Below, in pieces: positions 1-64,000 of a DNA stretch of 64,000 nucleotides. The notes beneath the pieces were generated by a model. That model was not told where the DNA came from. It saw nothing but the letters and a program-made list of their open reading frames with translations, and did not search any database. Where the stretch lies: NCBI GenBank assembly GCA_965222225.1, contig CBDCTK010000002.1, forward strand, positions 2,336,001-2,400,000, in the 5' to 3' direction. Within the stretch, counting starts at the first letter, position 1, and every line of letters starts with the position of its first letter. Both the position numbers and the translations under genes were made by a program. This DNA comes from Candidatus Poribacteria bacterium (GTDB lineage: Bacteria; Poribacteria; WGA-4E; JAJDTR01).

Positions 1-201
1 ATGTCTGACTTTCCACGATTCAAGGATCGCCACAGGAAGGCAATTCGCGAGGGAAGAAATTCGCTCAATTCCCACGTAGCCAGTAATCAACCGATGAAAG
101 GACTTTTGAGCGCGATTGCTACCCACACTGTCGCAATTCTCGTCGGCTTCTCAATCGCTTGCGCGAATGTTTGTCTTACACGCACCATTCCTCCGATGGC
201 A

Positions 202-1104
202 TCAAAGTTCCCATGCCTCAAAATCGCGCCAATCGAATTTTGGCTCCCAGCCAAGCATTGCCTTGGCTTTACGGATATCGAAGATAGCGGCATACGGATC
301 CGCCTCAAAGTATGCCATATCCTTGACCGGCGGACACTCCCCATAGATGGATTCTAGGATATCCAGCGTTGGAATGGAGTAGAAGGTGTGCCCCGCGGCA
401 AGAAAAAACGCCTCAAAGGGCACTTCGGCATCGGATTCAAATTCAAAGGTGGCGGCTGCGGCACAGGCGCGCGCCACGTCGCGGATGGCGATGTGAGCGC
501 CGAACCAGAGTTTGCCTTTCATCTCATCAAGACTCATGCCCGCTCGAGCACGGACTACAATGTTTCTTATGGATTCCTCGGTGCGCTTCATCCAGACCCA
601 CATGTATCGCAGAGAGACGACCTCCAAGCCAAACGCTTTGGCATAGTTGGCGCCAATTCGCTCGCCGAAATGCTTAGACAGACTGTAGGTCTCATGGGGC
701 CACAACGGGTGTTCCTCGTCAATGGGAACATACTGAGGCACTAACTCCACGCTGTGGATGCCGAAACCGGTACTTGACTCGCTGCAACCGTATATCACGC
801 GATTAACACCTTTGAGGCGGGCAGCCTCGAAAACGTTAAAAGATATGGTGGTGTTCACGCCGATTACCGTCTCCGGCGGATCGCCGCCGTAAGGGTCGGG
901 GATTGCCGCCAAGTGCACGACTTGGTCGAAGCTGTCGACTGCGCGGCAGGTATCTGTGAGATTCGTGAGGTCCACTTCGCGGAATGCCACGTCAACTTTA
1001 GGCGGAGCAAGGTCAAGGCTTGTGACGTTGTGACCGGCTGCAGCGAGTTCGTCACACACGTAAGTGCCGATAGCACCGCTGCCGCCAGTGACCGCAATAT
1101 TCAT
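202..1104 (-). CDS. NAD-dependent epimerase/dehydratase (extended SDR)
   Basis: N-terminal TGGSGAIG Rossmann motif, HLAA, YSLSK (YxxxK); GGAGGA RBS upstream. Confidence 0.9.
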   Translation of the reverse strand: MNIAVTGGSGAIGTYVCDELAAAGHNVTSLDLAPPKVDVAFREVDLTNLTDTCRAVDSFDQVVHLAAIPDPYGGDPPETVIGVNTTISFNVFEAARLKGVNRVIYGCSESSTGFGIHSVELVPQYVPIDEEHPLWPHETYSLSKHFGERIGANYAKAFGLEVVSLRYMWVWMKRTEESIRNIVVRARAGMSLDEMKGKLWFGAHIAIRDVARACAAAATFEFESDAEVPFEAFFLAAGHTFYSIPTLDILESIYGECPPVKDMAYFEADPYAAIFDIRKAKAMLGWEPKFDWRDFEAWEL

Positions 1105-1258
1105 AGCATAATCCTCCTCTCAACTTTCGAGTGATATTCTATCACTTACCCACTCGGAGCGCAAATCTGGTATAATAGACAGGTGATGGTCGTAATAGAT
1201 AATTACGCCAACGTCGGATTAGCAGTTCCACGTTGCGTTGAAGCAAATGAGGTTGTTC

Positions 1259-2080
1259 ATGATACGACACGATGAAGAAAATAGAACCTTTGATTGTGAA
1301 CCCACGCTGACAGATACCCAAGTTCTGAAGTTCTGCAGAGAAGGTTTTCTCATGCTGGAAGGTATCGTGCCGGACGAGATAAATCGGCGCACTTTCGCTT
1401 ATCTCGACGAGCACCCATCCAAGGGACCGAGCACCATCATCCTGGCGGACTGGTTCCGTGATAACGTGCTCCTTGAACCGCAAGTAGCGGGTGCGGTGAG
1501 ATCCATACTCGGCAGAGATGTCGGGCTGCCGGTACTCATGAGCAACCACCGCGTGCAGTGCCCTGCACCGCTGGGGGATTGGCATCACGACGCGGATTCG
1601 CCTTTTGGCCCCGAGGTCAACTATCTCCAGGTATTCTACTATCCGCAGGATGCTCCCGTGGAGATGGGGCCAACCGAGGTGCTGCCGGGCTCGCATTTGC
1701 AGGAAACACCGCGCGACGCAGAACACCACGGAGGCGTGTTAACGACCGCACCTGCGGGCTCGGTCTTCATCACGATTTACTCACTCTTGCACCGTAGAAC
1801 CAAATCTACCGCAGCCGAGATGCGTAATCTGTTGAAATGGAGCTATTGGCGAACCGTTCCACCAAATCGGGATTGGATTAATGAGCCCGACTTTGACTTC
1901 CACACCGCGAACTACGGTGGACACGGCGTATGCAATTACATCGCCCACATGTTCTACTGGCTCTGCGGGAAAGCGAGCGAGTTCCGCACATTAGGCGGCC
2001 AGTCTTGGCCCTGCAGCTTTCCGCCGGGCAGCCAAATCGGCAAGTCCTACGGCTTCCCATCCGGACCGCCGAAATGGTAG
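1259..2080 (+). CDS. Phytanoyl-CoA dioxygenase (PhyH) family 2OG-Fe(II) oxygenase
   Basis: WHHD (HxD) motif, GPTEVLPGSH, distal His in LLHRR; start placed at ATG 1259 after GAGG. Confidence 0.85.
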   Translation: MIRHDEENRTFDCEPTLTDTQVLKFCREGFLMLEGIVPDEINRRTFAYLDEHPSKGPSTIILADWFRDNVLLEPQVAGAVRSILGRDVGLPVLMSNHRVQCPAPLGDWHHDADSPFGPEVNYLQVFYYPQDAPVEMGPTEVLPGSHLQETPRDAEHHGGVLTTAPAGSVFITIYSLLHRRTKSTAAEMRNLLKWSYWRTVPPNRDWINEPDFDFHTANYGGHGVCNYIAHMFYWLCGKASEFRTLGGQSWPCSFPPGSQIGKSYGFPSGPPKW

Positions 2081-2211
2081 ATCAAGCGACTGAACAAGGA
2101 GATGAAGGGAGTGAATAACGACCGATCAACTGAATGGACAGTGAAGGCGATAGAAAGTCTAGATAGAGTTCCCATAGAGATCCCTCAAGCGAGCAAACAA
2201 CTGAACGAATA
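2080..2211 (+). repeat. Cluster of covarying GA-hairpin elements plus ATAG-N3/4-TCCC tails
   Basis: Full copy 2124-2153 gatcaa ct ga at ggaca gt ga ag gcgatag; partial copy overlaps the stop codon of the upstream gene. Confidence 0.9.
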
Positions 2212-2529
2212 TGGAATTATTGGCGAACCGTTCCATCAAAACGCGAAACGCCAGTTTCCAGCAATAATCCAGTTGGAACTTACTCCGAGAGACTAGCAGG
2301 TTGGGTCTATGCAACAGTCACGCATGGACAACTCCCATCTAAAGCTGAAATTTTCTTGACTGTGGGGCGGGGGTATGATATACACTATGTTAATCATGAA
2401 GGTGGCGAATAGTCACCATTATGCGTGCAGTAGAATCGACCTCTTGAGAGCTGAAGTCCGGCAATATTGATGCTTGGATTTCACAGGACTTCCAAAACTT
2501 GAACCTAACACTTGAAAAGGAGTTCTACC

Positions 2530-3489
2530 ATGAAGAAGAAACTTGCGGCTATCACACTAAGTTGCGTGCTACTGTTCAGCGTCGCCGTGCTAGGTATAAA
2601 CGCACAGGCCCCGACAGAACCAAAGATTGTCTTCATGACCGATCGGGATGGGAACTTTGAAGTCTACATTATGAACAAGGACGGGAGCAATCCGCAAAAC
2701 CTGACCAACAATCCCGCTGACGACTTTGCCGCAAGGTGGTCTCCTGACGGCACAACTATAGCTTTTGTCAGCGGCAGAGATCACATGGGTTGGGAAGGGG
2801 ACGTTTACCTTATGGACCCCGATGGTAGCAATCAACGCAGTCTAGGAAACACTCCGGAGGGTGAACAGGATTTAGGGTGGTCTCCTGACGGCAAACAGAT
2901 TGTCATGGAGGTGAATATTGAACCGCGCCAAATCTTCGTTATGGACGCCGATGGTGAAAATCGCCTTCAACTAACGGACGAGACGATGGCAGACAACCAG
3001 CAGCCATCCTTCTGTCCTGACGGTCGTATCGCCTTCACCTCCGGTCGGGATGGGAACGGTGAAGTCTACCTTATGGACGCTGATGGGGGTAATCAGACCA
3101 GAATAACGAACCATGCCGCAACTGACCGGGAGCCAACCTGTTCTCCGGACAATACACAAATCGCTTTCTGGTCCGATCGGGCTGGGGATCTGGAAGTCTT
3201 CGTTACGGGTATCGATGGCGGCGATGCACGCAACATAACGAGAACTCCCGGGCATCACTGGCCTTCGCACTGGTCTGCTGACGGTTCGGAGATACTCTTC
3301 ACCTCCGAGCGTGATGGGAACGGCGAAATCTACATCATGAATTCCGATGGCAGCAATCAAGTCAACTTAACAAACCATGGCGGCTATGACGACCGTCCGG
3401 ACTTGTTTGAGCCTGGTGCCGGGACGGCTGTGTCTAGTCTTGGCCGGTTCAAAGCAACATGGGGCTGGATTAAGCAGAAGACCAAATAA
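2530..3489 (+). CDS. Secreted TolB-like/PD40 beta-propeller protein (paralog 1)
   Basis: Signal peptide, repeated WSPDG..IAF.S.RDG...IY.M motifs, C-terminal TWGWIK tail; AAGGAG RBS before ATG 2530. Confidence 0.9.
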   Translation: MKKKLAAITLSCVLLFSVAVLGINAQAPTEPKIVFMTDRDGNFEVYIMNKDGSNPQNLTNNPADDFAARWSPDGTTIAFVSGRDHMGWEGDVYLMDPDGSNQRSLGNTPEGEQDLGWSPDGKQIVMEVNIEPRQIFVMDADGENRLQLTDETMADNQQPSFCPDGRIAFTSGRDGNGEVYLMDADGGNQTRITNHAATDREPTCSPDNTQIAFWSDRAGDLEVFVTGIDGGDARNITRTPGHHWPSHWSADGSEILFTSERDGNGEIYIMNSDGSNQVNLTNHGGYDDRPDLFEPGAGTAVSSLGRFKATWGWIKQKTK

Positions 3490-3701
3490 GATTGGATACT
3501 CTTTAAGGTTACGTTTACCCTCGTGTTCTTGGTGGTGTAACCTCCGCAAACTCTACACAACTGGTAGCCCAACTTTCTAAATTGACAATTTCGCGAGCAA
3601 CCCGTCAAAACCAAGATAGAATCTTGGGCTACGAGTTGATTTGCCAAAGTCAAGCTAAATGAAGGCGGTAAATAGTTGGCAAAGTTTTAGGGAGGCTTAC
3701 G

Positions 3702-4685
3702 ATGGGATTTAAAGAGAGATCTGCATACATCTCGTTAAGTTGCGTGTTATTCTTGAACGGCGCTGTGCTGTACGCATACGCAAAAGCGCCCGAAGGAACA
3801 AGGATCGCCTTCGAGTCCGGCCGACGTTTACATGGCGGGCTCACCGAAATCTTCATTATGGATGCGGATGGGAAGAATGAACACCCCCTATTCGTCGTCC
3901 CGCCTCATAACGACCAATATCCAGCCTGGTCGCCTGACGGTAGAAAAATGGCTTTCACCTCCCAGCGGGATGGCGGTCAGGGAATCTGGCTTGTGACTCT
4001 TAACAGTGACCGTCCACTGGGCGCCGAGGCCGGCAAACCGTTCCAACTGACGAGTAATCCCGGTTTGGACCAATATCCAGCCTGGTCGCCTGACGGTAAA
4101 AAAATCGCCTTCCAATCCAATCGGGATAAGAACTGGGAAATCTACGTTATAGATGCCGATGGGACAAGAAAGCGCAGACTGACCAACCATCGCGCGTCTG
4201 ACACTACTCCAGCTTGGTCTCCTGACGGTAGGGAAATCGCCTTCGTCTCCGCACGGGATGGTAACCTTGAAGTCTACGTTATGGATCGCTCTGGGAACAA
4301 TCAACACAACATAACGAACCATGCCTTCACTGACACGAATCCAAGCTGGGCTCCCAGCGGTAACAAGATTACCTTTAGCTCCTATCGGGATGATAGCGAG
4401 GAAATCTATGTTATGGATGCCAATGGAAAGAATCAACGTAACATAACGAACCACCCCTCGCTTGACAGCAATCCATCCTGGTCCCCTAGCGGCAGCACTA
4501 TCGCCTTCCAATCCAATCGAGACGGTAACCTGGAAATCTACGTTATGGATACCAATGGGAACAATCAACGTAGGCTAACAAGAAAAGCCGAGTTTGACAA
4601 AAATCCCGCTTGGTTTGATCCTCGTGGCCTTTCTGTCTCCCCTGCCGGCAAACTCAAAACATTGTGGGGCTGGATTAAGAAGTAG
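3702..4685 (+). CDS. Secreted TolB-like/PD40 beta-propeller protein (paralog 2)
   Basis: PAWSPDG repeats, signal peptide, VSPAGKLKTLWGWIKK tail; GGGAGG RBS. Confidence 0.9.
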   Translation: MGFKERSAYISLSCVLFLNGAVLYAYAKAPEGTRIAFESGRRLHGGLTEIFIMDADGKNEHPLFVVPPHNDQYPAWSPDGRKMAFTSQRDGGQGIWLVTLNSDRPLGAEAGKPFQLTSNPGLDQYPAWSPDGKKIAFQSNRDKNWEIYVIDADGTRKRRLTNHRASDTTPAWSPDGREIAFVSARDGNLEVYVMDRSGNNQHNITNHAFTDTNPSWAPSGNKITFSSYRDDSEEIYVMDANGKNQRNITNHPSLDSNPSWSPSGSTIAFQSNRDGNLEIYVMDTNGNNQRRLTRKAEFDKNPAWFDPRGLSVSPAGKLKTLWGWIKK

Positions 4686-4861
4686 ACCGAATAAGATTTG
4701 AAAGTCTTTAAGGTCATATTGGTCCTTGTGTTCTTGACGGAGCGAATCCTCCGCTAGCTCTACACAACTCGACTTTGGCTAAAGTCACATCCTGGCAAAT
4801 GGCCAAAGTCGAGTATAAATGAGGGTGGTAAATAGTTGCCAAAGCTTTAGGGAGGCATACG

Positions 4862-5866
4862 ATGGGATTCAAACAGAAACTTGCGTATATCTCGTTAAGT
4901 TGCGTGATACTGTTGAGTGGCATTGCGCCATTTACAAACGCGCAAGCGCCCAAGGAAACAAGGATTGCCTTCGAGTCCGGCCGACGTCTCGACGGGCTCA
5001 GCGAAATCTACATAATGGACACGAACGGAAATAATGAACACCCCCTGATGAAAGAAGCACCTGGCAACGAGCAATATCCCGCCTGGTCTCCTGACGGGAA
5101 AACAATTGCCTTCACCTCCAATCGGGATGGTGGTGGTGGGTCGGCGCTGGTGGATATCTACCTTGTGGATCTCGAGGGTGACAGAGAACTGGGTCTCAAG
5201 GATGGCAATCCACGCAACATAACGAACAATCCCGCATTGGACCACTATCCCGCCTGGTCTCCTGATGGGAAAAGTATCGCCTTCCAATCCAATCGGGATA
5301 AGAACTGGGAAATCTATGTTGTAAATGCCGATGGAGAAAATCCACGCAGACTGACGAGCAATCGAGCGGCTGACAGTACTCCAGCCTGGTCTCCTGACGG
5401 TAGGGAAATCGCCTTTGTCTCTGCGCGGGACGGTAACCTCGAAGTCTACCTTATGGATCGCACTGGGAACAATCAACACAACATAACGACCCATGCCTTC
5501 ACTGACACGAATCCAAGCTGGGCTCCCAGCGGTAACAAGATTACCTTTAGCTCCTATCGGGATGATAGCGAGGAAATCTATGTTATGGATGCCGATGGGA
5601 AGAATCAACGCAACATAACGAACCACCCCTCGCTTGACAGTAATCCCGCCTGGTCTCCTGACGGGAAAAGTATCGCCTTCCAATCCAATCGGGACGGTAA
5701 CCTCGAAATCTACGTAATGGATACAGATGGAAACAATCAACGCAGGCTAACGAGAAAAGCCGAGTCTGACAAGAATCCCGCTTGGTTTGATCCTGCTGGG
5801 TTTTCCGTCTCGCCTGGCGGCAAGTTCAAAACATTATGGGGCGGGCTTAAGCAGAAGATTGAATAG
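4862..5866 (+). CDS. Secreted TolB-like/PD40 beta-propeller protein (paralog 3)
   Basis: PAWSPDG repeats, long near-identical blocks with paralog 2; GGGAGG RBS. Confidence 0.9.
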   Translation: MGFKQKLAYISLSCVILLSGIAPFTNAQAPKETRIAFESGRRLDGLSEIYIMDTNGNNEHPLMKEAPGNEQYPAWSPDGKTIAFTSNRDGGGGSALVDIYLVDLEGDRELGLKDGNPRNITNNPALDHYPAWSPDGKSIAFQSNRDKNWEIYVVNADGENPRRLTSNRAADSTPAWSPDGREIAFVSARDGNLEVYLMDRTGNNQHNITTHAFTDTNPSWAPSGNKITFSSYRDDSEEIYVMDADGKNQRNITNHPSLDSNPAWSPDGKSIAFQSNRDGNLEIYVMDTDGNNQRRLTRKAESDKNPAWFDPAGFSVSPGGKFKTLWGGLKQKIE

Positions 5867-6140
5867 TGTCGTTCTTGACGGATTCGGTCGCTTGCAGTAC
5901 GCTTAATTCTTTCCCTTGTGCCACTTAATTGTCCGTGGGTTGTCGCGTCTGCCTTCTTTCGATCAAGCCCTACTCAGGTTTCGCTACTCTTGAACGCGAT
6001 CTTAACAACCCTGATTGTCCCAACTGTTAGCACGCTGTCTCCCGCTGAGCCAGGAGCAGCAACTCCGCTCCTGAATCGCGAAAATCTCCTCGCGATTCAT
6101 ACCTTTGCAAGGCCTCCAACACGTGAACGGGAGTGTTGCG

Positions 6141-7097
6141 ATGAAGAAGACACCGGTATCTATCACACTAAGTTTCGCTCTACTGTTCAGCGTCGCTGTG
6201 CCATGTATAGACGCACAAGCACCGACAGAGGCAAAGATTGTCTTCATGACCGATCGGAATGGGAAATGGGAAATTTACAGTATGAATAAGGACGGGAGCA
6301 GGCTACAAAACCTAACCAAAAATCCCGGTGACGACTTTGCCCCAAGGTGGTCTCCTGATGGCACAACCATAGCCTTCTGCAGCGGCAGGGATCACGAGGG
6401 TTGGGAGGCGGACGTTTACCTTATGGATCCCGATGGCAGCAATCAACGCAGTCTGGGGAATACTGCGGAGGCTGAGCAGGATTCAGGGTGGTCACCTGAC
6501 GGCACACAGATTGTCATGGAGGTGAATCTTGGTCGGCGGCAAATCTTCGTCATGGATGCCGATGGTGAAAATCGCGTTCAACTGACGGATGTGGCGCAGG
6601 GAGAAAACCAGCAGCCATCCTGGTGTCCTGACGGTAGTATCGCCTTCACATCTGATCGGGATGGGAACGGTGAAATCTACCTTATGGACCCCGATGGCGG
6701 CAATCCGCGCAGGATAACAAACCATGCCGCCACCGACCGGGAGCCTACCTGCTCTCCCGACGGTAAAAAAATCGCTTTCTGGTCCGATCGCGCCGGGGAT
6801 TTGGAAGTCTTCGTTATGGATATCGATGGGGGCAATCCACGCAACATTACGAGAACTCCCGGGGATCAATGGCCCTCCGAATGGTCTTCTGACGGTAAAG
6901 AGATACTCTTCACCTCCGAGCGGGATGGGAACGGTGAAATCTACATTATGAATTCCGACGGTAGCAATCAAACCAACCTAACAAACCATCGCGGCTATGA
7001 TGACCGTCCGCACCTGTTTGATCCTCGTGGGTTTTCTGTCTCGCCTGGCGGCAAGTTCAAAGCAACATGGGGCTGGCTAAAGCAGAACATTGAGTAG
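6141..7097 (+). CDS. Secreted TolB-like/PD40 beta-propeller protein (paralog 4)
   Basis: Body closely similar to paralog 1; start at MKKTP after GGGAG. Confidence 0.9.
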   Translation: MKKTPVSITLSFALLFSVAVPCIDAQAPTEAKIVFMTDRNGKWEIYSMNKDGSRLQNLTKNPGDDFAPRWSPDGTTIAFCSGRDHEGWEADVYLMDPDGSNQRSLGNTAEAEQDSGWSPDGTQIVMEVNLGRRQIFVMDADGENRVQLTDVAQGENQQPSWCPDGSIAFTSDRDGNGEIYLMDPDGGNPRRITNHAATDREPTCSPDGKKIAFWSDRAGDLEVFVMDIDGGNPRNITRTPGDQWPSEWSSDGKEILFTSERDGNGEIYIMNSDGSNQTNLTNHRGYDDRPHLFDPRGFSVSPGGKFKATWGWLKQNIE

Positions 7098-7422
7098 TGC
7101 TGTTCTTGTCCTTGTGCCGCCTAATTGTCGGTGGGCTGTCACCTCTACCTTGCTTTGTTCTCTCAGAGATTAAATCCTGCTCCATTTCAGCGAATAAGGA
7201 AAGCAGAATACTCATCACTTTCGTTTGAAGGTTCGCGAGAGCAGATAAATCAATATCTGTCTTGATAGCGACAAGCCTGCCTGTTTTTGAATCAACCCCT
7301 CACCGAGGGAAATAACCTGTCCAAGACTTCGCCCCGCCCGAGATTCGACCTATGCTAGGTCTCGGAAGCATTCAATGACTTTCTTTCTATTTTAACTTAA
7401 GCGCTATCGCATCTTATCTTCA

Positions 7423-7452
7423 TTGACGGGACAAGTGGAAAACGGGTAAGAT
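7423..7452 (+). promoter_or_regulatory. Putative sigma70 promoter
   Basis: TTGACG-N18-TAAGAT upstream of the gene at 7546. Confidence 0.45.
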
Positions 7453-7545
7453 AATTCCCGAAAAACTGTTGGTTCCTTACTGGTTACCTGCCCATACCGC
7501 TAACGTCAGCACAATACGTCACTAGAAATGTAAGGAAATACAATA

Positions 7546-8652
7546 ATGACAACTGCGTATGTTTTGTCCGTTTGTTTTCTCATCGGACTATGGATTACGG
7601 GCGACGCGCTAGCTCAGAGGGATAAGGGAACAATCGTCTGGTCCTCTAATAGAAACACGAGAGACCCAGGTGAGCCTCCAGGTAAAAACCATGATCTCTG
7701 GGTTATGGAGGCCAGAGACGGCAAAAACCGAATAAGAGTCACAGATCTTCCAAAGAATGAGATGGAACCCACATGGTCTCCCGATGGCTCGCAGATCGTC
7801 TTTGCAAGTAACAGGGATGGAAAGAACGACATCTTCACTATCGATGTAGATTGGGACGAGCTTGGTAGGGTGATTTCTGCGCCGCATAAACACGGTTGGA
7901 GAGTTGCTGCTACGATGAACAACAATGTGCGAAATCTGACAAACGATCCCGGCAACACTGATGAGTCGCCAACATGGTCGGGAAACGGTGAGACAATTGC
8001 CTATGTGTCCAGGAGAGACGGGAACCGTGAAATCTACCTTATGCGTTCCGACGGGAGCGGTCAACGCAATCTGACAAATCATCCCGCAGAGGACCGCGAG
8101 CCGGCGTTCTCTCATGACGGCACAATGATTGCCTTCAGAAGCAATCGGGACGGGTCCGAAAACATCTTCATGATGAACGCCGATGGAAGTGGCGTAGAAA
8201 GAATAACCGACCACCCCGGCAGCGAATCGCAACCAACGTGGTCGCGTAGTGCCAAAAAAATCGCCTTCTCAACGAATAGGGACGGGAATGGTGAGGTCTA
8301 CACGATAGATATTGAAACGAAGAAGGAACGCAACATTACCGACAATCCGCGTTGGGGAGAAAGCTCTCCAATGCTGCCTGCTAACGGTAGAGACATTATC
8401 TTCTCCGCCGTGGTTGGAGCTGACAGCTTCCAAGCCGACCTCCTTGTTATTGAAGATTTCGAGAAGTGTGGAGCAAGGTGCAAGCCCGTGAACCTACTTG
8501 AAGATATGGACCCCTGGGGTAGGGGCCGCGGTACTAGGGATATTGACCCTGACTGGTTTGATCCGGCGTTTCCACGGGCTGTCTCCCCCGACGGGCAGAA
8601 ACTGACTACGATGTGGGGAAAGATAAAACTCATGGGCGCCGGCCGAAAATAG
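7546..8652 (+). CDS. Secreted TolB-like/PD40 beta-propeller protein (paralog 5, divergent)
   Basis: PTWSPDG repeats, signal peptide, AVSPDGQKLTTMWGKIK tail. Confidence 0.88.
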   Translation: MTTAYVLSVCFLIGLWITGDALAQRDKGTIVWSSNRNTRDPGEPPGKNHDLWVMEARDGKNRIRVTDLPKNEMEPTWSPDGSQIVFASNRDGKNDIFTIDVDWDELGRVISAPHKHGWRVAATMNNNVRNLTNDPGNTDESPTWSGNGETIAYVSRRDGNREIYLMRSDGSGQRNLTNHPAEDREPAFSHDGTMIAFRSNRDGSENIFMMNADGSGVERITDHPGSESQPTWSRSAKKIAFSTNRDGNGEVYTIDIETKKERNITDNPRWGESSPMLPANGRDIIFSAVVGADSFQADLLVIEDFEKCGARCKPVNLLEDMDPWGRGRGTRDIDPDWFDPAFPRAVSPDGQKLTTMWGKIKLMGAGRK

Positions 8653-8698
8653 ATGGCTCACTATTTATCTCCGATTCCGTTCCTGTATCGAGAAATTT

Positions 8699-8750
8699 GA
8701 AAACCCTCGAATCTTCTTAATGAAAAGAGGCCCGAGGGTTTTCTGTTTCT
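8699..8750 (+). terminator. Possible terminator hairpin
   Basis: GAAAACCCTCG...CGAGGGTTTTC inverted repeat followed by TGTTTCT after the TolB cluster; the loop is long. Confidence 0.4.
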
Positions 8751-8818
8751 GCGCGGCACATTTTTGCAAAAATTGCCGTAGGAGATCAAGTGAGCGAATA
8801 TATTAAGCGAGTACATTT

Positions 8819-8839
8819 GTAGGGTGGGCACTGCCCACC
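8819..8839 (+). repeat. GTAG-type REP palindrome GTAGGGTGGGCACTGCCCACC
   Basis: Identical copies at 29278-29298 and 35580-35600; variants at 11271, 38706 and 40141. Confidence 0.85.
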
Positions 8840-9019
8840 ATGCCTTTTAGAATGCGATTGTAGATTCATCAAATCCCCAATTCCCCTCGTAACTCGACTT
8901 AGAACAAAAATACAACGGTTGCGTTGTGGGGAAATCCGTACAACGCCGAACCCGTAGGCGGGGATCGACTGGAGCCCGATAGCGGTTTATCCTTTCTGAG
9001 CGACTAGGGAGATGAGCGA

Positions 9020-10612
9020 ATGTTGAAATCAGCAATATCGAGCCTATATTCCCTTCTTGGACGTTGGAGGGAGACAGCCACTTCAGTACAAAAGAAAAGA
9101 ATTCTCATCTTGTTGCTGATTGTACTGTATATCTCGCCGCTATGGATATTCAAATACTTCCAATCCCAGGATGGGGCAGCCCACGTCTATAATGCGTATG
9201 CGTTGAGAGTATTCCATGATGAAGGATCAACTCTTCTGAGGGAATATTTCAAGCTCAATCTCACACTTTTCCCCAACTGGCTCGCGCATGTCTGCATGTC
9301 ATTGCTGATGTATATTTTCCCTCCTTTAATAGCGGAAAAAATTCTTCTGAGCGCCATCATCGGTTTGTTTCCATTGTCATTTTTCTATTTTCTTGACTCG
9401 GCGCATAAGGGAAAGAGTCTATACGGTTTTCTGGGATTTCTGTTCGCGGACAGCTACCTGCTGCACATGGGGTTCTATAGTTTTGCCCTCTCTGTGCCAT
9501 TGTTTTTCTTTGCATTGGGCTATTTCATAAAGCACAAAGAGGATATGAGAGTCAATAGAATAGCAATCCTCTATCTCTTTTGCATACTGATTTTCTTCTG
9601 CCACATTCTCTCATACGCTCTTCTCATACTTTCCCTAACTCTCCTGTCCATTACATCTTTTTATCGCAGACCAAAACAGATCGTGCAGCTTCTGCTCTGC
9701 ATGTTGCCGTTGTACTTTATCATGGCAAATTACCTACTCTCAACCGAAGTTGGACAGGCAAGCGACCGAATGAACATAAGATGGGAGCGTCTCGGCGAAT
9801 GGAAAGCTTGGGATTATTTGCTTAGCGCCAAGATGTTGATGTTCTTTACCAGTGCTCACCTGATTCCAACGCGTCTCATGTCGGTTCTGGTGGGGCTGTT
9901 GTTCGTAGCTACTTTATATAAAAGAATCCGCCAGAGAAAGATTATGAGCCAAGACAACCAGTTTCTCCTGCTGTGCGGTGTTTTCACATTTTTCTATTTC
10001 ATTATGCCTTGGGGAATGGGGACTGGCTCCTTTATCACTGCCAGGGTTCCTCTCTTCATTATTCCGGTGTTGTTACCGTTTCTTAGCGAAGATTTCCACA
10101 AATACGTCAGAAACGGGATTGTTTCGGTCATAGTCATCCTTTCCATTGCCCATCTTGCCATAAGCTACAGCTACTATTATCCTCTGGACAAAGGTATGAA
10201 GGAGTACACATCCGGTGTTCATCTCATCGAGAAAAACAAGACTGTCTTAGGCCTCAGTTCCAATTTTCGTCCGGGCGTCAAAGAGGTGCCGCCGGTCACC
10301 CACCAGCCTTATTTCCATATCAAACCGTTTTGCACCGCGATAGACTATTATTGCTTGAGTAACAACGGTGTTAGTTTGACCAATTACGAAGCCAAGTTTG
10401 ATTACTTTCCGCTGAATTGGAGAACCAAACATTCAGGAACGATTGATTACATAGTGGCATGGAAACTGGACATGTCGAATGTGATGTGGGGTGAAAGCGA
10501 TCCTATCCACGGCCTGGATTACAAGGGGATAGCAGATAGTCTGGAAACGGATTACGAATTGATTCATTCCACAGAAAACCTGCAAGTCTATCGTCACCGA
10601 TCAAGCGACTGA
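9020..10612 (+). CDS. Polytopic membrane protein, possible GT-C-fold glycosyltransferase
   Basis: Many hydrophobic helices, SQDGAAH motif in the first loop, soluble C-terminal domain; visibly AT-rich; last codons and stop come from a hairpin element. Confidence 0.6.
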   Translation: MLKSAISSLYSLLGRWRETATSVQKKRILILLLIVLYISPLWIFKYFQSQDGAAHVYNAYALRVFHDEGSTLLREYFKLNLTLFPNWLAHVCMSLLMYIFPPLIAEKILLSAIIGLFPLSFFYFLDSAHKGKSLYGFLGFLFADSYLLHMGFYSFALSVPLFFFALGYFIKHKEDMRVNRIAILYLFCILIFFCHILSYALLILSLTLLSITSFYRRPKQIVQLLLCMLPLYFIMANYLLSTEVGQASDRMNIRWERLGEWKAWDYLLSAKMLMFFTSAHLIPTRLMSVLVGLLFVATLYKRIRQRKIMSQDNQFLLLCGVFTFFYFIMPWGMGTGSFITARVPLFIIPVLLPFLSEDFHKYVRNGIVSVIVILSIAHLAISYSYYYPLDKGMKEYTSGVHLIEKNKTVLGLSSNFRPGVKEVPPVTHQPYFHIKPFCTAIDYYCLSNNGVSLTNYEAKFDYFPLNWRTKHSGTIDYIVAWKLDMSNVMWGESDPIHGLDYKGIADSLETDYELIHSTENLQVYRHRSSD

Positions 10613-10876
10613 ACAAGGAGTGCGATAGTGAATTCCACGCGATAGCAAATCCCTCAATCGAGTGGACAGCGAGCGATCAACTGCACGGATAGTGAAGGAG
10701 CAACTGACCGATAGAGATCCCAACCCGAAAGAAATCGTGCACAGAAAAAAGACTTCCGAGATTTCATTCAGTCCGAAAACGTAAGAGATTCAGGTGAAAC
10801 CCAACGATCAACCGAACGATCAACTGAGCGGATAGCGAAGGCGATAGAGATCCCCTAGTGAGTGCGATAGGGATTC
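10599..10876 (+). repeat. Cluster of covarying GA-hairpin elements
   Basis: Full copies at 10599 and 10818 plus partial copies. Confidence 0.9.
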
Positions 10877-11416
10877 CACAGGCATATAGTAGCCAACAAT
10901 GTACGCATGAAGAAACTTTCTACATATCACCAATAATGGCTATACCACCGATTATTCAAAAAGGCTCTAACTTAGCGATTTCGCTGTTGGGAATAACAAT
11001 CGTCATTCCCGACTCCGCAGTATGAGATTATTGCCAATATGACCAATTCTTGCTTTCTGCGTAGGCTGGGCATCTTGCTCCACTCTACACAATTTTCTTT
11101 ACTTGACCCACGCAATCAATGCACTTGGATTTCCGACTCGCTATGTAGCAAGAACCAACCGGTCGAATCAAAAATGAACACATTACCGGCTTCGACTATC
11201 GTGATTCTCACGAATTATACAAACAACTTTGCCATATTCCAAATATAGTGTATAATCACATTGGTCGTTTGTAGGATGGGCATCGCCCACCACACCATCT
11301 CCAAAGATATTGCCCTACACCGCTCAACCGACTCAAACTCCACTGGGATTCCCTTGTAGACCCCTGCAAAGCCAATTGGTGTGCGTGCCAACTTGTTGAA
11401 CTTGAAAGGAATCGGC

Positions 11417-11602
11417 ATGGAGAAGTTTGAAGCCCCCATTCAGGAATCATTGCTCTAGGAGTTAATCGAACTCTGGGAAACGATTCCGGAACTTCACACC
11501 AACGAAGATTGGCGGCGTGAATTACTCGGCATTCAGCCGTCGTCCAACCGGATACTCATCTATTTTGTGCGCGATTTGCCGCTTTGGGGTTCCGAGAAGT
11601 AG
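11417..11602 (+). pseudogene. Short gene remnant with an in-frame TAG
   Basis: AAAGGA RBS, MEKFEAPIQESLL*ELIELWETIPEL... with TAG at 11456; function not identified. Confidence 0.3.
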
Positions 11603-11784
11603 GGGACGCCCCCGGTTTTGTGTTCGACTGCCTACAATTGAACCGGAGCAAGGAAATCGAGCCTATATCAGTGCCCGCCGTGAAGATGGAACTACAGGTG
11701 TAATCGTCAACGCACGGGCTAACTAATGGAAATGTTCACTTGGCGTTTCCAAGCCAAGGCTGTTTTATCAAAGTGCATTATCAC

Positions 11785-11934
11785 AACCCAAGTTGCCACT
11801 TTGATTCGAAATGGGCAAAGAAACCGAGTTTTTTCCGACGGGGAAACACCAGTTTGACGAGAATTTGGCAAACTTGCCTATAATTTAGGAAACGTGAACC
11901 AAAAACTCGGTTTCTCTGATATAGGTAGCAACTT
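11785..11934. repeat. ~150-bp MITE-like dispersed repeat, copy 1
   Basis: AGAAACCGAG...CTCGGTTTCT inverted repeat; colinear similarity to 48560-48709. Confidence 0.7.
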
Positions 11935-11962
11935 ACACTTTCATACCAAAAGAGAGGATTAT

Positions 11963-12832
11963 ATGAAGCGAATTAACCGAATAATTGAACTGCTTGAAGA
12001 AGGGCAACCCGTTTATTGGGCTGGCGGCGTTGGTCTGAGCTATGAAGGCGGCGTGAAGTCCGCCCAGACAACGGCGGATTGGTTGGTTATCGGAATCGAA
12101 CACCTACCCTACGACATCACCGCGCTAGCGGAATTTATGCGAGGCTTGGTGGATGGCGGTCCAACACCTACGGGTCATCGGACGCCGCCGGTGTTAGTCA
12201 CCTTGCCGTTTGACGGCACCGATGAAACGGTTATCCGCACTAACGCTTGGATGATCAAACAGGTACTCGCCACGGGCATCCACGGCATCCTGCTGTGCCA
12301 TGCGGAAAATCCGGAAGCCGTCAAAGCATTAGTCGAATGGGTGCGCTTCCCGTTTCAGACCATTGGCGTTGGAGAAGGACTCGATCAGGGAAGACGCGGC
12401 TCCGGAGGCCAAGATCTTGCCGCGCCAATCTGGGGTGTGTCCGTTCAGGAATATTTGCGCAAGGCAGACGTTTGGCCTTTGAACCCGGATGGTGAAATCC
12501 TGCTCGGCGTCAAAATTGAGAACAAGCGCGCGCTCGCAAACGTTGAAGCTAGCACAAAGGTTCCGGGCATCGGATTCGCCGAGTGGGGGCCATCCGACAT
12601 GAGAATGACCTTCGGTTATGACACCGTAAGAACGCGAGAAAATACGGAAGAGGGTGAACTGAAAGCCGCCCGAGATCGCGTTTTTGCCGCGTGCCAAGCC
12701 GCGAACATCGGTTTCTTGGACGGAGTCCATCCGGACGACGTGGTTGAAAAGATTAAGGAAGGCGTCACCTTCCCCGCTGGCGGCGAGGAAGCGGCTGCGG
12801 TGGGTCGGAAGTTTACGAACCGTAAAATGTAG
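11963..12832 (+). CDS. HpcH/HpaI aldolase family protein
   Basis: EH motif, KIEN, WGPSD, GRRGSG; AGAGAGG RBS before ATG 11963. Confidence 0.8.
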   Translation: MKRINRIIELLEEGQPVYWAGGVGLSYEGGVKSAQTTADWLVIGIEHLPYDITALAEFMRGLVDGGPTPTGHRTPPVLVTLPFDGTDETVIRTNAWMIKQVLATGIHGILLCHAENPEAVKALVEWVRFPFQTIGVGEGLDQGRRGSGGQDLAAPIWGVSVQEYLRKADVWPLNPDGEILLGVKIENKRALANVEASTKVPGIGFAEWGPSDMRMTFGYDTVRTRENTEEGELKAARDRVFAACQAANIGFLDGVHPDDVVEKIKEGVTFPAGGEEAAAVGRKFTNRKM

Positions 12833-13094
12833 CCAGATTGCAAGCAAGCCATTTTTTGTAATGGTCTGGTAACTGATAGTGGATTATCGATTCCGCTCGG
12901 CTTGGATTTCCAGGTCTTGGTTGATGACGCCGCTAATCTGCGGGAGCAATACGGCGCACAACCATCTCGTTGACTATGGCGTGTTGACATTTGACAAATT
13001 GAAGCCTTCTCTGATCCGAGATTTTTCGCCCTGATCCACGTCGAGACGATTCGGAACAATCGCAAATAATCAGCGTGTTACGTGACCTAATTTC

Positions 13095-13274
13095 GTAGGG
13101 GCGAGGTTACCTCGCCCCCATAGGGATCAAGTTAGGGGATTTCGTCTAGCATTGGAGAGGTAGACGGTCACAAAACCCTTAGCTAAGTCCGCATTGGGCG
13201 GGAAGGAAATCTCTATCGCACCCCATGCGGTAGGTGCGATCAACTGAGTGGATAGCGAAGGCGATAGAGATCCC
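13095..13274 (+). repeat. REP GTAGGGGCGAGGTTACCTCGCCCC plus a GA-hairpin element at 13238
   Basis: Palindrome visible; gatcaa ct ga gt ggata gc ga ag gcgatag. Confidence 0.85.
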
Positions 13275-13459
13275 TTTCCAACCGCACCGAACCCTGTCCC
13301 TATGGAAACGAGCGCCATGAGTCATCTTCTGTGGAGGACTCATCAACAAATGGATGGTATTCCCTCGCCCTACAATTAGGAATCTGTCGGCGAATTTCAG
13401 ACACGCCTCAGACAAATGTCAACAGAACTCAATATGCAGATTTAAGGAGATGATACCCT

Positions 13460-14539
13460 ATGGGATTGCCCACTCGCTTTCAAGCGAATCATTTGCACGC
13501 CATCGCACACCGCCTGTTCATGGCTGCCGGCACACCTCATCCCATCGCCGATTTTGTCGCGGAGATTCTCGTCAACGCCAATCTCGCCGGACACGACTCG
13601 CACGGCGTACAGTTCCTACCGATGTATTTGGACCGCATTGAAAACGGAGGGATTACTCCCGCGGTCGAACCCGCCATCGCCAAAGAAACCGCGACAACGC
13701 TACTGGTCGATGGAAAGGGCGGTTTCGGGCACTACACGACACGTCAGGCTCTCTATTGGGCAATTGAAAAAGCTAAGGAGAGCAACGTCTGTTGCGTGAA
13801 CTTTACTGGCCTCACGCACATCGGACGACTCGGCGAATATGCGGAGTTGGCGGTAGCCGCCAATTGCATGGTAATTCTCACTAGTGGCGGCGGATCCAAA
13901 AACAGCGGTAACGTGACACCATTCGGCGGCGCCCAGCCGGCTCTGAGCACCAATCCCATCGCGGTCGGCGTACCGACGGGCGATGACGCGCCGTTCATTC
14001 TGGACTTCGCCACCAGCATTGTCGCGGGAGCAAAAGTGCGCGTCGCCCTTAACAAAGGTGTTGACGTACCCGAAGGCTGGATTGTGGACAAGCACGGCAA
14101 ACCGACCACCAATCCCGCCGACTTTGACGATGGCGGCTATCTGTTGCCGTTTGGCGGACACAAAGGATACGCGCTCGCGCTGCTTGTCTGCCTTTTGGGC
14201 GGCTTGTCCGGCAAGTTCGACCCCGCACGCGCATCCATGGGTGGTGCGTTCCTTCAAGTCATCAATATCGACTCCTTCACCCCCTTGGAGAACTATAAGC
14301 GTGGGGTGCGGGCATTCTTGGACGGTTTGAGATCAATGCCGCCTGCCCCGGGCTTCGACTCCGTCCAGGTTCCCGGGGATTTCGAGCGTCGTTCGCGTCG
14401 TGAGCGTCTTGCCCAAGGCATCGAAGTTCCGGACCCCGTCTGCAAACAGATCGAAGATTGGGCAGACAAATTGGACGTGTCCTTGTCTGAGGCAGAACGC
14501 GAAGCCGGGAGCATCGATCGCTATCAAGCAACATCCTAA
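13460..14539 (+). CDS. Ldh_2 family (malate/L-lactate/ureidoglycolate) oxidoreductase
   Basis: GHDSHG, HIGRLGEY, TNPIA, LDFATS and GGHKGYAL motifs. Confidence 0.92.
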   Translation: MGLPTRFQANHLHAIAHRLFMAAGTPHPIADFVAEILVNANLAGHDSHGVQFLPMYLDRIENGGITPAVEPAIAKETATTLLVDGKGGFGHYTTRQALYWAIEKAKESNVCCVNFTGLTHIGRLGEYAELAVAANCMVILTSGGGSKNSGNVTPFGGAQPALSTNPIAVGVPTGDDAPFILDFATSIVAGAKVRVALNKGVDVPEGWIVDKHGKPTTNPADFDDGGYLLPFGGHKGYALALLVCLLGGLSGKFDPARASMGGAFLQVINIDSFTPLENYKRGVRAFLDGLRSMPPAPGFDSVQVPGDFERRSRRERLAQGIEVPDPVCKQIEDWADKLDVSLSEAEREAGSIDRYQATS

Positions 14540-14621
14540 TTACGCGCTGATGGAAGCCATAATCTTAATTTGAGAATCTCCGTAAACAGTGGATATCTAA
14601 ATTCAGGAGGACAACAGTGGC

Positions 14622-16142
14622 ATGGAAATGCATCCAGGGAAACAGATGTTTATTGATGACTATTTCATTGAATCAATGGCTGGAGCGCGTCGTGTGCTCA
14701 ATCATCCGGAGAAGATTACCGTTGACGCACCGCTACACACGATAACGCCTGATCGACCGTGGGAGAGCGCAACTGTCAGCGGCTCAGTCCAGTACGATGA
14801 AAAAAACCGGATATTTCGGATGTACTACTCGGGCGTCGATTCTCTAGTTTGCGTTCTTGAGTCCACCGATGGTATTCACTGGGAACGCCCAAATCTGGGG
14901 CTTGTTGAATTTGAGGGTTCAAGAGACAATAACATCGTCAACTGGCCAAACGACTGCCCTGCCATCGGAAGCCTCCTGTGGGACCCGCATGAGACCGACG
15001 AAACCTACCGCTGGAAACGGATGCACCACTTCCCTTACAAGGGGGTATGGCAGGCGCTCTACTCCGAAGACGGATACAACTGGCATCACCAACCCCCGGG
15101 ACCCCACAACAATCAAAAACAGTTCTTCGGTTTTGGTTCACCCGCAGAGAGTTTCGGGGGATCGATGGATCCCGATACACCTTATGTCACCTATTGCCAG
15201 CGAGGTTCAAGCCGAAGGACACGCGTACTTGGGCGGCGAGAGAGCCAAGGCTTTGTCAACTGGTCAGGCATGCGGACGGTCATCGATCAGGATTTGGACG
15301 ACCCACCCGGAACAGAGTTCTACGCCGCAGGTCATGACATGGCGAACCGTACCGACGGCGGACTGCATATCATCATATTGGACGCGTATTCCACCGACCT
15401 GACAGAGCCATACGCCATTGAGGGAGCCGAGAATTACTGGGGAGGCGCGGGTGGTCCCTCTGTGATTCCCGCGCGGATTGACGGGATGGTCGAACCGCAG
15501 CTTACGGTGAGCCGCGACACCATATCTTGGAAACGCTATCGCGAACCGTTCTTCCATCGCGGCGAACCCGGATCGTGGGATTGGGGCAGCATCTACTGCT
15601 CCGGGCCCATCCTGCATAAGGACCAACTCCTGTTTTACTACAACGGCGTCAATTTGACGCACAATAGACGTAACCCGCAGTTGATTTACCAAGAAAAATC
15701 TACATCGGCGAAAGGGCTAGCCGTGCTTCGTCCCGACGGTTATGTCAGCGTGGAAGCGGAATCGTATGCCCCGGGGATCTTGACAACCCACCGTTTCCGT
15801 CAAGAATCCGGCGGCACTGTGACGGTCAATGCCGATGCCTCCGCCGGTGAACTTCGCTATGAGGTGCTGGAGGACACGGGCGCCCCCATTCCCGGTTTTA
15901 CCGCCGCCGAATGTGACCCCATACGCATCGATACCTTTGACGCGCCGCTGACGTGGCGTGGAGGCCCCGGCTGGCCCGGATTGAGCGAAGAACGACAGGG
16001 AACCTACCCGAACCTTCAGAAGGAGGAATTCTACATTAAATTACGATTCTACATCTCCCCCGGCACCAAGTTGTACTCTTTGACGCTAGACCCACCCGAA
16101 GTGACGATGTGGCACGTGAAGGTCAAGGGGCGAATCGACTAA
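14622..16142 (+). CDS. Glycoside-hydrolase-like beta-propeller protein (GH32/GH43-like, uncertain)
   Basis: ESTDGIHWERPNLG Asp-box-like motifs, GLAVLRPDGY; AGGAGG RBS. Confidence 0.6.
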   Translation: MEMHPGKQMFIDDYFIESMAGARRVLNHPEKITVDAPLHTITPDRPWESATVSGSVQYDEKNRIFRMYYSGVDSLVCVLESTDGIHWERPNLGLVEFEGSRDNNIVNWPNDCPAIGSLLWDPHETDETYRWKRMHHFPYKGVWQALYSEDGYNWHHQPPGPHNNQKQFFGFGSPAESFGGSMDPDTPYVTYCQRGSSRRTRVLGRRESQGFVNWSGMRTVIDQDLDDPPGTEFYAAGHDMANRTDGGLHIIILDAYSTDLTEPYAIEGAENYWGGAGGPSVIPARIDGMVEPQLTVSRDTISWKRYREPFFHRGEPGSWDWGSIYCSGPILHKDQLLFYYNGVNLTHNRRNPQLIYQEKSTSAKGLAVLRPDGYVSVEAESYAPGILTTHRFRQESGGTVTVNADASAGELRYEVLEDTGAPIPGFTAAECDPIRIDTFDAPLTWRGGPGWPGLSEERQGTYPNLQKEEFYIKLRFYISPGTKLYSLTLDPPEVTMWHVKVKGRID

Positions 16143-16161
16143 CCTTGGAAAGGAAGCTAAA

Positions 16162-17076
16162 ATGGCAAGTAGACCGATTCAAATCCTAATCGTAGCCACT
16201 CACCCGGCGGATTCGTTCGACATGGCGGGCGGCACATTGTCGCACCACGCCGCCCAAGGCGACAAGGTAACTGCTGTAATCGCCACCACAGGCGTGCGGT
16301 CGCATCACTGGGAGTTGGCGGAAAAGAAACGCATCGAAGGTGCGAGCCTTGATGTCGAGAAGTTCGTGGAGCAGGCAGCCGCGGAAAAGCTGGAGGAAGT
16401 ACGCAACGCCTGTCGAATCATGGGGTACGACGACGTACGCGATTTGGGGTTTGAAGATGACGACATTCTTGTGACCCAAGACAAGATTGAAGCCATCGCC
16501 GAAGTCATTCGCGAGGTACGGCCGGATATTTTAATCTCTCATCACCCCTACGAGAGCGGCGGGTTGAAAATGCACGGAACTATCGGACAAGCAACGATAT
16601 ACGCCTGGCAGGTTGCCGCCGGTACCGGACGGGGGCGGCAACTTCGCCACGCCGTGCCCTGCATCTACTTCATGAATCCGATGGCGTACATGGGCAACAA
16701 CAGCTTGGAATACGCCTCGACGGCACGCGCCGATCTTTATGTCGATATCACTGATGTCATTGACAAGAAGGTGAAGGCGCTCGACTACATCTCCAGCCAG
16801 TTTTACGGCGGACCCTATTCGCGCAAGCGTTCCGAGGCCGATGACGGCGCCCACGGACAAAAGGTGAATGTGGCATACGCCGAGCAATTCCAACGGTTCT
16901 TTCCACTGAGAAGTTACACCCTGCCGATCACCGACGCCGAGTTGGAACAGATTGACCAATCCCCCGAAGTCGGGATGGGGCGGCGCAGCGAGATAGTCGG
17001 CGCCTTTTCACCCCTACCGCCAAATATGGAGTTTTCGTCCAAATATCGCACGCCGAAAGAGAAGTACAACCTTTGA
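16162..17076 (+). CDS. PIG-L/LmbE family deacetylase
   Basis: HPAD motif, RPDILISH, YVDITDVIDKK. Confidence 0.85.
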   Translation: MASRPIQILIVATHPADSFDMAGGTLSHHAAQGDKVTAVIATTGVRSHHWELAEKKRIEGASLDVEKFVEQAAAEKLEEVRNACRIMGYDDVRDLGFEDDDILVTQDKIEAIAEVIREVRPDILISHHPYESGGLKMHGTIGQATIYAWQVAAGTGRGRQLRHAVPCIYFMNPMAYMGNNSLEYASTARADLYVDITDVIDKKVKALDYISSQFYGGPYSRKRSEADDGAHGQKVNVAYAEQFQRFFPLRSYTLPITDAELEQIDQSPEVGMGRRSEIVGAFSPLPPNMEFSSKYRTPKEKYNL

Positions 17077-17146
17077 CATACCTACAAGAATAGTTGAGCA
17101 ACTTTCAATAATGAATTTTGCATTTTGACAATGGCCCCGGCTGCTC

Positions 17147-17178
17147 CTGCTGGATTGACAAATCCAGCAGATCTTTAT
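17147..17178. terminator. Terminator-like hairpin
   Basis: CTGCTGGATT-GACA-AATCCAGCAG perfect 10-bp stem followed by ATCTTTAT. Confidence 0.55.
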
Positions 17179-17316
17179 CTAGCCACTTAGCTTCCATTCT
17201 TTTGCTTCGGAGAGCATCTTCGATCGTTAAATCGAAAATGGGAATTGGTATATCTATAGTGCAGCGATGGGGTCAATATTCTGCTCCAGCAGATTAATGA
17301 TGAAAAGGGCATTACA

Positions 17317-19122
17317 ATGGAATTGCAAATCTCATTGGTAGCGGCTTTTGCGGCAATTCTGGTTTTCGGCTGCGTAGACGTCGCGCAGGGCAAGGGAGAG
17401 AACATATTTCCCAACCCGGGATTCGATGAGTTTGAAGGCGAGCTGCCCACCGGCTGGACGGTTGATATATGGAACAGGCCATTGTCAAGGGTGAAGATTA
17501 ACAGGCTAAAACCGGGGCGCGATGGCACCGGCCACTGCCTGGAGATAGTTCCAAGCACGCCGATGGCTAGTGTAACGCTGACGACCTAAGTAGTTCCCGT
17601 ATCAGCCAGCCAAGACTACCTTTTCAAGGGTTACTACGCGTCAGCCTGCGTGGGTGTAACCACGGACAAGAAGTGGATGGACGCAGACGGAGTCACGCTC
17701 ACCGGCAACTGGTTGGATGCCGATGAGAAAACTGTTTCATCATTCACCATCGTGCTCCCGGACACTCAGGATCGCTGGGTTGAGTGTTTCCAAGATGTAC
17801 ACTCCCCTGAGGGTGCAGCGGCGCTCCAGATAGTTATCAATCGGCGATGGGTGGGCGGACGTTTGCGTTTCGATGATTTCTCGCTCCGAGAGGGAAACAT
17901 CAGAGACTACGAGGAGGAGTTCTCTGTCCGGCAAGTGCCCGATGAAGACTTCTTTCCGATTTTCGGCTGGTTGACGCCCGGAACCCCTGCGCCGCACTTC
18001 TTGGGTGATAACGGTCCAAATACCGCGTTGGACTACTACCAGGCCGAATTCGCATTGGCGAATTTTACTATCAATCTCGAACTCAATGAATACAACGGTT
18101 TTGGGATGAAACACCGCCCCCTCGGACAACGGGAAGACGCAGAACTCATCGCGTTTGACAAAGATCCGAACGTGTGGTGGTTCGGCGGAGCCGACGAACC
18201 GAGCGAGAAGGAGTTCCCGCATCTGGCAGAGCAAAATGAACGGATTCAACGATTGGCGCCATCCAAGGACTTTTGGACGAATCTCTTTCCGAGCTACGCC
18301 GACGACTTTCGCGGCAAGCTGGAGAATTACGACCACCATGTCTCGGCGTACATAGATGTCGTAAAGCCAAAGATACTCACCTTCGATCACTACTGCATGG
18401 TCGGCAACGACCCGCGCGTCCATGCCGATAGCTGGTATAGCCCCAACCGTGAAGGGGATTACTTCCCCAACTTGGAGATCGTGCGGAAGCGCACGCTTGA
18501 AGCCGATGTCGAGTTCGGGGTCATCGTGTCGGTGGGCACATTCGGCCCCGTGCGGGGCGTCAGCGAAGCCGAACTGCGATTTCAAGCCTACACCTGCCTC
18601 GCATACGGCGCGCGCTCCCTCGGATGGTTCTGTTACTTGACCGAGATTGAGTACGGAAATTGGCAGAACTGGGAGGATATGGTCATCAACCGCGACGGCA
18701 CCCGGACGCGCCACTACTCCATGTTAAAGTATCTTAACGGCGAAGTGCTCGCCCTTGCCCCGACGCTGCTCCGACTCAAATCAACGGGGGCCTATCACAC
18801 CGACCCGTTACCGCCGATAGCCTACCCGCTCAAAGAATCGGAGCTGGTGGAATCCATCAGCGGCGGGATGGCATTGGTCGGTGAATTCAAGTCCGAGACG
18901 GATGGACGAATCTACATCATGGTGGTAAACCGAGACTTCATTGACCCCGCGACGTTGCAATTGAAGTTCCGCCGTCCCCCTCTAAACCTGTTGGAGGTGT
19001 CCAAACAGAACGGAAACAAGCAACCTGTGACGGGTTATTCTCCGGAGACAGGTGAGATGAAACTCGACCTTGCTGGTGGAGATGGCAGACTCTTCTACCT
19101 TGACGATCAACTGAGCGAATAG
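17317..19122 (+). pseudogene. Secreted CBM-like plus glycoside-hydrolase-like protein split by an in-frame TAA (17587-17589)
   Basis: ORFs 17317-17589 and 17650-19122 share one frame and read through continuously; N-terminal signal, ENIFPNPGF CBM4/9-like start, C-terminal catalytic-like domain. Confidence 0.7.
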
Positions 19123-19181
19123 CGACCGATCAAGTGACCGGATAGGGAACGCGATAGAATTCCCATTGCGAGGACGATAGA
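19105..19181 (+). repeat. Cluster of covarying GA-hairpin elements
   Basis: Partial copy at 19105 supplies the stop; full copy at 19128 gatcaa gt ga cc ggata gg ga ac gcgatag. Confidence 0.9.
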
Positions 19182-19367
19182 GTGCCCTCGCTGTTCGCTA
19201 CGGGGTCAGTCGAAACCGAAAATACTAGACCCGCGCGCTTGAAATTGGGATTCATGCGCTCAACCCAACTTGCAGGCTGGACCTTTGCAAAAATCGACCT
19301 TGATCGCCAAATCAAGATGGAATCCCTGTTTTCAAGAAAAAGCACTATTCCTTTAGATGAAAAACAT

Positions 19368-20495
19368 ATGAAAATAACCGATGTAAAAACCACGTTACTG
19401 CATATCCCGTCTCTCGGCGGAATCATGGATGCCACAATCCGCTATCCCGCAAAGGGAGCAACGGCGTGCTTTGTGCACATCGTGACCGACACCGGTCTTG
19501 AAGGTTTGAGTCCGGCTGGCGGCGGACGCGCCGCCCAAACCCTCCTTGAAGGATCCTTCAAGGAACTGCTAGTGGGCGAAAACCCGTTGCACATTGAGAA
19601 GCTATGGGACGATCTCTTCTGGTGTATCCGGGGCGTTGGCAGAAAAGGGCTGGCGTTTTGCGCGTTGTCCGCCGTAGATATTGCCCTGTGGGATCTGAAG
19701 GCGAAGCATTTCAACGTGCCGCTCTATCAGTTACTGGGTCCGTACACCGAGTCCGTACCCGTCTACGGCAGCGGTGGCTGGACGCACTTTGACCTTGACG
19801 AATTGGTAACCGAACAGACTCGTTATGTCGAGCGAGGCTTTAAAGCCGTGAAGATGAAAGTCGGCAAAGATTTCGGCAAAAGTGAGCGCGAAGACATTGA
19901 GCGACTGGCTGCCGTTCGGGACGCTGTCGGAGACGATATCGAAATCTACGTTGATGCCAACAACGGCTACTACGCGAAGCAGGCAATCTACATGGGGAAA
20001 GCCTTCGAGGAGTATCGCGTTGGCTGGTTCGAGGAACCTGTTTTAGCCGACGACATTGACGGGCTGGCTGCGGTGGCAAAGGCAATTGATATCCCCGTTG
20101 CGACTGGGGAGCACGAGTACACCAAATACGGCTTTAAGGACCTCATCGCTCGAGGGGGCGCGGACATTGTTCAACCCGACGTGGGGCGCGTGGGCGGCGT
20201 CACCGAATGGCTGAAGGTCGCCCATCTCGCGCACGCCTTCAATCTCCCCGTGGCGCCGCACGCCTATCAACTCATCCATCTGCACCTCGCCTGCGCCACG
20301 CCGAACCTCAAGGTGGTGGAGTACCTCGGAGTCTCCGAGGAAGCGGACAGGATTTACTATCAAGAATTTCCCGAACCCGATAACGGCATGTGGTCCCCTG
20401 ATCCCGACAAACCCGGATTGGGCTTGGAATTGGATCCGGTCGCTATAGAACAGTATGCGGTCGGCGCCGACGTTCCACGCGCGCAGTTGGGGTAA
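19368..20495 (+). CDS. Mandelate racemase/muconate lactonizing enzyme (enolase superfamily)
   Basis: MKITDV start, DIALWDL, KMK, DAN, WFEEP, GE, QPD motifs. Confidence 0.92.
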   Translation: MKITDVKTTLLHIPSLGGIMDATIRYPAKGATACFVHIVTDTGLEGLSPAGGGRAAQTLLEGSFKELLVGENPLHIEKLWDDLFWCIRGVGRKGLAFCALSAVDIALWDLKAKHFNVPLYQLLGPYTESVPVYGSGGWTHFDLDELVTEQTRYVERGFKAVKMKVGKDFGKSEREDIERLAAVRDAVGDDIEIYVDANNGYYAKQAIYMGKAFEEYRVGWFEEPVLADDIDGLAAVAKAIDIPVATGEHEYTKYGFKDLIARGGADIVQPDVGRVGGVTEWLKVAHLAHAFNLPVAPHAYQLIHLHLACATPNLKVVEYLGVSEEADRIYYQEFPEPDNGMWSPDPDKPGLGLELDPVAIEQYAVGADVPRAQLG

Positions 20496-20658
20496 GCAGT
20501 AACCTCTCCGCCGTATCCTCAGAGACTGACCAAATAACTCCCTTTACACTAGCTAGTCCACGCCTTGCTGGTACATTTATAGTCATTGCTACTGAGAATG
20601 ATACATATAGGAGTTATGCCCTACGGCTTGTAATAGCACAATCAATTGTGCGTCTTCT

Positions 20659-20712
20659 GTAGGAGCGATCAAACGACCGAATAGTGAGTGCGATAGCGAT
20701 TACTTGCCCCGC
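20659..20712 (+). repeat. GA-hairpin element within a GTAG REP
   Basis: gtaggagc-gatcaa ac ga cc gaata gt ga gt gcgatag-...ttgccccgc. Confidence 0.8.
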
Positions 20713-20761
20713 ATTGGTAAAATTTGATTGACGCGATTAATGCACTGCAAATATAGAGAAT

Positions 20762-21136
20762 TTGATTGTTTACAGCTTAAAAAACACGGGTGATAGGCGA
20801 GCAATTCAAACCCTTATCGAACTCATAACACGCCCTGCTGATTTCAAAAAGAATTGGGCTTCCATGCAAGAGATGGCTGCACAAGTTCTATCGCGTTTTG
20901 CAATTCATAAGCACTATTCTAGTACCCTTTATTGCCGACGCAACACTGCGGAAGGAATCGCTATCCCTCCCGTAGAGCATCATCAAGTCAACCAGGGTGA
21001 TATAGAACAAATAATTGCAGCCGTGCGAAACGCCGGATACGACATTGATAAGCTAGAAAACTCTCTCACGGACTTGGAATTGTATAATTCCACTAACCCG
21101 GGGGAATTAAACACACAATACGGAAAAACCGAGTAA
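20762..21136 (+). CDS. Hypothetical protein, possibly a HEAT-repeat fragment
   Basis: LKNTGDRRAIQTLIELI resembles a HEAT/PBS-lyase repeat; weak start. Confidence 0.35.
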   Translation: MIVYSLKNTGDRRAIQTLIELITRPADFKKNWASMQEMAAQVLSRFAIHKHYSSTLYCRRNTAEGIAIPPVEHHQVNQGDIEQIIAAVRNAGYDIDKLENSLTDLELYNSTNPGELNTQYGKTE

Positions 21137-21225
21137 GAGCCGAGATGTGTTCCCTAAATTCATGCTATCGGTAGCATTCTAATTATGCTAGTTATGCTTT
21201 GGGGAGAATCCTCGGTATTCTAACT

Positions 21226-22125
21226 CTAACTCGGCGGATAAATCAGATACCCCTTTCTCCCCGGCCGGGTGCGGAAAAGACAGCCGCCCGCCGTGACGTA
21301 AAGCGTCTGCAAATCCGGACCGCCGAACGTGCAGTTCGTCGGCTGGTCCGTCGGTACAGGGTGTGTTTCGAGAACGCGACCGCTAGGTGTGAAAACGTAT
21401 AGCATCGGTCCGGGCCCGCTCTCCTCCCAACCCGCGGTAGCGATGATATTCCCGTCACGGTCCCAGCACATGCCGTCAATCCCGCGATGCGGGTAGAAGT
21501 TGTGCAACACCTCGTATGCCCCCACCGATCCGTCGTCGTTGATAGGATACCGCCTCAATTCACGCGGATTGTTGTCGCCGTAAGCACTCTGCGCGACATA
21601 GAGCCACTTGCCATCCCGCGAAAACAGGAGGCCGTTCGGACTTGTCGTGTCATACGTAACACGGGTGATGTCCCATGAGTCGTCCGCGCGCGGATCCAAT
21701 CGGAACACCGATCGGTGGTCAAGCTCTAAATCGTCCGTTTCATCGCCATACCGCGGATCGGTGAACCACAACCTGCCCTGCGCATCGAAGGCGAGGTCAT
21801 TCGGACTGTTGAGACGCTTGCCTTCAAATTCTTCCGCGACGACTGTTGTCGTGCCGTCCGCATTGTAGCGTGAAATTCGTCGTCCGCCCTTTCCGTCGCT
21901 GAACAGTTTACTGCCTTCGCAGGCGTAGAGATTCCCATCCTTATCAAAAATCAACCCGTTCGCCTCGTTTGTGCCGGACCGAAACGCGGCGCATTCGCCG
22001 CTTGCCGGATCATAGCGCATCACGCGGCTGGTCGAAATATCCGTAAACAGCACGGCTTCCCCATCCCATGCCGGTCCTTCGGTGAAACCGTACGGTCCAG
22101 CGACCTGTTCAAACTCCCAACTCAT
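21226..22125 (-). CDS. SMP-30/gluconolactonase/LRE family protein
   Basis: EGPAW, NSPND, FTDP, PNGL, DGM, PTNCTFGG; AGGAGG RBS. Confidence 0.93.
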   Translation of the reverse strand: MSWEFEQVAGPYGFTEGPAWDGEAVLFTDISTSRVMRYDPASGECAAFRSGTNEANGLIFDKDGNLYACEGSKLFSDGKGGRRISRYNADGTTTVVAEEFEGKRLNSPNDLAFDAQGRLWFTDPRYGDETDDLELDHRSVFRLDPRADDSWDITRVTYDTTSPNGLLFSRDGKWLYVAQSAYGDNNPRELRRYPINDDGSVGAYEVLHNFYPHRGIDGMCWDRDGNIIATAGWEESGPGPMLYVFTPSGRVLETHPVPTDQPTNCTFGGPDLQTLYVTAGGCLFRTRPGRKGYLIYPPS

Positions 22126-22299
22126 AACTGTTACCTCCTACTCGCTTGTGGAATAATTCCAAATGTGATATAGTGCGTTGGCCATGAAATTGATACCCGA
22201 CGATAATATGGATTCAATTACTACATTATACCATTTCGTTTGAATAAGTGTGCATAGGGTGAAATATTCACTTTGTTAGGACTTACGCTGATTGACTTC

Positions 22300-22405
22300 G
22301 TAGGTTGGGTTGAACGGAAATCCAAGAGAAATCGCGCACAGAGAGAAGACTTCCGATGTTTCATTCTGCCCGAAAGCGCAGGACATTCGAGTGAAACCCA
22401 ACACC
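22300..22405 (+). repeat. ~100-bp long-loop REP-like element GTAGGTTGGGTT...AACCCAAC
   Basis: Internal sequence matches 10720-10805. Confidence 0.65.
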
Positions 22406-22507
22406 TCATCTGTAGGAGCGATCTCCGAATCGCGACTTTAATTCACGCCATTGATGCACTTGCATTTTAGAGAAACGGTGTTACTACCATTCTAAAAGGA
22501 AAGGCGC

Positions 22508-23143
22508 ATGATTTTAGACCAGTTGGTTGTAAGTCCTTTTCAATCGAACTGCTGGATCTTCGGGTGCGACGAAACCCTTGAGGGTGTCGTGATTGATCCG
22601 GGCGATGAAGCCGAACGCATCCTGGAATCCGTCCAGAATTACGGCTTGACCATCAAATACCTCATTCATACGCATGGGCACCTCGACCATGTGGGCGCCA
22701 CCGCCGCCGTGCAACGCGAAACTGACGGCTTAACCCTCATACATGAAGCCGACCAAATCATGCTCGACAATCTGCCAGCTCAAGCAGCCCTGTTCGGAGG
22801 CGGCGACCCCGAAATCCCAGCCGTCGATCAGTACATCAAGGAAGGCGACCTCATCTCATTCGGGCGTTACGTCCTGTCCGTCATTGAAACCCCCGGTCAC
22901 AGCCCCGGAGGCATCTGCCTCAAGCTGGAAGGTAAGGAGCAAGGCGTTTTCGCCGGGGACACGCTCTTTAAGGGCAGTATCGGTCGAACGGATTTGTGGG
23001 GCGGCTCTTACGAGCAACTATTGGACTCAATCCGAGACCAACTCTTGCCGCTCGACGACGACACGCCAGTCTTCCCCGGTCACGGACCGCAGACAACAAT
23101 AGGCGCCGAAAAGCGAAATAACCCCTTCTTACATGGACTTTAA
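22508..23143 (+). CDS. Metallo-beta-lactamase fold hydrolase (glyoxalase II-like)
   Basis: THGHLDH, TPGHSPG, GDTLF, PGHG. Confidence 0.93.
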   Translation: MILDQLVVSPFQSNCWIFGCDETLEGVVIDPGDEAERILESVQNYGLTIKYLIHTHGHLDHVGATAAVQRETDGLTLIHEADQIMLDNLPAQAALFGGGDPEIPAVDQYIKEGDLISFGRYVLSVIETPGHSPGGICLKLEGKEQGVFAGDTLFKGSIGRTDLWGGSYEQLLDSIRDQLLPLDDDTPVFPGHGPQTTIGAEKRNNPFLHGL

Positions 23144-23197
23144 GCGCCCTTAGAGCATAATGTATACATTTTCAAAAGCGGTGTGTGGTCGAGAGGT

Positions 23198-23235
23198 CCC
23201 CAATCTTCCAACCTTCCGTCCTTCCAATCTTCCTC
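23198..23235 (+). repeat. Short tandem octamer repeat (YCTTCCNN)n
   Basis: tcttccaa ccttccgt ccttccaa tcttcctc between convergent genes. Confidence 0.6.
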
Positions 23236-23282
23236 AAAAGGTGTCTCCACGTTCAAACCGGGAGGGATGTAACACTCCGCGC

Positions 23283-24086
23283 TCATCGTGTCCCAGAGTG
23301 TTCCCTTATCTCCCATACCTCGCACCCTTGAAAACGCATGTGTACCTCCTCCACATACTTCGGTCGCGTGAGATAGCTATTCACACCCGGCACCGCCGCG
23401 CCGCGCAGCAGAAACGCACAAGAATTCGGTTGGCTGACGATGCGCGTGCTCGTCGGAATATACCGAATCGTCAAGCCGCCGCGCCGCTTGGATGACGTGT
23501 TCGCGTTCGATCCGTGTATGATGTTCGGGTGATGCACCGAGATATCTCCCGCCTTGAGCACAAAGTCGACAGCGCAGGATTCGTCGACCAGCTCCGGATC
23601 TATTCCCGAACTGAGTACATTGGGAATCTCGGTACGCGGTTTCATTTCATGCAGATCCAGTGTGTGCGTTCCCGGAATCACACGCATACACCCGTTTTCC
23701 GGCATCGAATCATCCACGGCGAGCCACAACGTCACAACCTCCATCGGCTCTAGGGGCCAATAACTGCCGTCTTGATGCCATAGTACCGGATGCCCATCGG
23801 ATGGCGGTTTGCAGATATAGTGCGAGGCAAATAGGGCGATATTCGGTCCGACGAAAATCTCCGCAATATCCAACAGTCGTTCGTCGCTGACGAGTCGCAC
23901 CCAAAACGGGTCGTCGACGACAAGCGGATGATGGTATTGCTCCGGTCGTAACTCCGGATTCTTCTCCTGCAGCCAGTCTAGGTGGCGGCTCGCCTCCTGG
24001 ACCAAGCCGGGGTCAAGCACATTCCGAAAAATTGCGTACCCATCCCGTTTGTATTTCTGAAGCACGTCGTCAGCACGATTCATCAT
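23283..24086 (-). CDS. Phytanoyl-CoA dioxygenase (PhyH) family protein
   Basis: WHQD, ENGCMRVIPGTH, IIHGS..N; AGGAG RBS. Confidence 0.9.
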   Translation of the reverse strand: MMNRADDVLQKYKRDGYAIFRNVLDPGLVQEASRHLDWLQEKNPELRPEQYHHPLVVDDPFWVRLVSDERLLDIAEIFVGPNIALFASHYICKPPSDGHPVLWHQDGSYWPLEPMEVVTLWLAVDDSMPENGCMRVIPGTHTLDLHEMKPRTEIPNVLSSGIDPELVDESCAVDFVLKAGDISVHHPNIIHGSNANTSSKRRGGLTIRYIPTSTRIVSQPNSCAFLLRGAAVPGVNSYLTRPKYVEEVHMRFQGCEVWEIREHSGTR

Positions 24087-24150
24087 ATCTCCTACCAGAT
24101 AGCTCGATTGGAATCCTTTGAGAGGCATTCCTTGTCCATGGTAACCACTA

Positions 24151-26367
24151 TCACGGCAGCCACCAATACGTTATTTTCCCGATGATTGTCCAGTCGCGGA
24201 GATTGATGCCCTCCCCTTCAGTATCATAGGTCTGGTTGACGACCAAGTAGAAATCGCTCCCCGGACGATAGATATAGTTTATCAGGAGGTTGGCGGACAC
24301 AGCGTCTCCGTCACTGCTCCACTGCGCGAACAGCTTAGTAAAGAGCGTCGTCGAGAAGGAATAACTCACGCGTCCACCAAAAATGCTGGCATTGAACGCC
24401 TTCGATGGGAGACTAACGCGATTAAACTCAAGCAACGGCTGTATACTCAGCCGCGCATTCGGCTTGATGATTGCGTCCACGCCAATTCCGCGCCTCGTAC
24501 CGTGATAGAACTCCCCGAACTCTACGCGCAGTTCACCGAATACCTTACGACTGCTACTGCCGTAAATTGACCCTCGAAACCAAGTGAAGTTATAGTCTCC
24601 GCTTGGAATGACAGCGTCCTGAATTTGAAAAACTTCCGTCAGATGCTCCGTCGTATGCCTTGCTTGGAAACCTATCCAATCCCCGCTTTCAAGGTCGAAT
24701 TCGCTGTCAAGAACAAGCTCTCGTGTTTCCAGTTCATTGTCGCGATTCAACACAAGTTCAATCTCGGGACCGGTTTCAATCTGACGTATTCCGAATGCCT
24801 GCGGCCAAGGGGTATATTGCGCTTTACCACGAATATGGCGAACCCCTCTGCGCCGAACAAATCCAACTTCAGGATTGAACTCCCCTCCGATATCGGTATA
24901 TGAGCCATCCACTTGAAAACGATTGCTACGCCAGTCGCCCCCCAAATAAAAGGCGTCGTTCTGTTCGGATACCCCGTCATCAAGCGTGCGCGCCCAAAGT
25001 CCTCGGATATCTAGGTCTTTCCGCGGCCGATAGGAAAAATCAAACCCCGCCGTGCGATTGTAGGCATCGGCGCTTTGCTTATTGATGGCGATCACGCCGA
25101 TAGATGACCCGCTGAAGATGTCCCTCGTCAAGCGCAGCACGGAGTAATTTGTGCGGGGTTCCGCCACCTCTTCGTCCTGAAATTCATCCGTGAACACGTC
25201 AAGCACACCGACGCCGTAGGGGCCAACTTTTCCAGTTATCTTACCGCCCGCGACAATCGGGACCGCACGTTCTTGTGCCAGACCGATGCGACGGCTGTAG
25301 AAGAGAAGCAACGGCGGTGGCCTGTGGAAACTGGGGCGCGGAATACCGACATCAAAGATACCGGCGCCTTCTAGAAAGAAGGGGCGCTGCTCCGGGAAAA
25401 ACAGGTCGAAGCGAGTGAGATTGACCTGCTCTTCATCGGCTTCAACCTGCGCGAAGTCGGTGTTCAGCGTGAGGTCTGCCGTCAGATTTGACGTGATGCC
25501 GTACTTGAGGTCCAAACCTGCCTCAAACACCGCATTGGTCTGCGCCTCCTCTGCTTCGCGGCTGCTACCGGCTGAAACATAAGGGAGGATTTCCAGATTG
25601 CGTGAGGGGGAGATGCCCTCCAATCCCGTGAGACTGCCGAAGTAGGCGGTGCGATACTTTCCAAGGGGACCGTATGTCTTAGGCGCCGGATTCCATGCCC
25701 CTATCTCTTGGGTACGCGCAATCTCTCGACCGAAGTTTATCCCCCACGTCATCACATCGTTTTTCTCAAAGCGGAGTTGACTGAACGGTATGGCAATCTC
25801 CGTCGTCCAATTATCGGCATTGATTCTGCTGCGACACTCCCAAACGATATCCCAGTTGGTATTCCGGCTATCGCCGCTGTTCGACACCGCTGTGTCTTCC
25901 ATCCCACCCAATGGGTTGAAACGGAAGAAAACCGCATTGCGCCGATCGTTGTAGGTGTCCAATAGCAGAAAACCGTAGTCGTTGGACCGCAGTCCCTCGG
26001 AATCCCGGCGCATCTCGTTCGCAACTAGCTTCTCCATCTCCGCGTCGAAAAAGGTGAAACCGAAGTAAAGATTCTTCTCATCATAAAGAATCCGCACCTC
26101 GCTCGCCTGGGTCATAGGCACGCCTTGGTTCGGTTGTATCTGGAGCAACTCGCGAATCGGCTCTACATTTCGCCAAGCAGGCTCATCAAGATTCCCGTCG
26201 ACCTTGATGTTCTCAGAAATCCGGTGGGCAGAGAGGCGATGTTGCACCGGTTCCGCGGTCACAACGAGCGGAGCCAACGGCGTGCAAATCGATAGTATAA
26301 GCAGAAGATTTCCAACCCTCCAACTCAAGCGCGCCAGAGATTGGTTAGCAAGAAGAAAATGAGACAT
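24151..26367 (-). CDS. CBM9-like plus DUF5916 domain outer-membrane protein
   Basis: VDGNLDEPAW, WTTEIAIPFSQLRF, NTDFAQVEAD, FFPEQRPFFLEG, beta-strand-rich C-terminus. Confidence 0.85.
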   Translation of the reverse strand: MSHFLLANQSLARLSWRVGNLLLILSICTPLAPLVVTAEPVQHRLSAHRISENIKVDGNLDEPAWRNVEPIRELLQIQPNQGVPMTQASEVRILYDEKNLYFGFTFFDAEMEKLVANEMRRDSEGLRSNDYGFLLLDTYNDRRNAVFFRFNPLGGMEDTAVSNSGDSRNTNWDIVWECRSRINADNWTTEIAIPFSQLRFEKNDVMTWGINFGREIARTQEIGAWNPAPKTYGPLGKYRTAYFGSLTGLEGISPSRNLEILPYVSAGSSREAEEAQTNAVFEAGLDLKYGITSNLTADLTLNTDFAQVEADEEQVNLTRFDLFFPEQRPFFLEGAGIFDVGIPRPSFHRPPPLLLFYSRRIGLAQERAVPIVAGGKITGKVGPYGVGVLDVFTDEFQDEEVAEPRTNYSVLRLTRDIFSGSSIGVIAINKQSADAYNRTAGFDFSYRPRKDLDIRGLWARTLDDGVSEQNDAFYLGGDWRSNRFQVDGSYTDIGGEFNPEVGFVRRRGVRHIRGKAQYTPWPQAFGIRQIETGPEIELVLNRDNELETRELVLDSEFDLESGDWIGFQARHTTEHLTEVFQIQDAVIPSGDYNFTWFRGSIYGSSSRKVFGELRVEFGEFYHGTRRGIGVDAIIKPNARLSIQPLLEFNRVSLPSKAFNASIFGGRVSYSFSTTLFTKLFAQWSSDGDAVSANLLINYIYRPGSDFYLVVNQTYDTEGEGINLRDWTIIGKITYWWLP

Positions 26368-26480
26368 GACGGAATCACTTTATTTTATTAGGACGGGGCA
26401 CCCTTGTGCAGATTACGGCATACGGAGTATGCCTACTACTGTTTTCCGATTCAGTTAAATTGGGGGTTGGGTTTCGCTAG

Positions 26481-26557
26481 GATCAAATGAGCGATTAGCG
26501 AATGCGATATAGATCTTAGGCGATAGAAAATGCCATTCGCTATCCGTTCGCTTGATC
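26481..26557. repeat. One forward and one reverse GA-hairpin element
   Basis: Forward copy at 26481; reverse partial copy ending at 26557. Confidence 0.8.
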
Positions 26558-26591
26558 AGCGCTAGTGCTTTCAAAGGCCACAGCGTCGAGC

Positions 26592-27431
26592 TTAGAACGA
26601 CAGACCGATCTCGCTCGCCACACCGGTTATATAACCCTTCGCCAAGTCATACTCTTCTTTCCCGGGCAGGTGCTCCATCATCAACGGCACATCCCCCGGC
26701 AGGCGATTCAACTCCGCGAGATAGGTGCGGTAGTCCAAGCTGCCCGTCCCCGGACGGCACTCCTGTATCTCCACCATGAAGGTCGGATACATCACGATAT
26801 CTTTGCCGTGGCAACTGACGATGGCGTCCCCAAGTTTCTCGAAACACTCCCGAATGACGCTAGTGTTGTTGAAAAATCGCCACGGCGAGGTGATGATGTT
26901 GACGGGATCCAGGTGCACCCGAAACGACGGACGATCAACCGCTTTGAGCAGAGCGACGTAGGAATCGGCGCTGTCCGGAAAAACCGAGGGCATCATCTCC
27001 AACAGAAAACTCGCACGCCTCGGTTTAGCCGTATCCAGAATCTGCCGGACAACCTCCACAATGAGATCGAAACACTCGTCCGTCAGATTCTTGGGGTGAG
27101 GAGCGGTTGACGAGGCTAGGTCGTATGTGCCGGAATAATTCACACAGCCCAGTGCACCGACTTCGTCCGCCACCGCAAGCCGTTCACAGACGGTGTCAAT
27201 CTGCGCACCCCGCTTTTCCAAATCGGGGGAAATCATATTTCCCCATGCGCCTCCGACTTCGGCAATCACGACTCCCTCTGCGCCAAAGGCGCGCTCAATC
27301 TCCCGCATGCGTGCCGGTTCTTGCGAGGTAACCCTCGGGCAATAGGCGGCGCGAAAACCTTCTGCCGTATGGGCTCTCGCTAACGCTGCCGGGTCATCGG
27401 TGTTAACGAAAACGGGTCCGCCAAGTCTCAT
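26592..27431 (-). CDS. Sugar phosphate isomerase/epimerase (xylose isomerase-like TIM barrel)
   Basis: LEMMP, HLDPVN, HGKD, PGTGSLDY, MEH metal-site pattern. Confidence 0.88.
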   Translation of the reverse strand: MRLGGPVFVNTDDPAALARAHTAEGFRAAYCPRVTSQEPARMREIERAFGAEGVVIAEVGGAWGNMISPDLEKRGAQIDTVCERLAVADEVGALGCVNYSGTYDLASSTAPHPKNLTDECFDLIVEVVRQILDTAKPRRASFLLEMMPSVFPDSADSYVALLKAVDRPSFRVHLDPVNIITSPWRFFNNTSVIRECFEKLGDAIVSCHGKDIVMYPTFMVEIQECRPGTGSLDYRTYLAELNRLPGDVPLMMEHLPGKEEYDLAKGYITGVASEIGLSF

Positions 27432-27738
27432 GATCCATCTCCCTTCAAGGTCGGGGCAAAATGATTGCAGTTCAGTGTAAAAAGATTGGATTTCTTCTGG
27501 ATCTTATCGTCATAATCTTGTATCCTTAATATGCCATTTTAGCACACACTCGACGAAACTGTAAACAGCCTTTTCCTAGCCTTGCTCGTTTGCATTTACC
27601 TAGTTCCGACGCTCGGTTTATCCCGTCAATCAAGGCATCACCGCACTGAAAAACGGTGCTTTCGTCTGTCGAGGCGTGCTTCCTTCAACCGAAACAGACC
27701 CGCTTCAGCACTGAAGCCCAAGGAACAACCCAAGTCCT

Positions 27739-29142
27739 ATGCGGACCGCGTCAACCGATACGCCCGAGTCAGAAATACAGAATAACGAGGAAAACAAACG
27801 CGAGCGCAATCGCAATTTTAGATTCGCCATGTTGCAAGGCACGTTCATGCGAATGAGTTTTACTTTGATTGATGCCGCGACAATCCTCCCCGCCTTTGTT
27901 TATACCCTCACTCAATCAAAGATTCTGGTCGGACTGACGGGATCGCTGCAGCCAGCCGGTTGGATGTGGCCTCAGCTCCTGATGTCGAATCTACTTGAGC
28001 ATCGTCCGCGGAAGATGAAATTCTACGCATTTGGAATGGCTGTCCGCATCACGATGTGGGTGGCTATCTGTCTCGCCGTAATCTTCATCGGCGCCCAACG
28101 ACCGGTGACGCTTGCCATCTGCTTCCTGATGTTCTATTTCATTGCCGCCTCGGCGATGGGCGTCTCGACAATTCCCTACATGGATATTATCTCAAAGGCG
28201 TTCGGCCCGCGGCTCAGAACACAATACTTCAGCCTTCGCCAACTCTACGGCGGTTTGTGCAGCGTCCTTCTCGGTTTCTTCATTCGAGCGGTGCTGGGCA
28301 AAGAATCGGAATTCATTGGCCCCTTTGGCGGCGTTACCCGGTTCTTTAAGTCACTCGTCAATTTCTTTGTTTTCTCGGTGTTGGGATTGAGCTCCGAGCT
28401 GTCGTTTCCTTACACCTATTGCACCCTGTTTGTCTGCGCAATCGTGACCTTCAGCTTGTCAGTGATGTTCTTTCTCAGAATCCGTGAACCTGTCGGACCC
28501 GTGCAAGCCTCGCGTCAGCCCATCAGGCAACACCTCAAACGCGGCCCCTATTTCCTGCGGATAGATGCGAATTATCGACGACTTCTGTTACTCCGGATCT
28601 GCCACCACTCCGCCGGAATGTCAGTTCCGTTCTATGTCCCGTTCGCCATGCAGAACCTTGGCATTTCAGAGGCAACAGTCGGCTCTTTCCTCATCACCAT
28701 GGCGCTCACCGGCGTGGTCTCAAACATCTGGTGAGCTCATGTCGCGAACCATTACGGCGTCAGATGGGTCTTGATAATGACCGCGGCAATCATGGCGCTG
28801 CCACCTCTGTTCGCGCTTCTGGTGCGATTCTTGCCGCTCGCTTGGCGGACGCCATGCTATTATCTGGTGTTCTCGGCAGAAGGGGCCTCCATAGGCGGCA
28901 TGTGGGTTGGTTTCATGGCATATCTGCTCAATATCGCTCCGCCATTGAGTCGCCCAACCTATCTCGGGTTTATGAATACCCTTCTGTTTCCGATGAGTTT
29001 CGCTCCTCTTCTTGGAGGTGTATTGGTAAACACTGTGAATTACGGCGGGTTGTTCCTCATGTCGATCGCCTGCGGCGTCCTGGCCCTTCTGGTCACAAGA
29101 CGACTGGACAACGACGTTTATGAGGATGAAGGCAGCATCTGA
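27739..29142 (+). pseudogene. MFS transporter interrupted by an in-frame TGA (28732-28734)
   Basis: ORFs 27739-28734 and 28771-29142 share one frame; read-through NIW*AHVANHYGVRW falls in the MFS loop motif; many TM helices. Confidence 0.8.
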
Positions 29143-29277
29143 ACCAAGCCGCCCCTGCAGGAGAGGAACTTGGCTATCCTCGATTTTTTTCGATCTCACA
29201 ATTGAAGATAGAACCTTGAATCCCCAAATCTTATTAAATTAGTTCCTGCTGAGTGCGTACCGTCTACCATCTCCTTT

Positions 29278-29490
29278 GTAGGGTGGGCACTGCCCACCAT
29301 CGCCTTGTAAACGCCTTATTCCTATAGCCAAAATGTGACCATTTCTCGCACTCCAGCGGAAATCAAGCAAGTGAATAATGAACGATCGAGCGAACGAATA
29401 ACGAGTGATCAACTGACTGGATAAGGAAGGCGATAGCAATCCCATAGAGATCCCTCAAGCGAGGGAGTACCGAGTGCGATAGAGATTCTC
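29278..29490 (+). repeat. REP at 29278 plus a GA-hairpin cluster (full copy at 29407)
   Basis: Direct sequence match to the consensus. Confidence 0.85.
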
Positions 29491-29678
29491 AATGTCTATA
29501 GCAAGAAATCACCTCTCTTTCCCGCTCCAGAGGAGCGGAATGTTATCATTTCCATGAAAGTTCAATATCATCTCAATAAGATGTGGAGAGCGGTAAACCC
29601 TTATCGGTAGGAAGTCAGCGCCTTGATGGTCACAGATTTTCTAGATTCAGGCGCAGTTGTCCCGTTCGGTAATTTGGT

Positions 29679-29707
29679 TTGACATGCCAATCGTCTTCAG
29701 GTATTCT
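29679..29707 (+). promoter_or_regulatory. Putative sigma70 promoter
   Basis: TTGACA-N17-TATTCT. Confidence 0.5.
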
Positions 29708-29957
29708 TTTTCAAGGTAACGGGTGCGCAAACAAAGCAACGCGAAGGAGGCTATAAGTATGGGACAGCAGAAGCAAAAATCCCACGTCAGCTATTCCAAA
29801 GACGCCGTATTCAAGGATAGCCTTAACACGACCGCCAAGGATGGACAGCGTGCCGGGCCATGACGAATAACAGAGCAGGAAACCGTTCCAAATTTTGATA
29901 GGACGATTGACTGTCCGTTGACGGAATATCCCCGTTCTGTTTGAGGAGAAAACAACC

Positions 29958-30824
29958 ATGGCAAAGGAAGTCGTTGGTTTCATCGGTCTCGGCAATATGG
30001 GCAAGCCGATGGCGGACAATATTACCCGCGCCGGATACGAAATGGTGGTCTTCGACATCGCCGGGACAGCAGAACGCGCATCTGAAGGAGCGACGATTGC
30101 CGCGTCGGTGCACGACGTAGCAGAACAATCGACAACCGTCTTCCTAAGCCTCCCAACGCTTGTCGCCCATACCGAAGTCGCAACGGAGATTGCCGAAAGT
30201 AACGTACGCGAGGGGCTTGTTGTGGTTAATACATCAACGGTCGGAGCAAGAGTTGCCGCCGAAGCTCACCAACGGCTCAGTGAAAAAGGCGTCGGTTATG
30301 CTGACGCCCCCGTGTCCGGAGGCGCGTCCGGCGCACGGAAGGGCACCCTCACCGTCATCTTTTCCGGCGACGCAACGCTGTTCACGCGGTTACAGCCGTT
30401 ATTCGACATTATCGGCGCCAACAGTTTCAACGTTGGTAGCGAACCCGGTCAAGGGCAGCGGATGAAGATGGTGAACAATCACCTGGCAATCTCAGCCCTG
30501 CTTACCACGAGCGAAGCGTTGGCGTATGGAGAGACGGGCGGACTCGACATGAAAACCATGCTTGATATCCTAAACGTGTCTTCCGGACGGAGCTATACCA
30601 CCGAGCACATATTTCCGAACTTCGTCCTCACCGAAACTTACGACAGCGGCGGTCAGGCATCAATCATTCGGAAGGATATCGGGTTGTTTGTTCAAGAGTC
30701 AATAACAGATGGATGCCGCCATGGTCTGGCGAAAACGACGCTTGACCTCTTGGAGGCATTTGATGACGAGAACCCCGACAGCGACCAAACGGAGATTTAT
30801 CCCTATATTTGCCACAAAAAGTAG
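29958..30824 (+). CDS. 3-hydroxyisobutyrate/beta-hydroxyacid dehydrogenase family
   Basis: GFIGLGNMG, DAPVSGG, KMVNN. Confidence 0.92.
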   Translation: MAKEVVGFIGLGNMGKPMADNITRAGYEMVVFDIAGTAERASEGATIAASVHDVAEQSTTVFLSLPTLVAHTEVATEIAESNVREGLVVVNTSTVGARVAAEAHQRLSEKGVGYADAPVSGGASGARKGTLTVIFSGDATLFTRLQPLFDIIGANSFNVGSEPGQGQRMKMVNNHLAISALLTTSEALAYGETGGLDMKTMLDILNVSSGRSYTTEHIFPNFVLTETYDSGGQASIIRKDIGLFVQESITDGCRHGLAKTTLDLLEAFDDENPDSDQTEIYPYICHKK

Positions 30825-30826
30825 CT

Positions 30827-30965
30827 GTAGGGTGCGATCCACCGACTGATTAAGGAGGGCGATAGAAAGTCTTGATAGAGATCCTACCAGCCTCTAAAAG
30901 CCTAGGGTGGATCAAACGAGTGGATAACGATCAAGCGAACGAATAGTGAGTGCGATAGAAATCTC
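30827..30965 (+). repeat. Cluster of covarying GA-hairpin elements
   Basis: Full copies at 30836 and 30929, partial at 30910. Confidence 0.9.
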
Positions 30966-31053
30966 GCAGGCAATTGTTCCTCAAATGCAAAAATATGGCA
31001 TTGCCATCTATTTTTCAAACAAACTCTAAATAAACCTGATTCTCCAACCGAAA

Positions 31054-31842
31054 ATGAAACTAACGACAATGCAAACTAATTCATGGACGACCAAAGCCGT
31101 AATCGGTGTAGGTGTCCTCTCCATCTTCGTTGGCGGGGCACTAATCGTACGCCGTATCACCGCCTCCTCCGACGAATCGCCTCGCGTCGTTTATCAACTT
31201 CCCAAGACGAGGAACTCCGAACAGAGAAAGCAACTCCTCCAACGAATCACACGCGCACAGGTGAGGCGGGTGCCGAAAGCTGCCGCAACCCCTTCCGACG
31301 ATCGAAGTGAGAGCGAATTTAGCCAGAGCAATTCAGTCTCCGACCGGGATGAAACAGAGGAACGTTTTGACGCCATAGAATTCGAAGAATGGGCTGAAGA
31401 GGAACAGTACGAGGAGCTGACCGCTTATGACAAGATATACGACAATCTGTATAGCACCACCACGAGAATTCAATCGGTCATGAAGCAGATAGAACGCATT
31501 GATGAGGAAGTCGAACGAGTTTTCGGCGAGTGGAAACGCAACGTCCGTGATCCGAAAAATCTCACCGAGGAAGAGGAACGCACGATCGCGGAGGCAAAGG
31601 AGGAGATGGAGGCCATGTTTGAGGCACGTGAAGAATTAAACGAGAGCTTGGGCTCGTTCGTTGAAGATGTCGCGAGCGCTGTGCCGAGCGCGCTTCGCAC
31701 GCAATCCTATGGGGCCGAAAAACAGCGTCTAAGTTTCGATTACGGTCAGATTCGCTCGGCGCTTGGCGCCCCCCCGGAGCAACACAACACACAACTCTCC
31801 GAATTTTTCGCGTCATTCGAATATTGGAGCGTGTCAAAATAA
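31054..31842 (+). CDS. Hypothetical membrane-anchored, acidic coiled-coil protein
   Basis: One N-terminal TM helix followed by an E/K/R-rich helical region. Confidence 0.65.
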   Translation: MKLTTMQTNSWTTKAVIGVGVLSIFVGGALIVRRITASSDESPRVVYQLPKTRNSEQRKQLLQRITRAQVRRVPKAAATPSDDRSESEFSQSNSVSDRDETEERFDAIEFEEWAEEEQYEELTAYDKIYDNLYSTTTRIQSVMKQIERIDEEVERVFGEWKRNVRDPKNLTEEEERTIAEAKEEMEAMFEAREELNESLGSFVEDVASAVPSALRTQSYGAEKQRLSFDYGQIRSALGAPPEQHNTQLSEFFASFEYWSVSK

Positions 31843-31860
31843 CCCATGCACACCAAACCC

Positions 31861-31916
31861 GTAGGCGGGGATCAACCGAGCGGATAGCGAGGGCGATAGA
31901 GAGCCCCTTGCCCCGC
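31861..31916 (+). repeat. GA-hairpin element between the arms of a REP (gtaggcgggg...ttgccccgc)
   Basis: gatcaa cc ga gc ggata gc ga gg gcgatag at 31870. Confidence 0.85.
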
Positions 31917-32017
31917 ATCTGATAGACTTGATTGACGCTATTTATACACTGCAAATATAGGGAAATGGTATAAACAGCGAACAGGAATCGCCACTTCCCC
32001 CTAGTCCCCCAGATAGG

Positions 32018-32386
32018 ATGAACAAGACAGCCGAACTTCGCAAAGGAATCGAGGAATTCAATCGCGGCGACTATTTTGAGTGTCACGAAACCTTGGAAGA
32101 CGTTTGGATGCTAGAGGCAGGCGAAAATAAGCGATTCTATCAGGGGCTAATCCAACTTAGCGTCGGTTTCTTCCACCTGCTCAATCACAACCTCCGCGGA
32201 ACAGCAAGTCAATGGGAAAAGGGAATTGCGAAGCTAACCGATTATGACGATGAACACTTGGGCGTCAACCTGAAAACGCTCCTTGCCAAGATGCAGCGCT
32301 GTCACGACATGTTGGAAGCCGTCCGAGAGGGTCGGCAGGCGGAGTTTGACTGGGCACTCGCGCCGCAAATCATCACAACTTGGTAG
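32018..32386 (+). CDS. DUF309 family protein
   Basis: FN.GDYFECHETLEDVW and QGLIQ motifs. Confidence 0.9.
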   Translation: MNKTAELRKGIEEFNRGDYFECHETLEDVWMLEAGENKRFYQGLIQLSVGFFHLLNHNLRGTASQWEKGIAKLTDYDDEHLGVNLKTLLAKMQRCHDMLEAVREGRQAEFDWALAPQIITTW

Positions 32387-32411
32387 TAGCGCAATTCTTC
32401 GCGCGTCTTCT

Positions 32412-32485
32412 GTAGGAGCGAGTTTTACTCGCGACTCGAAAGTTTTGCTCGCCACAGGAGGTCGCGACCGGCAGATCGCTCCTAC
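32412..32485. repeat. Inverted REP doublet (REPIN-like)
   Basis: GTAGGAGCGA...TCGCGAC / GTCGCGA...TCGCTCCTAC. Confidence 0.75.
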
Positions 32486-32529
32486 AGTAGGTCTGTAGTA
32501 ATGATCTTCGTTTTTCGTGAAAACTCAAT

Positions 32530-32627
32530 CTCTAAATACGGTACTACTTCCCTACACCCCAAAGCGCCAGCGGCGCGAAAGGTGTATAGCCGTGAAAATA
32601 ACAACGTAATAAAGCCCCAGCGGGGCT
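32530..32627. repeat. ~100-bp repeat with GCSCCAGCGGSGC hairpins
   Basis: Reverse-complement match to 60478-60575; related sequence at 37210-37280. Confidence 0.7.
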
Positions 32628-32803
32628 TACAAAATCTGGCGCAAGGGTTTCATCTTGATTTGACGATCGATATTAGTATGCCCCTACTGGATTGCGTAGG
32701 CAAAACTCGGTTTCTCGCGTGAAAATTGAACAACCGTTAGAAAACGGGGCGTGCGGTGAGTTACAAAGATTAAGTCGCAAAAAAGAGAGGAGGTCGATCA
32801 ACG

Positions 32804-33235
32804 GTGTCAAAGCAAACCGATAGTGAAGTGGTTTTGACGATACCAATGCACCCGAGTATGGAACTCGTGGCGGCACAGACCGGCTCTCTGATCGCCGAAG
32901 CAAACGGTTTCGATGAGAAATGTATCGAAGAGATTCAACTCGCGATTATCGAAACGTGCATCAACGCCTTTGAGCACAGCAAGAGCGACGATCGGCGGGT
33001 GCACATCAAATTCATAATCAAGGATAACGAGTTGGTGCTTAAAATCACTGATCGCGGCGTCGGTTTTCAGCTTGATCCGGACAAATTGCCGCCGGAGGGC
33101 GAATCAAAGTCACAGGAACTACGTAAACGCGGGTGGGGGCTAGAGCTTATAAGAAACATGATGGACAATCTCTATGTCGATAGCAACGAGCACGAAACCA
33201 CAATTACATTGGTAAAAAAGAAACCTGATTATTGA
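32804..33235 (+). CDS. Anti-sigma factor/serine kinase (RsbW-like, HATPase_c_2)
   Basis: E..INAFEH, ITDRGVGF, RGWGL. Confidence 0.9.
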   Translation: MSKQTDSEVVLTIPMHPSMELVAAQTGSLIAEANGFDEKCIEEIQLAIIETCINAFEHSKSDDRRVHIKFIIKDNELVLKITDRGVGFQLDPDKLPPEGESKSQELRKRGWGLELIRNMMDNLYVDSNEHETTITLVKKKPDY

Positions 33236-33271
33236 TTGAGTTGTCTAACTTGAAAGGTTGAGGAGACCAAA

Positions 33272-33628
33272 GTGCTTAGCGGTAAATTTGACGTTCAGAT
33301 ACGGGAAGAGGATGGTTACGCCGTCATTCAAACGGAGGGTTATTTGAATGGTCCCAGGGGCGAGAGTCTTGCCGAAACGGCGAAAAACCTCATGCAGAAG
33401 GGATATACCAGATTTGTCATCAACCTCGCCGAGACAAAACTCATCAACAGCATCGGCATCTCCATCCTGATTGAAATTATCGAACTGCTCGAAGAGCGCG
33501 AGGGAATTCTAAACTTCTGCGGCTTGACGCCGACAATTGAGCACACATTCCAGCTGGTGGCGTTGGCGAGGTATGCTGGAATCTTCCCGGACGAAGATTC
33601 GGCAATCGCCGCCCTCAACAGCCCATAG
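33272..33628 (+). CDS. Anti-sigma factor antagonist (STAS, RsbV-like)
   Basis: INSIG phospho-acceptor motif, STAS-domain size. Confidence 0.88.
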   Translation: MLSGKFDVQIREEDGYAVIQTEGYLNGPRGESLAETAKNLMQKGYTRFVINLAETKLINSIGISILIEIIELLEEREGILNFCGLTPTIEHTFQLVALARYAGIFPDEDSAIAALNSP

Positions 33629-33731
33629 ATTTACCCTGAAACCAAGTTTTTTTCTTCCGAAATTGAGGAGAGGAAACCCTGTTCTCCACTCCACCCCATC
33701 AACAGATCTGCCTTGAAAAAGGGGTTAATCC

Positions 33732-35546
33732 ATGCAAGCGCCTTCCGCCGACGAAACCATACAACGACTGATTTTCGGTCTATCGGAGCTTGACGAACTC
33801 GGCGAAACCATCATCTCCGGACACGGCAACTTCAGTGTTTCAAGCAGCACCTATCTACGGATGATTCTGGGGACGCTGCAGGTGACGGGGGGCGCCATCC
33901 TGCTGTTCCGCCCGACCGAGAACACGCTCACCATCAAATCGTCGGTCAATGTGCGCGATGAGTCGCTGGTCATTCGGGTGCCGCCCGATCAGATTCCGGG
34001 GTTCTTGGCACATCCATTCATCGACCTGTCCAACCCTCCGGCGGTTCTCCAACCGTTCTTGGAGCAAATCCAATCCCATTTAGATTCGCTTGATGCCCGG
34101 ATTTGGTTCCCGTTAAGGATTCGCGATGAATTTCTGGGCGTAATTAGTCTTGGGGCATTCTTTGATGCGGACAAGATAGAGGATTGGAATCGGGAACTCC
34201 TAAACGTGTTCGCCAACCACACCTCTATTGCAATCGCCTACTCGCAACTGCTGATCAGGAGCCGTGCCGAACGGTTTCGGCTCTTCATGCTCTCCGATAC
34301 CGCGACCCAAATCTGCAAATCACTGGACACGGAGGCGGTGCAGGAGGAAGTGGTGACGCATGTAGTCTCGCTTTTGGACGCAAACGCCGGGGAACTGCTG
34401 CGCATCAATCCGACCACGCAGCGTCTGGAAATGAAATCCCTGTTCAGTCTTGAGTCCCAAGCCAATGCTGAACTCAGAAACCTGTCAATTCCGCTAAAGA
34501 CAGATGAGGAATCGCATCCGACGCTGTCGATGTTGTCTGAAGTTGCGACACAGGAGGGGAAACCGCTAATCTGGAACGATGAAGACAAGGCAGCAATCCT
34601 TGGACACAGAAACCTCATCGCGGTGCCGATGCGTGGACGCGAGGAAATACTCGGCGTCTTGGTCGTCGCCGACAAGGTAGGCAGGAGCGGCGTCACGCTC
34701 GATTTTACCGACGGGGACAGGATTCTGCTTGAAGCCTTCGCCAATCAGGCGGGGGTCGCCATTGAAAACGCCTACCTTTATCAAGAGGCGCTGGAGGCGC
34801 GCCAATTGCAAGCGGAGATGGCGGAGGCGGAGAAAATCCAGCAAAATCTGATTCCCGACACGCTACCCGAGATTCCCGGCTATGAGGCGACCGGGCTTTA
34901 TCAACCCCGCGGCGGCGTCGGAGGCGACTATTACGATTGCATTCCTGAATCAAACGGCATGTGGGGACTCGTCATCGCCGATGTCTCCGGCAAGGGGATG
35001 CAGGCGGCGCTGCTGATGGCAACCCTGCGAGCCGGGGTGCGTTCCGAGGCGACGCGGAAAACGGATTTGCCGAGCATGGCGTTAATCCTCAACTCACTGC
35101 TGAATGCCAGCGGCACCTTCGGCAAATTTGCGACCTTCTTCTATGCTCAGTTACAGACCGAAACCGATCAGGTGACCTCCATCAACGCCGGCCACAACGA
35201 CCCGATGGTCATTCGGAGCGATGGAAGTTGTGAATCGCTGAAAAAAGGCGGGGTGATGCTCGGGATATTCCCCGACGACATGATCGCAAAAATGCCGCCA
35301 TTCGAGCAGGAAACCACGCAACTCGCCAGTGGGGACATCATTCTGTTCTACACCGACGGAGTCACCGAAACCACGAATATCCACGACGAATTTTACGGAG
35401 AGACTCGGTTGCAAGCGACCGTGACACGCCTTCGAAATGAAAGCGCCGATACAATATGCCAATCCATATACAATGAGGTCATCGAATTTCAGGGCGAAGC
35501 CGAGCAGTACGACGACCTGACGCTAATGGTTCTCAAGAAAAAATAA
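33732..35546 (+). CDS. GAF-GAF-SpoIIE (PP2C) phosphatase, RsbU-like
   Basis: VGGDYYD, ADVSGKG, NAGH, YTDGVTE, DDLT; two GAF-like domains. Confidence 0.92.
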   Translation: MQAPSADETIQRLIFGLSELDELGETIISGHGNFSVSSSTYLRMILGTLQVTGGAILLFRPTENTLTIKSSVNVRDESLVIRVPPDQIPGFLAHPFIDLSNPPAVLQPFLEQIQSHLDSLDARIWFPLRIRDEFLGVISLGAFFDADKIEDWNRELLNVFANHTSIAIAYSQLLIRSRAERFRLFMLSDTATQICKSLDTEAVQEEVVTHVVSLLDANAGELLRINPTTQRLEMKSLFSLESQANAELRNLSIPLKTDEESHPTLSMLSEVATQEGKPLIWNDEDKAAILGHRNLIAVPMRGREEILGVLVVADKVGRSGVTLDFTDGDRILLEAFANQAGVAIENAYLYQEALEARQLQAEMAEAEKIQQNLIPDTLPEIPGYEATGLYQPRGGVGGDYYDCIPESNGMWGLVIADVSGKGMQAALLMATLRAGVRSEATRKTDLPSMALILNSLLNASGTFGKFATFFYAQLQTETDQVTSINAGHNDPMVIRSDGSCESLKKGGVMLGIFPDDMIAKMPPFEQETTQLASGDIILFYTDGVTETTNIHDEFYGETRLQATVTRLRNESADTICQSIYNEVIEFQGEAEQYDDLTLMVLKKK

Positions 35547-35550
35547 TCTT

Positions 35551-35775
35551 GTAGGGTGCGATCAACCGAGCGATTAGTTGTAGGGTGGGCACTGCCCACC
35601 ATCTCCTTTTGAGCAGGTTGCTTGTTAGGTGAGATCTGCGATCGTCAAATCACCGATTCTCCCCCTTACCGCCCACCATTTCTCTTGTAGGGTGCGATCA
35701 ACCGACTGATTAAGGAGGGCGATAGAGATCCACTGCGATCAAAGGAATGAATAATGACTGCGATAGAAAATCCTA
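35551..35775 (+). repeat. REPs plus a GA-hairpin cluster
   Basis: Full copies at 35696 and 35737; REP at 35580. Confidence 0.9.
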
Positions 35776-35842
35776 CCAGCCTTTTATTGTAGGCTGGGTA
35801 TCGCCTTCCAATCGAACCTCGCAATATCAAAAACATAAATAT

Positions 35843-36769
35843 ATGAATACACCACACACAACCACCCCAAACAAAATCAAACCCTCCTTCTCCGGTCACG
35901 AAACCTTCCCGTTTCGCTACACCTGGCTGAAGAAAGGCGTCGACGCCGTGATGGACGACCCAGCCGTTTTCACTAGCGACCGATCAACAATCACCCTCGG
36001 CGTCGGGAAAAACATGGTGCGCTCCATCCGCCACTGGTGCAACACAGCCGGGCTCATTCAAGCGGGGGACGATCGCACCCGATTAGAGCCGACCAACCTC
36101 GGAAGAGCCATCTTTGCCGATGACGGATTCGACCCGTACCTTGAGGACAGTGCAACCCTGTGGCTCATCCACGCGCAGCTTGCGGCAAACGCCAACCGAG
36201 CGACCACATGGTACTGGGCGTTCGGGTTCTTCAATCAGAGCGAGTTTAGAAAGGAGAGATTCACCTCCGAATTGCTCAATTGGACTGAAAAAACCGGATT
36301 GAAGCGAACCTCGGACAATTCGATTAACCGGGATGTCGATTGTTTTCTTCGGACGTACGTCCCCTCCCGCATGACGAAGGGTACGATGATAGAGGATTCC
36401 TTCAACTGTCCGCTCGTGGAATTGGGCCTTATCTCCGATTCATCCGACGGATTCACCTACCAATTCCACCGTGGAGCCAAACCTTCACTGCCGACTCCGG
36501 TTTTCGCCGCCGCTCTGTCCCGATTTTGGGGGTCCCACAATTCATCAAGAAACTCACTCGCATTGGCGGAAATCGCTTATTCACTGGAAAGTCCGGGACA
36601 AATTTTTAAGCTAGACGAGGACTCCGTCGTCGGTTATCTTGAGGAGCTCGAAAATCTAACGGATGGCGCCCTACGCTACGACGAAACGACGGGACTCAAA
36701 CAAGTGTACCGGGATGGAGGCATTGACGAAATCGAGCTACTTCGCAACTATTATAGACAATCCTCGTGA
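35843..36769 (+). CDS. sspB: DUF4007 family protein (SspB-like)
   Basis: FSGHETF..R..WLKKG, LGVGKNMVRSIRHW, DPYLED..TLWLIH, CPLVELGLI; the annotated 5' extension is repeat-derived. Confidence 0.85.
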   Translation: MNTPHTTTPNKIKPSFSGHETFPFRYTWLKKGVDAVMDDPAVFTSDRSTITLGVGKNMVRSIRHWCNTAGLIQAGDDRTRLEPTNLGRAIFADDGFDPYLEDSATLWLIHAQLAANANRATTWYWAFGFFNQSEFRKERFTSELLNWTEKTGLKRTSDNSINRDVDCFLRTYVPSRMTKGTMIEDSFNCPLVELGLISDSSDGFTYQFHRGAKPSLPTPVFAAALSRFWGSHNSSRNSLALAEIAYSLESPGQIFKLDEDSVVGYLEELENLTDGALRYDETTGLKQVYRDGGIDEIELLRNYYRQSS

Positions 36770-36783
36770 CAGCTGTAGAGTGA

Positions 36784-36973
36784 GATCAGGCGACTGAATA
36801 AGGATCAAACGAGTGGATAGCGAGTGCGATAGCTAATCCCGCGCGATAGCGTTCCCATAGAAATCCCATAGAAATTCCGTGAATCCCAACACCTGTAGGA
36901 GCGATCAACCGACCGATCAACTGAGTGGATAACGAAGGATCAAGCGAATGAATAATGAGTGCGATAGAGATCT
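36784..36973 (+). repeat. Cluster of covarying GA-hairpin elements with tandem tails
   Basis: Full copies at 36803 and 36938; atagcgttccc atagaaatccc atagaaattcc. Confidence 0.9.
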
Positions 36974-37427
36974 TCACAGGTTGCATAGCATCAGAAACCG
37001 CTGCCGACTTTTTTAATCGTCAACCAAAAAGCCCAGATGGTTACAATCTCTTCCCCTCTTCTTCAACGCTCGATCAACATCGTCTGTTATCCCGCTTAAA
37101 TGTACAAAGTCGAGCTCAGAATCCGTTTGGAAAATAGGTGGCAAAAGTATCTTTGATTGTTTGAGGAAGCACTTTGTCGCGTTTCTGTCGTCACCCGTCA
37201 TATTTCTGTCGCCCCGCTGGGGCTTAAGTACATGGGAATTAGGCGTTACTATACATCTTTCGCACCGCTGGTGCTTTCAGTAGTAGGGCGGATCGGAAAT
37301 CATCAAATCCCCGATTTCCCCTCTTATTGCCCACCATCTCTCAACAACGCATTGGTAGTAGAGGGCAACAATCGTTGCCCCTGCTGTTGTACGTACGAAT
37401 CCAACGCCCGTCGGACTGGATCAACGG

Positions 37428-38561
37428 TTACGCCTCGCCGAAGTAGCCGTATCCGGGCATCAGATGTTCCCTCGCAACCTCTTCGTTCAGTTCAACCCCT
37501 AATCCCGGCTGGTCGGGCACCACAAAAGCGTTATCCTGAATGAGCGGTTCCTTGGAAACCGCCAAATCCCATCGCCACGCCACCTGATCCGCGTGATACG
37601 GGAGTTCCATGACGATGAAATTCCGTACCGCGGCACAAACGTGCGCCGACGCTGTCATCCCGATCGGCGATGTGATATTGTGTGCGGCAAACGGCATATA
37701 ATACAAATCCGCCAGATCCGCAATCCTCTTTGCCTCCAGTATCCCTCCCGTTCCGGACACATCGACGTGAAGCATGTCGCAAGCCTGTGTCTGGATCAGA
37801 TCTCTGAAACCGTCTCGACGAAACAAAAACTCACCGGTACAGATTGGGATAGAAGTCGCGGCGCTTACCTTCGCCATCGCTTCGACATTATCGTTCGGCA
37901 CAGGGTCCTCCAAAAACATCAAATTGAACGGCTCCAAACATTCGGCAAGTTTCATAGCCGCGTGCACGCTGAATAGACTATGACAGTCGATGCTGATATC
38001 GATCTCATCGCCGACCGCCTCTCGCGCGGCGGCAACTAACGATGTCATTTTTCTCAACTCCGCCGAACTCAATTCCCGATTGACCGCATCCTGCTTGAGT
38101 TCGTTTGCGGAGTTATCAATGTCAAACTTGATCGCTTGGTAGCCGTCTTGGACACCTTCTCGCGCTCGCTGCGCCCAACCCTCCGGCGTGTTTCCCTCTC
38201 CATGCCCAACATCGGCATAGAGTCGAATACGCTCCCGATACCTCCCGCCCAACAACTGATAGACCGGCACGCCGAGGCTTTTTCCAAGCAAATCCCACAA
38301 CGCGGTTTCTATCCCGCCGATAGCCGATAAACCCCTCCCATATCGGTTGTTCACGGAACCAATCAGCCGGTTGTACAACGGCTCTATATTTCTCGGATCC
38401 GTTCCAACGAGCGTATTCCTGAATTGCAGGATAATTTCGGCGATTCCCGCCCCGGGATGCGCCTCTCCCAACCCCGTCAATCCCTCGTCGGTCTCAATCC
38501 GAACGTAGTTCCACTGTTTGTACCCTTTTAACGTCAAAGCCTTCACATCGGTAATTTTCAC
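37428..38561 (-). CDS. Mandelate racemase/muconate lactonizing enzyme (galactonate dehydratase-like)
   Basis: GTG start after GGAGGAGAGG; ETALWDL, KFD, DCH, LEDP, GE. Confidence 0.9.
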   Translation of the reverse strand: MKITDVKALTLKGYKQWNYVRIETDEGLTGLGEAHPGAGIAEIILQFRNTLVGTDPRNIEPLYNRLIGSVNNRYGRGLSAIGGIETALWDLLGKSLGVPVYQLLGGRYRERIRLYADVGHGEGNTPEGWAQRAREGVQDGYQAIKFDIDNSANELKQDAVNRELSSAELRKMTSLVAAAREAVGDEIDISIDCHSLFSVHAAMKLAECLEPFNLMFLEDPVPNDNVEAMAKVSAATSIPICTGEFLFRRDGFRDLIQTQACDMLHVDVSGTGGILEAKRIADLADLYYMPFAAHNITSPIGMTASAHVCAAVRNFIVMELPYHADQVAWRWDLAVSKEPLIQDNAFVVPDQPGLGVELNEEVAREHLMPGYGYFGEA

Positions 38562-38668
38562 GCCTCTCCTCCTACAATATACTCGGTCAAAAAGTTCTGT
38601 TAGTGTTGCGTATGTCAAGGATTCATGATAGCATTTCTCCCTGAGATCATGCAACATATGTAACGTGG

Positions 38669-38990
38669 GATCAAGCGACTGAATAGGGAGCGCGATAGTC
38701 TTCCTGTAGGGTGGACACTGCCCACCAGCCTTTGAAAACGCCAGCGGCGATCAAGCGACCAAATAGCGAGTAGGATTTTCTATCGCCCTCCCTATCCGGT
38801 CAGTTAATCGATAGAGATCCCAAGGCGATAGTCCTCCTGTAGGGTGCGATCAAAGGAATGAATAATGACTGCGATAGAGATCCCCTGCGCACCATCCTTT
38901 GAAAACGCCAGCGGCGATCAAGCGAGAGAATAGCGAGTAGGATTTCCTATCGCCCTCCCTATCCGGTCGGTTGATCGATAGAGATTCCCT
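38669..38990. repeat. Tandemly duplicated REP plus hairpin composite (forward and reverse copies)
   Basis: Two similar units; the REP is intact in the first and carries a hairpin insertion in the second. Confidence 0.9.
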
Positions 38991-39007
38991 CAACCAAGGA
39001 ACAAGCT

Positions 39008-40069
39008 ATGACACAAGAGAAACGAAAATGGCGAGTGGCAATTGCCGGTTGTCACCGCATGGTCACACGAACCCCCGGCAGCCATAACTTTGCCGCCGCC
39101 TTCTATTCGGTGCCAGAAGTCCAAGTCGTCGGCGTTTTCGATTTCGGTGCAGAGACCCGCGCCGAGTTTGTGACGTGCTGGCGAGATGCGTGGGGCGAGG
39201 TGACAACCTACGACGATTACGAACGCATGCTGTCCGAGATTCGCCCCGATCTACTATGCATCGCCACCCGCCAAACCATGCACGCCGACCAGATTGAACT
39301 CGCAGTCCAATCAGGCGTCCGCGGAATCCTTTGCGACAAACCCCTCGCCACCAGCCTCGAAGAACTCGATCGAATCAGCGCCGTCTGCCAAGATGTGCCG
39401 CTGCTATTCGCCCTCGATCGACGCTGGTACGCCCGCTACCGCTTTTTGAGGGGGCAGTTGGCTGACGGAATCATCGGTCCCGTTACCAGCATTACCGCCT
39501 ACGGGTTGTCGAACTTGATTAACCACGGCTGCCACTGGTACGATACACTACTCGCGTTAGCCGGTGACGTCGCGCCCGAATGGGTGAGCGGATTCGTTGA
39601 GGACATATCCGGCGAGCCGACGGAATCACGCAAACGGTTAGACCCCTCCGGCAGAGCCCAGATCGGATTATCGAACGGCGTTGTCCTTTACATTACCGCA
39701 GATGGTCGGCATCAAGGCCCCGGCCTGCCCATGAGTTTTGAGGTCGTTGGAGAGAACGGACGCCTTTTCCTGCTAAACGATGCGACGGAAAGTTTCGTCT
39801 GGCACGAGAACGAACCCTCGAATATCCAGCGATTGGAGCTACCCCAAGAAACCGAGCCTTGGCCCGCGGGGCGTGCCATGGTAGAAGACCTAATCAACGC
39901 CGTACACAGCGGCGGGAGGACTGCCTGCGATATAAGAGAGGCGTTCCCAGCCACAGAGATTGGCTTTGCCATTCACCTCTCGGCGAAGCAACAGGGCGCC
40001 CAAATCCAACTCCCCGCAGAAACCAGATCCCTCCAAATCAAGTCGTTTGAGTGGGGATCAACCGAATGA
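39008..40069 (+). CDS. Gfo/Idh/MocA family oxidoreductase
   Basis: VAIAGC, CDKPLA, NHGCHWYD; stop comes from a hairpin element. Confidence 0.9.
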   Translation: MTQEKRKWRVAIAGCHRMVTRTPGSHNFAAAFYSVPEVQVVGVFDFGAETRAEFVTCWRDAWGEVTTYDDYERMLSEIRPDLLCIATRQTMHADQIELAVQSGVRGILCDKPLATSLEELDRISAVCQDVPLLFALDRRWYARYRFLRGQLADGIIGPVTSITAYGLSNLINHGCHWYDTLLALAGDVAPEWVSGFVEDISGEPTESRKRLDPSGRAQIGLSNGVVLYITADGRHQGPGLPMSFEVVGENGRLFLLNDATESFVWHENEPSNIQRLELPQETEPWPAGRAMVEDLINAVHSGGRTACDIREAFPATEIGFAIHLSAKQQGAQIQLPAETRSLQIKSFEWGSTE

Positions 40070-40256
40070 ATAATGAGGGCGATAGAAATCCCCTCAACTG
40101 AGTGAATAGCGACTGCGATAGAAATCCTGCACCGCTTCCTGTAGGGTGCGCACTGCGATCAAGCGAATGAATAATGAGCGCGATAGAGATCTTACCAGCC
40201 TTTGAGAGTCCCAGCGGGGATCAAGCGAATGAAGAATGAGTGCGATAGAAATCCTG
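40056..40256 (+). repeat. Cluster of covarying GA-hairpin elements
   Basis: Full copies at 40056, 40157 and 40219. Confidence 0.9.
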
Positions 40257-40386
40257 CACCATTTCTTGTTAGGATGCGACCAACGATTATCAAATCCCCG
40301 ATTTCCCCTTTTATTGCCCACCATCTCTCGACTACACATTGACACCTGACCATTACGCGAGAATCCGCCCCCGATCGGAGAAAAAC

Positions 40387-41010
40387 ATGTTATACTACCT
40401 GCGCCGCTCCACGCCGTTCATCGTCCTATACACCCTTGGAGTTGCGCTGATCGGGCACACGACAGGCACCACCCCTGTGGTGAACATCCCCGACGCCAAT
40501 CTCCGGGTACTGCTTGAGATAGCGCTTGACAAGCCCGATGGCGCCGCGATCACAGCCGCCGACATGGCGACTTTGACGGACTTCTCAGCGGCTAGGGGGC
40601 GGATTCGCGATCTGACCGGTCTTGAGTTTGCTGTCAATCTCATAGACCTATCCCTTCGCGAAAACCAAATTTCCGACCTATTACCATTGGCGGGATTAAC
40701 GAATCTGAAAGCCCTTGACCTTGGCGACAACCCATTAGTTGACCTATCTCCCCTCGCGGGATTAACAAAACTTGAATTTCTGGATATCCCCAGATGCGGA
40801 ATATCCGACCTGTCGCCGTTGGGAGGGTTAATGAATCTGGAAAGACTAGGACTTGTGGACAACCGTGTATCTGACGTATCGCCCCTCGTCGAATTAACCG
40901 GTCTGAAAGAGCTGGATCTGCGATCGAACACCCTGAACCCGAAAACAGTCACTACAGACATCCCACGCCTTGAAGCCAATGGTGTGTATGTAGAGCATTC
41001 GAGTAGATGA
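40387..41010 (+). CDS. Secreted internalin-like leucine-rich repeat protein
   Basis: IPDANLR cap, repeated N.ISDLSPLAGLTNL..L.L units, N-terminal hydrophobic segment. Confidence 0.9.
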   Translation: MLYYLRRSTPFIVLYTLGVALIGHTTGTTPVVNIPDANLRVLLEIALDKPDGAAITAADMATLTDFSAARGRIRDLTGLEFAVNLIDLSLRENQISDLLPLAGLTNLKALDLGDNPLVDLSPLAGLTKLEFLDIPRCGISDLSPLGGLMNLERLGLVDNRVSDVSPLVELTGLKELDLRSNTLNPKTVTTDIPRLEANGVYVEHSSR

Positions 41011-41086
41011 ATCCTGATGATTCGAAAATAACGTCAGCCCGTGAGGACGGCAATCTCTAGACATAGCTTGAAACGAGTTAGAATCC

Positions 41087-44000
41087 ATGACTAAAGAAAT
41101 CCCACTTTCCGCAATCTTCCACGTGAGTAGTCGCTTCCGCCGATCAGTTCATCTAGAACGCGATTTCTATGCGGAGAACTCGCTGGATGGCTATGTCGTA
41201 ACCGTCACCGCACGCGAAACGCTGCGGCGTCTGATTTCCGCACTTGAAAACCCCTCGGCGTCGAAGGCCTGGTCCCTCACCGGCCCCTACGGCTCTGGAA
41301 AATCTGCGTTCGCGCTTTTTGCCGCGAAACTCGTAGGAAATCCCGAATCGCCGGATACGAAGCAAGCTTTGAATCTACTGGAACGCGGGGATGAGGCCTT
41401 ATGGAATCAGTTTGTCGGCGTGTGTACTAGCCGGCCAAAGGAAAGAGGTTTCTGTCCCGTCCTCATCTCCGGAGAACGCGCACCAATTACCATCGCCTTA
41501 CTGCGTGGATTGGCAGGCGGTCTCACCGCTTTCGGTAGCGGCTCAGAGTTTGTTCCGCTCATCAAGGCAATCGAAAGACGATTGGGGAGCGCAACACCTG
41601 AAAGTCCTCCCTACGCTTCTGAAATCACAGGTTTTTTTGAAACCGCGACTCATCAGATTGGTGAAATTGGCGGCGCTGGGCTAATATTGGTCGTTGATGA
41701 GCTTGGGAAGTTCCTTGAATATGCCGCACAACACCCGTCGCAGGGGGACATGTTCGTCCTACAGAGCCTTGCGGAGTTTGCGGCAAGAAGCGAGGATACA
41801 CCTCTGTTTCTGCTGACGATTCTCCATCAAGCCTTTGAGCAGTACGCACAACGGCTGGGGAAATCCCAACGCGAGGAGTGGGCGAAGGTACAAGGGCGTT
41901 TCGAGGACGTTGCCTTCATGGAGCCGACGGAACAAGTGCTCCGCTTGATTGGGGATGCGATTGAGGCGGATCATCACGTCAATGCGTCAAAGGCTCTAGG
42001 TAAAGCACGAAGCTTTCTCGCCGTTTCGGTTGACCTCGATCTTAAACCGCGCCAACTTACTACGTATAATTTTCTTCAGCTTCTTGAAAACTGTTTACCC
42101 CTTCACCCAACAGTGGCGCTAATTGTGGGATCGCTTTTTCGCCGATTCGCACAAAATGAACGCTCTCTTTTCGCATTGCTCAATTCCGGCGAACCGCACG
42201 GGCTCCAAGATTTTCTTGCCAACAGTATCTGTAATGGGAATCGTCTACCGCTCTTTTCGCTCCCCGATTTATATGATTATATAAACACCGCATTCGGAAA
42301 TCGACTCTATGGGTCAAGCGATGGCAAAAAGTGGGCGGGAATTGAGTCCGCCATTGCGCGGTTGCCGAACCCGTCACCGATGATGGTGACACTTATCAAA
42401 ACCATCGGTCTGCTCGGCGTCGTCGGAGAGGTGAGCGCAAATCTGAAGGGCTCAACAAATCTACTCCGGTATGCGCTAGACAATGGGACAGAAAACTACT
42501 CTCAAGAATTTGAGAGTGCCCTGTCGGAATTGGAAAAGCGATCGATTGCAATTTACCGCCGCCACAACGGCGCCTACGCCCTTTGGGAGGGAAGCGATAT
42601 TGATATCGAATCGAGGCTGAGCGAGGCAACAGCCCAGCTTGACTCGAATCAGCGATTGGCGCCCACCATCTCGGAAGTGCTTCCACCCCAACCGCTTATT
42701 GCCCGCCGGCATCTCTTCGAGTCCGGCACGTTGCGATACTTCGTTATTCGATACACCGATGTTGAAAGATTTGATGCCGATCTCCAAGAGCCGTTAGGCA
42801 ATGCCGACGGTTTGGTACTCTACGCTCTTCCTGCCAGCGAATTTGAAACCGAGACGCTTGTGAAAAAAGCAACCGAGGTTGCCGATCGAACAGAGGTACT
42901 CATTGCGATTCCCCAATCTATCGATCTCCTACAAGATGCTGTCGCTGAACTCAGGCGTTTGCGGTGGGTTGAGGAAAACACACCTGAACTTGCTGGCGAT
43001 GCAACGGCGCGGCGCGAACTCTCAGCGCGAATTGCAGAGGCAGAACGAACCCTATCTAATCAGTTGTCATCCGTCTTTGGAGCAACTATCGCCGCGCAGG
43101 AAGAAGGAGGATGTACGTGGTACCATGGCAGTCAACCAAAGAAAATCGTCTCAAGACGAGAGCTGAATGAGTATCTTTCGAAAATATGTGATGATGTTTA
43201 CTACGAGACACCAATCCTTCGCAACGAACTCATCAACCAACGCCAGCTCTCTCACTCCGCCTCGCGAGCGCGAAGAATGCTGATTAAGGCAATGCTTGAA
43301 TGCGGGGTCCAAGAAAACCTTGGTATAACCGGCTATCCGCCGGAAAGGAGCGTATATCTCTCTTTACTATCGGATACCGGTATCCACCGTTACGTTTCTG
43401 GTGAATGGGGATTACACCCACCAAAATCCGATCGCAATAACATCTCCTATACTTGGTCAACTATTGAGGCATTTCTTGACGACTGTGAAGTGGAGCGTCA
43501 GCCAGTCTCAGAACTCTATAAACGTTTGGAAGAACCCCCGATTGGTCTGAGAAGTGGTCCCATGCCTATCCTCCTGTGCGCTGTCTTGCTGCATTACGAA
43601 GCGGAAATCGCACTGTACGAAGATGGTTCCTTTATTACGGATATCTCAATACCTGTTTTTGAGAGACTAATCAGGTCGCCGGAGAAATTTGAACTCAAGC
43701 GTTTCCGGATGAGCGGCATTCGATCAGAGGTATTCTCGCAATTCTTGACACTAATATCCAAACCGTCGCCGGAGACAGGGCAGCCAAACCTGCTCGCAGT
43801 CGTCAAACCCCTCGTGCGTTTTGTCACCAAACTGCCGCGTTATACGATGCTCACCCAAGAATTAACACAAGAAGCAATCGAATTTCGGAAAACTATTACC
43901 AGCGCGCGAGAACCCGACGCGCTCCTGTTCGTCCAATTGCCTCAAGCTCTCGGTTTTGATGCTTTTGGCCCCTACGAAGAAATGAATCCGACTACTGTGG

Positions 44001-44617
44001 GCCGATTTTTTAATACCTTGCAAAGAGTATTGTCTGAATTAAATCGGGCTTATGGTGACCTGCTGGATTTGGTTGCGGGTCTTCTGTCTTCGGCATTTTC
44101 ATTGAGAGGAAACGGCGAGGAGATTCGGGTAGAACTGTATAGACGGGCAGAATCACTGCTTGATTTGACGATTGAGACGAAACTCAAGGGATTTTTCCTT
44201 CGGGTCTGTGACGAAGAACTTGATTTTAGGGAATGGCTTGAGGCAATTGGTACCTACATCGTCCAGAAACCCCCGTCAGCTTGGAACGACACCGACAAAA
44301 CCCAGTTTCAGATGAACCTTGCCGAACTTGGGAAGAAGTTTCACCACTTCGAAGCTGTTTCATTTGATCGACGAAAGCAATCCGATGTGTTTTCTGATAG
44401 TGATGGGGAAGTGATGCGCGTCGGCATCACCACACTCAAGGCGGAGGAGCAGGCGCGAGTAATTACGTTGCATCCAATCGCTGAAACACAGGCAAAGGAA
44501 ATCGAGCATGAAATTGAGCAGATTTTTGAACTCGCTGGCGTTGCCGAGGATACTGAACTTCGTCTTGCTGTATTGGCGCGTCTATCCCGAAAGTTAATGG
44601 AGCAGCTTGAGGATTAA
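41087..44617 (+). CDS. sspC: Large P-loop ATPase (SspC-like, DUF4007-associated)
   Basis: Walker A GPYGSGKS, Walker B LILVVDELGKFLE, EWAKVQGRF, AQNERSLF; lies upstream of a PAPS reductase. Confidence 0.75.
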   Translation: MTKEIPLSAIFHVSSRFRRSVHLERDFYAENSLDGYVVTVTARETLRRLISALENPSASKAWSLTGPYGSGKSAFALFAAKLVGNPESPDTKQALNLLERGDEALWNQFVGVCTSRPKERGFCPVLISGERAPITIALLRGLAGGLTAFGSGSEFVPLIKAIERRLGSATPESPPYASEITGFFETATHQIGEIGGAGLILVVDELGKFLEYAAQHPSQGDMFVLQSLAEFAARSEDTPLFLLTILHQAFEQYAQRLGKSQREEWAKVQGRFEDVAFMEPTEQVLRLIGDAIEADHHVNASKALGKARSFLAVSVDLDLKPRQLTTYNFLQLLENCLPLHPTVALIVGSLFRRFAQNERSLFALLNSGEPHGLQDFLANSICNGNRLPLFSLPDLYDYINTAFGNRLYGSSDGKKWAGIESAIARLPNPSPMMVTLIKTIGLLGVVGEVSANLKGSTNLLRYALDNGTENYSQEFESALSELEKRSIAIYRRHNGAYALWEGSDIDIESRLSEATAQLDSNQRLAPTISEVLPPQPLIARRHLFESGTLRYFVIRYTDVERFDADLQEPLGNADGLVLYALPASEFETETLVKKATEVADRTEVLIAIPQSIDLLQDAVAELRRLRWVEENTPELAGDATARRELSARIAEAERTLSNQLSSVFGATIAAQEEGGCTWYHGSQPKKIVSRRELNEYLSKICDDVYYETPILRNELINQRQLSHSASRARRMLIKAMLECGVQENLGITGYPPERSVYLSLLSDTGIHRYVSGEWGLHPPKSDRNNISYTWSTIEAFLDDCEVERQPVSELYKRLEEPPIGLRSGPMPILLCAVLLHYEAEIALYEDGSFITDISIPVFERLIRSPEKFELKRFRMSGIRSEVFSQFLTLISKPSPETGQPNLLAVVKPLVRFVTKLPRYTMLTQELTQEAIEFRKTITSAREPDALLFVQLPQALGFDAFGPYEEMNPTTVGRFFNTLQRVLSELNRAYGDLLDLVAGLLSSAFSLRGNGEEIRVELYRRAESLLDLTIETKLKGFFLRVCDEELDFREWLEAIGTYIVQKPPSAWNDTDKTQFQMNLAELGKKFHHFEAVSFDRRKQSDVFSDSDGEVMRVGITTLKAEEQARVITLHPIAETQAKEIEHEIEQIFELAGVAEDTELRLAVLARLSRKLMEQLED

Positions 44618-44670
44618 ATGGAGCAACCTGAAAATAGGCAGGCGAATTGTGCTCCCAGCAGGCAGCACAG

Positions 44671-44699
44671 TTGACAAAATAGCGTTTACGGCTTATAAT
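44671..44699 (+). promoter_or_regulatory. Perfect-consensus sigma70 promoter
   Basis: TTGACA-N17-TATAAT. Confidence 0.8.
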
Positions 44700-44707
44700 A
44701 TCAGATT

Positions 44708-44790
44708 GTAGGGTGCGATCAACCGAGTGAACAACGATCAAAGGAACGGATAGTGACTGCGATAGAAGATCCCGTGCGATATAGATCCTA
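44708..44790 (+). repeat. REP head plus GA-hairpin chain
   Basis: Partial copy at 44717, full copy at 44736. Confidence 0.9.
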
Positions 44791-44940
44791 CAGGTATATA
44801 GCAGGCAACTACAAAAACATGAAAAACCTTTCTTCAAATCAGCAATAATGGCTTTGCTATCGATTATTTAAACGGGCTCTAAAGCGGAGGGGATTTCTGC
44901 CCTATCGAGATGAAGCAAGATGCGGTGGGATCAAAACGGG

Positions 44941-45132
44941 ATGAAAATCGTCTACGACAGTGAAGCCGATGTTCTGTACGTTACTCGTGGCACACTAGAA
45001 TACACAGAGTACATTGAGCACTCCGAAGATGTAATTCTCCGTCTCGACCCCGACACCAAACGGTTGGTCGGAATCACAGTCATCGATCTTTCGCAGCACT
45101 TCGGGAAAGCGGATTTCAGCTTATCCAACTGA
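44941..45132 (+). CDS. DUF2283-like small protein
   Basis: MKIVYDSEADVLY...VILRLD....LVGITVID pattern. Confidence 0.75.
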   Translation: MKIVYDSEADVLYVTRGTLEYTEYIEHSEDVILRLDPDTKRLVGITVIDLSQHFGKADFSLSN

Positions 45133-45155
45133 AATCCGTCCATCAGGAGGTAGAC

Positions 45156-45974
45156 ATGATCGAAAATAGACGCCACATCCTTGGGCTTTCCGGCGGCAAA
45201 GATAGCTCGGCGCTCGCCATTTACATGCGGAGTAGGGTGCCGGAGATGGAGTACGCTTTCTGCGACACCGGGAAGGAACTGCCGGAGACGTATGAATTTC
45301 TCGATCGCTTGGAAGCCTTTCTAGGCAAGAAGATTGAACGGTTAAACGCCGATCGTGACTTTGACCACTGGCTCTCGGTCTTTGGTGGACTGCTCCCGTC
45401 ATCTCAAGTGCGTTGGTGCACGCGCTTGTTGAAAATTAAACCGTTTGAGGAATTCGTGGGTGATGACTTGGCTTACAACTACGTCGCCATACGCGCCGAT
45501 GAAAACCGCGTCGGTTACAAGCCGCTCAAGAACGTTGAGAACCGAAATATCGAACCCAAATATCCGTTTAAGGAAGATGGCATCACCGAGGCGGATGTCT
45601 ATCGGATTCTGGAGGAGAGCGGTCTAGGCTTGCCAGAGTACTACAAGTGGCGGACACGCTCAGGATGCTATTTCTGTTTCTATCAACGCAAAGCCGAATG
45701 GGTTGGATTGATGGAAAAGCACCCCGATCTCTTTGAACTCGCTAAGACTTACGAGAAATTCAACGATGAGACGGGCGAGAGGTATACCTGGAGCCAAAGT
45801 GAAAGTTTGGCAGAACTTTCGGATACCGAGCGGATTGAGCAGATTAAGGACAGTTACGCGAAAGCCATGACGCGGAAGAAAACCTCGCAACCGAATCGTT
45901 CCTTGGTAGAAATTTTCGACGACACGCTTGATGACGAGGATGATGAGGAACCTTGTCTGATTTGCGATTTGTGA
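45156..45974 (+). CDS. sspD: PAPS reductase family protein (SspD/DndC-like)
   Basis: LSGGKDS PP-loop, DTGKE, RWCT, RSGCYFC, terminal CLIC; AGGAGG RBS. Confidence 0.85.
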   Translation: MIENRRHILGLSGGKDSSALAIYMRSRVPEMEYAFCDTGKELPETYEFLDRLEAFLGKKIERLNADRDFDHWLSVFGGLLPSSQVRWCTRLLKIKPFEEFVGDDLAYNYVAIRADENRVGYKPLKNVENRNIEPKYPFKEDGITEADVYRILEESGLGLPEYYKWRTRSGCYFCFYQRKAEWVGLMEKHPDLFELAKTYEKFNDETGERYTWSQSESLAELSDTERIEQIKDSYAKAMTRKKTSQPNRSLVEIFDDTLDDEDDEEPCLICDL

Positions 45975-45987
45975 GGACCAAATCAGT

Positions 45988-46581
45988 ATGTTATCCAACC
46001 TACCAGTTAAGCTTGTTCGATACAAACAAATAGCAACATGGAAAGATTGTCAGAATGCGCTCCCGACAGATGAACCTGCTGTTTACGCATGGTTTCAAGA
46101 TTTGACTTTGTCTGAAACTGTTCTTCATTCAGAGGAGAAATTTGTTGATACTATCATGCAGTGGTTTATGAATCCTCAGTCCGAAAAACGAGAAGCTCAT
46201 ATTTCGCCATTCTATGAGGTTGGTATAACAATTAAGTCTAAAAACCTTTCATCAGATAAGGAAGAGGATTTGAGGCAATATGCACACAGAGAAAACACCC
46301 GAAGAGAAATAGGTAGAGTTCTTGAAGCGATGTCCGTTTTTCAATCGCCATTATATATCGGGAAGGCCGATAAACTAGCGGACCGTATATGGGACCATAT
46401 TGATCGCAAGAGTGGTCTGCGTGACCGACTTGAAACAGCTGGTTTGTCTCTTGATAATTGTTTATTAGCCTATGTGCAGATATCCAAAAGCGACGGAGAA
46501 ACTCAAACTTCCTTGGTCAGATTAGTTGAAGATATCATCACAAGACTGTCGCGACCAGGGTTTGTATTACGTATTGGTTAA
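45988..46581 (+). CDS. Putative GIY-YIG-like nuclease
   Basis: PAVYAW ... PLYIGKA..L..RI..H ... VED ... P pattern. Confidence 0.6.
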   Translation: MLSNLPVKLVRYKQIATWKDCQNALPTDEPAVYAWFQDLTLSETVLHSEEKFVDTIMQWFMNPQSEKREAHISPFYEVGITIKSKNLSSDKEEDLRQYAHRENTRREIGRVLEAMSVFQSPLYIGKADKLADRIWDHIDRKSGLRDRLETAGLSLDNCLLAYVQISKSDGETQTSLVRLVEDIITRLSRPGFVLRIG

Positions 46582-46604
46582 ATCCAAGAATTAAGGACAG
46601 CATT

Positions 46605-48461
46605 ATGTCAAACAATATACTTGACACTTTCGAGGCGGAAACACAGAATAAATATACACAGGAATTAATCTTTGTTCCGGGTGAATATAGGCTTTCTCAA
46701 ATTGGCACAATACCATATTTTGCTGCAGTTATGCCCCTCCGAGATCTAGTTGATCAAATTTATCTTGTTGAAGACATACCTGAAGAGACAAGGTTTAATT
46801 GGTCCTTAGAAGAGTTGTTCCAACGGGATATCAGCTGGAAAAGAGTAAGAGAAGAACTAGTTGACGGATATCTCAAGAATCATAACAAACTCACCTTCTT
46901 CAACTCATTGACAATTGCGTTGTTACCTAGAAACGGATTAGTGATAGAAGACTCCTACGGCGAAGCAGAATTTTCACCTTCCGGTCGCGGCGAGGGCTGG
47001 AATAGAACTGACGTTGGGAACATCTGCGTTGAGTTTTTGAATTCCGGTGGCATAGGAGTACTTCGATGGAATAAGGACAGGATTTTCCCCGTCGCAATTG
47101 ATGGACAACATCGTTTAGCCGCTTTGAAGGAATATTACAACCAGAGGCGGGAGAATACAGCACCGAATTCCCCTGAATTTAACACGAAGATCCCGCTTAT
47201 CTTTTTGATTCTTGACCAACGACTTGGATTCGAAGGGAGGCCTGAAGACTCTCTAATACGAACACTCAGAGAAATCTTTATAGATTTGAACAAAAACGCC
47301 AAGGAAGTACCAAATTCTAGAGTTATACTTCTTGAAGACCAAGATATTCAATCCTTGTGTGTTCGTACCTTGCTTGCCAACAAGGCCAAAGATCTTTCCG
47401 CAGATGTCCTGCCATTATCCGTTGTAACATGGCGTCAAGATGAGGCTAAGTTTGATTCGGGTTACAGTTTTACCTCTGTCTTGAATCTTAATGATATTGT
47501 CAGTAATTGCTTTGATCGTGCCTCCCTTCAAGTGGCGGATTTGTTGGAAGAAAGGCGAATAAAACAGTACGTCGATAAAATTAAGGCAAAGCTTCAGTTG
47601 GAGTCTAGTGACCAAGAAAGTATTCAAGAGCTCGTACAATTATGTATTAGTAGACTAGATCCATTCGCTTTCAAGGAAGAGCACTTAAACGCTATTCGGG
47701 CGGCCTTTTGTCAACAATGGGCACCTCATATAGTCAAAGTATTTAAAGAGTTTGAACCTTATAGGAATTACCTTTCAACAGCGCAAGAAATTGGGGCTCT
47801 GGATGGGATGTTATCTGATTATTTACTGCTTCCAATCGAAAAACGCAATACGTTCGAAGATAGAAAGAAAATTGACGACGAAACATTCAATCCTGACATC
47901 GAAATTGAGGCTCCCCTCAAAAAATTGGAAAATTTGAAATTGAACGAGTGGGCGTTTCAAGTTGTATTTCAAAAGGCGCTTTTTATCAATCTCTTTGAGC
48001 TGGAGCCGCAAGCGTCATCTGTATTTCAGGTCAATGGGAGAGACAATATTGTTACTTGGTGGATTTCTCATCTAAACGAACTTCATCGACAAGGAGTTTT
48101 TCATCTTCATTGGAAGGCCGAAAAGGGAATGGCCGACTTATGGTTAGGGATTGCTAACAATCCTGGTTCGGGGACAATCCAATATTCTCAAGCGGCTGCT
48201 AACCGAATAAGTTCCTTCATTACGATTTGCATTTATTTTAAGCACAGCGATTTAACGCTGAATGTAGACGAGTTTGCGAATTCCCTGATGGATGATAGTG
48301 ACACACTTCCAGCGCTAGTAAAAAATGCTTTCAGTAGGGTCAAGGCAGGATTAGAATCCTTAGTAAAAGCGATGACGTCTTCTGATGAGATTGATGAGGA
48401 AACATTGGATCGAGATGTGAAATCGCACCTTGTAAAACGGCTCAATCCACTTCGAGGTTGA
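46605..48461 (+). CDS. DGQHR/DndB-like domain protein with a long C-terminal region
   Basis: LFQRD, AIDGQHRLAAL, IFIDLNKNAKEV. Confidence 0.85.
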   Translation: MSNNILDTFEAETQNKYTQELIFVPGEYRLSQIGTIPYFAAVMPLRDLVDQIYLVEDIPEETRFNWSLEELFQRDISWKRVREELVDGYLKNHNKLTFFNSLTIALLPRNGLVIEDSYGEAEFSPSGRGEGWNRTDVGNICVEFLNSGGIGVLRWNKDRIFPVAIDGQHRLAALKEYYNQRRENTAPNSPEFNTKIPLIFLILDQRLGFEGRPEDSLIRTLREIFIDLNKNAKEVPNSRVILLEDQDIQSLCVRTLLANKAKDLSADVLPLSVVTWRQDEAKFDSGYSFTSVLNLNDIVSNCFDRASLQVADLLEERRIKQYVDKIKAKLQLESSDQESIQELVQLCISRLDPFAFKEEHLNAIRAAFCQQWAPHIVKVFKEFEPYRNYLSTAQEIGALDGMLSDYLLLPIEKRNTFEDRKKIDDETFNPDIEIEAPLKKLENLKLNEWAFQVVFQKALFINLFELEPQASSVFQVNGRDNIVTWWISHLNELHRQGVFHLHWKAEKGMADLWLGIANNPGSGTIQYSQAAANRISSFITICIYFKHSDLTLNVDEFANSLMDDSDTLPALVKNAFSRVKAGLESLVKAMTSSDEIDEETLDRDVKSHLVKRLNPLRG

Positions 48462-48559
48462 AGATTCCTCCTGTTTAAAGAGCCGTCAGAAAATTACTGA
48501 GATGGACCACCATAGATTTGATTCGCAAACCAATTTACGGAGGATATGTAGAGATAGTT

Positions 48560-48709
48560 AACCCAAGTTCCCTCCTTTGTCCGACAGGGGCACAGAAACC
48601 GAGCTAATTCCGACGTGAAAACACGAGATTGACGAAAATCAGGCCAATATACCTTTAATTTAGCGAACGTGGACCAAAAACTCGGTTTCTCTGTTATAGG
48701 TAGTAACTT
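48560..48709. repeat. ~150-bp MITE-like dispersed repeat, copy 2
   Basis: Colinear with 11785-11934. Confidence 0.7.
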
Positions 48710-48877
48710 GCGTTAAGTAATTTAAAGCCTACCTCTGTTCCTGTCCTTTGATACGAGCCATGGTGACACATTCTTTTTTGGGCAGCAGGACCTTACCTAG
48801 GAGAACAAAAGTTCCCCCACGGGCGTTGCGGCTCTATTTCAAACGCAGCACCGTAGACAAACACCTAGATTACTTTT

Positions 48878-50126
48878 GGGACTTAGTAGTTAACTGCTTT
48901 TTGGTCGATTTGCTTGCTTTTCTCTTCTTAATGTACAATAACTTTAGACAGTGTTCGGAATCTTGATTCACACTAAAATACATCTCTATAAGAGAGAAAT
49001 GGAGGCATATCATGTTGACCAAGCGTTTGTACATGCTCGCGGGAGCATTGCGGGTTATCTGCGGGATTTTAATTTCCAACACTATGGGATTTTCAGCACA
49101 CCATGATGTTGTCGTTGACAGAATATACCGATAGCCAAACAATTCATGTGGCTCAGGTGAAGCATTCATCAAAAAATCTTATGAAAATCTCATCATCTTT
49201 TCTGCGATTATATTTCCAGCAAGACTCCATGATATACAGTGGCAGCCACTTCTTGCTGTAGTGATGATGCGTTCCGTAGAATGACCTCTTGACACAAGCC
49301 CAAAACGACTCGATGGTGTTGGTGTGAGTTACGCCGTCCTCAGAAACATATCTCTCTTGGTGATGGATAACATGTCTTTCGATATCTTCGTCCAGACTAT
49401 TGTAAGAGCGAAATTCATCAGTCATAAGAATAGACTCATCGGGTGAGACATTGCTAAGGATGAATTCTCTGATATTTTCACCAGATAGAACCTTCATGAA
49501 TTTAGCAACCACCCGACCGCCTCTCTCGACTACGCCGATGACGGGAGATTTATTTGTGCCTCTACCTCTCTTAGATTTTGCTCTGGGTTTGCCGCCGACA
49601 TAGGTTTCGTCCGCTTCAACTATCCCTTTCAGCAATTCATCACTATCACTCATTTTCTCACGGAGGCGCATTGCCATATACCAAGCGGACTTTTGATTCA
49701 TGTCCAAGTCACGAGCAAGCTGACAACTCGATATGCTTTTCTTGGCATTGGAAAGAATTGAGATAGCCAAAAACCATTTCTGGAGAGGTATCTTGGTACC
49801 ATGGAAGATGGTTCCTGCTGTAGCCGAAAAGCTAGATTCACAATCGTAGCAATTCCAACCAGTAGTAATGTCGTTTTTGTTCTTGCGTCCAACTTTTTCA
49901 CTGCCACAGTGGATACAGCAAACACCGTCCTTCCAACGTTTTTCCTCTATAAATCTGAGACAAGATTCTTGATTTGGAAACTCTTTCATAAGATTCAAAA
50001 TGTCCATAGCAAACTCCTACGAGAAGAATAGTCACTATGGACATCTACGTGTGACGAAAAGATTTACGACAGGGTACCAAGTTTTATGTTTGTCGTCAGT
50101 CTAAAAGCTACAAGCTACTAATTCCG
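48878..50126 (-). mobile_element. IS1595-family insertion sequence
   Basis: Imperfect TIRs GGGACTTAGTAGTTAACTGCTTTT / CGGAATTAGTAGCTTGTAGCTTTT (rc); 8-bp TSD TTACTTTT at 48870-48877 and 50127-50134. Confidence 0.88.
49153..50007 (-). CDS. IS1595 family transposase
   Basis: CxxC...CxxC zinc ribbon, VEADETY, MTDE, HTNTIESFW, WKYN. Confidence 0.95.
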   Translation of the reverse strand: MDILNLMKEFPNQESCLRFIEEKRWKDGVCCIHCGSEKVGRKNKNDITTGWNCYDCESSFSATAGTIFHGTKIPLQKWFLAISILSNAKKSISSCQLARDLDMNQKSAWYMAMRLREKMSDSDELLKGIVEADETYVGGKPRAKSKRGRGTNKSPVIGVVERGGRVVAKFMKVLSGENIREFILSNVSPDESILMTDEFRSYNSLDEDIERHVIHHQERYVSEDGVTHTNTIESFWACVKRSFYGTHHHYSKKWLPLYIMESCWKYNRRKDDEIFIRFFDECFT

Positions 50127-50182
50127 TTACTTTTTCAATAACTGAAGCAAGATGTAGCATCTCCATACCTAGCAAATCAATT

Positions 50183-50758
50183 ATGAAAAACTTATTGATA
50201 AAAGACGCAAATGAGATACATTCATGCCCATCCAAGTATGAAACATACCGTCGTAATATAGAAAAAGTGGAATATAAGAGATTTTGCCTGACTGAAGCGC
50301 AGTTTAATCACTTAGTTTTCATGGAAGCTAATGACACCGTTTGGGACAAAAATCAGGCACTGGTTAATAAGCTAACTCCCGAAGGTCAGCCCCGCACGCT
50401 CAAAGCCGTAACGGAGAGAATTGTGAAGGAATATCCTCATGATTCGCCTATCAACGTCTTTAAGCATCTGTCTGAGGATGAGCCGTGGTTTGACGGATGT
50501 TTTATTGTGAGTGCTCGATTCGATCATCGTTTACTGGGGGAATTGAAGATTAGGCCCTTGACTCACTGGGAGAAAAAGCATTCCCCTGAAGATTCATTTT
50601 ATCTTGAGGACGGGAATCACAGGGCCTTGGTTTATTCTGTTTTCCTTCAATTAGGGGCCTCAAAAGAATATGAATCTGCGTACGCAGTTTGGAGCCTAGA
50701 TTGGGAGCATATTTATCCATGGGCACGGGTGTCCCAAAACAGTCAAAAGGAATACTAG
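50183..50758 (+). CDS. Hypothetical protein with a ParB/Srx-like DGNHR motif
   Basis: YLEDGNHRAL; AT-rich. Confidence 0.55.
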   Translation: MKNLLIKDANEIHSCPSKYETYRRNIEKVEYKRFCLTEAQFNHLVFMEANDTVWDKNQALVNKLTPEGQPRTLKAVTERIVKEYPHDSPINVFKHLSEDEPWFDGCFIVSARFDHRLLGELKIRPLTHWEKKHSPEDSFYLEDGNHRALVYSVFLQLGASKEYESAYAVWSLDWEHIYPWARVSQNSQKEY

Positions 50759-51850
50759 TGGACACAATCACTGGTTTCATTCGCCATCGTTCCCTACAAT
50801 GCCGATTATCAAGAAAATAACAGTGCGCGAGAGCTAGCTTTACACTCCTCAGTTGATCGCACTAGCTTCCCACCCAATCCCGCGAGCCGACGCTAACCCA
50901 TCCTAGAAGAACACCCGAGAAGATATAGGCTTGCCAATGGCATGAACTGTGTCTTGTTCGCAGGACGTGTCAACCCATACCAGCAGCCCTAGCCGTTAAT
51001 CTCTGTATTATTGCATTAGACATCTTTCCAAAATATCTCTTTGTAGGTACGGTAATCTTGCTGATTAGAATAGCTATACTGTTTGCCGCCTTGTCGAGGA
51101 ATGTCTCACGTTAACAATTATGGCAATCACATTCCATGTTTTCTCATAGTTGCGAGTTTGCCTCGATAGATGTCTTTGGTGATGCGAGACATCTTACACC
51201 GTCTGACAATATGCTCAATGGCAACCACTTCGTGTTGTCAACTTTCGGTGGCATGGCTTCGCCCGCTGAGTCAAGCGCTTGCTCCGATATTCCTTGATGG
51301 GCGTCGAACTGTTGGCATACAGTTTGGCTATGCCCTGATAACCACTGAAAGAAAACTTCCCTTGCCTCCCGCAACTCGTTACTTTTAGATTGAAAACTTA
51401 ACAGTTGTGGAGTATATTGTAACAGACCATGACAAACCGTCATGGCGACGGAACTTTTTTTCTGTTAGCATTACGATTCCTGAGAACCCGCTCCAGCAAA
51501 AGAATTCTCCATTTCAGAAAATGCTAACGCGCCGCATAAATCAATGCTCGGTTAGCATCTCTTTTCACCGTATCGGTTCAATGAGAAAAAGCGGCACGTC
51601 GCGCAGCAAGCGGAGATCCGAGCGTTCATTGAGGCAGACTCGCAAATCGCCGCAGCCTTGCAAGAGATGACCGATGTCTATTACACCTAAGAGTCGCGCA
51701 TATAGGTCTTACGCAGTTGAATTCGCGTAAAATCGTCAAATTTCGTCAAATTTCGTCAAGTATATACTTGACGTCGGCTGAGATTGCGCTATTTCTCGGC
51801 CAAAATTTGGGCTAATTTGAATGAGTGGCTTTTGAGCATTTCCCCTCTGA

Positions 51851-52075
51851 CAAGCGAACGGATAGTGAGTGCGATAGTAAATCCCTCAAGCGAACGGATA
51901 GTGAGTGCGATAGAAAGTCCTGTGCGATAGTAAATCCCTCAAGCGACTGAACAAGGATCAAGCGAACGGATAAGGAGTGATCAACTGACTGGACAAGGAA
52001 GGCGATAGTAATTCCTGATAGCGAATCCCGTGCGATAGAAGATCCTGATAGAGATCCCTCAACTGACTGCATAAT
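51851..52075 (+). repeat. Long chain of GA-hairpin elements and tails
   Basis: Duplicated caagcgaacggatagtgagtgcgatag; full copy at 51979. Confidence 0.9.
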
Positions 52076-52783
52076 GACCGGCAAATTCAAGATATCTCAC
52101 GAAGATCATACCGAGCGCATCCGTCGGCGAGTCTACGATGGCTGGACAACCTCGCAAATCGTCGATTCACGCATAGAAAAATACCCGATGTGGAAACATA
52201 TTGACCGCAGCAAATTTATAGACGCATCATTACTTTCTAACCCGCGTAACTGTTTAGTGGCTAGTGATTAGTGACTAGCAAAAACCTTAAAGCCGTAAGA
52301 CGTGCAAGGAATTGCATTACTACGAACCTGCAAGCGGAGATTTCGTAGCGCAAAGATCTCTATGGGAGCTCTATCGCACTCACTGTTCGTTCGCTTGATT
52401 ACTCGCTATTCACTCGCTTGATCTGTCAGATTGTGCTTGTGATGCGCAAACTGACAGTTTGCGGTACGGGAGACTTATTCCACAACACTGTAGGACAGGA
52501 CATGAATCTCACTAGTCACTGACCACAAGCCACTGGCCACTAAACACTTACTAACCCGCTATCCAAGTGCTCCCCAAAAAAGTGGGGTGAAATATACGAG
52601 CGAACTTTAGCGAACTTTAACGAAGCGCGTCGCGCATGGCTTCAAGCCACGCCCGGCAAGGCTTCAAGCGCAATTTCAGAGCTTGTCGAAAAAGTTCGCT
52701 CTAATCTCGACAACGTCACTGTAAACGACACACGCGATCTGCTTGCCGTAGCGCGCTCCATCAACTCCATCGGTGGCTTTTGA
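52074..52783 (+). pseudogene. 131-aa hypothetical gene interrupted by a MITE
   Basis: Removing 52246-52551 and one TSD restores a continuous frame ...SNPLSKCSPKKWG...NSIGGF*. Confidence 0.75.
52246..52551. mobile_element. 306-bp MITE
   Basis: TIRs GTAACTGTTTAGTGGC / GTAAGTGTTTAGTGGC (rc) extended by heptamer repeats; TSD TAACCCGC at 52238-52245 and 52552-52559; reverse hairpin copies inside at 52354-52423. Confidence 0.85.
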
Positions 52784-53029
52784 GCATGTCATCATGCGAA
52801 TGGACAAGAAGTGCGATAGAGCTCCCCATAGGGTGGGCTGAAGTGAAGACCTTGAAACTTAAAAAGCGCAATTTCTAACCGCGTGAGGTATAACTCAATG
52901 AGCGCACAGAACTCGGGTACCATCGGAGTTCTGACCATTGATGTCATTTCCAAGCCAATTAGAACAAACGTAGATGCCATCAGGCTCCAGGGTTATTTTG
53001 GAAAGATGTCTATTGGAGGTGATACGCGG

Positions 53030-53833
53030 ATGAGCGAAACGTCGGAAGATGCTCACGAAGAATCGCCCTCACGACAAAGTAGATTCAAACGCACTGTGCC
53101 ATGGAATTACCTTCGGCACATCGTGGTCGCTGTCGCACTTGTCTTCGGGTTTATGCGTCCCTTTGTCGTCGAGCCGTTCCAAATCCCCTCCGGCTCTATG
53201 GAAGACACCCTGCTCGTGGGAGATCGCATCCTCGTCTTCAAGTTTATCTACGGGGTCGGCATCCCGGGAACGGGCATTAAACTTTTCGACTTCCATGAAC
53301 CCGCGAGAGGGGATGTGTTTGTGTTCGTTCCGCTTCACGAGAAATCCCAGCACTTCATCAAACGCATCGTCGCGGTCGGTGGCGACACCGTCGAAACGAA
53401 GGGTGGCGCGCTCTACGTCAACGGCGTCGCGGTCAAAGATGACGCATACACAAAACGTGTGTCCCGCCGCCTCCGCTCCCGCTACGATTTTCCCCCCTTT
53501 CGCGCCTCCTACCTCCTGCCCGATGACGACGCTTTTGCGGATTACAAGCTCCCGCCTAAGCAGTTCCGGGCAAAGTTCCCGGACGGGGTACCGTTCAAGG
53601 TCCCGGAAGGACACGTCTTCGCTATGGGCGATAATCGCGATCAGAGCAGCGACAGCCGTACCTGGGGCACCGTGCCCGTGAGCCAAATCAAAGGGGGTGC
53701 CTTCATGGTTTTCTGGTCATACGACTTGCTCAACCGGAAAAAACCTTGGCAGATCTGGAAGATAATCGACGACATCCGATTCACCAGAATCGGGCGGTTG
53801 ATTCGGTCAGAGTACCATGAGCGCCAGAGTTGA
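53030..53833 (+). CDS. lepB: Signal peptidase I
   Basis: IPSGSMEDTL, FIKRIV, MGDNRDQSSDSR; GGAGGTG RBS before ATG 53030. Confidence 0.93.
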   Translation: MSETSEDAHEESPSRQSRFKRTVPWNYLRHIVVAVALVFGFMRPFVVEPFQIPSGSMEDTLLVGDRILVFKFIYGVGIPGTGIKLFDFHEPARGDVFVFVPLHEKSQHFIKRIVAVGGDTVETKGGALYVNGVAVKDDAYTKRVSRRLRSRYDFPPFRASYLLPDDDAFADYKLPPKQFRAKFPDGVPFKVPEGHVFAMGDNRDQSSDSRTWGTVPVSQIKGGAFMVFWSYDLLNRKKPWQIWKIIDDIRFTRIGRLIRSEYHERQS

Positions 53834-53878
53834 CCGAAATGTCCTTGACCTTTCTACCCCTTCTCCTTGAAATTTTTC

Positions 53879-53936
53879 TTGACAAACTGGCTTCGCGGGG
53901 TTTACAATTATTCAGAAATGTGGCGTATTTGTAAAC
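53879..53936 (+). promoter_or_regulatory. Sigma70 promoter with an overlapping inverted-repeat operator
   Basis: TTGACA-N18-TACAAT; GTTTACAA...TTGTAAAC inverted repeat covers the -10. Confidence 0.55.
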
Positions 53937-53971
53937 TCAAATCCTTTTTGAATACCATATAGGAGGCTACA

Positions 53972-54061
53972 ATGCCAACCAAACATGACACCATCGCCCG
54001 ACACATCGCCGATGCAAAAAGCACTGAATATAATCGTGGACGGGGACCGCAATCGTGCTAG
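53972..54061 (+). CDS. 29-aa leader or truncated ORF
   Basis: AGGAGG RBS; MPTKHDTIARHIADAKSTEYNRGRGPQSC*; stop lies just after the GTG start of the XRE gene. Confidence 0.5.
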   Translation: MPTKHDTIARHIADAKSTEYNRGRGPQSC

Positions 54062-55239
54062 GAGAACGACTGAGGAGATTTAGACTTGCTCGCGGCATGT
54101 CTCTTGATGACCTACAAGCTGCTATTGGTGGGATAGTTAGCAAGCAGGCGCTTTCAAAGTATGAGCGCGGGAAGATGTGCCCAAAAGCCGCGACACTCAA
54201 TCGCATTGCTTACGCACTAGGGGTGAAGTCTGCCCAGTTATGGGGCGAACCGGCTTGTCAGGTTGAATGCGTAGCCTTTCGGAAGCGCTCCAGCTTGAGC
54301 AAAAAGGAACAGGAGCGCATACAGAGTTTTGTCACCGAAGCGGTGGAAAAACGTGTCTGGTTGCTAGATCGAATTGGTGTTCGTAACAGTTTAGAACTCC
54401 CGATTCAAAAAGCCCCTGTCAACAACCCGGACGACGCCGAGGATGTTGCTGACGCACTTCGTCAGAGGTGGAACTTGGGCACCGATCCGATTCCAAACCT
54501 CCTGGACGTGCTTGAAGCTCAGCACATCCACATCATTGAGGTTGACGCGGGCGAGAAGTTTGATGGCATTTCCACCGTAGCGCGTGATGCCGAGGGAAAG
54601 GTACTGGCGGCAGCCATTGCAACGCGCCGGGGCACATCGGGAGACCGTCATCGCCTTAACGTTGCTCACGAACTCGGTCATCTGACGCTAAACCCAAGTG
54701 AGAATGTTGACACGGAAAAAGCCGCTTTCCGATTCGGAGCCGCTTTTCTCGCGCCCGCTGAGCAGTTGTGCCGTGAAGTAGGTGAGAAGCGAAGTCTTAT
54801 TCATTTAGAGGAGCTGCGGTACCTCAAGCGACGCTACGGAATGAGTATGCAGGCACTTTTGTATCGTCTCAGGGATTTGGAAGTTATTACCGAATCTCAT
54901 TGTACACGGTGGTACATGGACATCAGTAAATTGGGTTGGAGGAAGCAGGAACCCATTGAAATGCCCCTTGAGAGACCGGAGCGATTTCATCAGCAAGTGT
55001 TCCGTGCACTATCCGAAGGGTTAATAGCGAAACAGGAGGCCGAGCAACTGCTTGGCGACACCCTTGAGGCAACTCCGCCGACCTCGCTAATTGAACGTCA
55101 CGCTTTTTTGCAACTGCCAACGGATTCGAGACGCAATCTGCTGAGAGAGCAGGCGAAGCAGATGGCAGATTACTACGAGCACGATTCCGAATGGCGCGAA
55201 CTTGAAGGGGTTGACCTTGTCGAAGAAAATCCCACCTAG
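54055..55239 (+). CDS. XRE-family HTH plus ImmA/IrrE metallopeptidase protein
   Basis: N-terminal HTH (SKYERG), AHELGH (HExxH), FGAAFLAP. Confidence 0.9.
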   Translation: MLGERLRRFRLARGMSLDDLQAAIGGIVSKQALSKYERGKMCPKAATLNRIAYALGVKSAQLWGEPACQVECVAFRKRSSLSKKEQERIQSFVTEAVEKRVWLLDRIGVRNSLELPIQKAPVNNPDDAEDVADALRQRWNLGTDPIPNLLDVLEAQHIHIIEVDAGEKFDGISTVARDAEGKVLAAAIATRRGTSGDRHRLNVAHELGHLTLNPSENVDTEKAAFRFGAAFLAPAEQLCREVGEKRSLIHLEELRYLKRRYGMSMQALLYRLRDLEVITESHCTRWYMDISKLGWRKQEPIEMPLERPERFHQQVFRALSEGLIAKQEAEQLLGDTLEATPPTSLIERHAFLQLPTDSRRNLLREQAKQMADYYEHDSEWRELEGVDLVEENPT

Positions 55240-55562
55240 TCCGCGTCGAGGGGAAGTTTGGAATGTGAATTTCGATCCAACGATTGGATCGGAGATCCGT
55301 AAAATTCGCCCAGCGGTAGTTATCAGTTCCGATGGCGTTGGACGCCCCAATAACGGGATGGAAAGACAGTTTTTCGGGACACATCTGGTACGTTTCTATC
55401 AAGCCCAATGCTACCAACGGCTTGACAAAAAACTCAGCCGTTGACGTTTTGCAAATCCGGGGAGTGGATGAGAAACGCTTCATTGCAAAGTTAGGCAGAC
55501 TAAACGCGACACGTATGGAGGAGATTTCCGCGGCAATCGTAGCCGTTATTGAATATGAGTAG
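55217..55562 (+). pseudogene. PemK/MazF toxin, frameshifted
   Basis: RRGEVW.VNFDPTIGSEIRKIRPAVVIS in one frame; PIT...NGLTKNSAVD..QIR.VD..RF..KLG in another. Confidence 0.85.
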
Positions 55563-55653
55563 ATGAATACGAGACGCCAAGCGAAGCATTGGGGAGACTC
55601 GCTTGTATCCGTTTGTTCTTTCAAGTTCCTACGAAATGAAACACGGAGGTGTC

Positions 55654-56433
55654 ATGCTGGGCGCAATTATCGGTGACATTGTCGGTTCCATTTACGAATG
55701 GGATGGCATCAAAACCAAGGATTTTGACTTCTTCAACGAACGCTGCCAATTCACGGATGATACGGTGTGCACTGCGGCAGTTGCTGATATTCTGCTGCAC
55801 AATCTCCCGCCCGCGGCGGCGATGCAGGAGTGGTGCCGACGCTATCCGGGGCGCAGTTACGGCGGATTTTTTCGCCAGTGGATCTACTTCGACGTGCCCG
55901 CACCCTATGAAAGTTACGGCAACGGCGCGGCGATGCGCGTCTCGCCCGCGGCGTTCCTGAACCGCGACGATCTGGACGCTGCCCTCACCGCGTCTGACAA
56001 AGTAACTGCCATCACCCACGACCACCCCGAAGGCATGAAAGGCGCACGGGCAACCACACACACTATCTGGCTCGCGTATCAAGGTGAGAACCCGGCGAAG
56101 ATCCGCAAGACGATTTCCGCCACATACGGCTACGACTTGGTGCGGACTGTCGACCAAATCCGCCCCGACTACCATTTTAACGAAACCTGCCAAGGCACCG
56201 TGCCGGAAGCGATTACGTGCGCCCTCGAATCAGAAAGTTTTGAAGATGCGGTGCGCAATGCCATATCTCTCGGTGGCGACGCTGACACGCTTGCCGCCAT
56301 CGCCGGTCCTATCGCCGAGGCAATGCACGGTATCCCTAACGAGTTCAAAGAACGGGCGGAAAGTCAATACCTCGCCGATGCGCCAGACATTCGTGAGATA
56401 ATGCGAGAAATGTATCACGCCGTCGCCGAATAG
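55654..56433 (+). CDS. ADP-ribosylglycohydrolase (DraG/ARH family)
   Basis: GAIIGD, FTDDT, GNGAAMR, TH.HPE, GGDADT; GGAGGT RBS. Confidence 0.93.
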   Translation: MLGAIIGDIVGSIYEWDGIKTKDFDFFNERCQFTDDTVCTAAVADILLHNLPPAAAMQEWCRRYPGRSYGGFFRQWIYFDVPAPYESYGNGAAMRVSPAAFLNRDDLDAALTASDKVTAITHDHPEGMKGARATTHTIWLAYQGENPAKIRKTISATYGYDLVRTVDQIRPDYHFNETCQGTVPEAITCALESESFEDAVRNAISLGGDADTLAAIAGPIAEAMHGIPNEFKERAESQYLADAPDIREIMREMYHAVAE

Positions 56434-56740
56434 AGCCGCTGTTCAAATAACACACGTCCGCGCAAACCTTTATTGTCAAATCCCTGATCTCCCCTCTTTT
56501 CATAGCCCATTCGGTATCAGCAAGCCAACCCCACGCCACCCCTACATCGGGCGAAACGCATCTGAATTCTGGACTTGACATACGAGGAAATCGGGATACG
56601 CGGGTGGAAAATCTTCTAAGGAGGAACACACGTCTAATCTCCCGAATTCCTCAATATAAGGAATACAAAGGCAAACCTAACTGTTGATTAAAGAGCAACG
56701 ATCCCATTTTGGCTCAGAGCCTGGTTGAAAAGTACATTTG

Positions 56741-56835
56741 TAGTGTGCGATCAAAGGAATGAATAATGACTGCGATAGAAAGTCTTGATAGAACTCCCAT
56801 AGTTAATCCCGTGCGATAGAGCTCCCATAGAGACC
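56741..56835 (+). repeat. GA-hairpin element with multiple tails
   Basis: Full copy at 56749, identical in sequence to those at 35737 and 38848. Confidence 0.9.
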
Positions 56836-57178
56836 ATTCAGACAATTACTAAAATCCGCAAGCCATATACAATAAATACTTAGCGAATAGACCATTAAAC
56901 GGCAACTCCGGTTTCATACCAAAATTTCATACCAACACCTTCTTGACTTTAATGCCGAAACCGCCCATAATCCAGTCATAGCAAGGGTTCACGCCCTCTC
57001 CTTGCCTCTACTGAAAACCCCCATTTGGTATGAAACGTATGAAATTTCCTACCCCAAACTTTTCCCTGTAGGAATCAACAATCGCTGTCACCTACATCAC
57101 CCTCCCTTCATGCCTCGCCGATACACAGACTTCATACTCATAACAGCCCAATTCGCCACTGACCACTGTTTTCCCCTC

Positions 57179-57207
57179 TTGACAACGACAGCCGATCTTG
57201 ATAGAAT
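57179..57207 (+). promoter_or_regulatory. Sigma70 promoter
   Basis: TTGACA-N17-TAGAAT with an extended TG. Confidence 0.65.
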
Positions 57208-57243
57208 ACGCGCATTAAGTTTGTCGAAGGTAAAACACAGCCC

Positions 57244-58626
57244 ATGCCGAATACCGACCTGCACGACTTGCCCGCCGCCTTGGGCGGAACCCCTACTTTC
57301 GAATCAACTTCCGACACCTCCTATCCGAAACTTGAACGGTGGCGCCAAATCTCGGAAGCCGAAGCGAAGATTGCCTATGAGATGACCCTGCGCAACGAAC
57401 TTTCGGGTGCATCACCCGTGGTGCAAGCGTTTGAGCAGATGTGGCGCGACCGGCACGATACCAAGTTTGCGATAACGCTCAATAACGGCACGGCGGCGAT
57501 ACACAGCGCCATGTTCGGACTCGGCGTGGGCCCCGGTGATGAGGTCATCTGCCCCACCTACACTTGGATATGTTCGATTACCCCCGCGCTGATGCTGATG
57601 GCGAAACCCGTCTTTTGCGAGATTGACCCGCGAACCCTGCTAATCGACGTGGAGGATGTGCGGCGGCGGATCACCGAGCGCACGAAAGCCATTGTCGCTG
57701 TCCATCTGTGGGGCAATGTCTGTGATATGGATGCGCTGATGGCGTTGAGCGATGAGACCGGTGTTCCCGTTATTGAGGATTGCTCGCACGCTCACGGCGC
57801 CAGCTACAAAGGGGTGCCGTGCGGCAGTATCGGACACGTCGCCGCCTGGAGTTTGCAGGGCAGCAAGCCGGTCAGCGCGGGCGAAGGCGGCGTGCTGGCG
57901 ACGGACGACGCCGAAATCTTTGAACGCGCCTGTTTGCTCGGACAGGTGAACCGCTCCGCCAAGATTGAGGGAGGCAATCCGCGGTACAAGCACCTTCCCC
58001 CGATGGGGCTTGGGGTCAAATACCGGGCGCACCCCGTGGCTATCGGCATCGCATCGGTGCAGATGGAGAAACTCGAGGCGTTGAACGCCAAGCGAAGCTC
58101 CTTCATTCGAGAGGTGTCGGACGGCTTGCGTACCATACCCGGAGTCAACCCGGTTGAAACGCATCCCGGCACACAGCCTGCGGGTTTCTTCGGATTCCCT
58201 ATCCACTACTCCCCGGAAGAGTTGTGCGGTCTGCCGGCGCCCCTGTTTGCCGATGCGCTCCGAAAGGAGGGCGTGCTCGCAAACAACAACCCGTATCCGC
58301 TCCTCGTCGGTGACGGCGTGCCGCTATTTTCGGGTAGCGCCCCGTCGAACGACAACCCGTATCCGCTTCTCCACACCCTGCCACTGTTTACGGAGGGGAT
58401 GGACATCTATACCGAAGGACGGGGCCCCCTCTGTACGCCCGAAATGGGGGGAGATTACGCAGGCTACGCCCAAGGCGACCTGCCCGTCAGTGAAAAAGCC
58501 TGTTCACGCCTCGTGTTCCTGCCTGTCCTGACAGATCCGATTCCCCATGCCGCAGGTCGCGTCCTCGCCGCAATCGACAAAATAGCCCGTCACGCCGAAA
58601 TGCTCGTCAAGAGTGATGCCGTTTGA
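57244..58626 (+). CDS. DegT/DnrJ/EryC1/StrS aminotransferase
   Basis: NGTAA, GPGDEVI, VHLWG, IEDCSHAHG, SLQGSK, GEGG. Confidence 0.93.
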   Translation: MPNTDLHDLPAALGGTPTFESTSDTSYPKLERWRQISEAEAKIAYEMTLRNELSGASPVVQAFEQMWRDRHDTKFAITLNNGTAAIHSAMFGLGVGPGDEVICPTYTWICSITPALMLMAKPVFCEIDPRTLLIDVEDVRRRITERTKAIVAVHLWGNVCDMDALMALSDETGVPVIEDCSHAHGASYKGVPCGSIGHVAAWSLQGSKPVSAGEGGVLATDDAEIFERACLLGQVNRSAKIEGGNPRYKHLPPMGLGVKYRAHPVAIGIASVQMEKLEALNAKRSSFIREVSDGLRTIPGVNPVETHPGTQPAGFFGFPIHYSPEELCGLPAPLFADALRKEGVLANNNPYPLLVGDGVPLFSGSAPSNDNPYPLLHTLPLFTEGMDIYTEGRGPLCTPEMGGDYAGYAQGDLPVSEKACSRLVFLPVLTDPIPHAAGRVLAAIDKIARHAEMLVKSDAV

Positions 58627-60298
58627 CATGCCGGTCGAATTCTCTTCCCGCACCCGGGCACAGAACATCCAAAACCTAAAGCGCGAGCCGTTGGACGTGC
58701 TGGTCATCGGCGGCGGCATCGTGGGCACCGGGCTAATTCGTGATCTCGCCCTAAACGGCGGGATCCGAGCCGGGTTGGTTGAGAAGGGCGACTTCGCCAA
58801 CGGCACCAGCAGCGCCACCTCCCAACTCATCCACGGCGGTTTTCGGTATCTCATCAAACGCGATTTCGCGCTCATTAAAGAGGCGCGGCGCGAACGCGAA
58901 ATCCTGCTGCGCATTGCGCCGAACCTCGTCAAACCGGCGCCGCTCGCCATCCTCAATTACAAGGGGGATCCCTATCCGCTCTCCGGAATGAGCATCGCGG
59001 CACAGTATTACAATCACCTCTCGAAAGCTGACAAGGCGGAGAAAGCTCGCACGATACGCGATCCGGCGCAGATACGGGATCTGGTCGGTCCCATTGAGAC
59101 ACAGTCGTTGAAAGGCTGCGTTGTGGTTTGGGATAGCAGGGTCGACGATGCGCGATTGACCCTACTGACGCTGAAGGATGCGTACCGGCACGGCGCTGTG
59201 GTAGCAAACTACGTCCGCTTCGTCGAATTCATCGCCCAGCCAAGTAAAGCCAACCGGGCGTACACAGTTCGTGTTGAAGATGTCCTCTCCGGCGAACAGT
59301 TTGAGATAGTTACACACAAGATTGTGTCGGCAGCCGGTCCTTGGACAGATCGGCTCTGGGAGAAGGACCCCGCCTACGATGGCGTGCCGCGATTGACAAC
59401 CCGAAAGGCTAAAGGAATTCACCTTATCTTGCCCCGGTTGAACCGGAGCGACTGCGGCATAGCGACGTTCACCCGCGCGGAAAAACGTCAGAACGAAAAA
59501 CCTCGCATCATTTTCACTCTTACCTTCAACGATTCGCTTTCTGCGATTGGCACCACCGAAACCGATCCCGAGGCGGATCCCGATTGTGTGCGCCCCTCTG
59601 CCGCCGAGGTGGATTACCTGCTTTCGGAAGTCGCGCGAATTTTCCCGACGGCAGCAGCCGTCAATCGGGTGAGCATCGTGTCCGCGTATGCGGGCGTGCG
59701 CCCCCTCATCGCCCCCAAGGGCGATGGCTTTGTCTCCCGCGAACACCTTATCACCGAGAGCAAAAGTGGAGTGCTCTACATCTACGGCGGCAAGTTGACC
59801 ACGCACCGAAAGATTGCCGAGGAGGCTGTCGATTGCATCGCGGAGGGACTGGGGCGTCCGCGTTCCTGCAAAACCGCAGCGCACCCACTGGGAGACAACG
59901 CCGAGCACGTGTTGGATGGAGACGCCAAACTGATTCCGCCTGCGTACAGAGAACGGATTATTGGACGCTACGGTGGAGACGCAGCCGTCATCGGAAAGTT
60001 AATCGCCGAAGATCGGACGCTGGCAGAGCCGATGTCGGAATCGTCCGCCTACTTGAAAGCGGAGGTGCTCTATGCCTTTTGGGGTGAAATGGCGATGACG
60101 CTCGACGACCTGCTCTGGCGGCGTTTTCGAATCGGCTTCAAACGAGGTCAAGGCATTGACCTGGCGCCGAAAATCGCGCGCTTCCTCGGTGAAAGAGGAC
60201 ACTGGAACGAAACTAGAATGGCATCCGAAGTAGAAGCCTACACGCAACGAATCGCCCAACTGAATGCGGAATTCAAGAACGATCAACCGAGTGAATAA
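58616..60298 (+). CDS. glpD: FAD-dependent glycerol-3-phosphate dehydrogenase/oxidase
   Basis: IGGGIVG, GTSS..SQLIHGGFRYL, DDARL, AGVRPL, GGKLTT; stop comes from a hairpin element. Confidence 0.88.
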   Translation: MPFDMPVEFSSRTRAQNIQNLKREPLDVLVIGGGIVGTGLIRDLALNGGIRAGLVEKGDFANGTSSATSQLIHGGFRYLIKRDFALIKEARREREILLRIAPNLVKPAPLAILNYKGDPYPLSGMSIAAQYYNHLSKADKAEKARTIRDPAQIRDLVGPIETQSLKGCVVVWDSRVDDARLTLLTLKDAYRHGAVVANYVRFVEFIAQPSKANRAYTVRVEDVLSGEQFEIVTHKIVSAAGPWTDRLWEKDPAYDGVPRLTTRKAKGIHLILPRLNRSDCGIATFTRAEKRQNEKPRIIFTLTFNDSLSAIGTTETDPEADPDCVRPSAAEVDYLLSEVARIFPTAAAVNRVSIVSAYAGVRPLIAPKGDGFVSREHLITESKSGVLYIYGGKLTTHRKIAEEAVDCIAEGLGRPRSCKTAAHPLGDNAEHVLDGDAKLIPPAYRERIIGRYGGDAAVIGKLIAEDRTLAEPMSESSAYLKAEVLYAFWGEMAMTLDDLLWRRFRIGFKRGQGIDLAPKIARFLGERGHWNETRMASEVEAYTQRIAQLNAEFKNDQPSE

Positions 60299-60335
60299 CG
60301 AGGGCGATAGCAAATCCCGTGCGATAGAGATCCTA
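60281..60335 (+). repeat. GA-hairpin element
   Basis: gatcaa cc ga gt gaata ac ga gg gcgatag. Confidence 0.9.
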
Positions 60336-60615
60336 CAGGTGTATAGCGCGTGACGACAAATACACGACAGCGCTTCTCCTCAAACGATCAAACATGATTT
60401 TTCCACCTATTATTCAAACAGGCTCTTAATTACCGCAAAGCGCTTGAGGTAATTTTTCCAAAGCAATCTACAAACCTTTCGCCCCGCTGGGCTTTTATTA
60501 CGTTGCTGTTTTCGCGGCTATACACCTGTCGCGCCTCTGGCGCTTTGGGGTGTAGGAGGCCGGTTACCCTATTTAGGAACCGCGTCTTCAAGAAAAAACC
60601 GGGGTTCTTCGCAAG

Positions 60616-61518
60616 ATGAAAAAACGCTACATGACCGTGCCAAAGCGTAGCGCATGGCTATTTATCCCTCTTTGCTTTCTCGCGGCGTGTTCGGGGCAGG
60701 ATGACTTCCGTATTCCCGAAACTGTTGTCTCAATAGACCGGGAGATTCCTAGAGTTCGTTTGGCGACGTGGAATATCCGTATCTTCAGTGACAACAGCCG
60801 AGATGACCACGAGCTGAAACTAATCGCCAACGTGTTAATCGACTACGACTTCATCGCCATCGTTGAGTTGAGAGACGAAAGGGTATTGAGGCGAACAGAA
60901 AGCATGCTGGCGTTGATGGGCAGGGACTACGACTACCTGATGAGTCGTCCGGTTGGCGAGAACGTCAAGGAACGTTACGCCTTTCTGTTCGATCAGAAGC
61001 TAGTCAATGTTTTGGAAGACGGGATGGTGTTCCCCGATCCAAACGACGCCTTCCTGCGTGAGCCGTATTTCGCATCGTTCAGGGCGGGGAAATTTGACTT
61101 CACCGCAATTACGGCGCACGTGATTTGGGGGGATTCGGTGCCTCCACGTCAGCGCGAGGTGGGTGAACTAGCCAACGTGTATCAGACGGTTCAGGCGATG
61201 AACGGTGCGGAACAGGACGTGATACTGCTTGGCGATTTCAATCGCAATCCCGACGACCTGTCCGCTTATCAGCCGCTGATGTCGATCCCGACAATGTCAC
61301 ACCTGTTGAACCTGCCGCAGAAATCGCACATCAGGGATACCAGCCTATACGACAACATCTTCTTCCAATCGTTCTATGTAACCGAATACACCGGGAATAG
61401 CGGCATTGATCGGTTCGACGAGACAGATTTCGGCAACGATGACAAAGCTGCTTCACTCGCCGTGAGCGATCACCGTCCCGTGTGGGGCGAGTTTCGGATT
61501 GATAACGATGACGACTAG
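60616..61518 (+). CDS. Endonuclease/exonuclease/phosphatase (DNase I-like) lipoprotein
   Basis: LAAC lipobox, WNI, ERYAF, GDFN, YDNI, SDHRPV. Confidence 0.9.
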   Translation: MKKRYMTVPKRSAWLFIPLCFLAACSGQDDFRIPETVVSIDREIPRVRLATWNIRIFSDNSRDDHELKLIANVLIDYDFIAIVELRDERVLRRTESMLALMGRDYDYLMSRPVGENVKERYAFLFDQKLVNVLEDGMVFPDPNDAFLREPYFASFRAGKFDFTAITAHVIWGDSVPPRQREVGELANVYQTVQAMNGAEQDVILLGDFNRNPDDLSAYQPLMSIPTMSHLLNLPQKSHIRDTSLYDNIFFQSFYVTEYTGNSGIDRFDETDFGNDDKAASLAVSDHRPVWGEFRIDNDDD

Positions 61519-61520
61519 CG

Positions 61521-61608
61521 GGATCAAGCGACCGAATAGGTAGGGAGCGATTAACTGAGTGGATAACGAAGGATCAAGCGAATGGCTAATGAGTGCGATA
61601 GAGATCCC
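61521..61608 (+). repeat. Chain of GA-hairpin elements
   Basis: Partial copies at 61522 and 61549, full copy at 61572. Confidence 0.9.
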
Positions 61609-61736
61609 ATCACGCATTACGAGGCATTGACCATTCAACTGATTAAGCCCTAATTCAATTACCTCATGCGCACCTGCCCCGGCAGTGGCCCCTGGAGGTT
61701 CGAATAATTGTGGAAGAGCGACGCATACTTTCCGAT

Positions 61737-62339
61737 ATGGCACAACGCACACTTTTCGACCTGACACAAGATGGCTTGGTCATTGGACGAAAACTTGAGC
61801 GCATCTATCCCGACTTCGACACGCACACCTTCGTTAAGGACGTTCGGACGGAGATGGAGGGGCAAACGATTTACAACGTGACGAAAGCCGTCGGGCGCAT
61901 ATTGCGCCATCATCTGCCCAAAGACTATTCCGATGCGCTGGCTATTCTGATGACGTACGTCGACACTGAAATCCCCGCTGAACCCAGCCCGTCACCCAGT
62001 GAAGAACTTCAGACCAGCTTGAGACCCATCTCCCACTTCGTCAGCCTGCAGAGCGAAGCCGATAAGCCACAAACGATTCTCACGCACTACGTAGTTTCCT
62101 ATAAGCGCCCCACGGGCCACGTCACGCGTAAACGCTACCGCGTCAGCCAACGAAAGTTAAAACCGAAACAGAAGGTCAGTTACGATAAATCTCTTTTCCC
62201 GTTGCCATCTCTCAAGCAGTACCACGACGGAAAAGCGTGTCTGGGCTGGCACCGCTTTGAACTTGAAGTGAATGGCGACGCGATCGGAAGTTTCGATTTT
62301 GAAACAATCGCGGAAACACATCGTAGAGAATCACATTGA
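61737..62339 (+). pseudogene. DNA alkylation repair (AlkC/AlkD-like) protein with an apparent internal deletion
   Basis: N-terminal YPDFD..F and LP.DY..AL.IL join directly to a C-terminal beta domain (Y.V.Y.R..G....K, G.H..EL.VNG); central helical repeats appear absent. Confidence 0.55.
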
Positions 62340-62415
62340 TTGCGTCTGCGATGTCTTAACTTACAAATCACGAGGTAGAAACAGGCTGGAATTGTAGAAG
62401 GAAGGAGCTACTACC

Positions 62416-63150
62416 ATGACAGATGAGGAAAAATTTACCGTCGATCTTCAGGGGTACCTGGTGATAAAGGACGTGTTGACCGACGATGAAGTGAATGAGA
62501 TGAACGCCATCATTGATAAAGGAAACCTTGAAGGACCGCCAAGCCTTTGGGGATCGCCGTTTAAGCGGCTTATCGACCACCCCAAAATCCTCCCCTATCT
62601 TATCGAGCTTTTGGGTCCCTATGTTCGTCTCGACCATGATTACGCCCTGTTTATGAACGAGGGAGACAGGCGCGGCGGATTGCACGGCGGCGAGGATGGC
62701 GGGCGTCCCGGCGGTCCCGAAGGCGACCATTGGTACAGGTACAGGGATGGCGTGATGCGAAACGGTCTATGTGTGATGACATACAACTTAACCGATGCGC
62801 CCGAAGGCGCGGGCGGGTTCGCCTGCATTCCCGGGAGTCACAAGAGCAATTTCCCGACCCATGTGCCGCAGGAGGTTCGACGGTTCGAGCGGCCGGCGCA
62901 CTATGTCGTCCAACCCGCGCTTGACGCGGGTGATGTCCTGTTTTTCACCGAAGCCGTCATTCACGGAACCATGCCGTGGCAGGCGGAACACCAGCGCCGT
63001 TCCGTACTCTACAAATACAGCCCCGGGCATTCGGCGTGGTCGGGAGGTTATTACGACATCGGCAAATACGGCGAGTTGACCGAGCAACAGAAACGGATGC
63101 TCCTGCCGCCATCAATCGGCAGCCGTCCCCGCGTCGTGGATGAGAGCTGA
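62416..63150 (+). CDS. Phytanoyl-CoA dioxygenase (PhyH) family protein
   Basis: LHGG, GGFACIPGSHK, AGDVLFFTEAVIHG; AAGGAG RBS. Confidence 0.88.
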   Translation: MTDEEKFTVDLQGYLVIKDVLTDDEVNEMNAIIDKGNLEGPPSLWGSPFKRLIDHPKILPYLIELLGPYVRLDHDYALFMNEGDRRGGLHGGEDGGRPGGPEGDHWYRYRDGVMRNGLCVMTYNLTDAPEGAGGFACIPGSHKSNFPTHVPQEVRRFERPAHYVVQPALDAGDVLFFTEAVIHGTMPWQAEHQRRSVLYKYSPGHSAWSGGYYDIGKYGELTEQQKRMLLPPSIGSRPRVVDES

Positions 63151-63153
63151 GTT

Positions 63154-63393
63154 GTAGGGTGCGATCAACCGAGTGAACAACGATCAAGCGACTGAATAAG
63201 GAGCGCGATAGAAATCCCGTGCGATAGAGTTCCCCTTGCCCCGCCGCCTTTGCGCGGAGACAAGGCTGCTTATTCCGCTCCACACGAGTTCCTTTACTCG
63301 ATCCACGTAATCAATGCACTTGAATTTTAGAGAAATGGTATAAATCTTGATAGAGGTCCTAGGGCGATAGAAAATCCCGTGTGATAGAGATTC
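63154..63393 (+). repeat. REP head plus GA-hairpin chain and tails
   Basis: Partial copy at 63163, full copy at 63182, tails at 63349-63393. Confidence 0.85.
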
Positions 63394-63639
63394 TCTCCCG
63401 GTCGTAACCTCTTCTAGCGAGTTGTAGGATGGACTCTACCCGCCGTTCCCATCCAGCCGCATTCCGAGTAAACGAAGGTTTGTAGTAGCGCAATTCATTG
63501 CGCGTTCAGATTCTGGTTACGCACCTGCCATTTTCTCAACATAACTAAAAGTTCAACAAAGAACTTCAACTTCGTAAAGCCTTCTTGTAGGTTTGAAGGA
63601 TGCACTACGTAGATTAGAATTGGGGTTTTACACGCCGGT

Positions 63640-64000
63640 TTACTTTTTCTGAGTCGGCTTCCCCGTAAAGCCGTCCTTTTCAATGATAGCCATGCGTGCC
63701 ATCCGCCACTCTATGCTTTCAGGACCAGCGTCAGACCATTCCCCGGAATGCTCGATCAAAACAAAATCTTCGTCTCCCCAATCGTTATCCTTTGGCTCAT
63801 AAGGAGCCCAGTTCGTGAAGGTCACCGGCTCACCGCTTGCCCAAACCCATTCCCCCTCGTTCGCATAATCGGTTAGCCCAATCCAACAATGTTGAGGTTT
63901 GAGAGTCTTCAACAACCACTCTTGTTCAGCCGCATCGGTGATTGAGACCAGATACGCATCTTCGGCGACAGCTTGGGTGTTTGCATCATCCCAACTCTCG
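63640..64000 (-). CDS. C-type lectin domain protein (3' part; 5' end outside the window)
   Basis: SWDDA...YLVSITDAAEQEWL...WIGLTD...EGEWVWASGEPVTFTNW...EP; frame stays open to the window edge. Confidence 0.88.
   Translation of the reverse strand, partial: ESWDDANTQAVAEDAYLVSITDAAEQEWLLKTLKPQHCWIGLTDYANEGEWVWASGEPVTFTNWAPYEPKDNDWGDEDFVLIEHSGEWSDAGPESIEWRMARMAIIEKDGFTGKPTQKK

Follow-up and report, generated by a model that had tools for sequence, protein, structure and literature searches.

A hairpin repeat of about 36 bases with the features of a selfish DNA element in Candidatus Poribacteria

Our analysis supports a short repeat of Candidatus Poribacteria being a structure-constrained single-strand hairpin, in which only the pairing, a tandem G.A and a sequence framework are kept. 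This repeat is probably a non-autonomous mobile DNA element of 35-37 nt. The unit would be excised or copied and then re-inserted as a folded single strand, somewhat more probably DNA than RNA, by an enzyme that would recognise the G.A-zippered mini-hairpin by its shape together with the fixed flanks. Only copies still able to fold would leave descendants, and this filter, combined with stepwise transitions via G.T intermediates, would generate the near-perfect covariation described below.

The window (the whole 64,000-nt stretch of DNA analysed) contains 32 matches to the consensus with two or fewer mismatches, whereas 100 dinucleotide-shuffled controls averaged 0.00. An earlier note, made from the sequence alone, had listed 26 plus-strand positions, of which 24 fit exactly and two (26481 and 30836) with one mismatch, and had claimed three reverse copies, all of which match (38780, 38947, 52371); the other three copies carry the variant head CCTCAA (Table 1). 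The repeat observation is therefore confirmed, and genome-wide there are 649 exact copies with 263 distinct sequences, as well as 947 paired cores compared to 59 in a reversed-genome control. Each unit consists of a head, (G)ATCAA, a 17-nt hairpin core, NN-GA-NN-GRWYA-NN-GA-NN, the box GCGATAG and a tail, A[AG]ATCC(C). The consensus proposed earlier holds, but its 30-nt extent does not, because the conserved tail 3' of GCGATAG brings the unit to 35-37 nt. Many copies sit in composites that the host REP, and not the element, may be spreading, and some are perhaps not independent; an example is the commonest variant, with 45 identical genome copies, including copy 35737, within one REP variant.

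Pairing and fold of the written strand

The core contains an invariant tandem G.A/A.G flanked by two 2-bp stems (x:w and y:z), with a further G...A closing the loop, and the GA/GA and loop features are invariant across aligned copies. Among the 32 aligned window copies, 97.3% of 224 cells formed standard pairs compared to 75.2% after shuffling of the 3' partners, and 60 cells had changed on both sides compared to 17.3 in the partner shuffles; none of 500 shuffles matched either observed value. Sliding the partners by 1-3 columns reduced pairing to 23-48%. Full pairing was found genome-wide for x:w in 603/649 copies and for y:z in 617/649 (about 93-95%), bearing out the covariation that had been proposed, and the exceptions first described, one y:z mismatch (20667) and a partial copy that does not pair (40092), were both confirmed. 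The ATC/GAT columns at the base are invariant, with departures only in CCTCAA-headed copies.

Out of 2596 cells genome-wide, 262 were G.T and 23 were A.C, indicating that only the written strand folds, in line with the original claim of strand specificity. Using RNA parameters, the exact proposed hairpin was the minimum free energy structure for four of four written strands and the complements folded less well, whereas DNA nearest-neighbour parameters gave it in 0/4 cases. Since the DNA computation fails to predict the hairpin, the argument for a DNA fold relies on sheared G.A motifs being known to be stable. A closing pair followed by a sheared G.A makes DNA mini-hairpins unusually stable, and judging by its sequence the element's loop (Y-G-RWY-A-R) may be such a closing pair and sheared G.A over a 2-3-nt loop, with the GCGATAG box (C-G-AT-A-G) appearing to share the design. 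The stable DNA mini-hairpins GCGNNAGC and GCGNAGC are presented in the relevant part of PMC13037366 as a structural motif, not a genetic element.

The mean number of paired stems (maximum 4) was 3.87, 3.77, 3.48, 3.11 and 2.73 in copies with 0, 1, 2, 3 and 4 framework mismatches. Pairing is thus lost in step with the framework in old copies, indicating that the constraint acts at copying and not on each resident copy. The first mechanism suggested by the earlier note, a shape-recognised cis element, for instance one read by an HUH/Y1 nuclease, survives with the addition that a mobile element is constrained when copied, as this decay and the nesting of copies in one another and in other repeats imply. 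Compensatory stem variants also occur in this genome's REP family and CRISPR repeat, so the statement that REPs keep sequence and not pairing was too strong.

Insertion into other hairpins

Insertion involves whole units in a fixed orientation relative to the target, duplicates no target bases and usually takes place at a G^C step; almost all targets are other hairpins: GTAG-tagged REP hairpins, hairpins flanking an IS200-like Y1 gene, CRISPR repeats (halves of which are fused to element copies) and copies of the element. No strong target word was found beyond G^C, the four bases before the head being diverse across 649 copies (GAGC 53, GTGC 50, CGGG 39, GTGG 37, others). With an intact REP as reference, 85 copies genome-wide lie at one of two fixed REP sites, both after GCG, with at least 8 different cores at each. 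Copies share the orientation of the REP in 73 cases and oppose it in 5, and at the IS200-like hairpin 40 have the same orientation and 0 the opposite one.

Once a complete inner copy is deleted from the sequence, the outer copy becomes whole again, as found in a genome-wide nesting test, and nested stacks show n heads followed by n tails, such as the three heads and then three tails (at 2147-2195) of the copy 2124 stack. Nesting after the G of w-G^CGATAG was seen in 22 junction-spanning cases (15 fully paired) and in the loop in 14 (12 fully paired), while in 83 cases a new head directly follows the core and a remnant of the outer tail lies behind the inner tail. One REP that is empty in genome G002 is occupied by a decayed copy of 35 nt in G001, G003 and G006, and the copy beside Y1 gene P0001 sits in that gene's own end hairpin, which is intact in relatives. 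Orthologous spacers within the genus carry different copies or none; the spacer corresponding to copy 44736 is only about 18 nt long in genome G005. These loci are also covered by contigs of three further DNA runs, independent assemblies that end within copies, and strain-level comparison with contigs of other runs gave no clean filled/empty pair.

In hundreds of events the left boundary is the same to the base, and the right junction varies by 1-2 nt. Donor flank and target have the junction bases in common, with G or C followed by G on the left and C or T on the right. Without a dedicated enzyme, spread from one hairpin repeat to another by gene conversion or by template switching during replication would explain the shared bases and the variable right junction if a stalled polymerase jumped via 1-3 nt of microhomology (S-G left, C/Y right) and then jumped back; it also agrees with the predominance of hairpin targets, an orientation that tracks replication and the lack of a cognate enzyme among the Y1 families and RVT_1 screened. 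We consider it unlikely, because a spread of lengths would be expected where the left boundary is constant and lengths stay within 35-37 nt, and because pairing on one strand, tolerating G.T and not A.C, calls for selection at a step where the fold is read.

Table 1. Copies of the element and associated features in the window
Position	Strand	Feature	Basis or remark
2080..2123	+	two 5' partial units (outer copies split by later insertions) before copy 2124	flank inspection
2124..2160	+	copy: head, 17-nt hairpin, GCGATAG, tail	0 mismatches
10599..10635	+	copy	consensus match; TGA 10610-10612 terminates mechanical ORF 9020..10612
10818..10854	+	copy	consensus match; RNA-parameter MFE is the proposed hairpin
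13238..13274	+	copy	consensus match
19128..19164	+	copy, 5' partial unit upstream	consensus match
20667..20703	+	copy, one y:z mismatch	consensus match
26481..26517	+	copy, last frame base T	1 mismatch
29407..29443	+	copy	consensus match; contigs from other runs start/stop inside
29453..29489	+	copy, variant head CCTCAA	2 mismatches
30836..30872	+	copy within GTAG-tagged REP	1 mismatch
30929..30965	+	copy	consensus match; contigs of other runs compared here
31870..31906	+	copy	consensus match
35687..35781	+	GTAG-tagged REP hairpin with two insertions (35696, 35737), one in each arm, after GCG	compared with intact REP
35696..35732	+	copy, REP site 1	consensus match
35737..35773	+	copy, REP site 2; commonest variant	consensus match
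36803..36839	+	copy	consensus match
36938..36974	+	copy inserted after G behind outer copy's complete hairpin	consensus match
38669..38705	+	copy; inverted pair with 38773-38809	consensus match
38773..38809 (match at 38780)	-	copy, head GATTAA	1 mismatch
38848..38884	+	copy, REP site 1	consensus match
38940..38976 (match at 38947)	-	copy	consensus match
40056..40092	+	copy	consensus match; TGA 40067-40069 terminates mechanical ORF 39008..40069
40092..40128	+	copy, variant head CCTCAA, x:w unpaired	consensus match
40157..40193	+	copy, REP site 2	consensus match
40219..40255	+	copy behind IS200-like end hairpin	consensus match
44736..44772	+	copy nested in outer copy within REP	consensus match
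51884..51920	+	copy, variant head CCTCAA	consensus match
51979..52015	+	copy closing stack of partial units	consensus match
52364..52400 (match at 52371)	-	copy, head AATCAA	consensus match
56749..56785	+	copy in REP	consensus match
60281..60317	+	copy	consensus match; loop TAA 60296-60298 terminates mechanical ORF 58613..60298
61572..61608	+	copy nested behind outer copy's hairpin	consensus match
63182..63218	+	copy nested in outer copy within REP	consensus match

Orientation, distribution and shared variants

Orientation follows GC skew, not transcription. In 515/747 copies and 326/503 clusters the written strand is the one with negative skew, so that the folding strand is mostly the C-rich one, and the Spearman correlation of orientation is -0.48 with GC skew and -0.04 with gene strand. 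REPs of the same genome have the same skew bias (112/157 and 73/117). In '++' spacers 133 elements are plus and 90 minus, and in '--' spacers 86 are plus and 65 minus, so element orientation showed no link to flanking gene direction and we found no sign of a gene-linked RNA role.

Many window copies lie just 3' of ORF ends and metatranscriptome contigs contain parts of copies, although contigs from an RNA library do not demonstrate transcription. With the exact fold under RNA parameters and the invariant GA/GA and loop, these features would fit a host-functional hairpin under selection at each site, acting in RNA as a 3'-end stabiliser or protein-binding structure, or in DNA as a site for a nucleoid or topology protein, the last being a role proposed for REPs. 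Such a function is decidedly unlikely given that orientation is unrelated to flanking genes, pairing decays along with the framework, copies split REPs, CRISPR repeats and one another, and orthologous spacers in the genus differ in their copies or have none.

Across the phylum (176 genomes of Candidatus Poribacteria), high loads occur in only two genera, with 10/10 genomes of the element-rich genus and 4/4 of the second being carriers. In a sample of 170 copies from further Poribacteria genomes, 106 have a 30-mer in common with this genome. Most x:w by y:z combinations are occupied and they are strongly non-independent (chi-square 575, 72 d.f.), which together with 30-mers recurring across species indicates that the variants are inherited lineages. 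These results bear on a second mechanism from the earlier note, de novo writing, in which an enzyme would supply the fixed bases itself and obtain the variable ones through fold-back self-templating, with x/w and y/z expected to assort independently. The one observation in its favour is diversity, as 263 sequences among 649 copies fill most combinations. This mechanism is scarcely credible: the arms, with GA opposite GA, are not templated complements, G.T takes up a tenth of cells, the combinations do not assort independently, identical 30-mers recur across species and copies decay like ordinary DNA.

Candidate enzymes and related elements

For the mobile element that we favour, the leading candidate among enzyme classes, proposed tentatively, is a RAYT/IS200-type HUH/Y1 nuclease working in trans. 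The suggested correlation with RAYT and reverse transcriptase genes did not materialise. Of the genome's Y1 groups, three transposase families were profiled (IS200-like, YCYENPVR-type RAYT and the one to which the fourth Y1 locus belongs), and none showed co-distribution with the element across relatives, as they were present in element-free genera and some element-rich genomes lacked them; none of the three proved to be a cognate RAYT. The IS200-like gene here, which also occurs in element-free genera, has end hairpins that differ from the element's. Copies flanking Y1 genes are weak evidence of an enzyme link, since insertion into the hairpins of these genes explains them.

Reverse transcriptase also failed to co-distribute: RVT_1 matches occur in 3/9 other genomes of the element-rich genus and 2/4 of the second, as well as in element-free genera, and this genome has only a marginal match. 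Movement via a folded RNA copy (G.U, tandem G.A), reverse-transcribed into nicks after G, would account for G.T (G.U) being tolerated on one strand only and for the RNA energy model yielding the exact fold where the DNA model fails. Given this RVT_1 distribution and an orientation without link to transcription, we judge it highly improbable.

An Rfam search returned no family matching the element and we found no description of it in the literature, in agreement with the earlier note's failure to recognise it. The closest known counterparts are the small dispersed repeats (SDRs) of Nostocaceae and REP/REPIN elements. SDRs are reportedly 21-27 nt long. SDR1-8 (Elhai et al. 2008) are cited in PMC5861425, PMC4390886, PMC3116915 and PMC2884548 and, according to the passage in PMC5861425, are reported from Nostocaceae only. 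As these passages portray them, SDRs resemble the element in being dispersed units of tens of nucleotides that are thought to be mobile, with no enzyme assigned, and SDR5, placed by the passage in PMC4390886 after GCG, between bases 3 and 4 of the HIP1 palindrome, recalls the element's two REP sites in its precise insertion into a short repeat. The element differs in its 35-37-nt length and Candidatus Poribacteria host, a comparison made with SDR descriptions and not sequences, and HIP1 is nearly absent here (120 sites), the targets being REPs, IS ends, CRISPR repeats and the element itself.

REP, BIME and REPIN elements with RAYT (TnpA-REP) Y1 transposases, as outlined in parts of PMC3116915, PMC6006769 and PMC3733652, are likewise short, mostly extragenic hairpins with hundreds of copies and some inverted pairs. 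The single-strand fold matters in both cases, compensatory stem variants occur in the element and in this genome's REPs, and the two share their GC-skew bias. The element lacks a 5' GT[AG]G tag (GTGG or GTAG happens to precede just 53/649 copies), its stem has no more than 2+2 Watson-Crick pairs on either side of obligatory G.A pairs, and no cognate RAYT turned up among the Y1 families profiled. IS200/IS605 elements and their gene-less derivatives, in the account in PMC6006769, undergo single-strand 'peel and paste' transposition with a lagging-strand-template preference. On that account they share with the element the absence of terminal inverted repeats and target duplication, a hairpin recognised as structure, strand-specific insertion relative to the target and an orientation tied to replication. 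The element differs in having one clear hairpin and not one per end, no fixed 4-5-nt target word and a mostly C-rich folding strand, opposite to the lagging-template rule given there (PMC6006769).

The element, of about 36 bases, is probably a selfish DNA of the sponge-symbiont Candidatus Poribacteria; it inserts into REPs like a parasite of REPs and would be among the smallest mobile elements known.

Copy number, covariation and boundaries of the unit

The analysis confirms the element as a genuine family of near-minimal mobile DNA, abundant and well defined, that depends on its fold to propagate. The earlier note had described a hairpin consensus, with 26 forward-strand and three reverse copies in the window, whose two 2-bp stems (x:w and y:z) covary around tandem G.A pairs. 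With up to two mismatches this consensus matched the window 32 times, compared to a mean of 0.00 in 100 dinucleotide-preserving shuffles; all of the copies originally described were among these matches, as were three further copies with the head CCTCAA. In the 32-copy alignment, standard pairs filled 97.3% of 224 pair cells compared to 75.2% when the 3' partners were shuffled, and both sides of the pair had changed in 60 cells compared to 17.3, with neither value attained in any of 500 shuffles. Sliding the partners by 1-3 columns gave 23-48% pairing, and the ATC/GAT pairs at the base were without informative variation in this alignment.

The window is part of a 5.64-Mb contig in a genome of two contigs, where 649 exact copies were found (641 in a second count), comprising 263 distinct sequences. 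Stem x:w was fully paired in 603/649 copies and y:z in 617/649. When head and tail were ignored, the bare paired core occurred at 947 places compared to 59 in the reversed genome; GATCAA heads preceded 703 of these cores, and GCGATAG boxes followed 689. G.T cells were far more frequent than A.C cells in the genome-wide stems (262 and 23 of 2596), indicating that the written strand, the one that shows the consensus, is the strand that must pair, as the earlier note had proposed. Stem positions had preferences of their own (for example, C or T at y2 and G or A at z1), and stem variants formed series joined by single transitions via G.T intermediates, such as GC:GC, GC:GT, AC:GT and GG:CC, GG:CT, AG:CT.

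A conserved tail, A[AG]ATCC(C), directly follows GCGATAG and sets the unit length at 35-37 nt. An outer helix between the flank and the tail was rejected, as bases before the head and bases past the tail ATC paired no more than shuffled partners. The four bases preceding the head were diverse, with GTGG and GTAG together accounting for 53/649. Clustering 300-nt flanks by BLAST (single linkage) in search of a longer autonomous element returned clusters dominated by neighbouring copies. Inverted pairs, as in the long-hairpin doublets of REPIN/BIME elements, do occur (Table); for neighbouring copies at distances of 350-3500 nt, however, direct pairs were the majority (107, compared to 45 inverted). 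Crude ORF calls contained 79 of 648 chromosomal copies and the remainder lay between ORFs. Three mechanical ORFs in the window end at stop codons inside copies (Table), and the original gene ends there appear to have been replaced by insertions.

Table. Coordinates of features in the window and on C2, a contig of the window's genome
Feature	Coordinates	Details
Stack of n heads and n tails	window 2080-2195	example of nesting
Stop codon inside a copy	window 10610-10612	ends an ORF of 530 aa
Stop codon inside a copy	window 40067-40069	ends an ORF of 353 aa
Stop codon inside a copy	window 60296-60298	ends an ORF of 561 aa
Spacer orthologous to the place of a MITE-like repeat	window 35545-35836	repeat at loci L026, L029 and L030 (genomes G002, G009 and G006)
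GTAG-tagged REP	window 35560-35600	
REP with both sites occupied	window 35687-35781	one REP
GTAG-tagged REP	window 38706-38730	
Inverted pair of copies	window 38669/38773	
Inverted pair of copies	window 38848/38940	
CRISPR array with inverted copies	C2:2705500-2707700	outside the window
IS200-like Y1 gene	C2:3080258-3080753	165 aa; also at loci L037-L049
RAYT-type Y1 gene	C2:3088937	internal TAG; adjoins a REP
RAYT-type Y1 gene	C2:3727502	adjoins a REP

Insertion into other repeats and a CRISPR array

The element is an insertion element. In a peeling test, a complete inner copy was removed in silico and a complete copy was then sought across the cut. Cutting after the G of w-G^CGATAG, the most frequent site, restored an outer copy in 22 cases, 15 of them with all four stem pairs, and cutting in the outer loop (GRWYA) restored one in 14 cases, 12 with pairs intact; by chance, both stems pair in ~2% of random joins. 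In 83 places a core was followed at once by a new head, with a remnant of the outer tail behind the inner tail. Nesting accounts for the stacks found in the genome, in which n heads are followed by n tails. Target duplication was not seen at restored outer copies and REPs, the right junction varied by 1-2 bases, and the C with which the target resumes past the insert often read T. Cas1-type integration was considered for a unit of spacer size and rejected, as ordinary insertions were without a flanking duplication of repeat length.

Hairpins of other families were also occupied. GTAG-tagged REPs, hairpin repeats of the same genome whose intact form is recurrent, had two fixed insertion sites that each follow a GCG; 85 cases of a copy at one or other of these were found, with at least 8 different cores per site. 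The hairpins flanking an IS200-like gene for a Y1 (HUH-type, PF01797) transposase were intact in the other genomes examined (13 loci, 13 genomes) and hold copies in this genome, where 40 junctions between this hairpin and a copy were found. Copy orientation relative to the target was fixed (73 to 5 for REPs, 40 to 0 for the IS200-like hairpin). A rough sort of 649 left flanks assigned 152 to the element's own family, 103 to GTAG REPs, 38 to the IS200-like hairpin, 7 to CRISPR repeats and 146 to other repeated 12-mers, the remaining 203 being unique or unclassified.

Spacers were also compared across six genomes of the genus. At ~85% coding identity these are too diverged to give clean filled and empty pairs, with the exception of one REP that is empty in G002 and whose orthologue in G001, G003 and G006 contains a decayed copy of 35 nt. 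Contigs of public sequencing runs broke inside copies, and their joints are repeat artefacts; cover of copies by metatranscriptome contigs is not a sign of transcription.

A small CRISPR array of the genome has eight intact repeats of 37 nt, in two blocks that lie ~1.4 kb apart; in between, repeat halves are fused to copies (four left and three right halves), and blocks of this insert occur in duplicate. The idea that the element is itself a CRISPR repeat was rejected, as copies are dispersed and irregularly nested and the real CRISPR repeat of this genome differs and is interrupted by them. CRISPR repeats carried the compensatory stem variants CCGC...GCGG and CCCC...GGGG. Compensatory change is not peculiar to the element, being found in this genome's REPs and CRISPR repeat as well, although it is far richer in the element.

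Several GTAG-tagged REP families were observed in the window and genome-wide. One has the compensatory variants GGTGCGC...GCGCACC and GGTGGGC...GCCCACC; others start GTAGGAGCGATCTCC, GTAGTAGGCATAC and GTAGGGACAACC, and RAYT-type Y1 genes adjoin the second and third of these. The IS200-like Y1 gene has inverted hairpins on both sides, of the form CCCCAG[AC]GGGGC then GACAGGTG, an arrangement kept in five genera of the order and more REPtron-like than classical IS200 with direct ends. A MITE-like repeat of ~150 nt with the hairpin CCACAATCT-GTT-AGATTGTGG was found in three genomes of the phylum; it ends in or carries a copy of the element and is duplicated within one spacer in G002.

Descent of variants, the probable mobile strand and candidate enzymes

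As the more exotic of two explanations for the covariation, the earlier note had suggested an enzyme that fills the variable bases de novo by fold-back self-templating, and had called for a test of independence between the stems. When this test was run, x:w and y:z were far from independent (chi-square 575, 72 d.f.). Of 170 copies from other Poribacteria genomes (at least 131 loci), 106 had a 30-mer that is also present here and 149 were fully paired. De novo writing does not fit with either the dependence or the common 30-mers, and the variants are products of descent with compensatory change rather than fresh synthesis. Mean intact stem pairs, out of four, were 3.87, 3.77, 3.48, 3.11 and 2.73 at 0-4 mismatches in the fixed bases, where part of the four-mismatch matches may be chance. 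Since pairing falls together with the framework, resident copies decay as a whole, and the fold is filtered when a copy begets new copies.

Folding predictions differed between RNA and DNA. With RNA parameters, the proposed hairpin was the minimum-energy fold in 4/4 written strands (-2.7 to -6.5 kcal/mol) and complement strands folded worse. With DNA parameters it was predicted for 0/4 strands, in a model that gives no credit to sheared G.A motifs; these make DNA mini-hairpins very stable, according to the consulted part of PMC13037366. Copy orientation was unrelated to that of neighbouring genes (rho -0.04) and tracked local GC skew (rho -0.48, p 6e-4), with the written strand carried by the negative-skew strand in 515/747 copies and 326/503 clusters. 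Because orientation is linked to GC skew and not to genes, and because reverse transcriptase is missing from most element-rich genomes, we favour single-stranded DNA at replication, rather than RNA, as the mobile form.

REPs had the same skew bias (112/157 copies, 73/117 clusters), and in all hairpin families tested (the element and two REP families) the folding or tag strand lay on the negative-GC-skew strand in about two thirds of cases. This bias is opposite to the rule for IS200/IS605 elements, whose active strand reportedly lies on the lagging-strand template (PMC6006769).

The link to RAYT or reverse transcriptase genes raised in the earlier note did not hold for the families checked. 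Three Y1 families profiled across 41 genomes, with three other Y1 groups left out, occurred in element-free genera and were missing from some element-rich genomes; reverse transcriptase likewise failed to track the element, and neither it nor these three families fits as the mobiliser. Y1 loci numbered five in this genome and 21 in five others, and inverted copies flanked two of the five here and one in G015. At the intact copy-flanked Y1 gene, the copies lie inside the gene's own, different hairpins. Between neighbouring copies (152 pairs, 350-3500 nt apart) no transposase-like recurrent group stood out, and the recurrent proteins, classified without a Pfam scan, were host paralogue families. 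Our best guess for the mobilising enzyme is an HUH/Y1 protein acting in trans, which we infer from the structure-read single-strand substrate, the absence of duplication and the REP-like replication bias.

Distribution, relation to known systems and significance

Across the phylum (176 genomes), high loads were confined to the window's genus (10/10 genomes, 365-1002 copies) and one genus of another family (4/4, 121-163 copies); seven genomes had 1-16 copies and 155 had none. Searching 41 relatives with a covariance model of the 32 copies added nothing in element-free genera; counts in this search saturate at no more than 150 scored candidates per genome and are lower bounds. In a search of species-representative genomes, the matches listed (80 of at least 131 loci) were all from Candidatus Poribacteria, and other phyla may be represented among the rest. 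In three low-count genomes (G066, G146 and G010) the matches lay on a few small contigs at a density like that of the window's genus, where 6 kb held as many as 11 copies (10 exact, the other with a single mismatch). Such contigs are probable binning errors that derive from element-rich Poribacteria in the same samples, and they are not evidence of wider spread. The presence of hundreds of copies in two separated genera suggests horizontal spread or repeated loss.

An Rfam search, one of the checks proposed in the earlier note, gave 0 matches for the window at gathering score, and 0 at E up to 1 for window positions 35500-40400, which hold 12 copies. We also found no published description of the element in literature on Poribacteria repeats and GCGATAG-box hairpins. 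The element resembles REPs and REPINs in being a short imperfect palindrome, mostly extragenic and present in many copies. In REPs the foot of the hairpin is preceded on its 5' side by a conserved tetranucleotide, GT[AG]G or CGTC, as described in the parts of two sources consulted (PMC6006769, PMC3733652), whereas the element is without a 5' tag and has the head GATCAA. A REP family also has a single cognate RAYT gene, which its REPs flank (a REPtron) and whose distribution they share; no cognate RAYT was found for the element among the three Y1 families profiled. Like IS200/IS605 derivatives, it is without target-site duplication and without terminal inverted repeats. It differs from them in having no fixed 4-5-nt target word, only the G^C step being common to its sites, in the skew bias of its folding strand and in its ends, which are unlike the hairpins of the resident IS200-like gene (13 loci, 13 genomes).

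The small dispersed repeats of Nostocaceae (SDR1-8, described by Elhai et al. in 2008) reportedly have units of 21-27 nt, a range that the element exceeds at 35-37 nt. To our knowledge, their movement has been unexplained since 2008. In its behaviour, as far as that of the repeats is described in the portions of the sources consulted, the element is most like these Nostocaceae repeats in its precise insertion into other repeats. Those portions report precise insertion after the GCG of the palindrome HIP1 (PMC4390886) and that small dispersed repeats were not found outside Nostocaceae (PMC5861425). HIP1 (GCGATCGC) itself is scarce in this genome (120 sites in 5.7 Mb), so repeats rich in GATC and GCGAT are not a cyanobacterial sign.

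It is conceivable, although we consider it unlikely, that the element is a minimal transposon of a new kind: a single-stranded DNA mini-hairpin of 35-37 nt, held together by sheared G.A pairs and moved by an unrecognised enzyme family that reads shape and pastes at G^C inside hairpins. If so, the element would act as a hyperparasite on REPs, IS ends and CRISPR repeats, with the potential to inactivate CRISPR arrays and competing mobile DNA; horizontal transfer would also have carried it between two Poribacteria genera with sponge hosts in common. With the element, Poribacteria would be only the second lineage of bacteria, Nostocaceae being the first, in which near-minimal mobile DNA has been demonstrated. 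The element is especially tractable: several complete genomes each carry hundreds of copies, the ends are sharply defined and covariation serves as a built-in structural read-out. Because neighbouring genera are without it, phyletic profiling should lead to the enzyme. The findings also indicate that elements of very short length are able to interrupt CRISPR repeats and other mobile elements at their ends, give genes their stop codons and, in these symbionts, fragment short-read assemblies.
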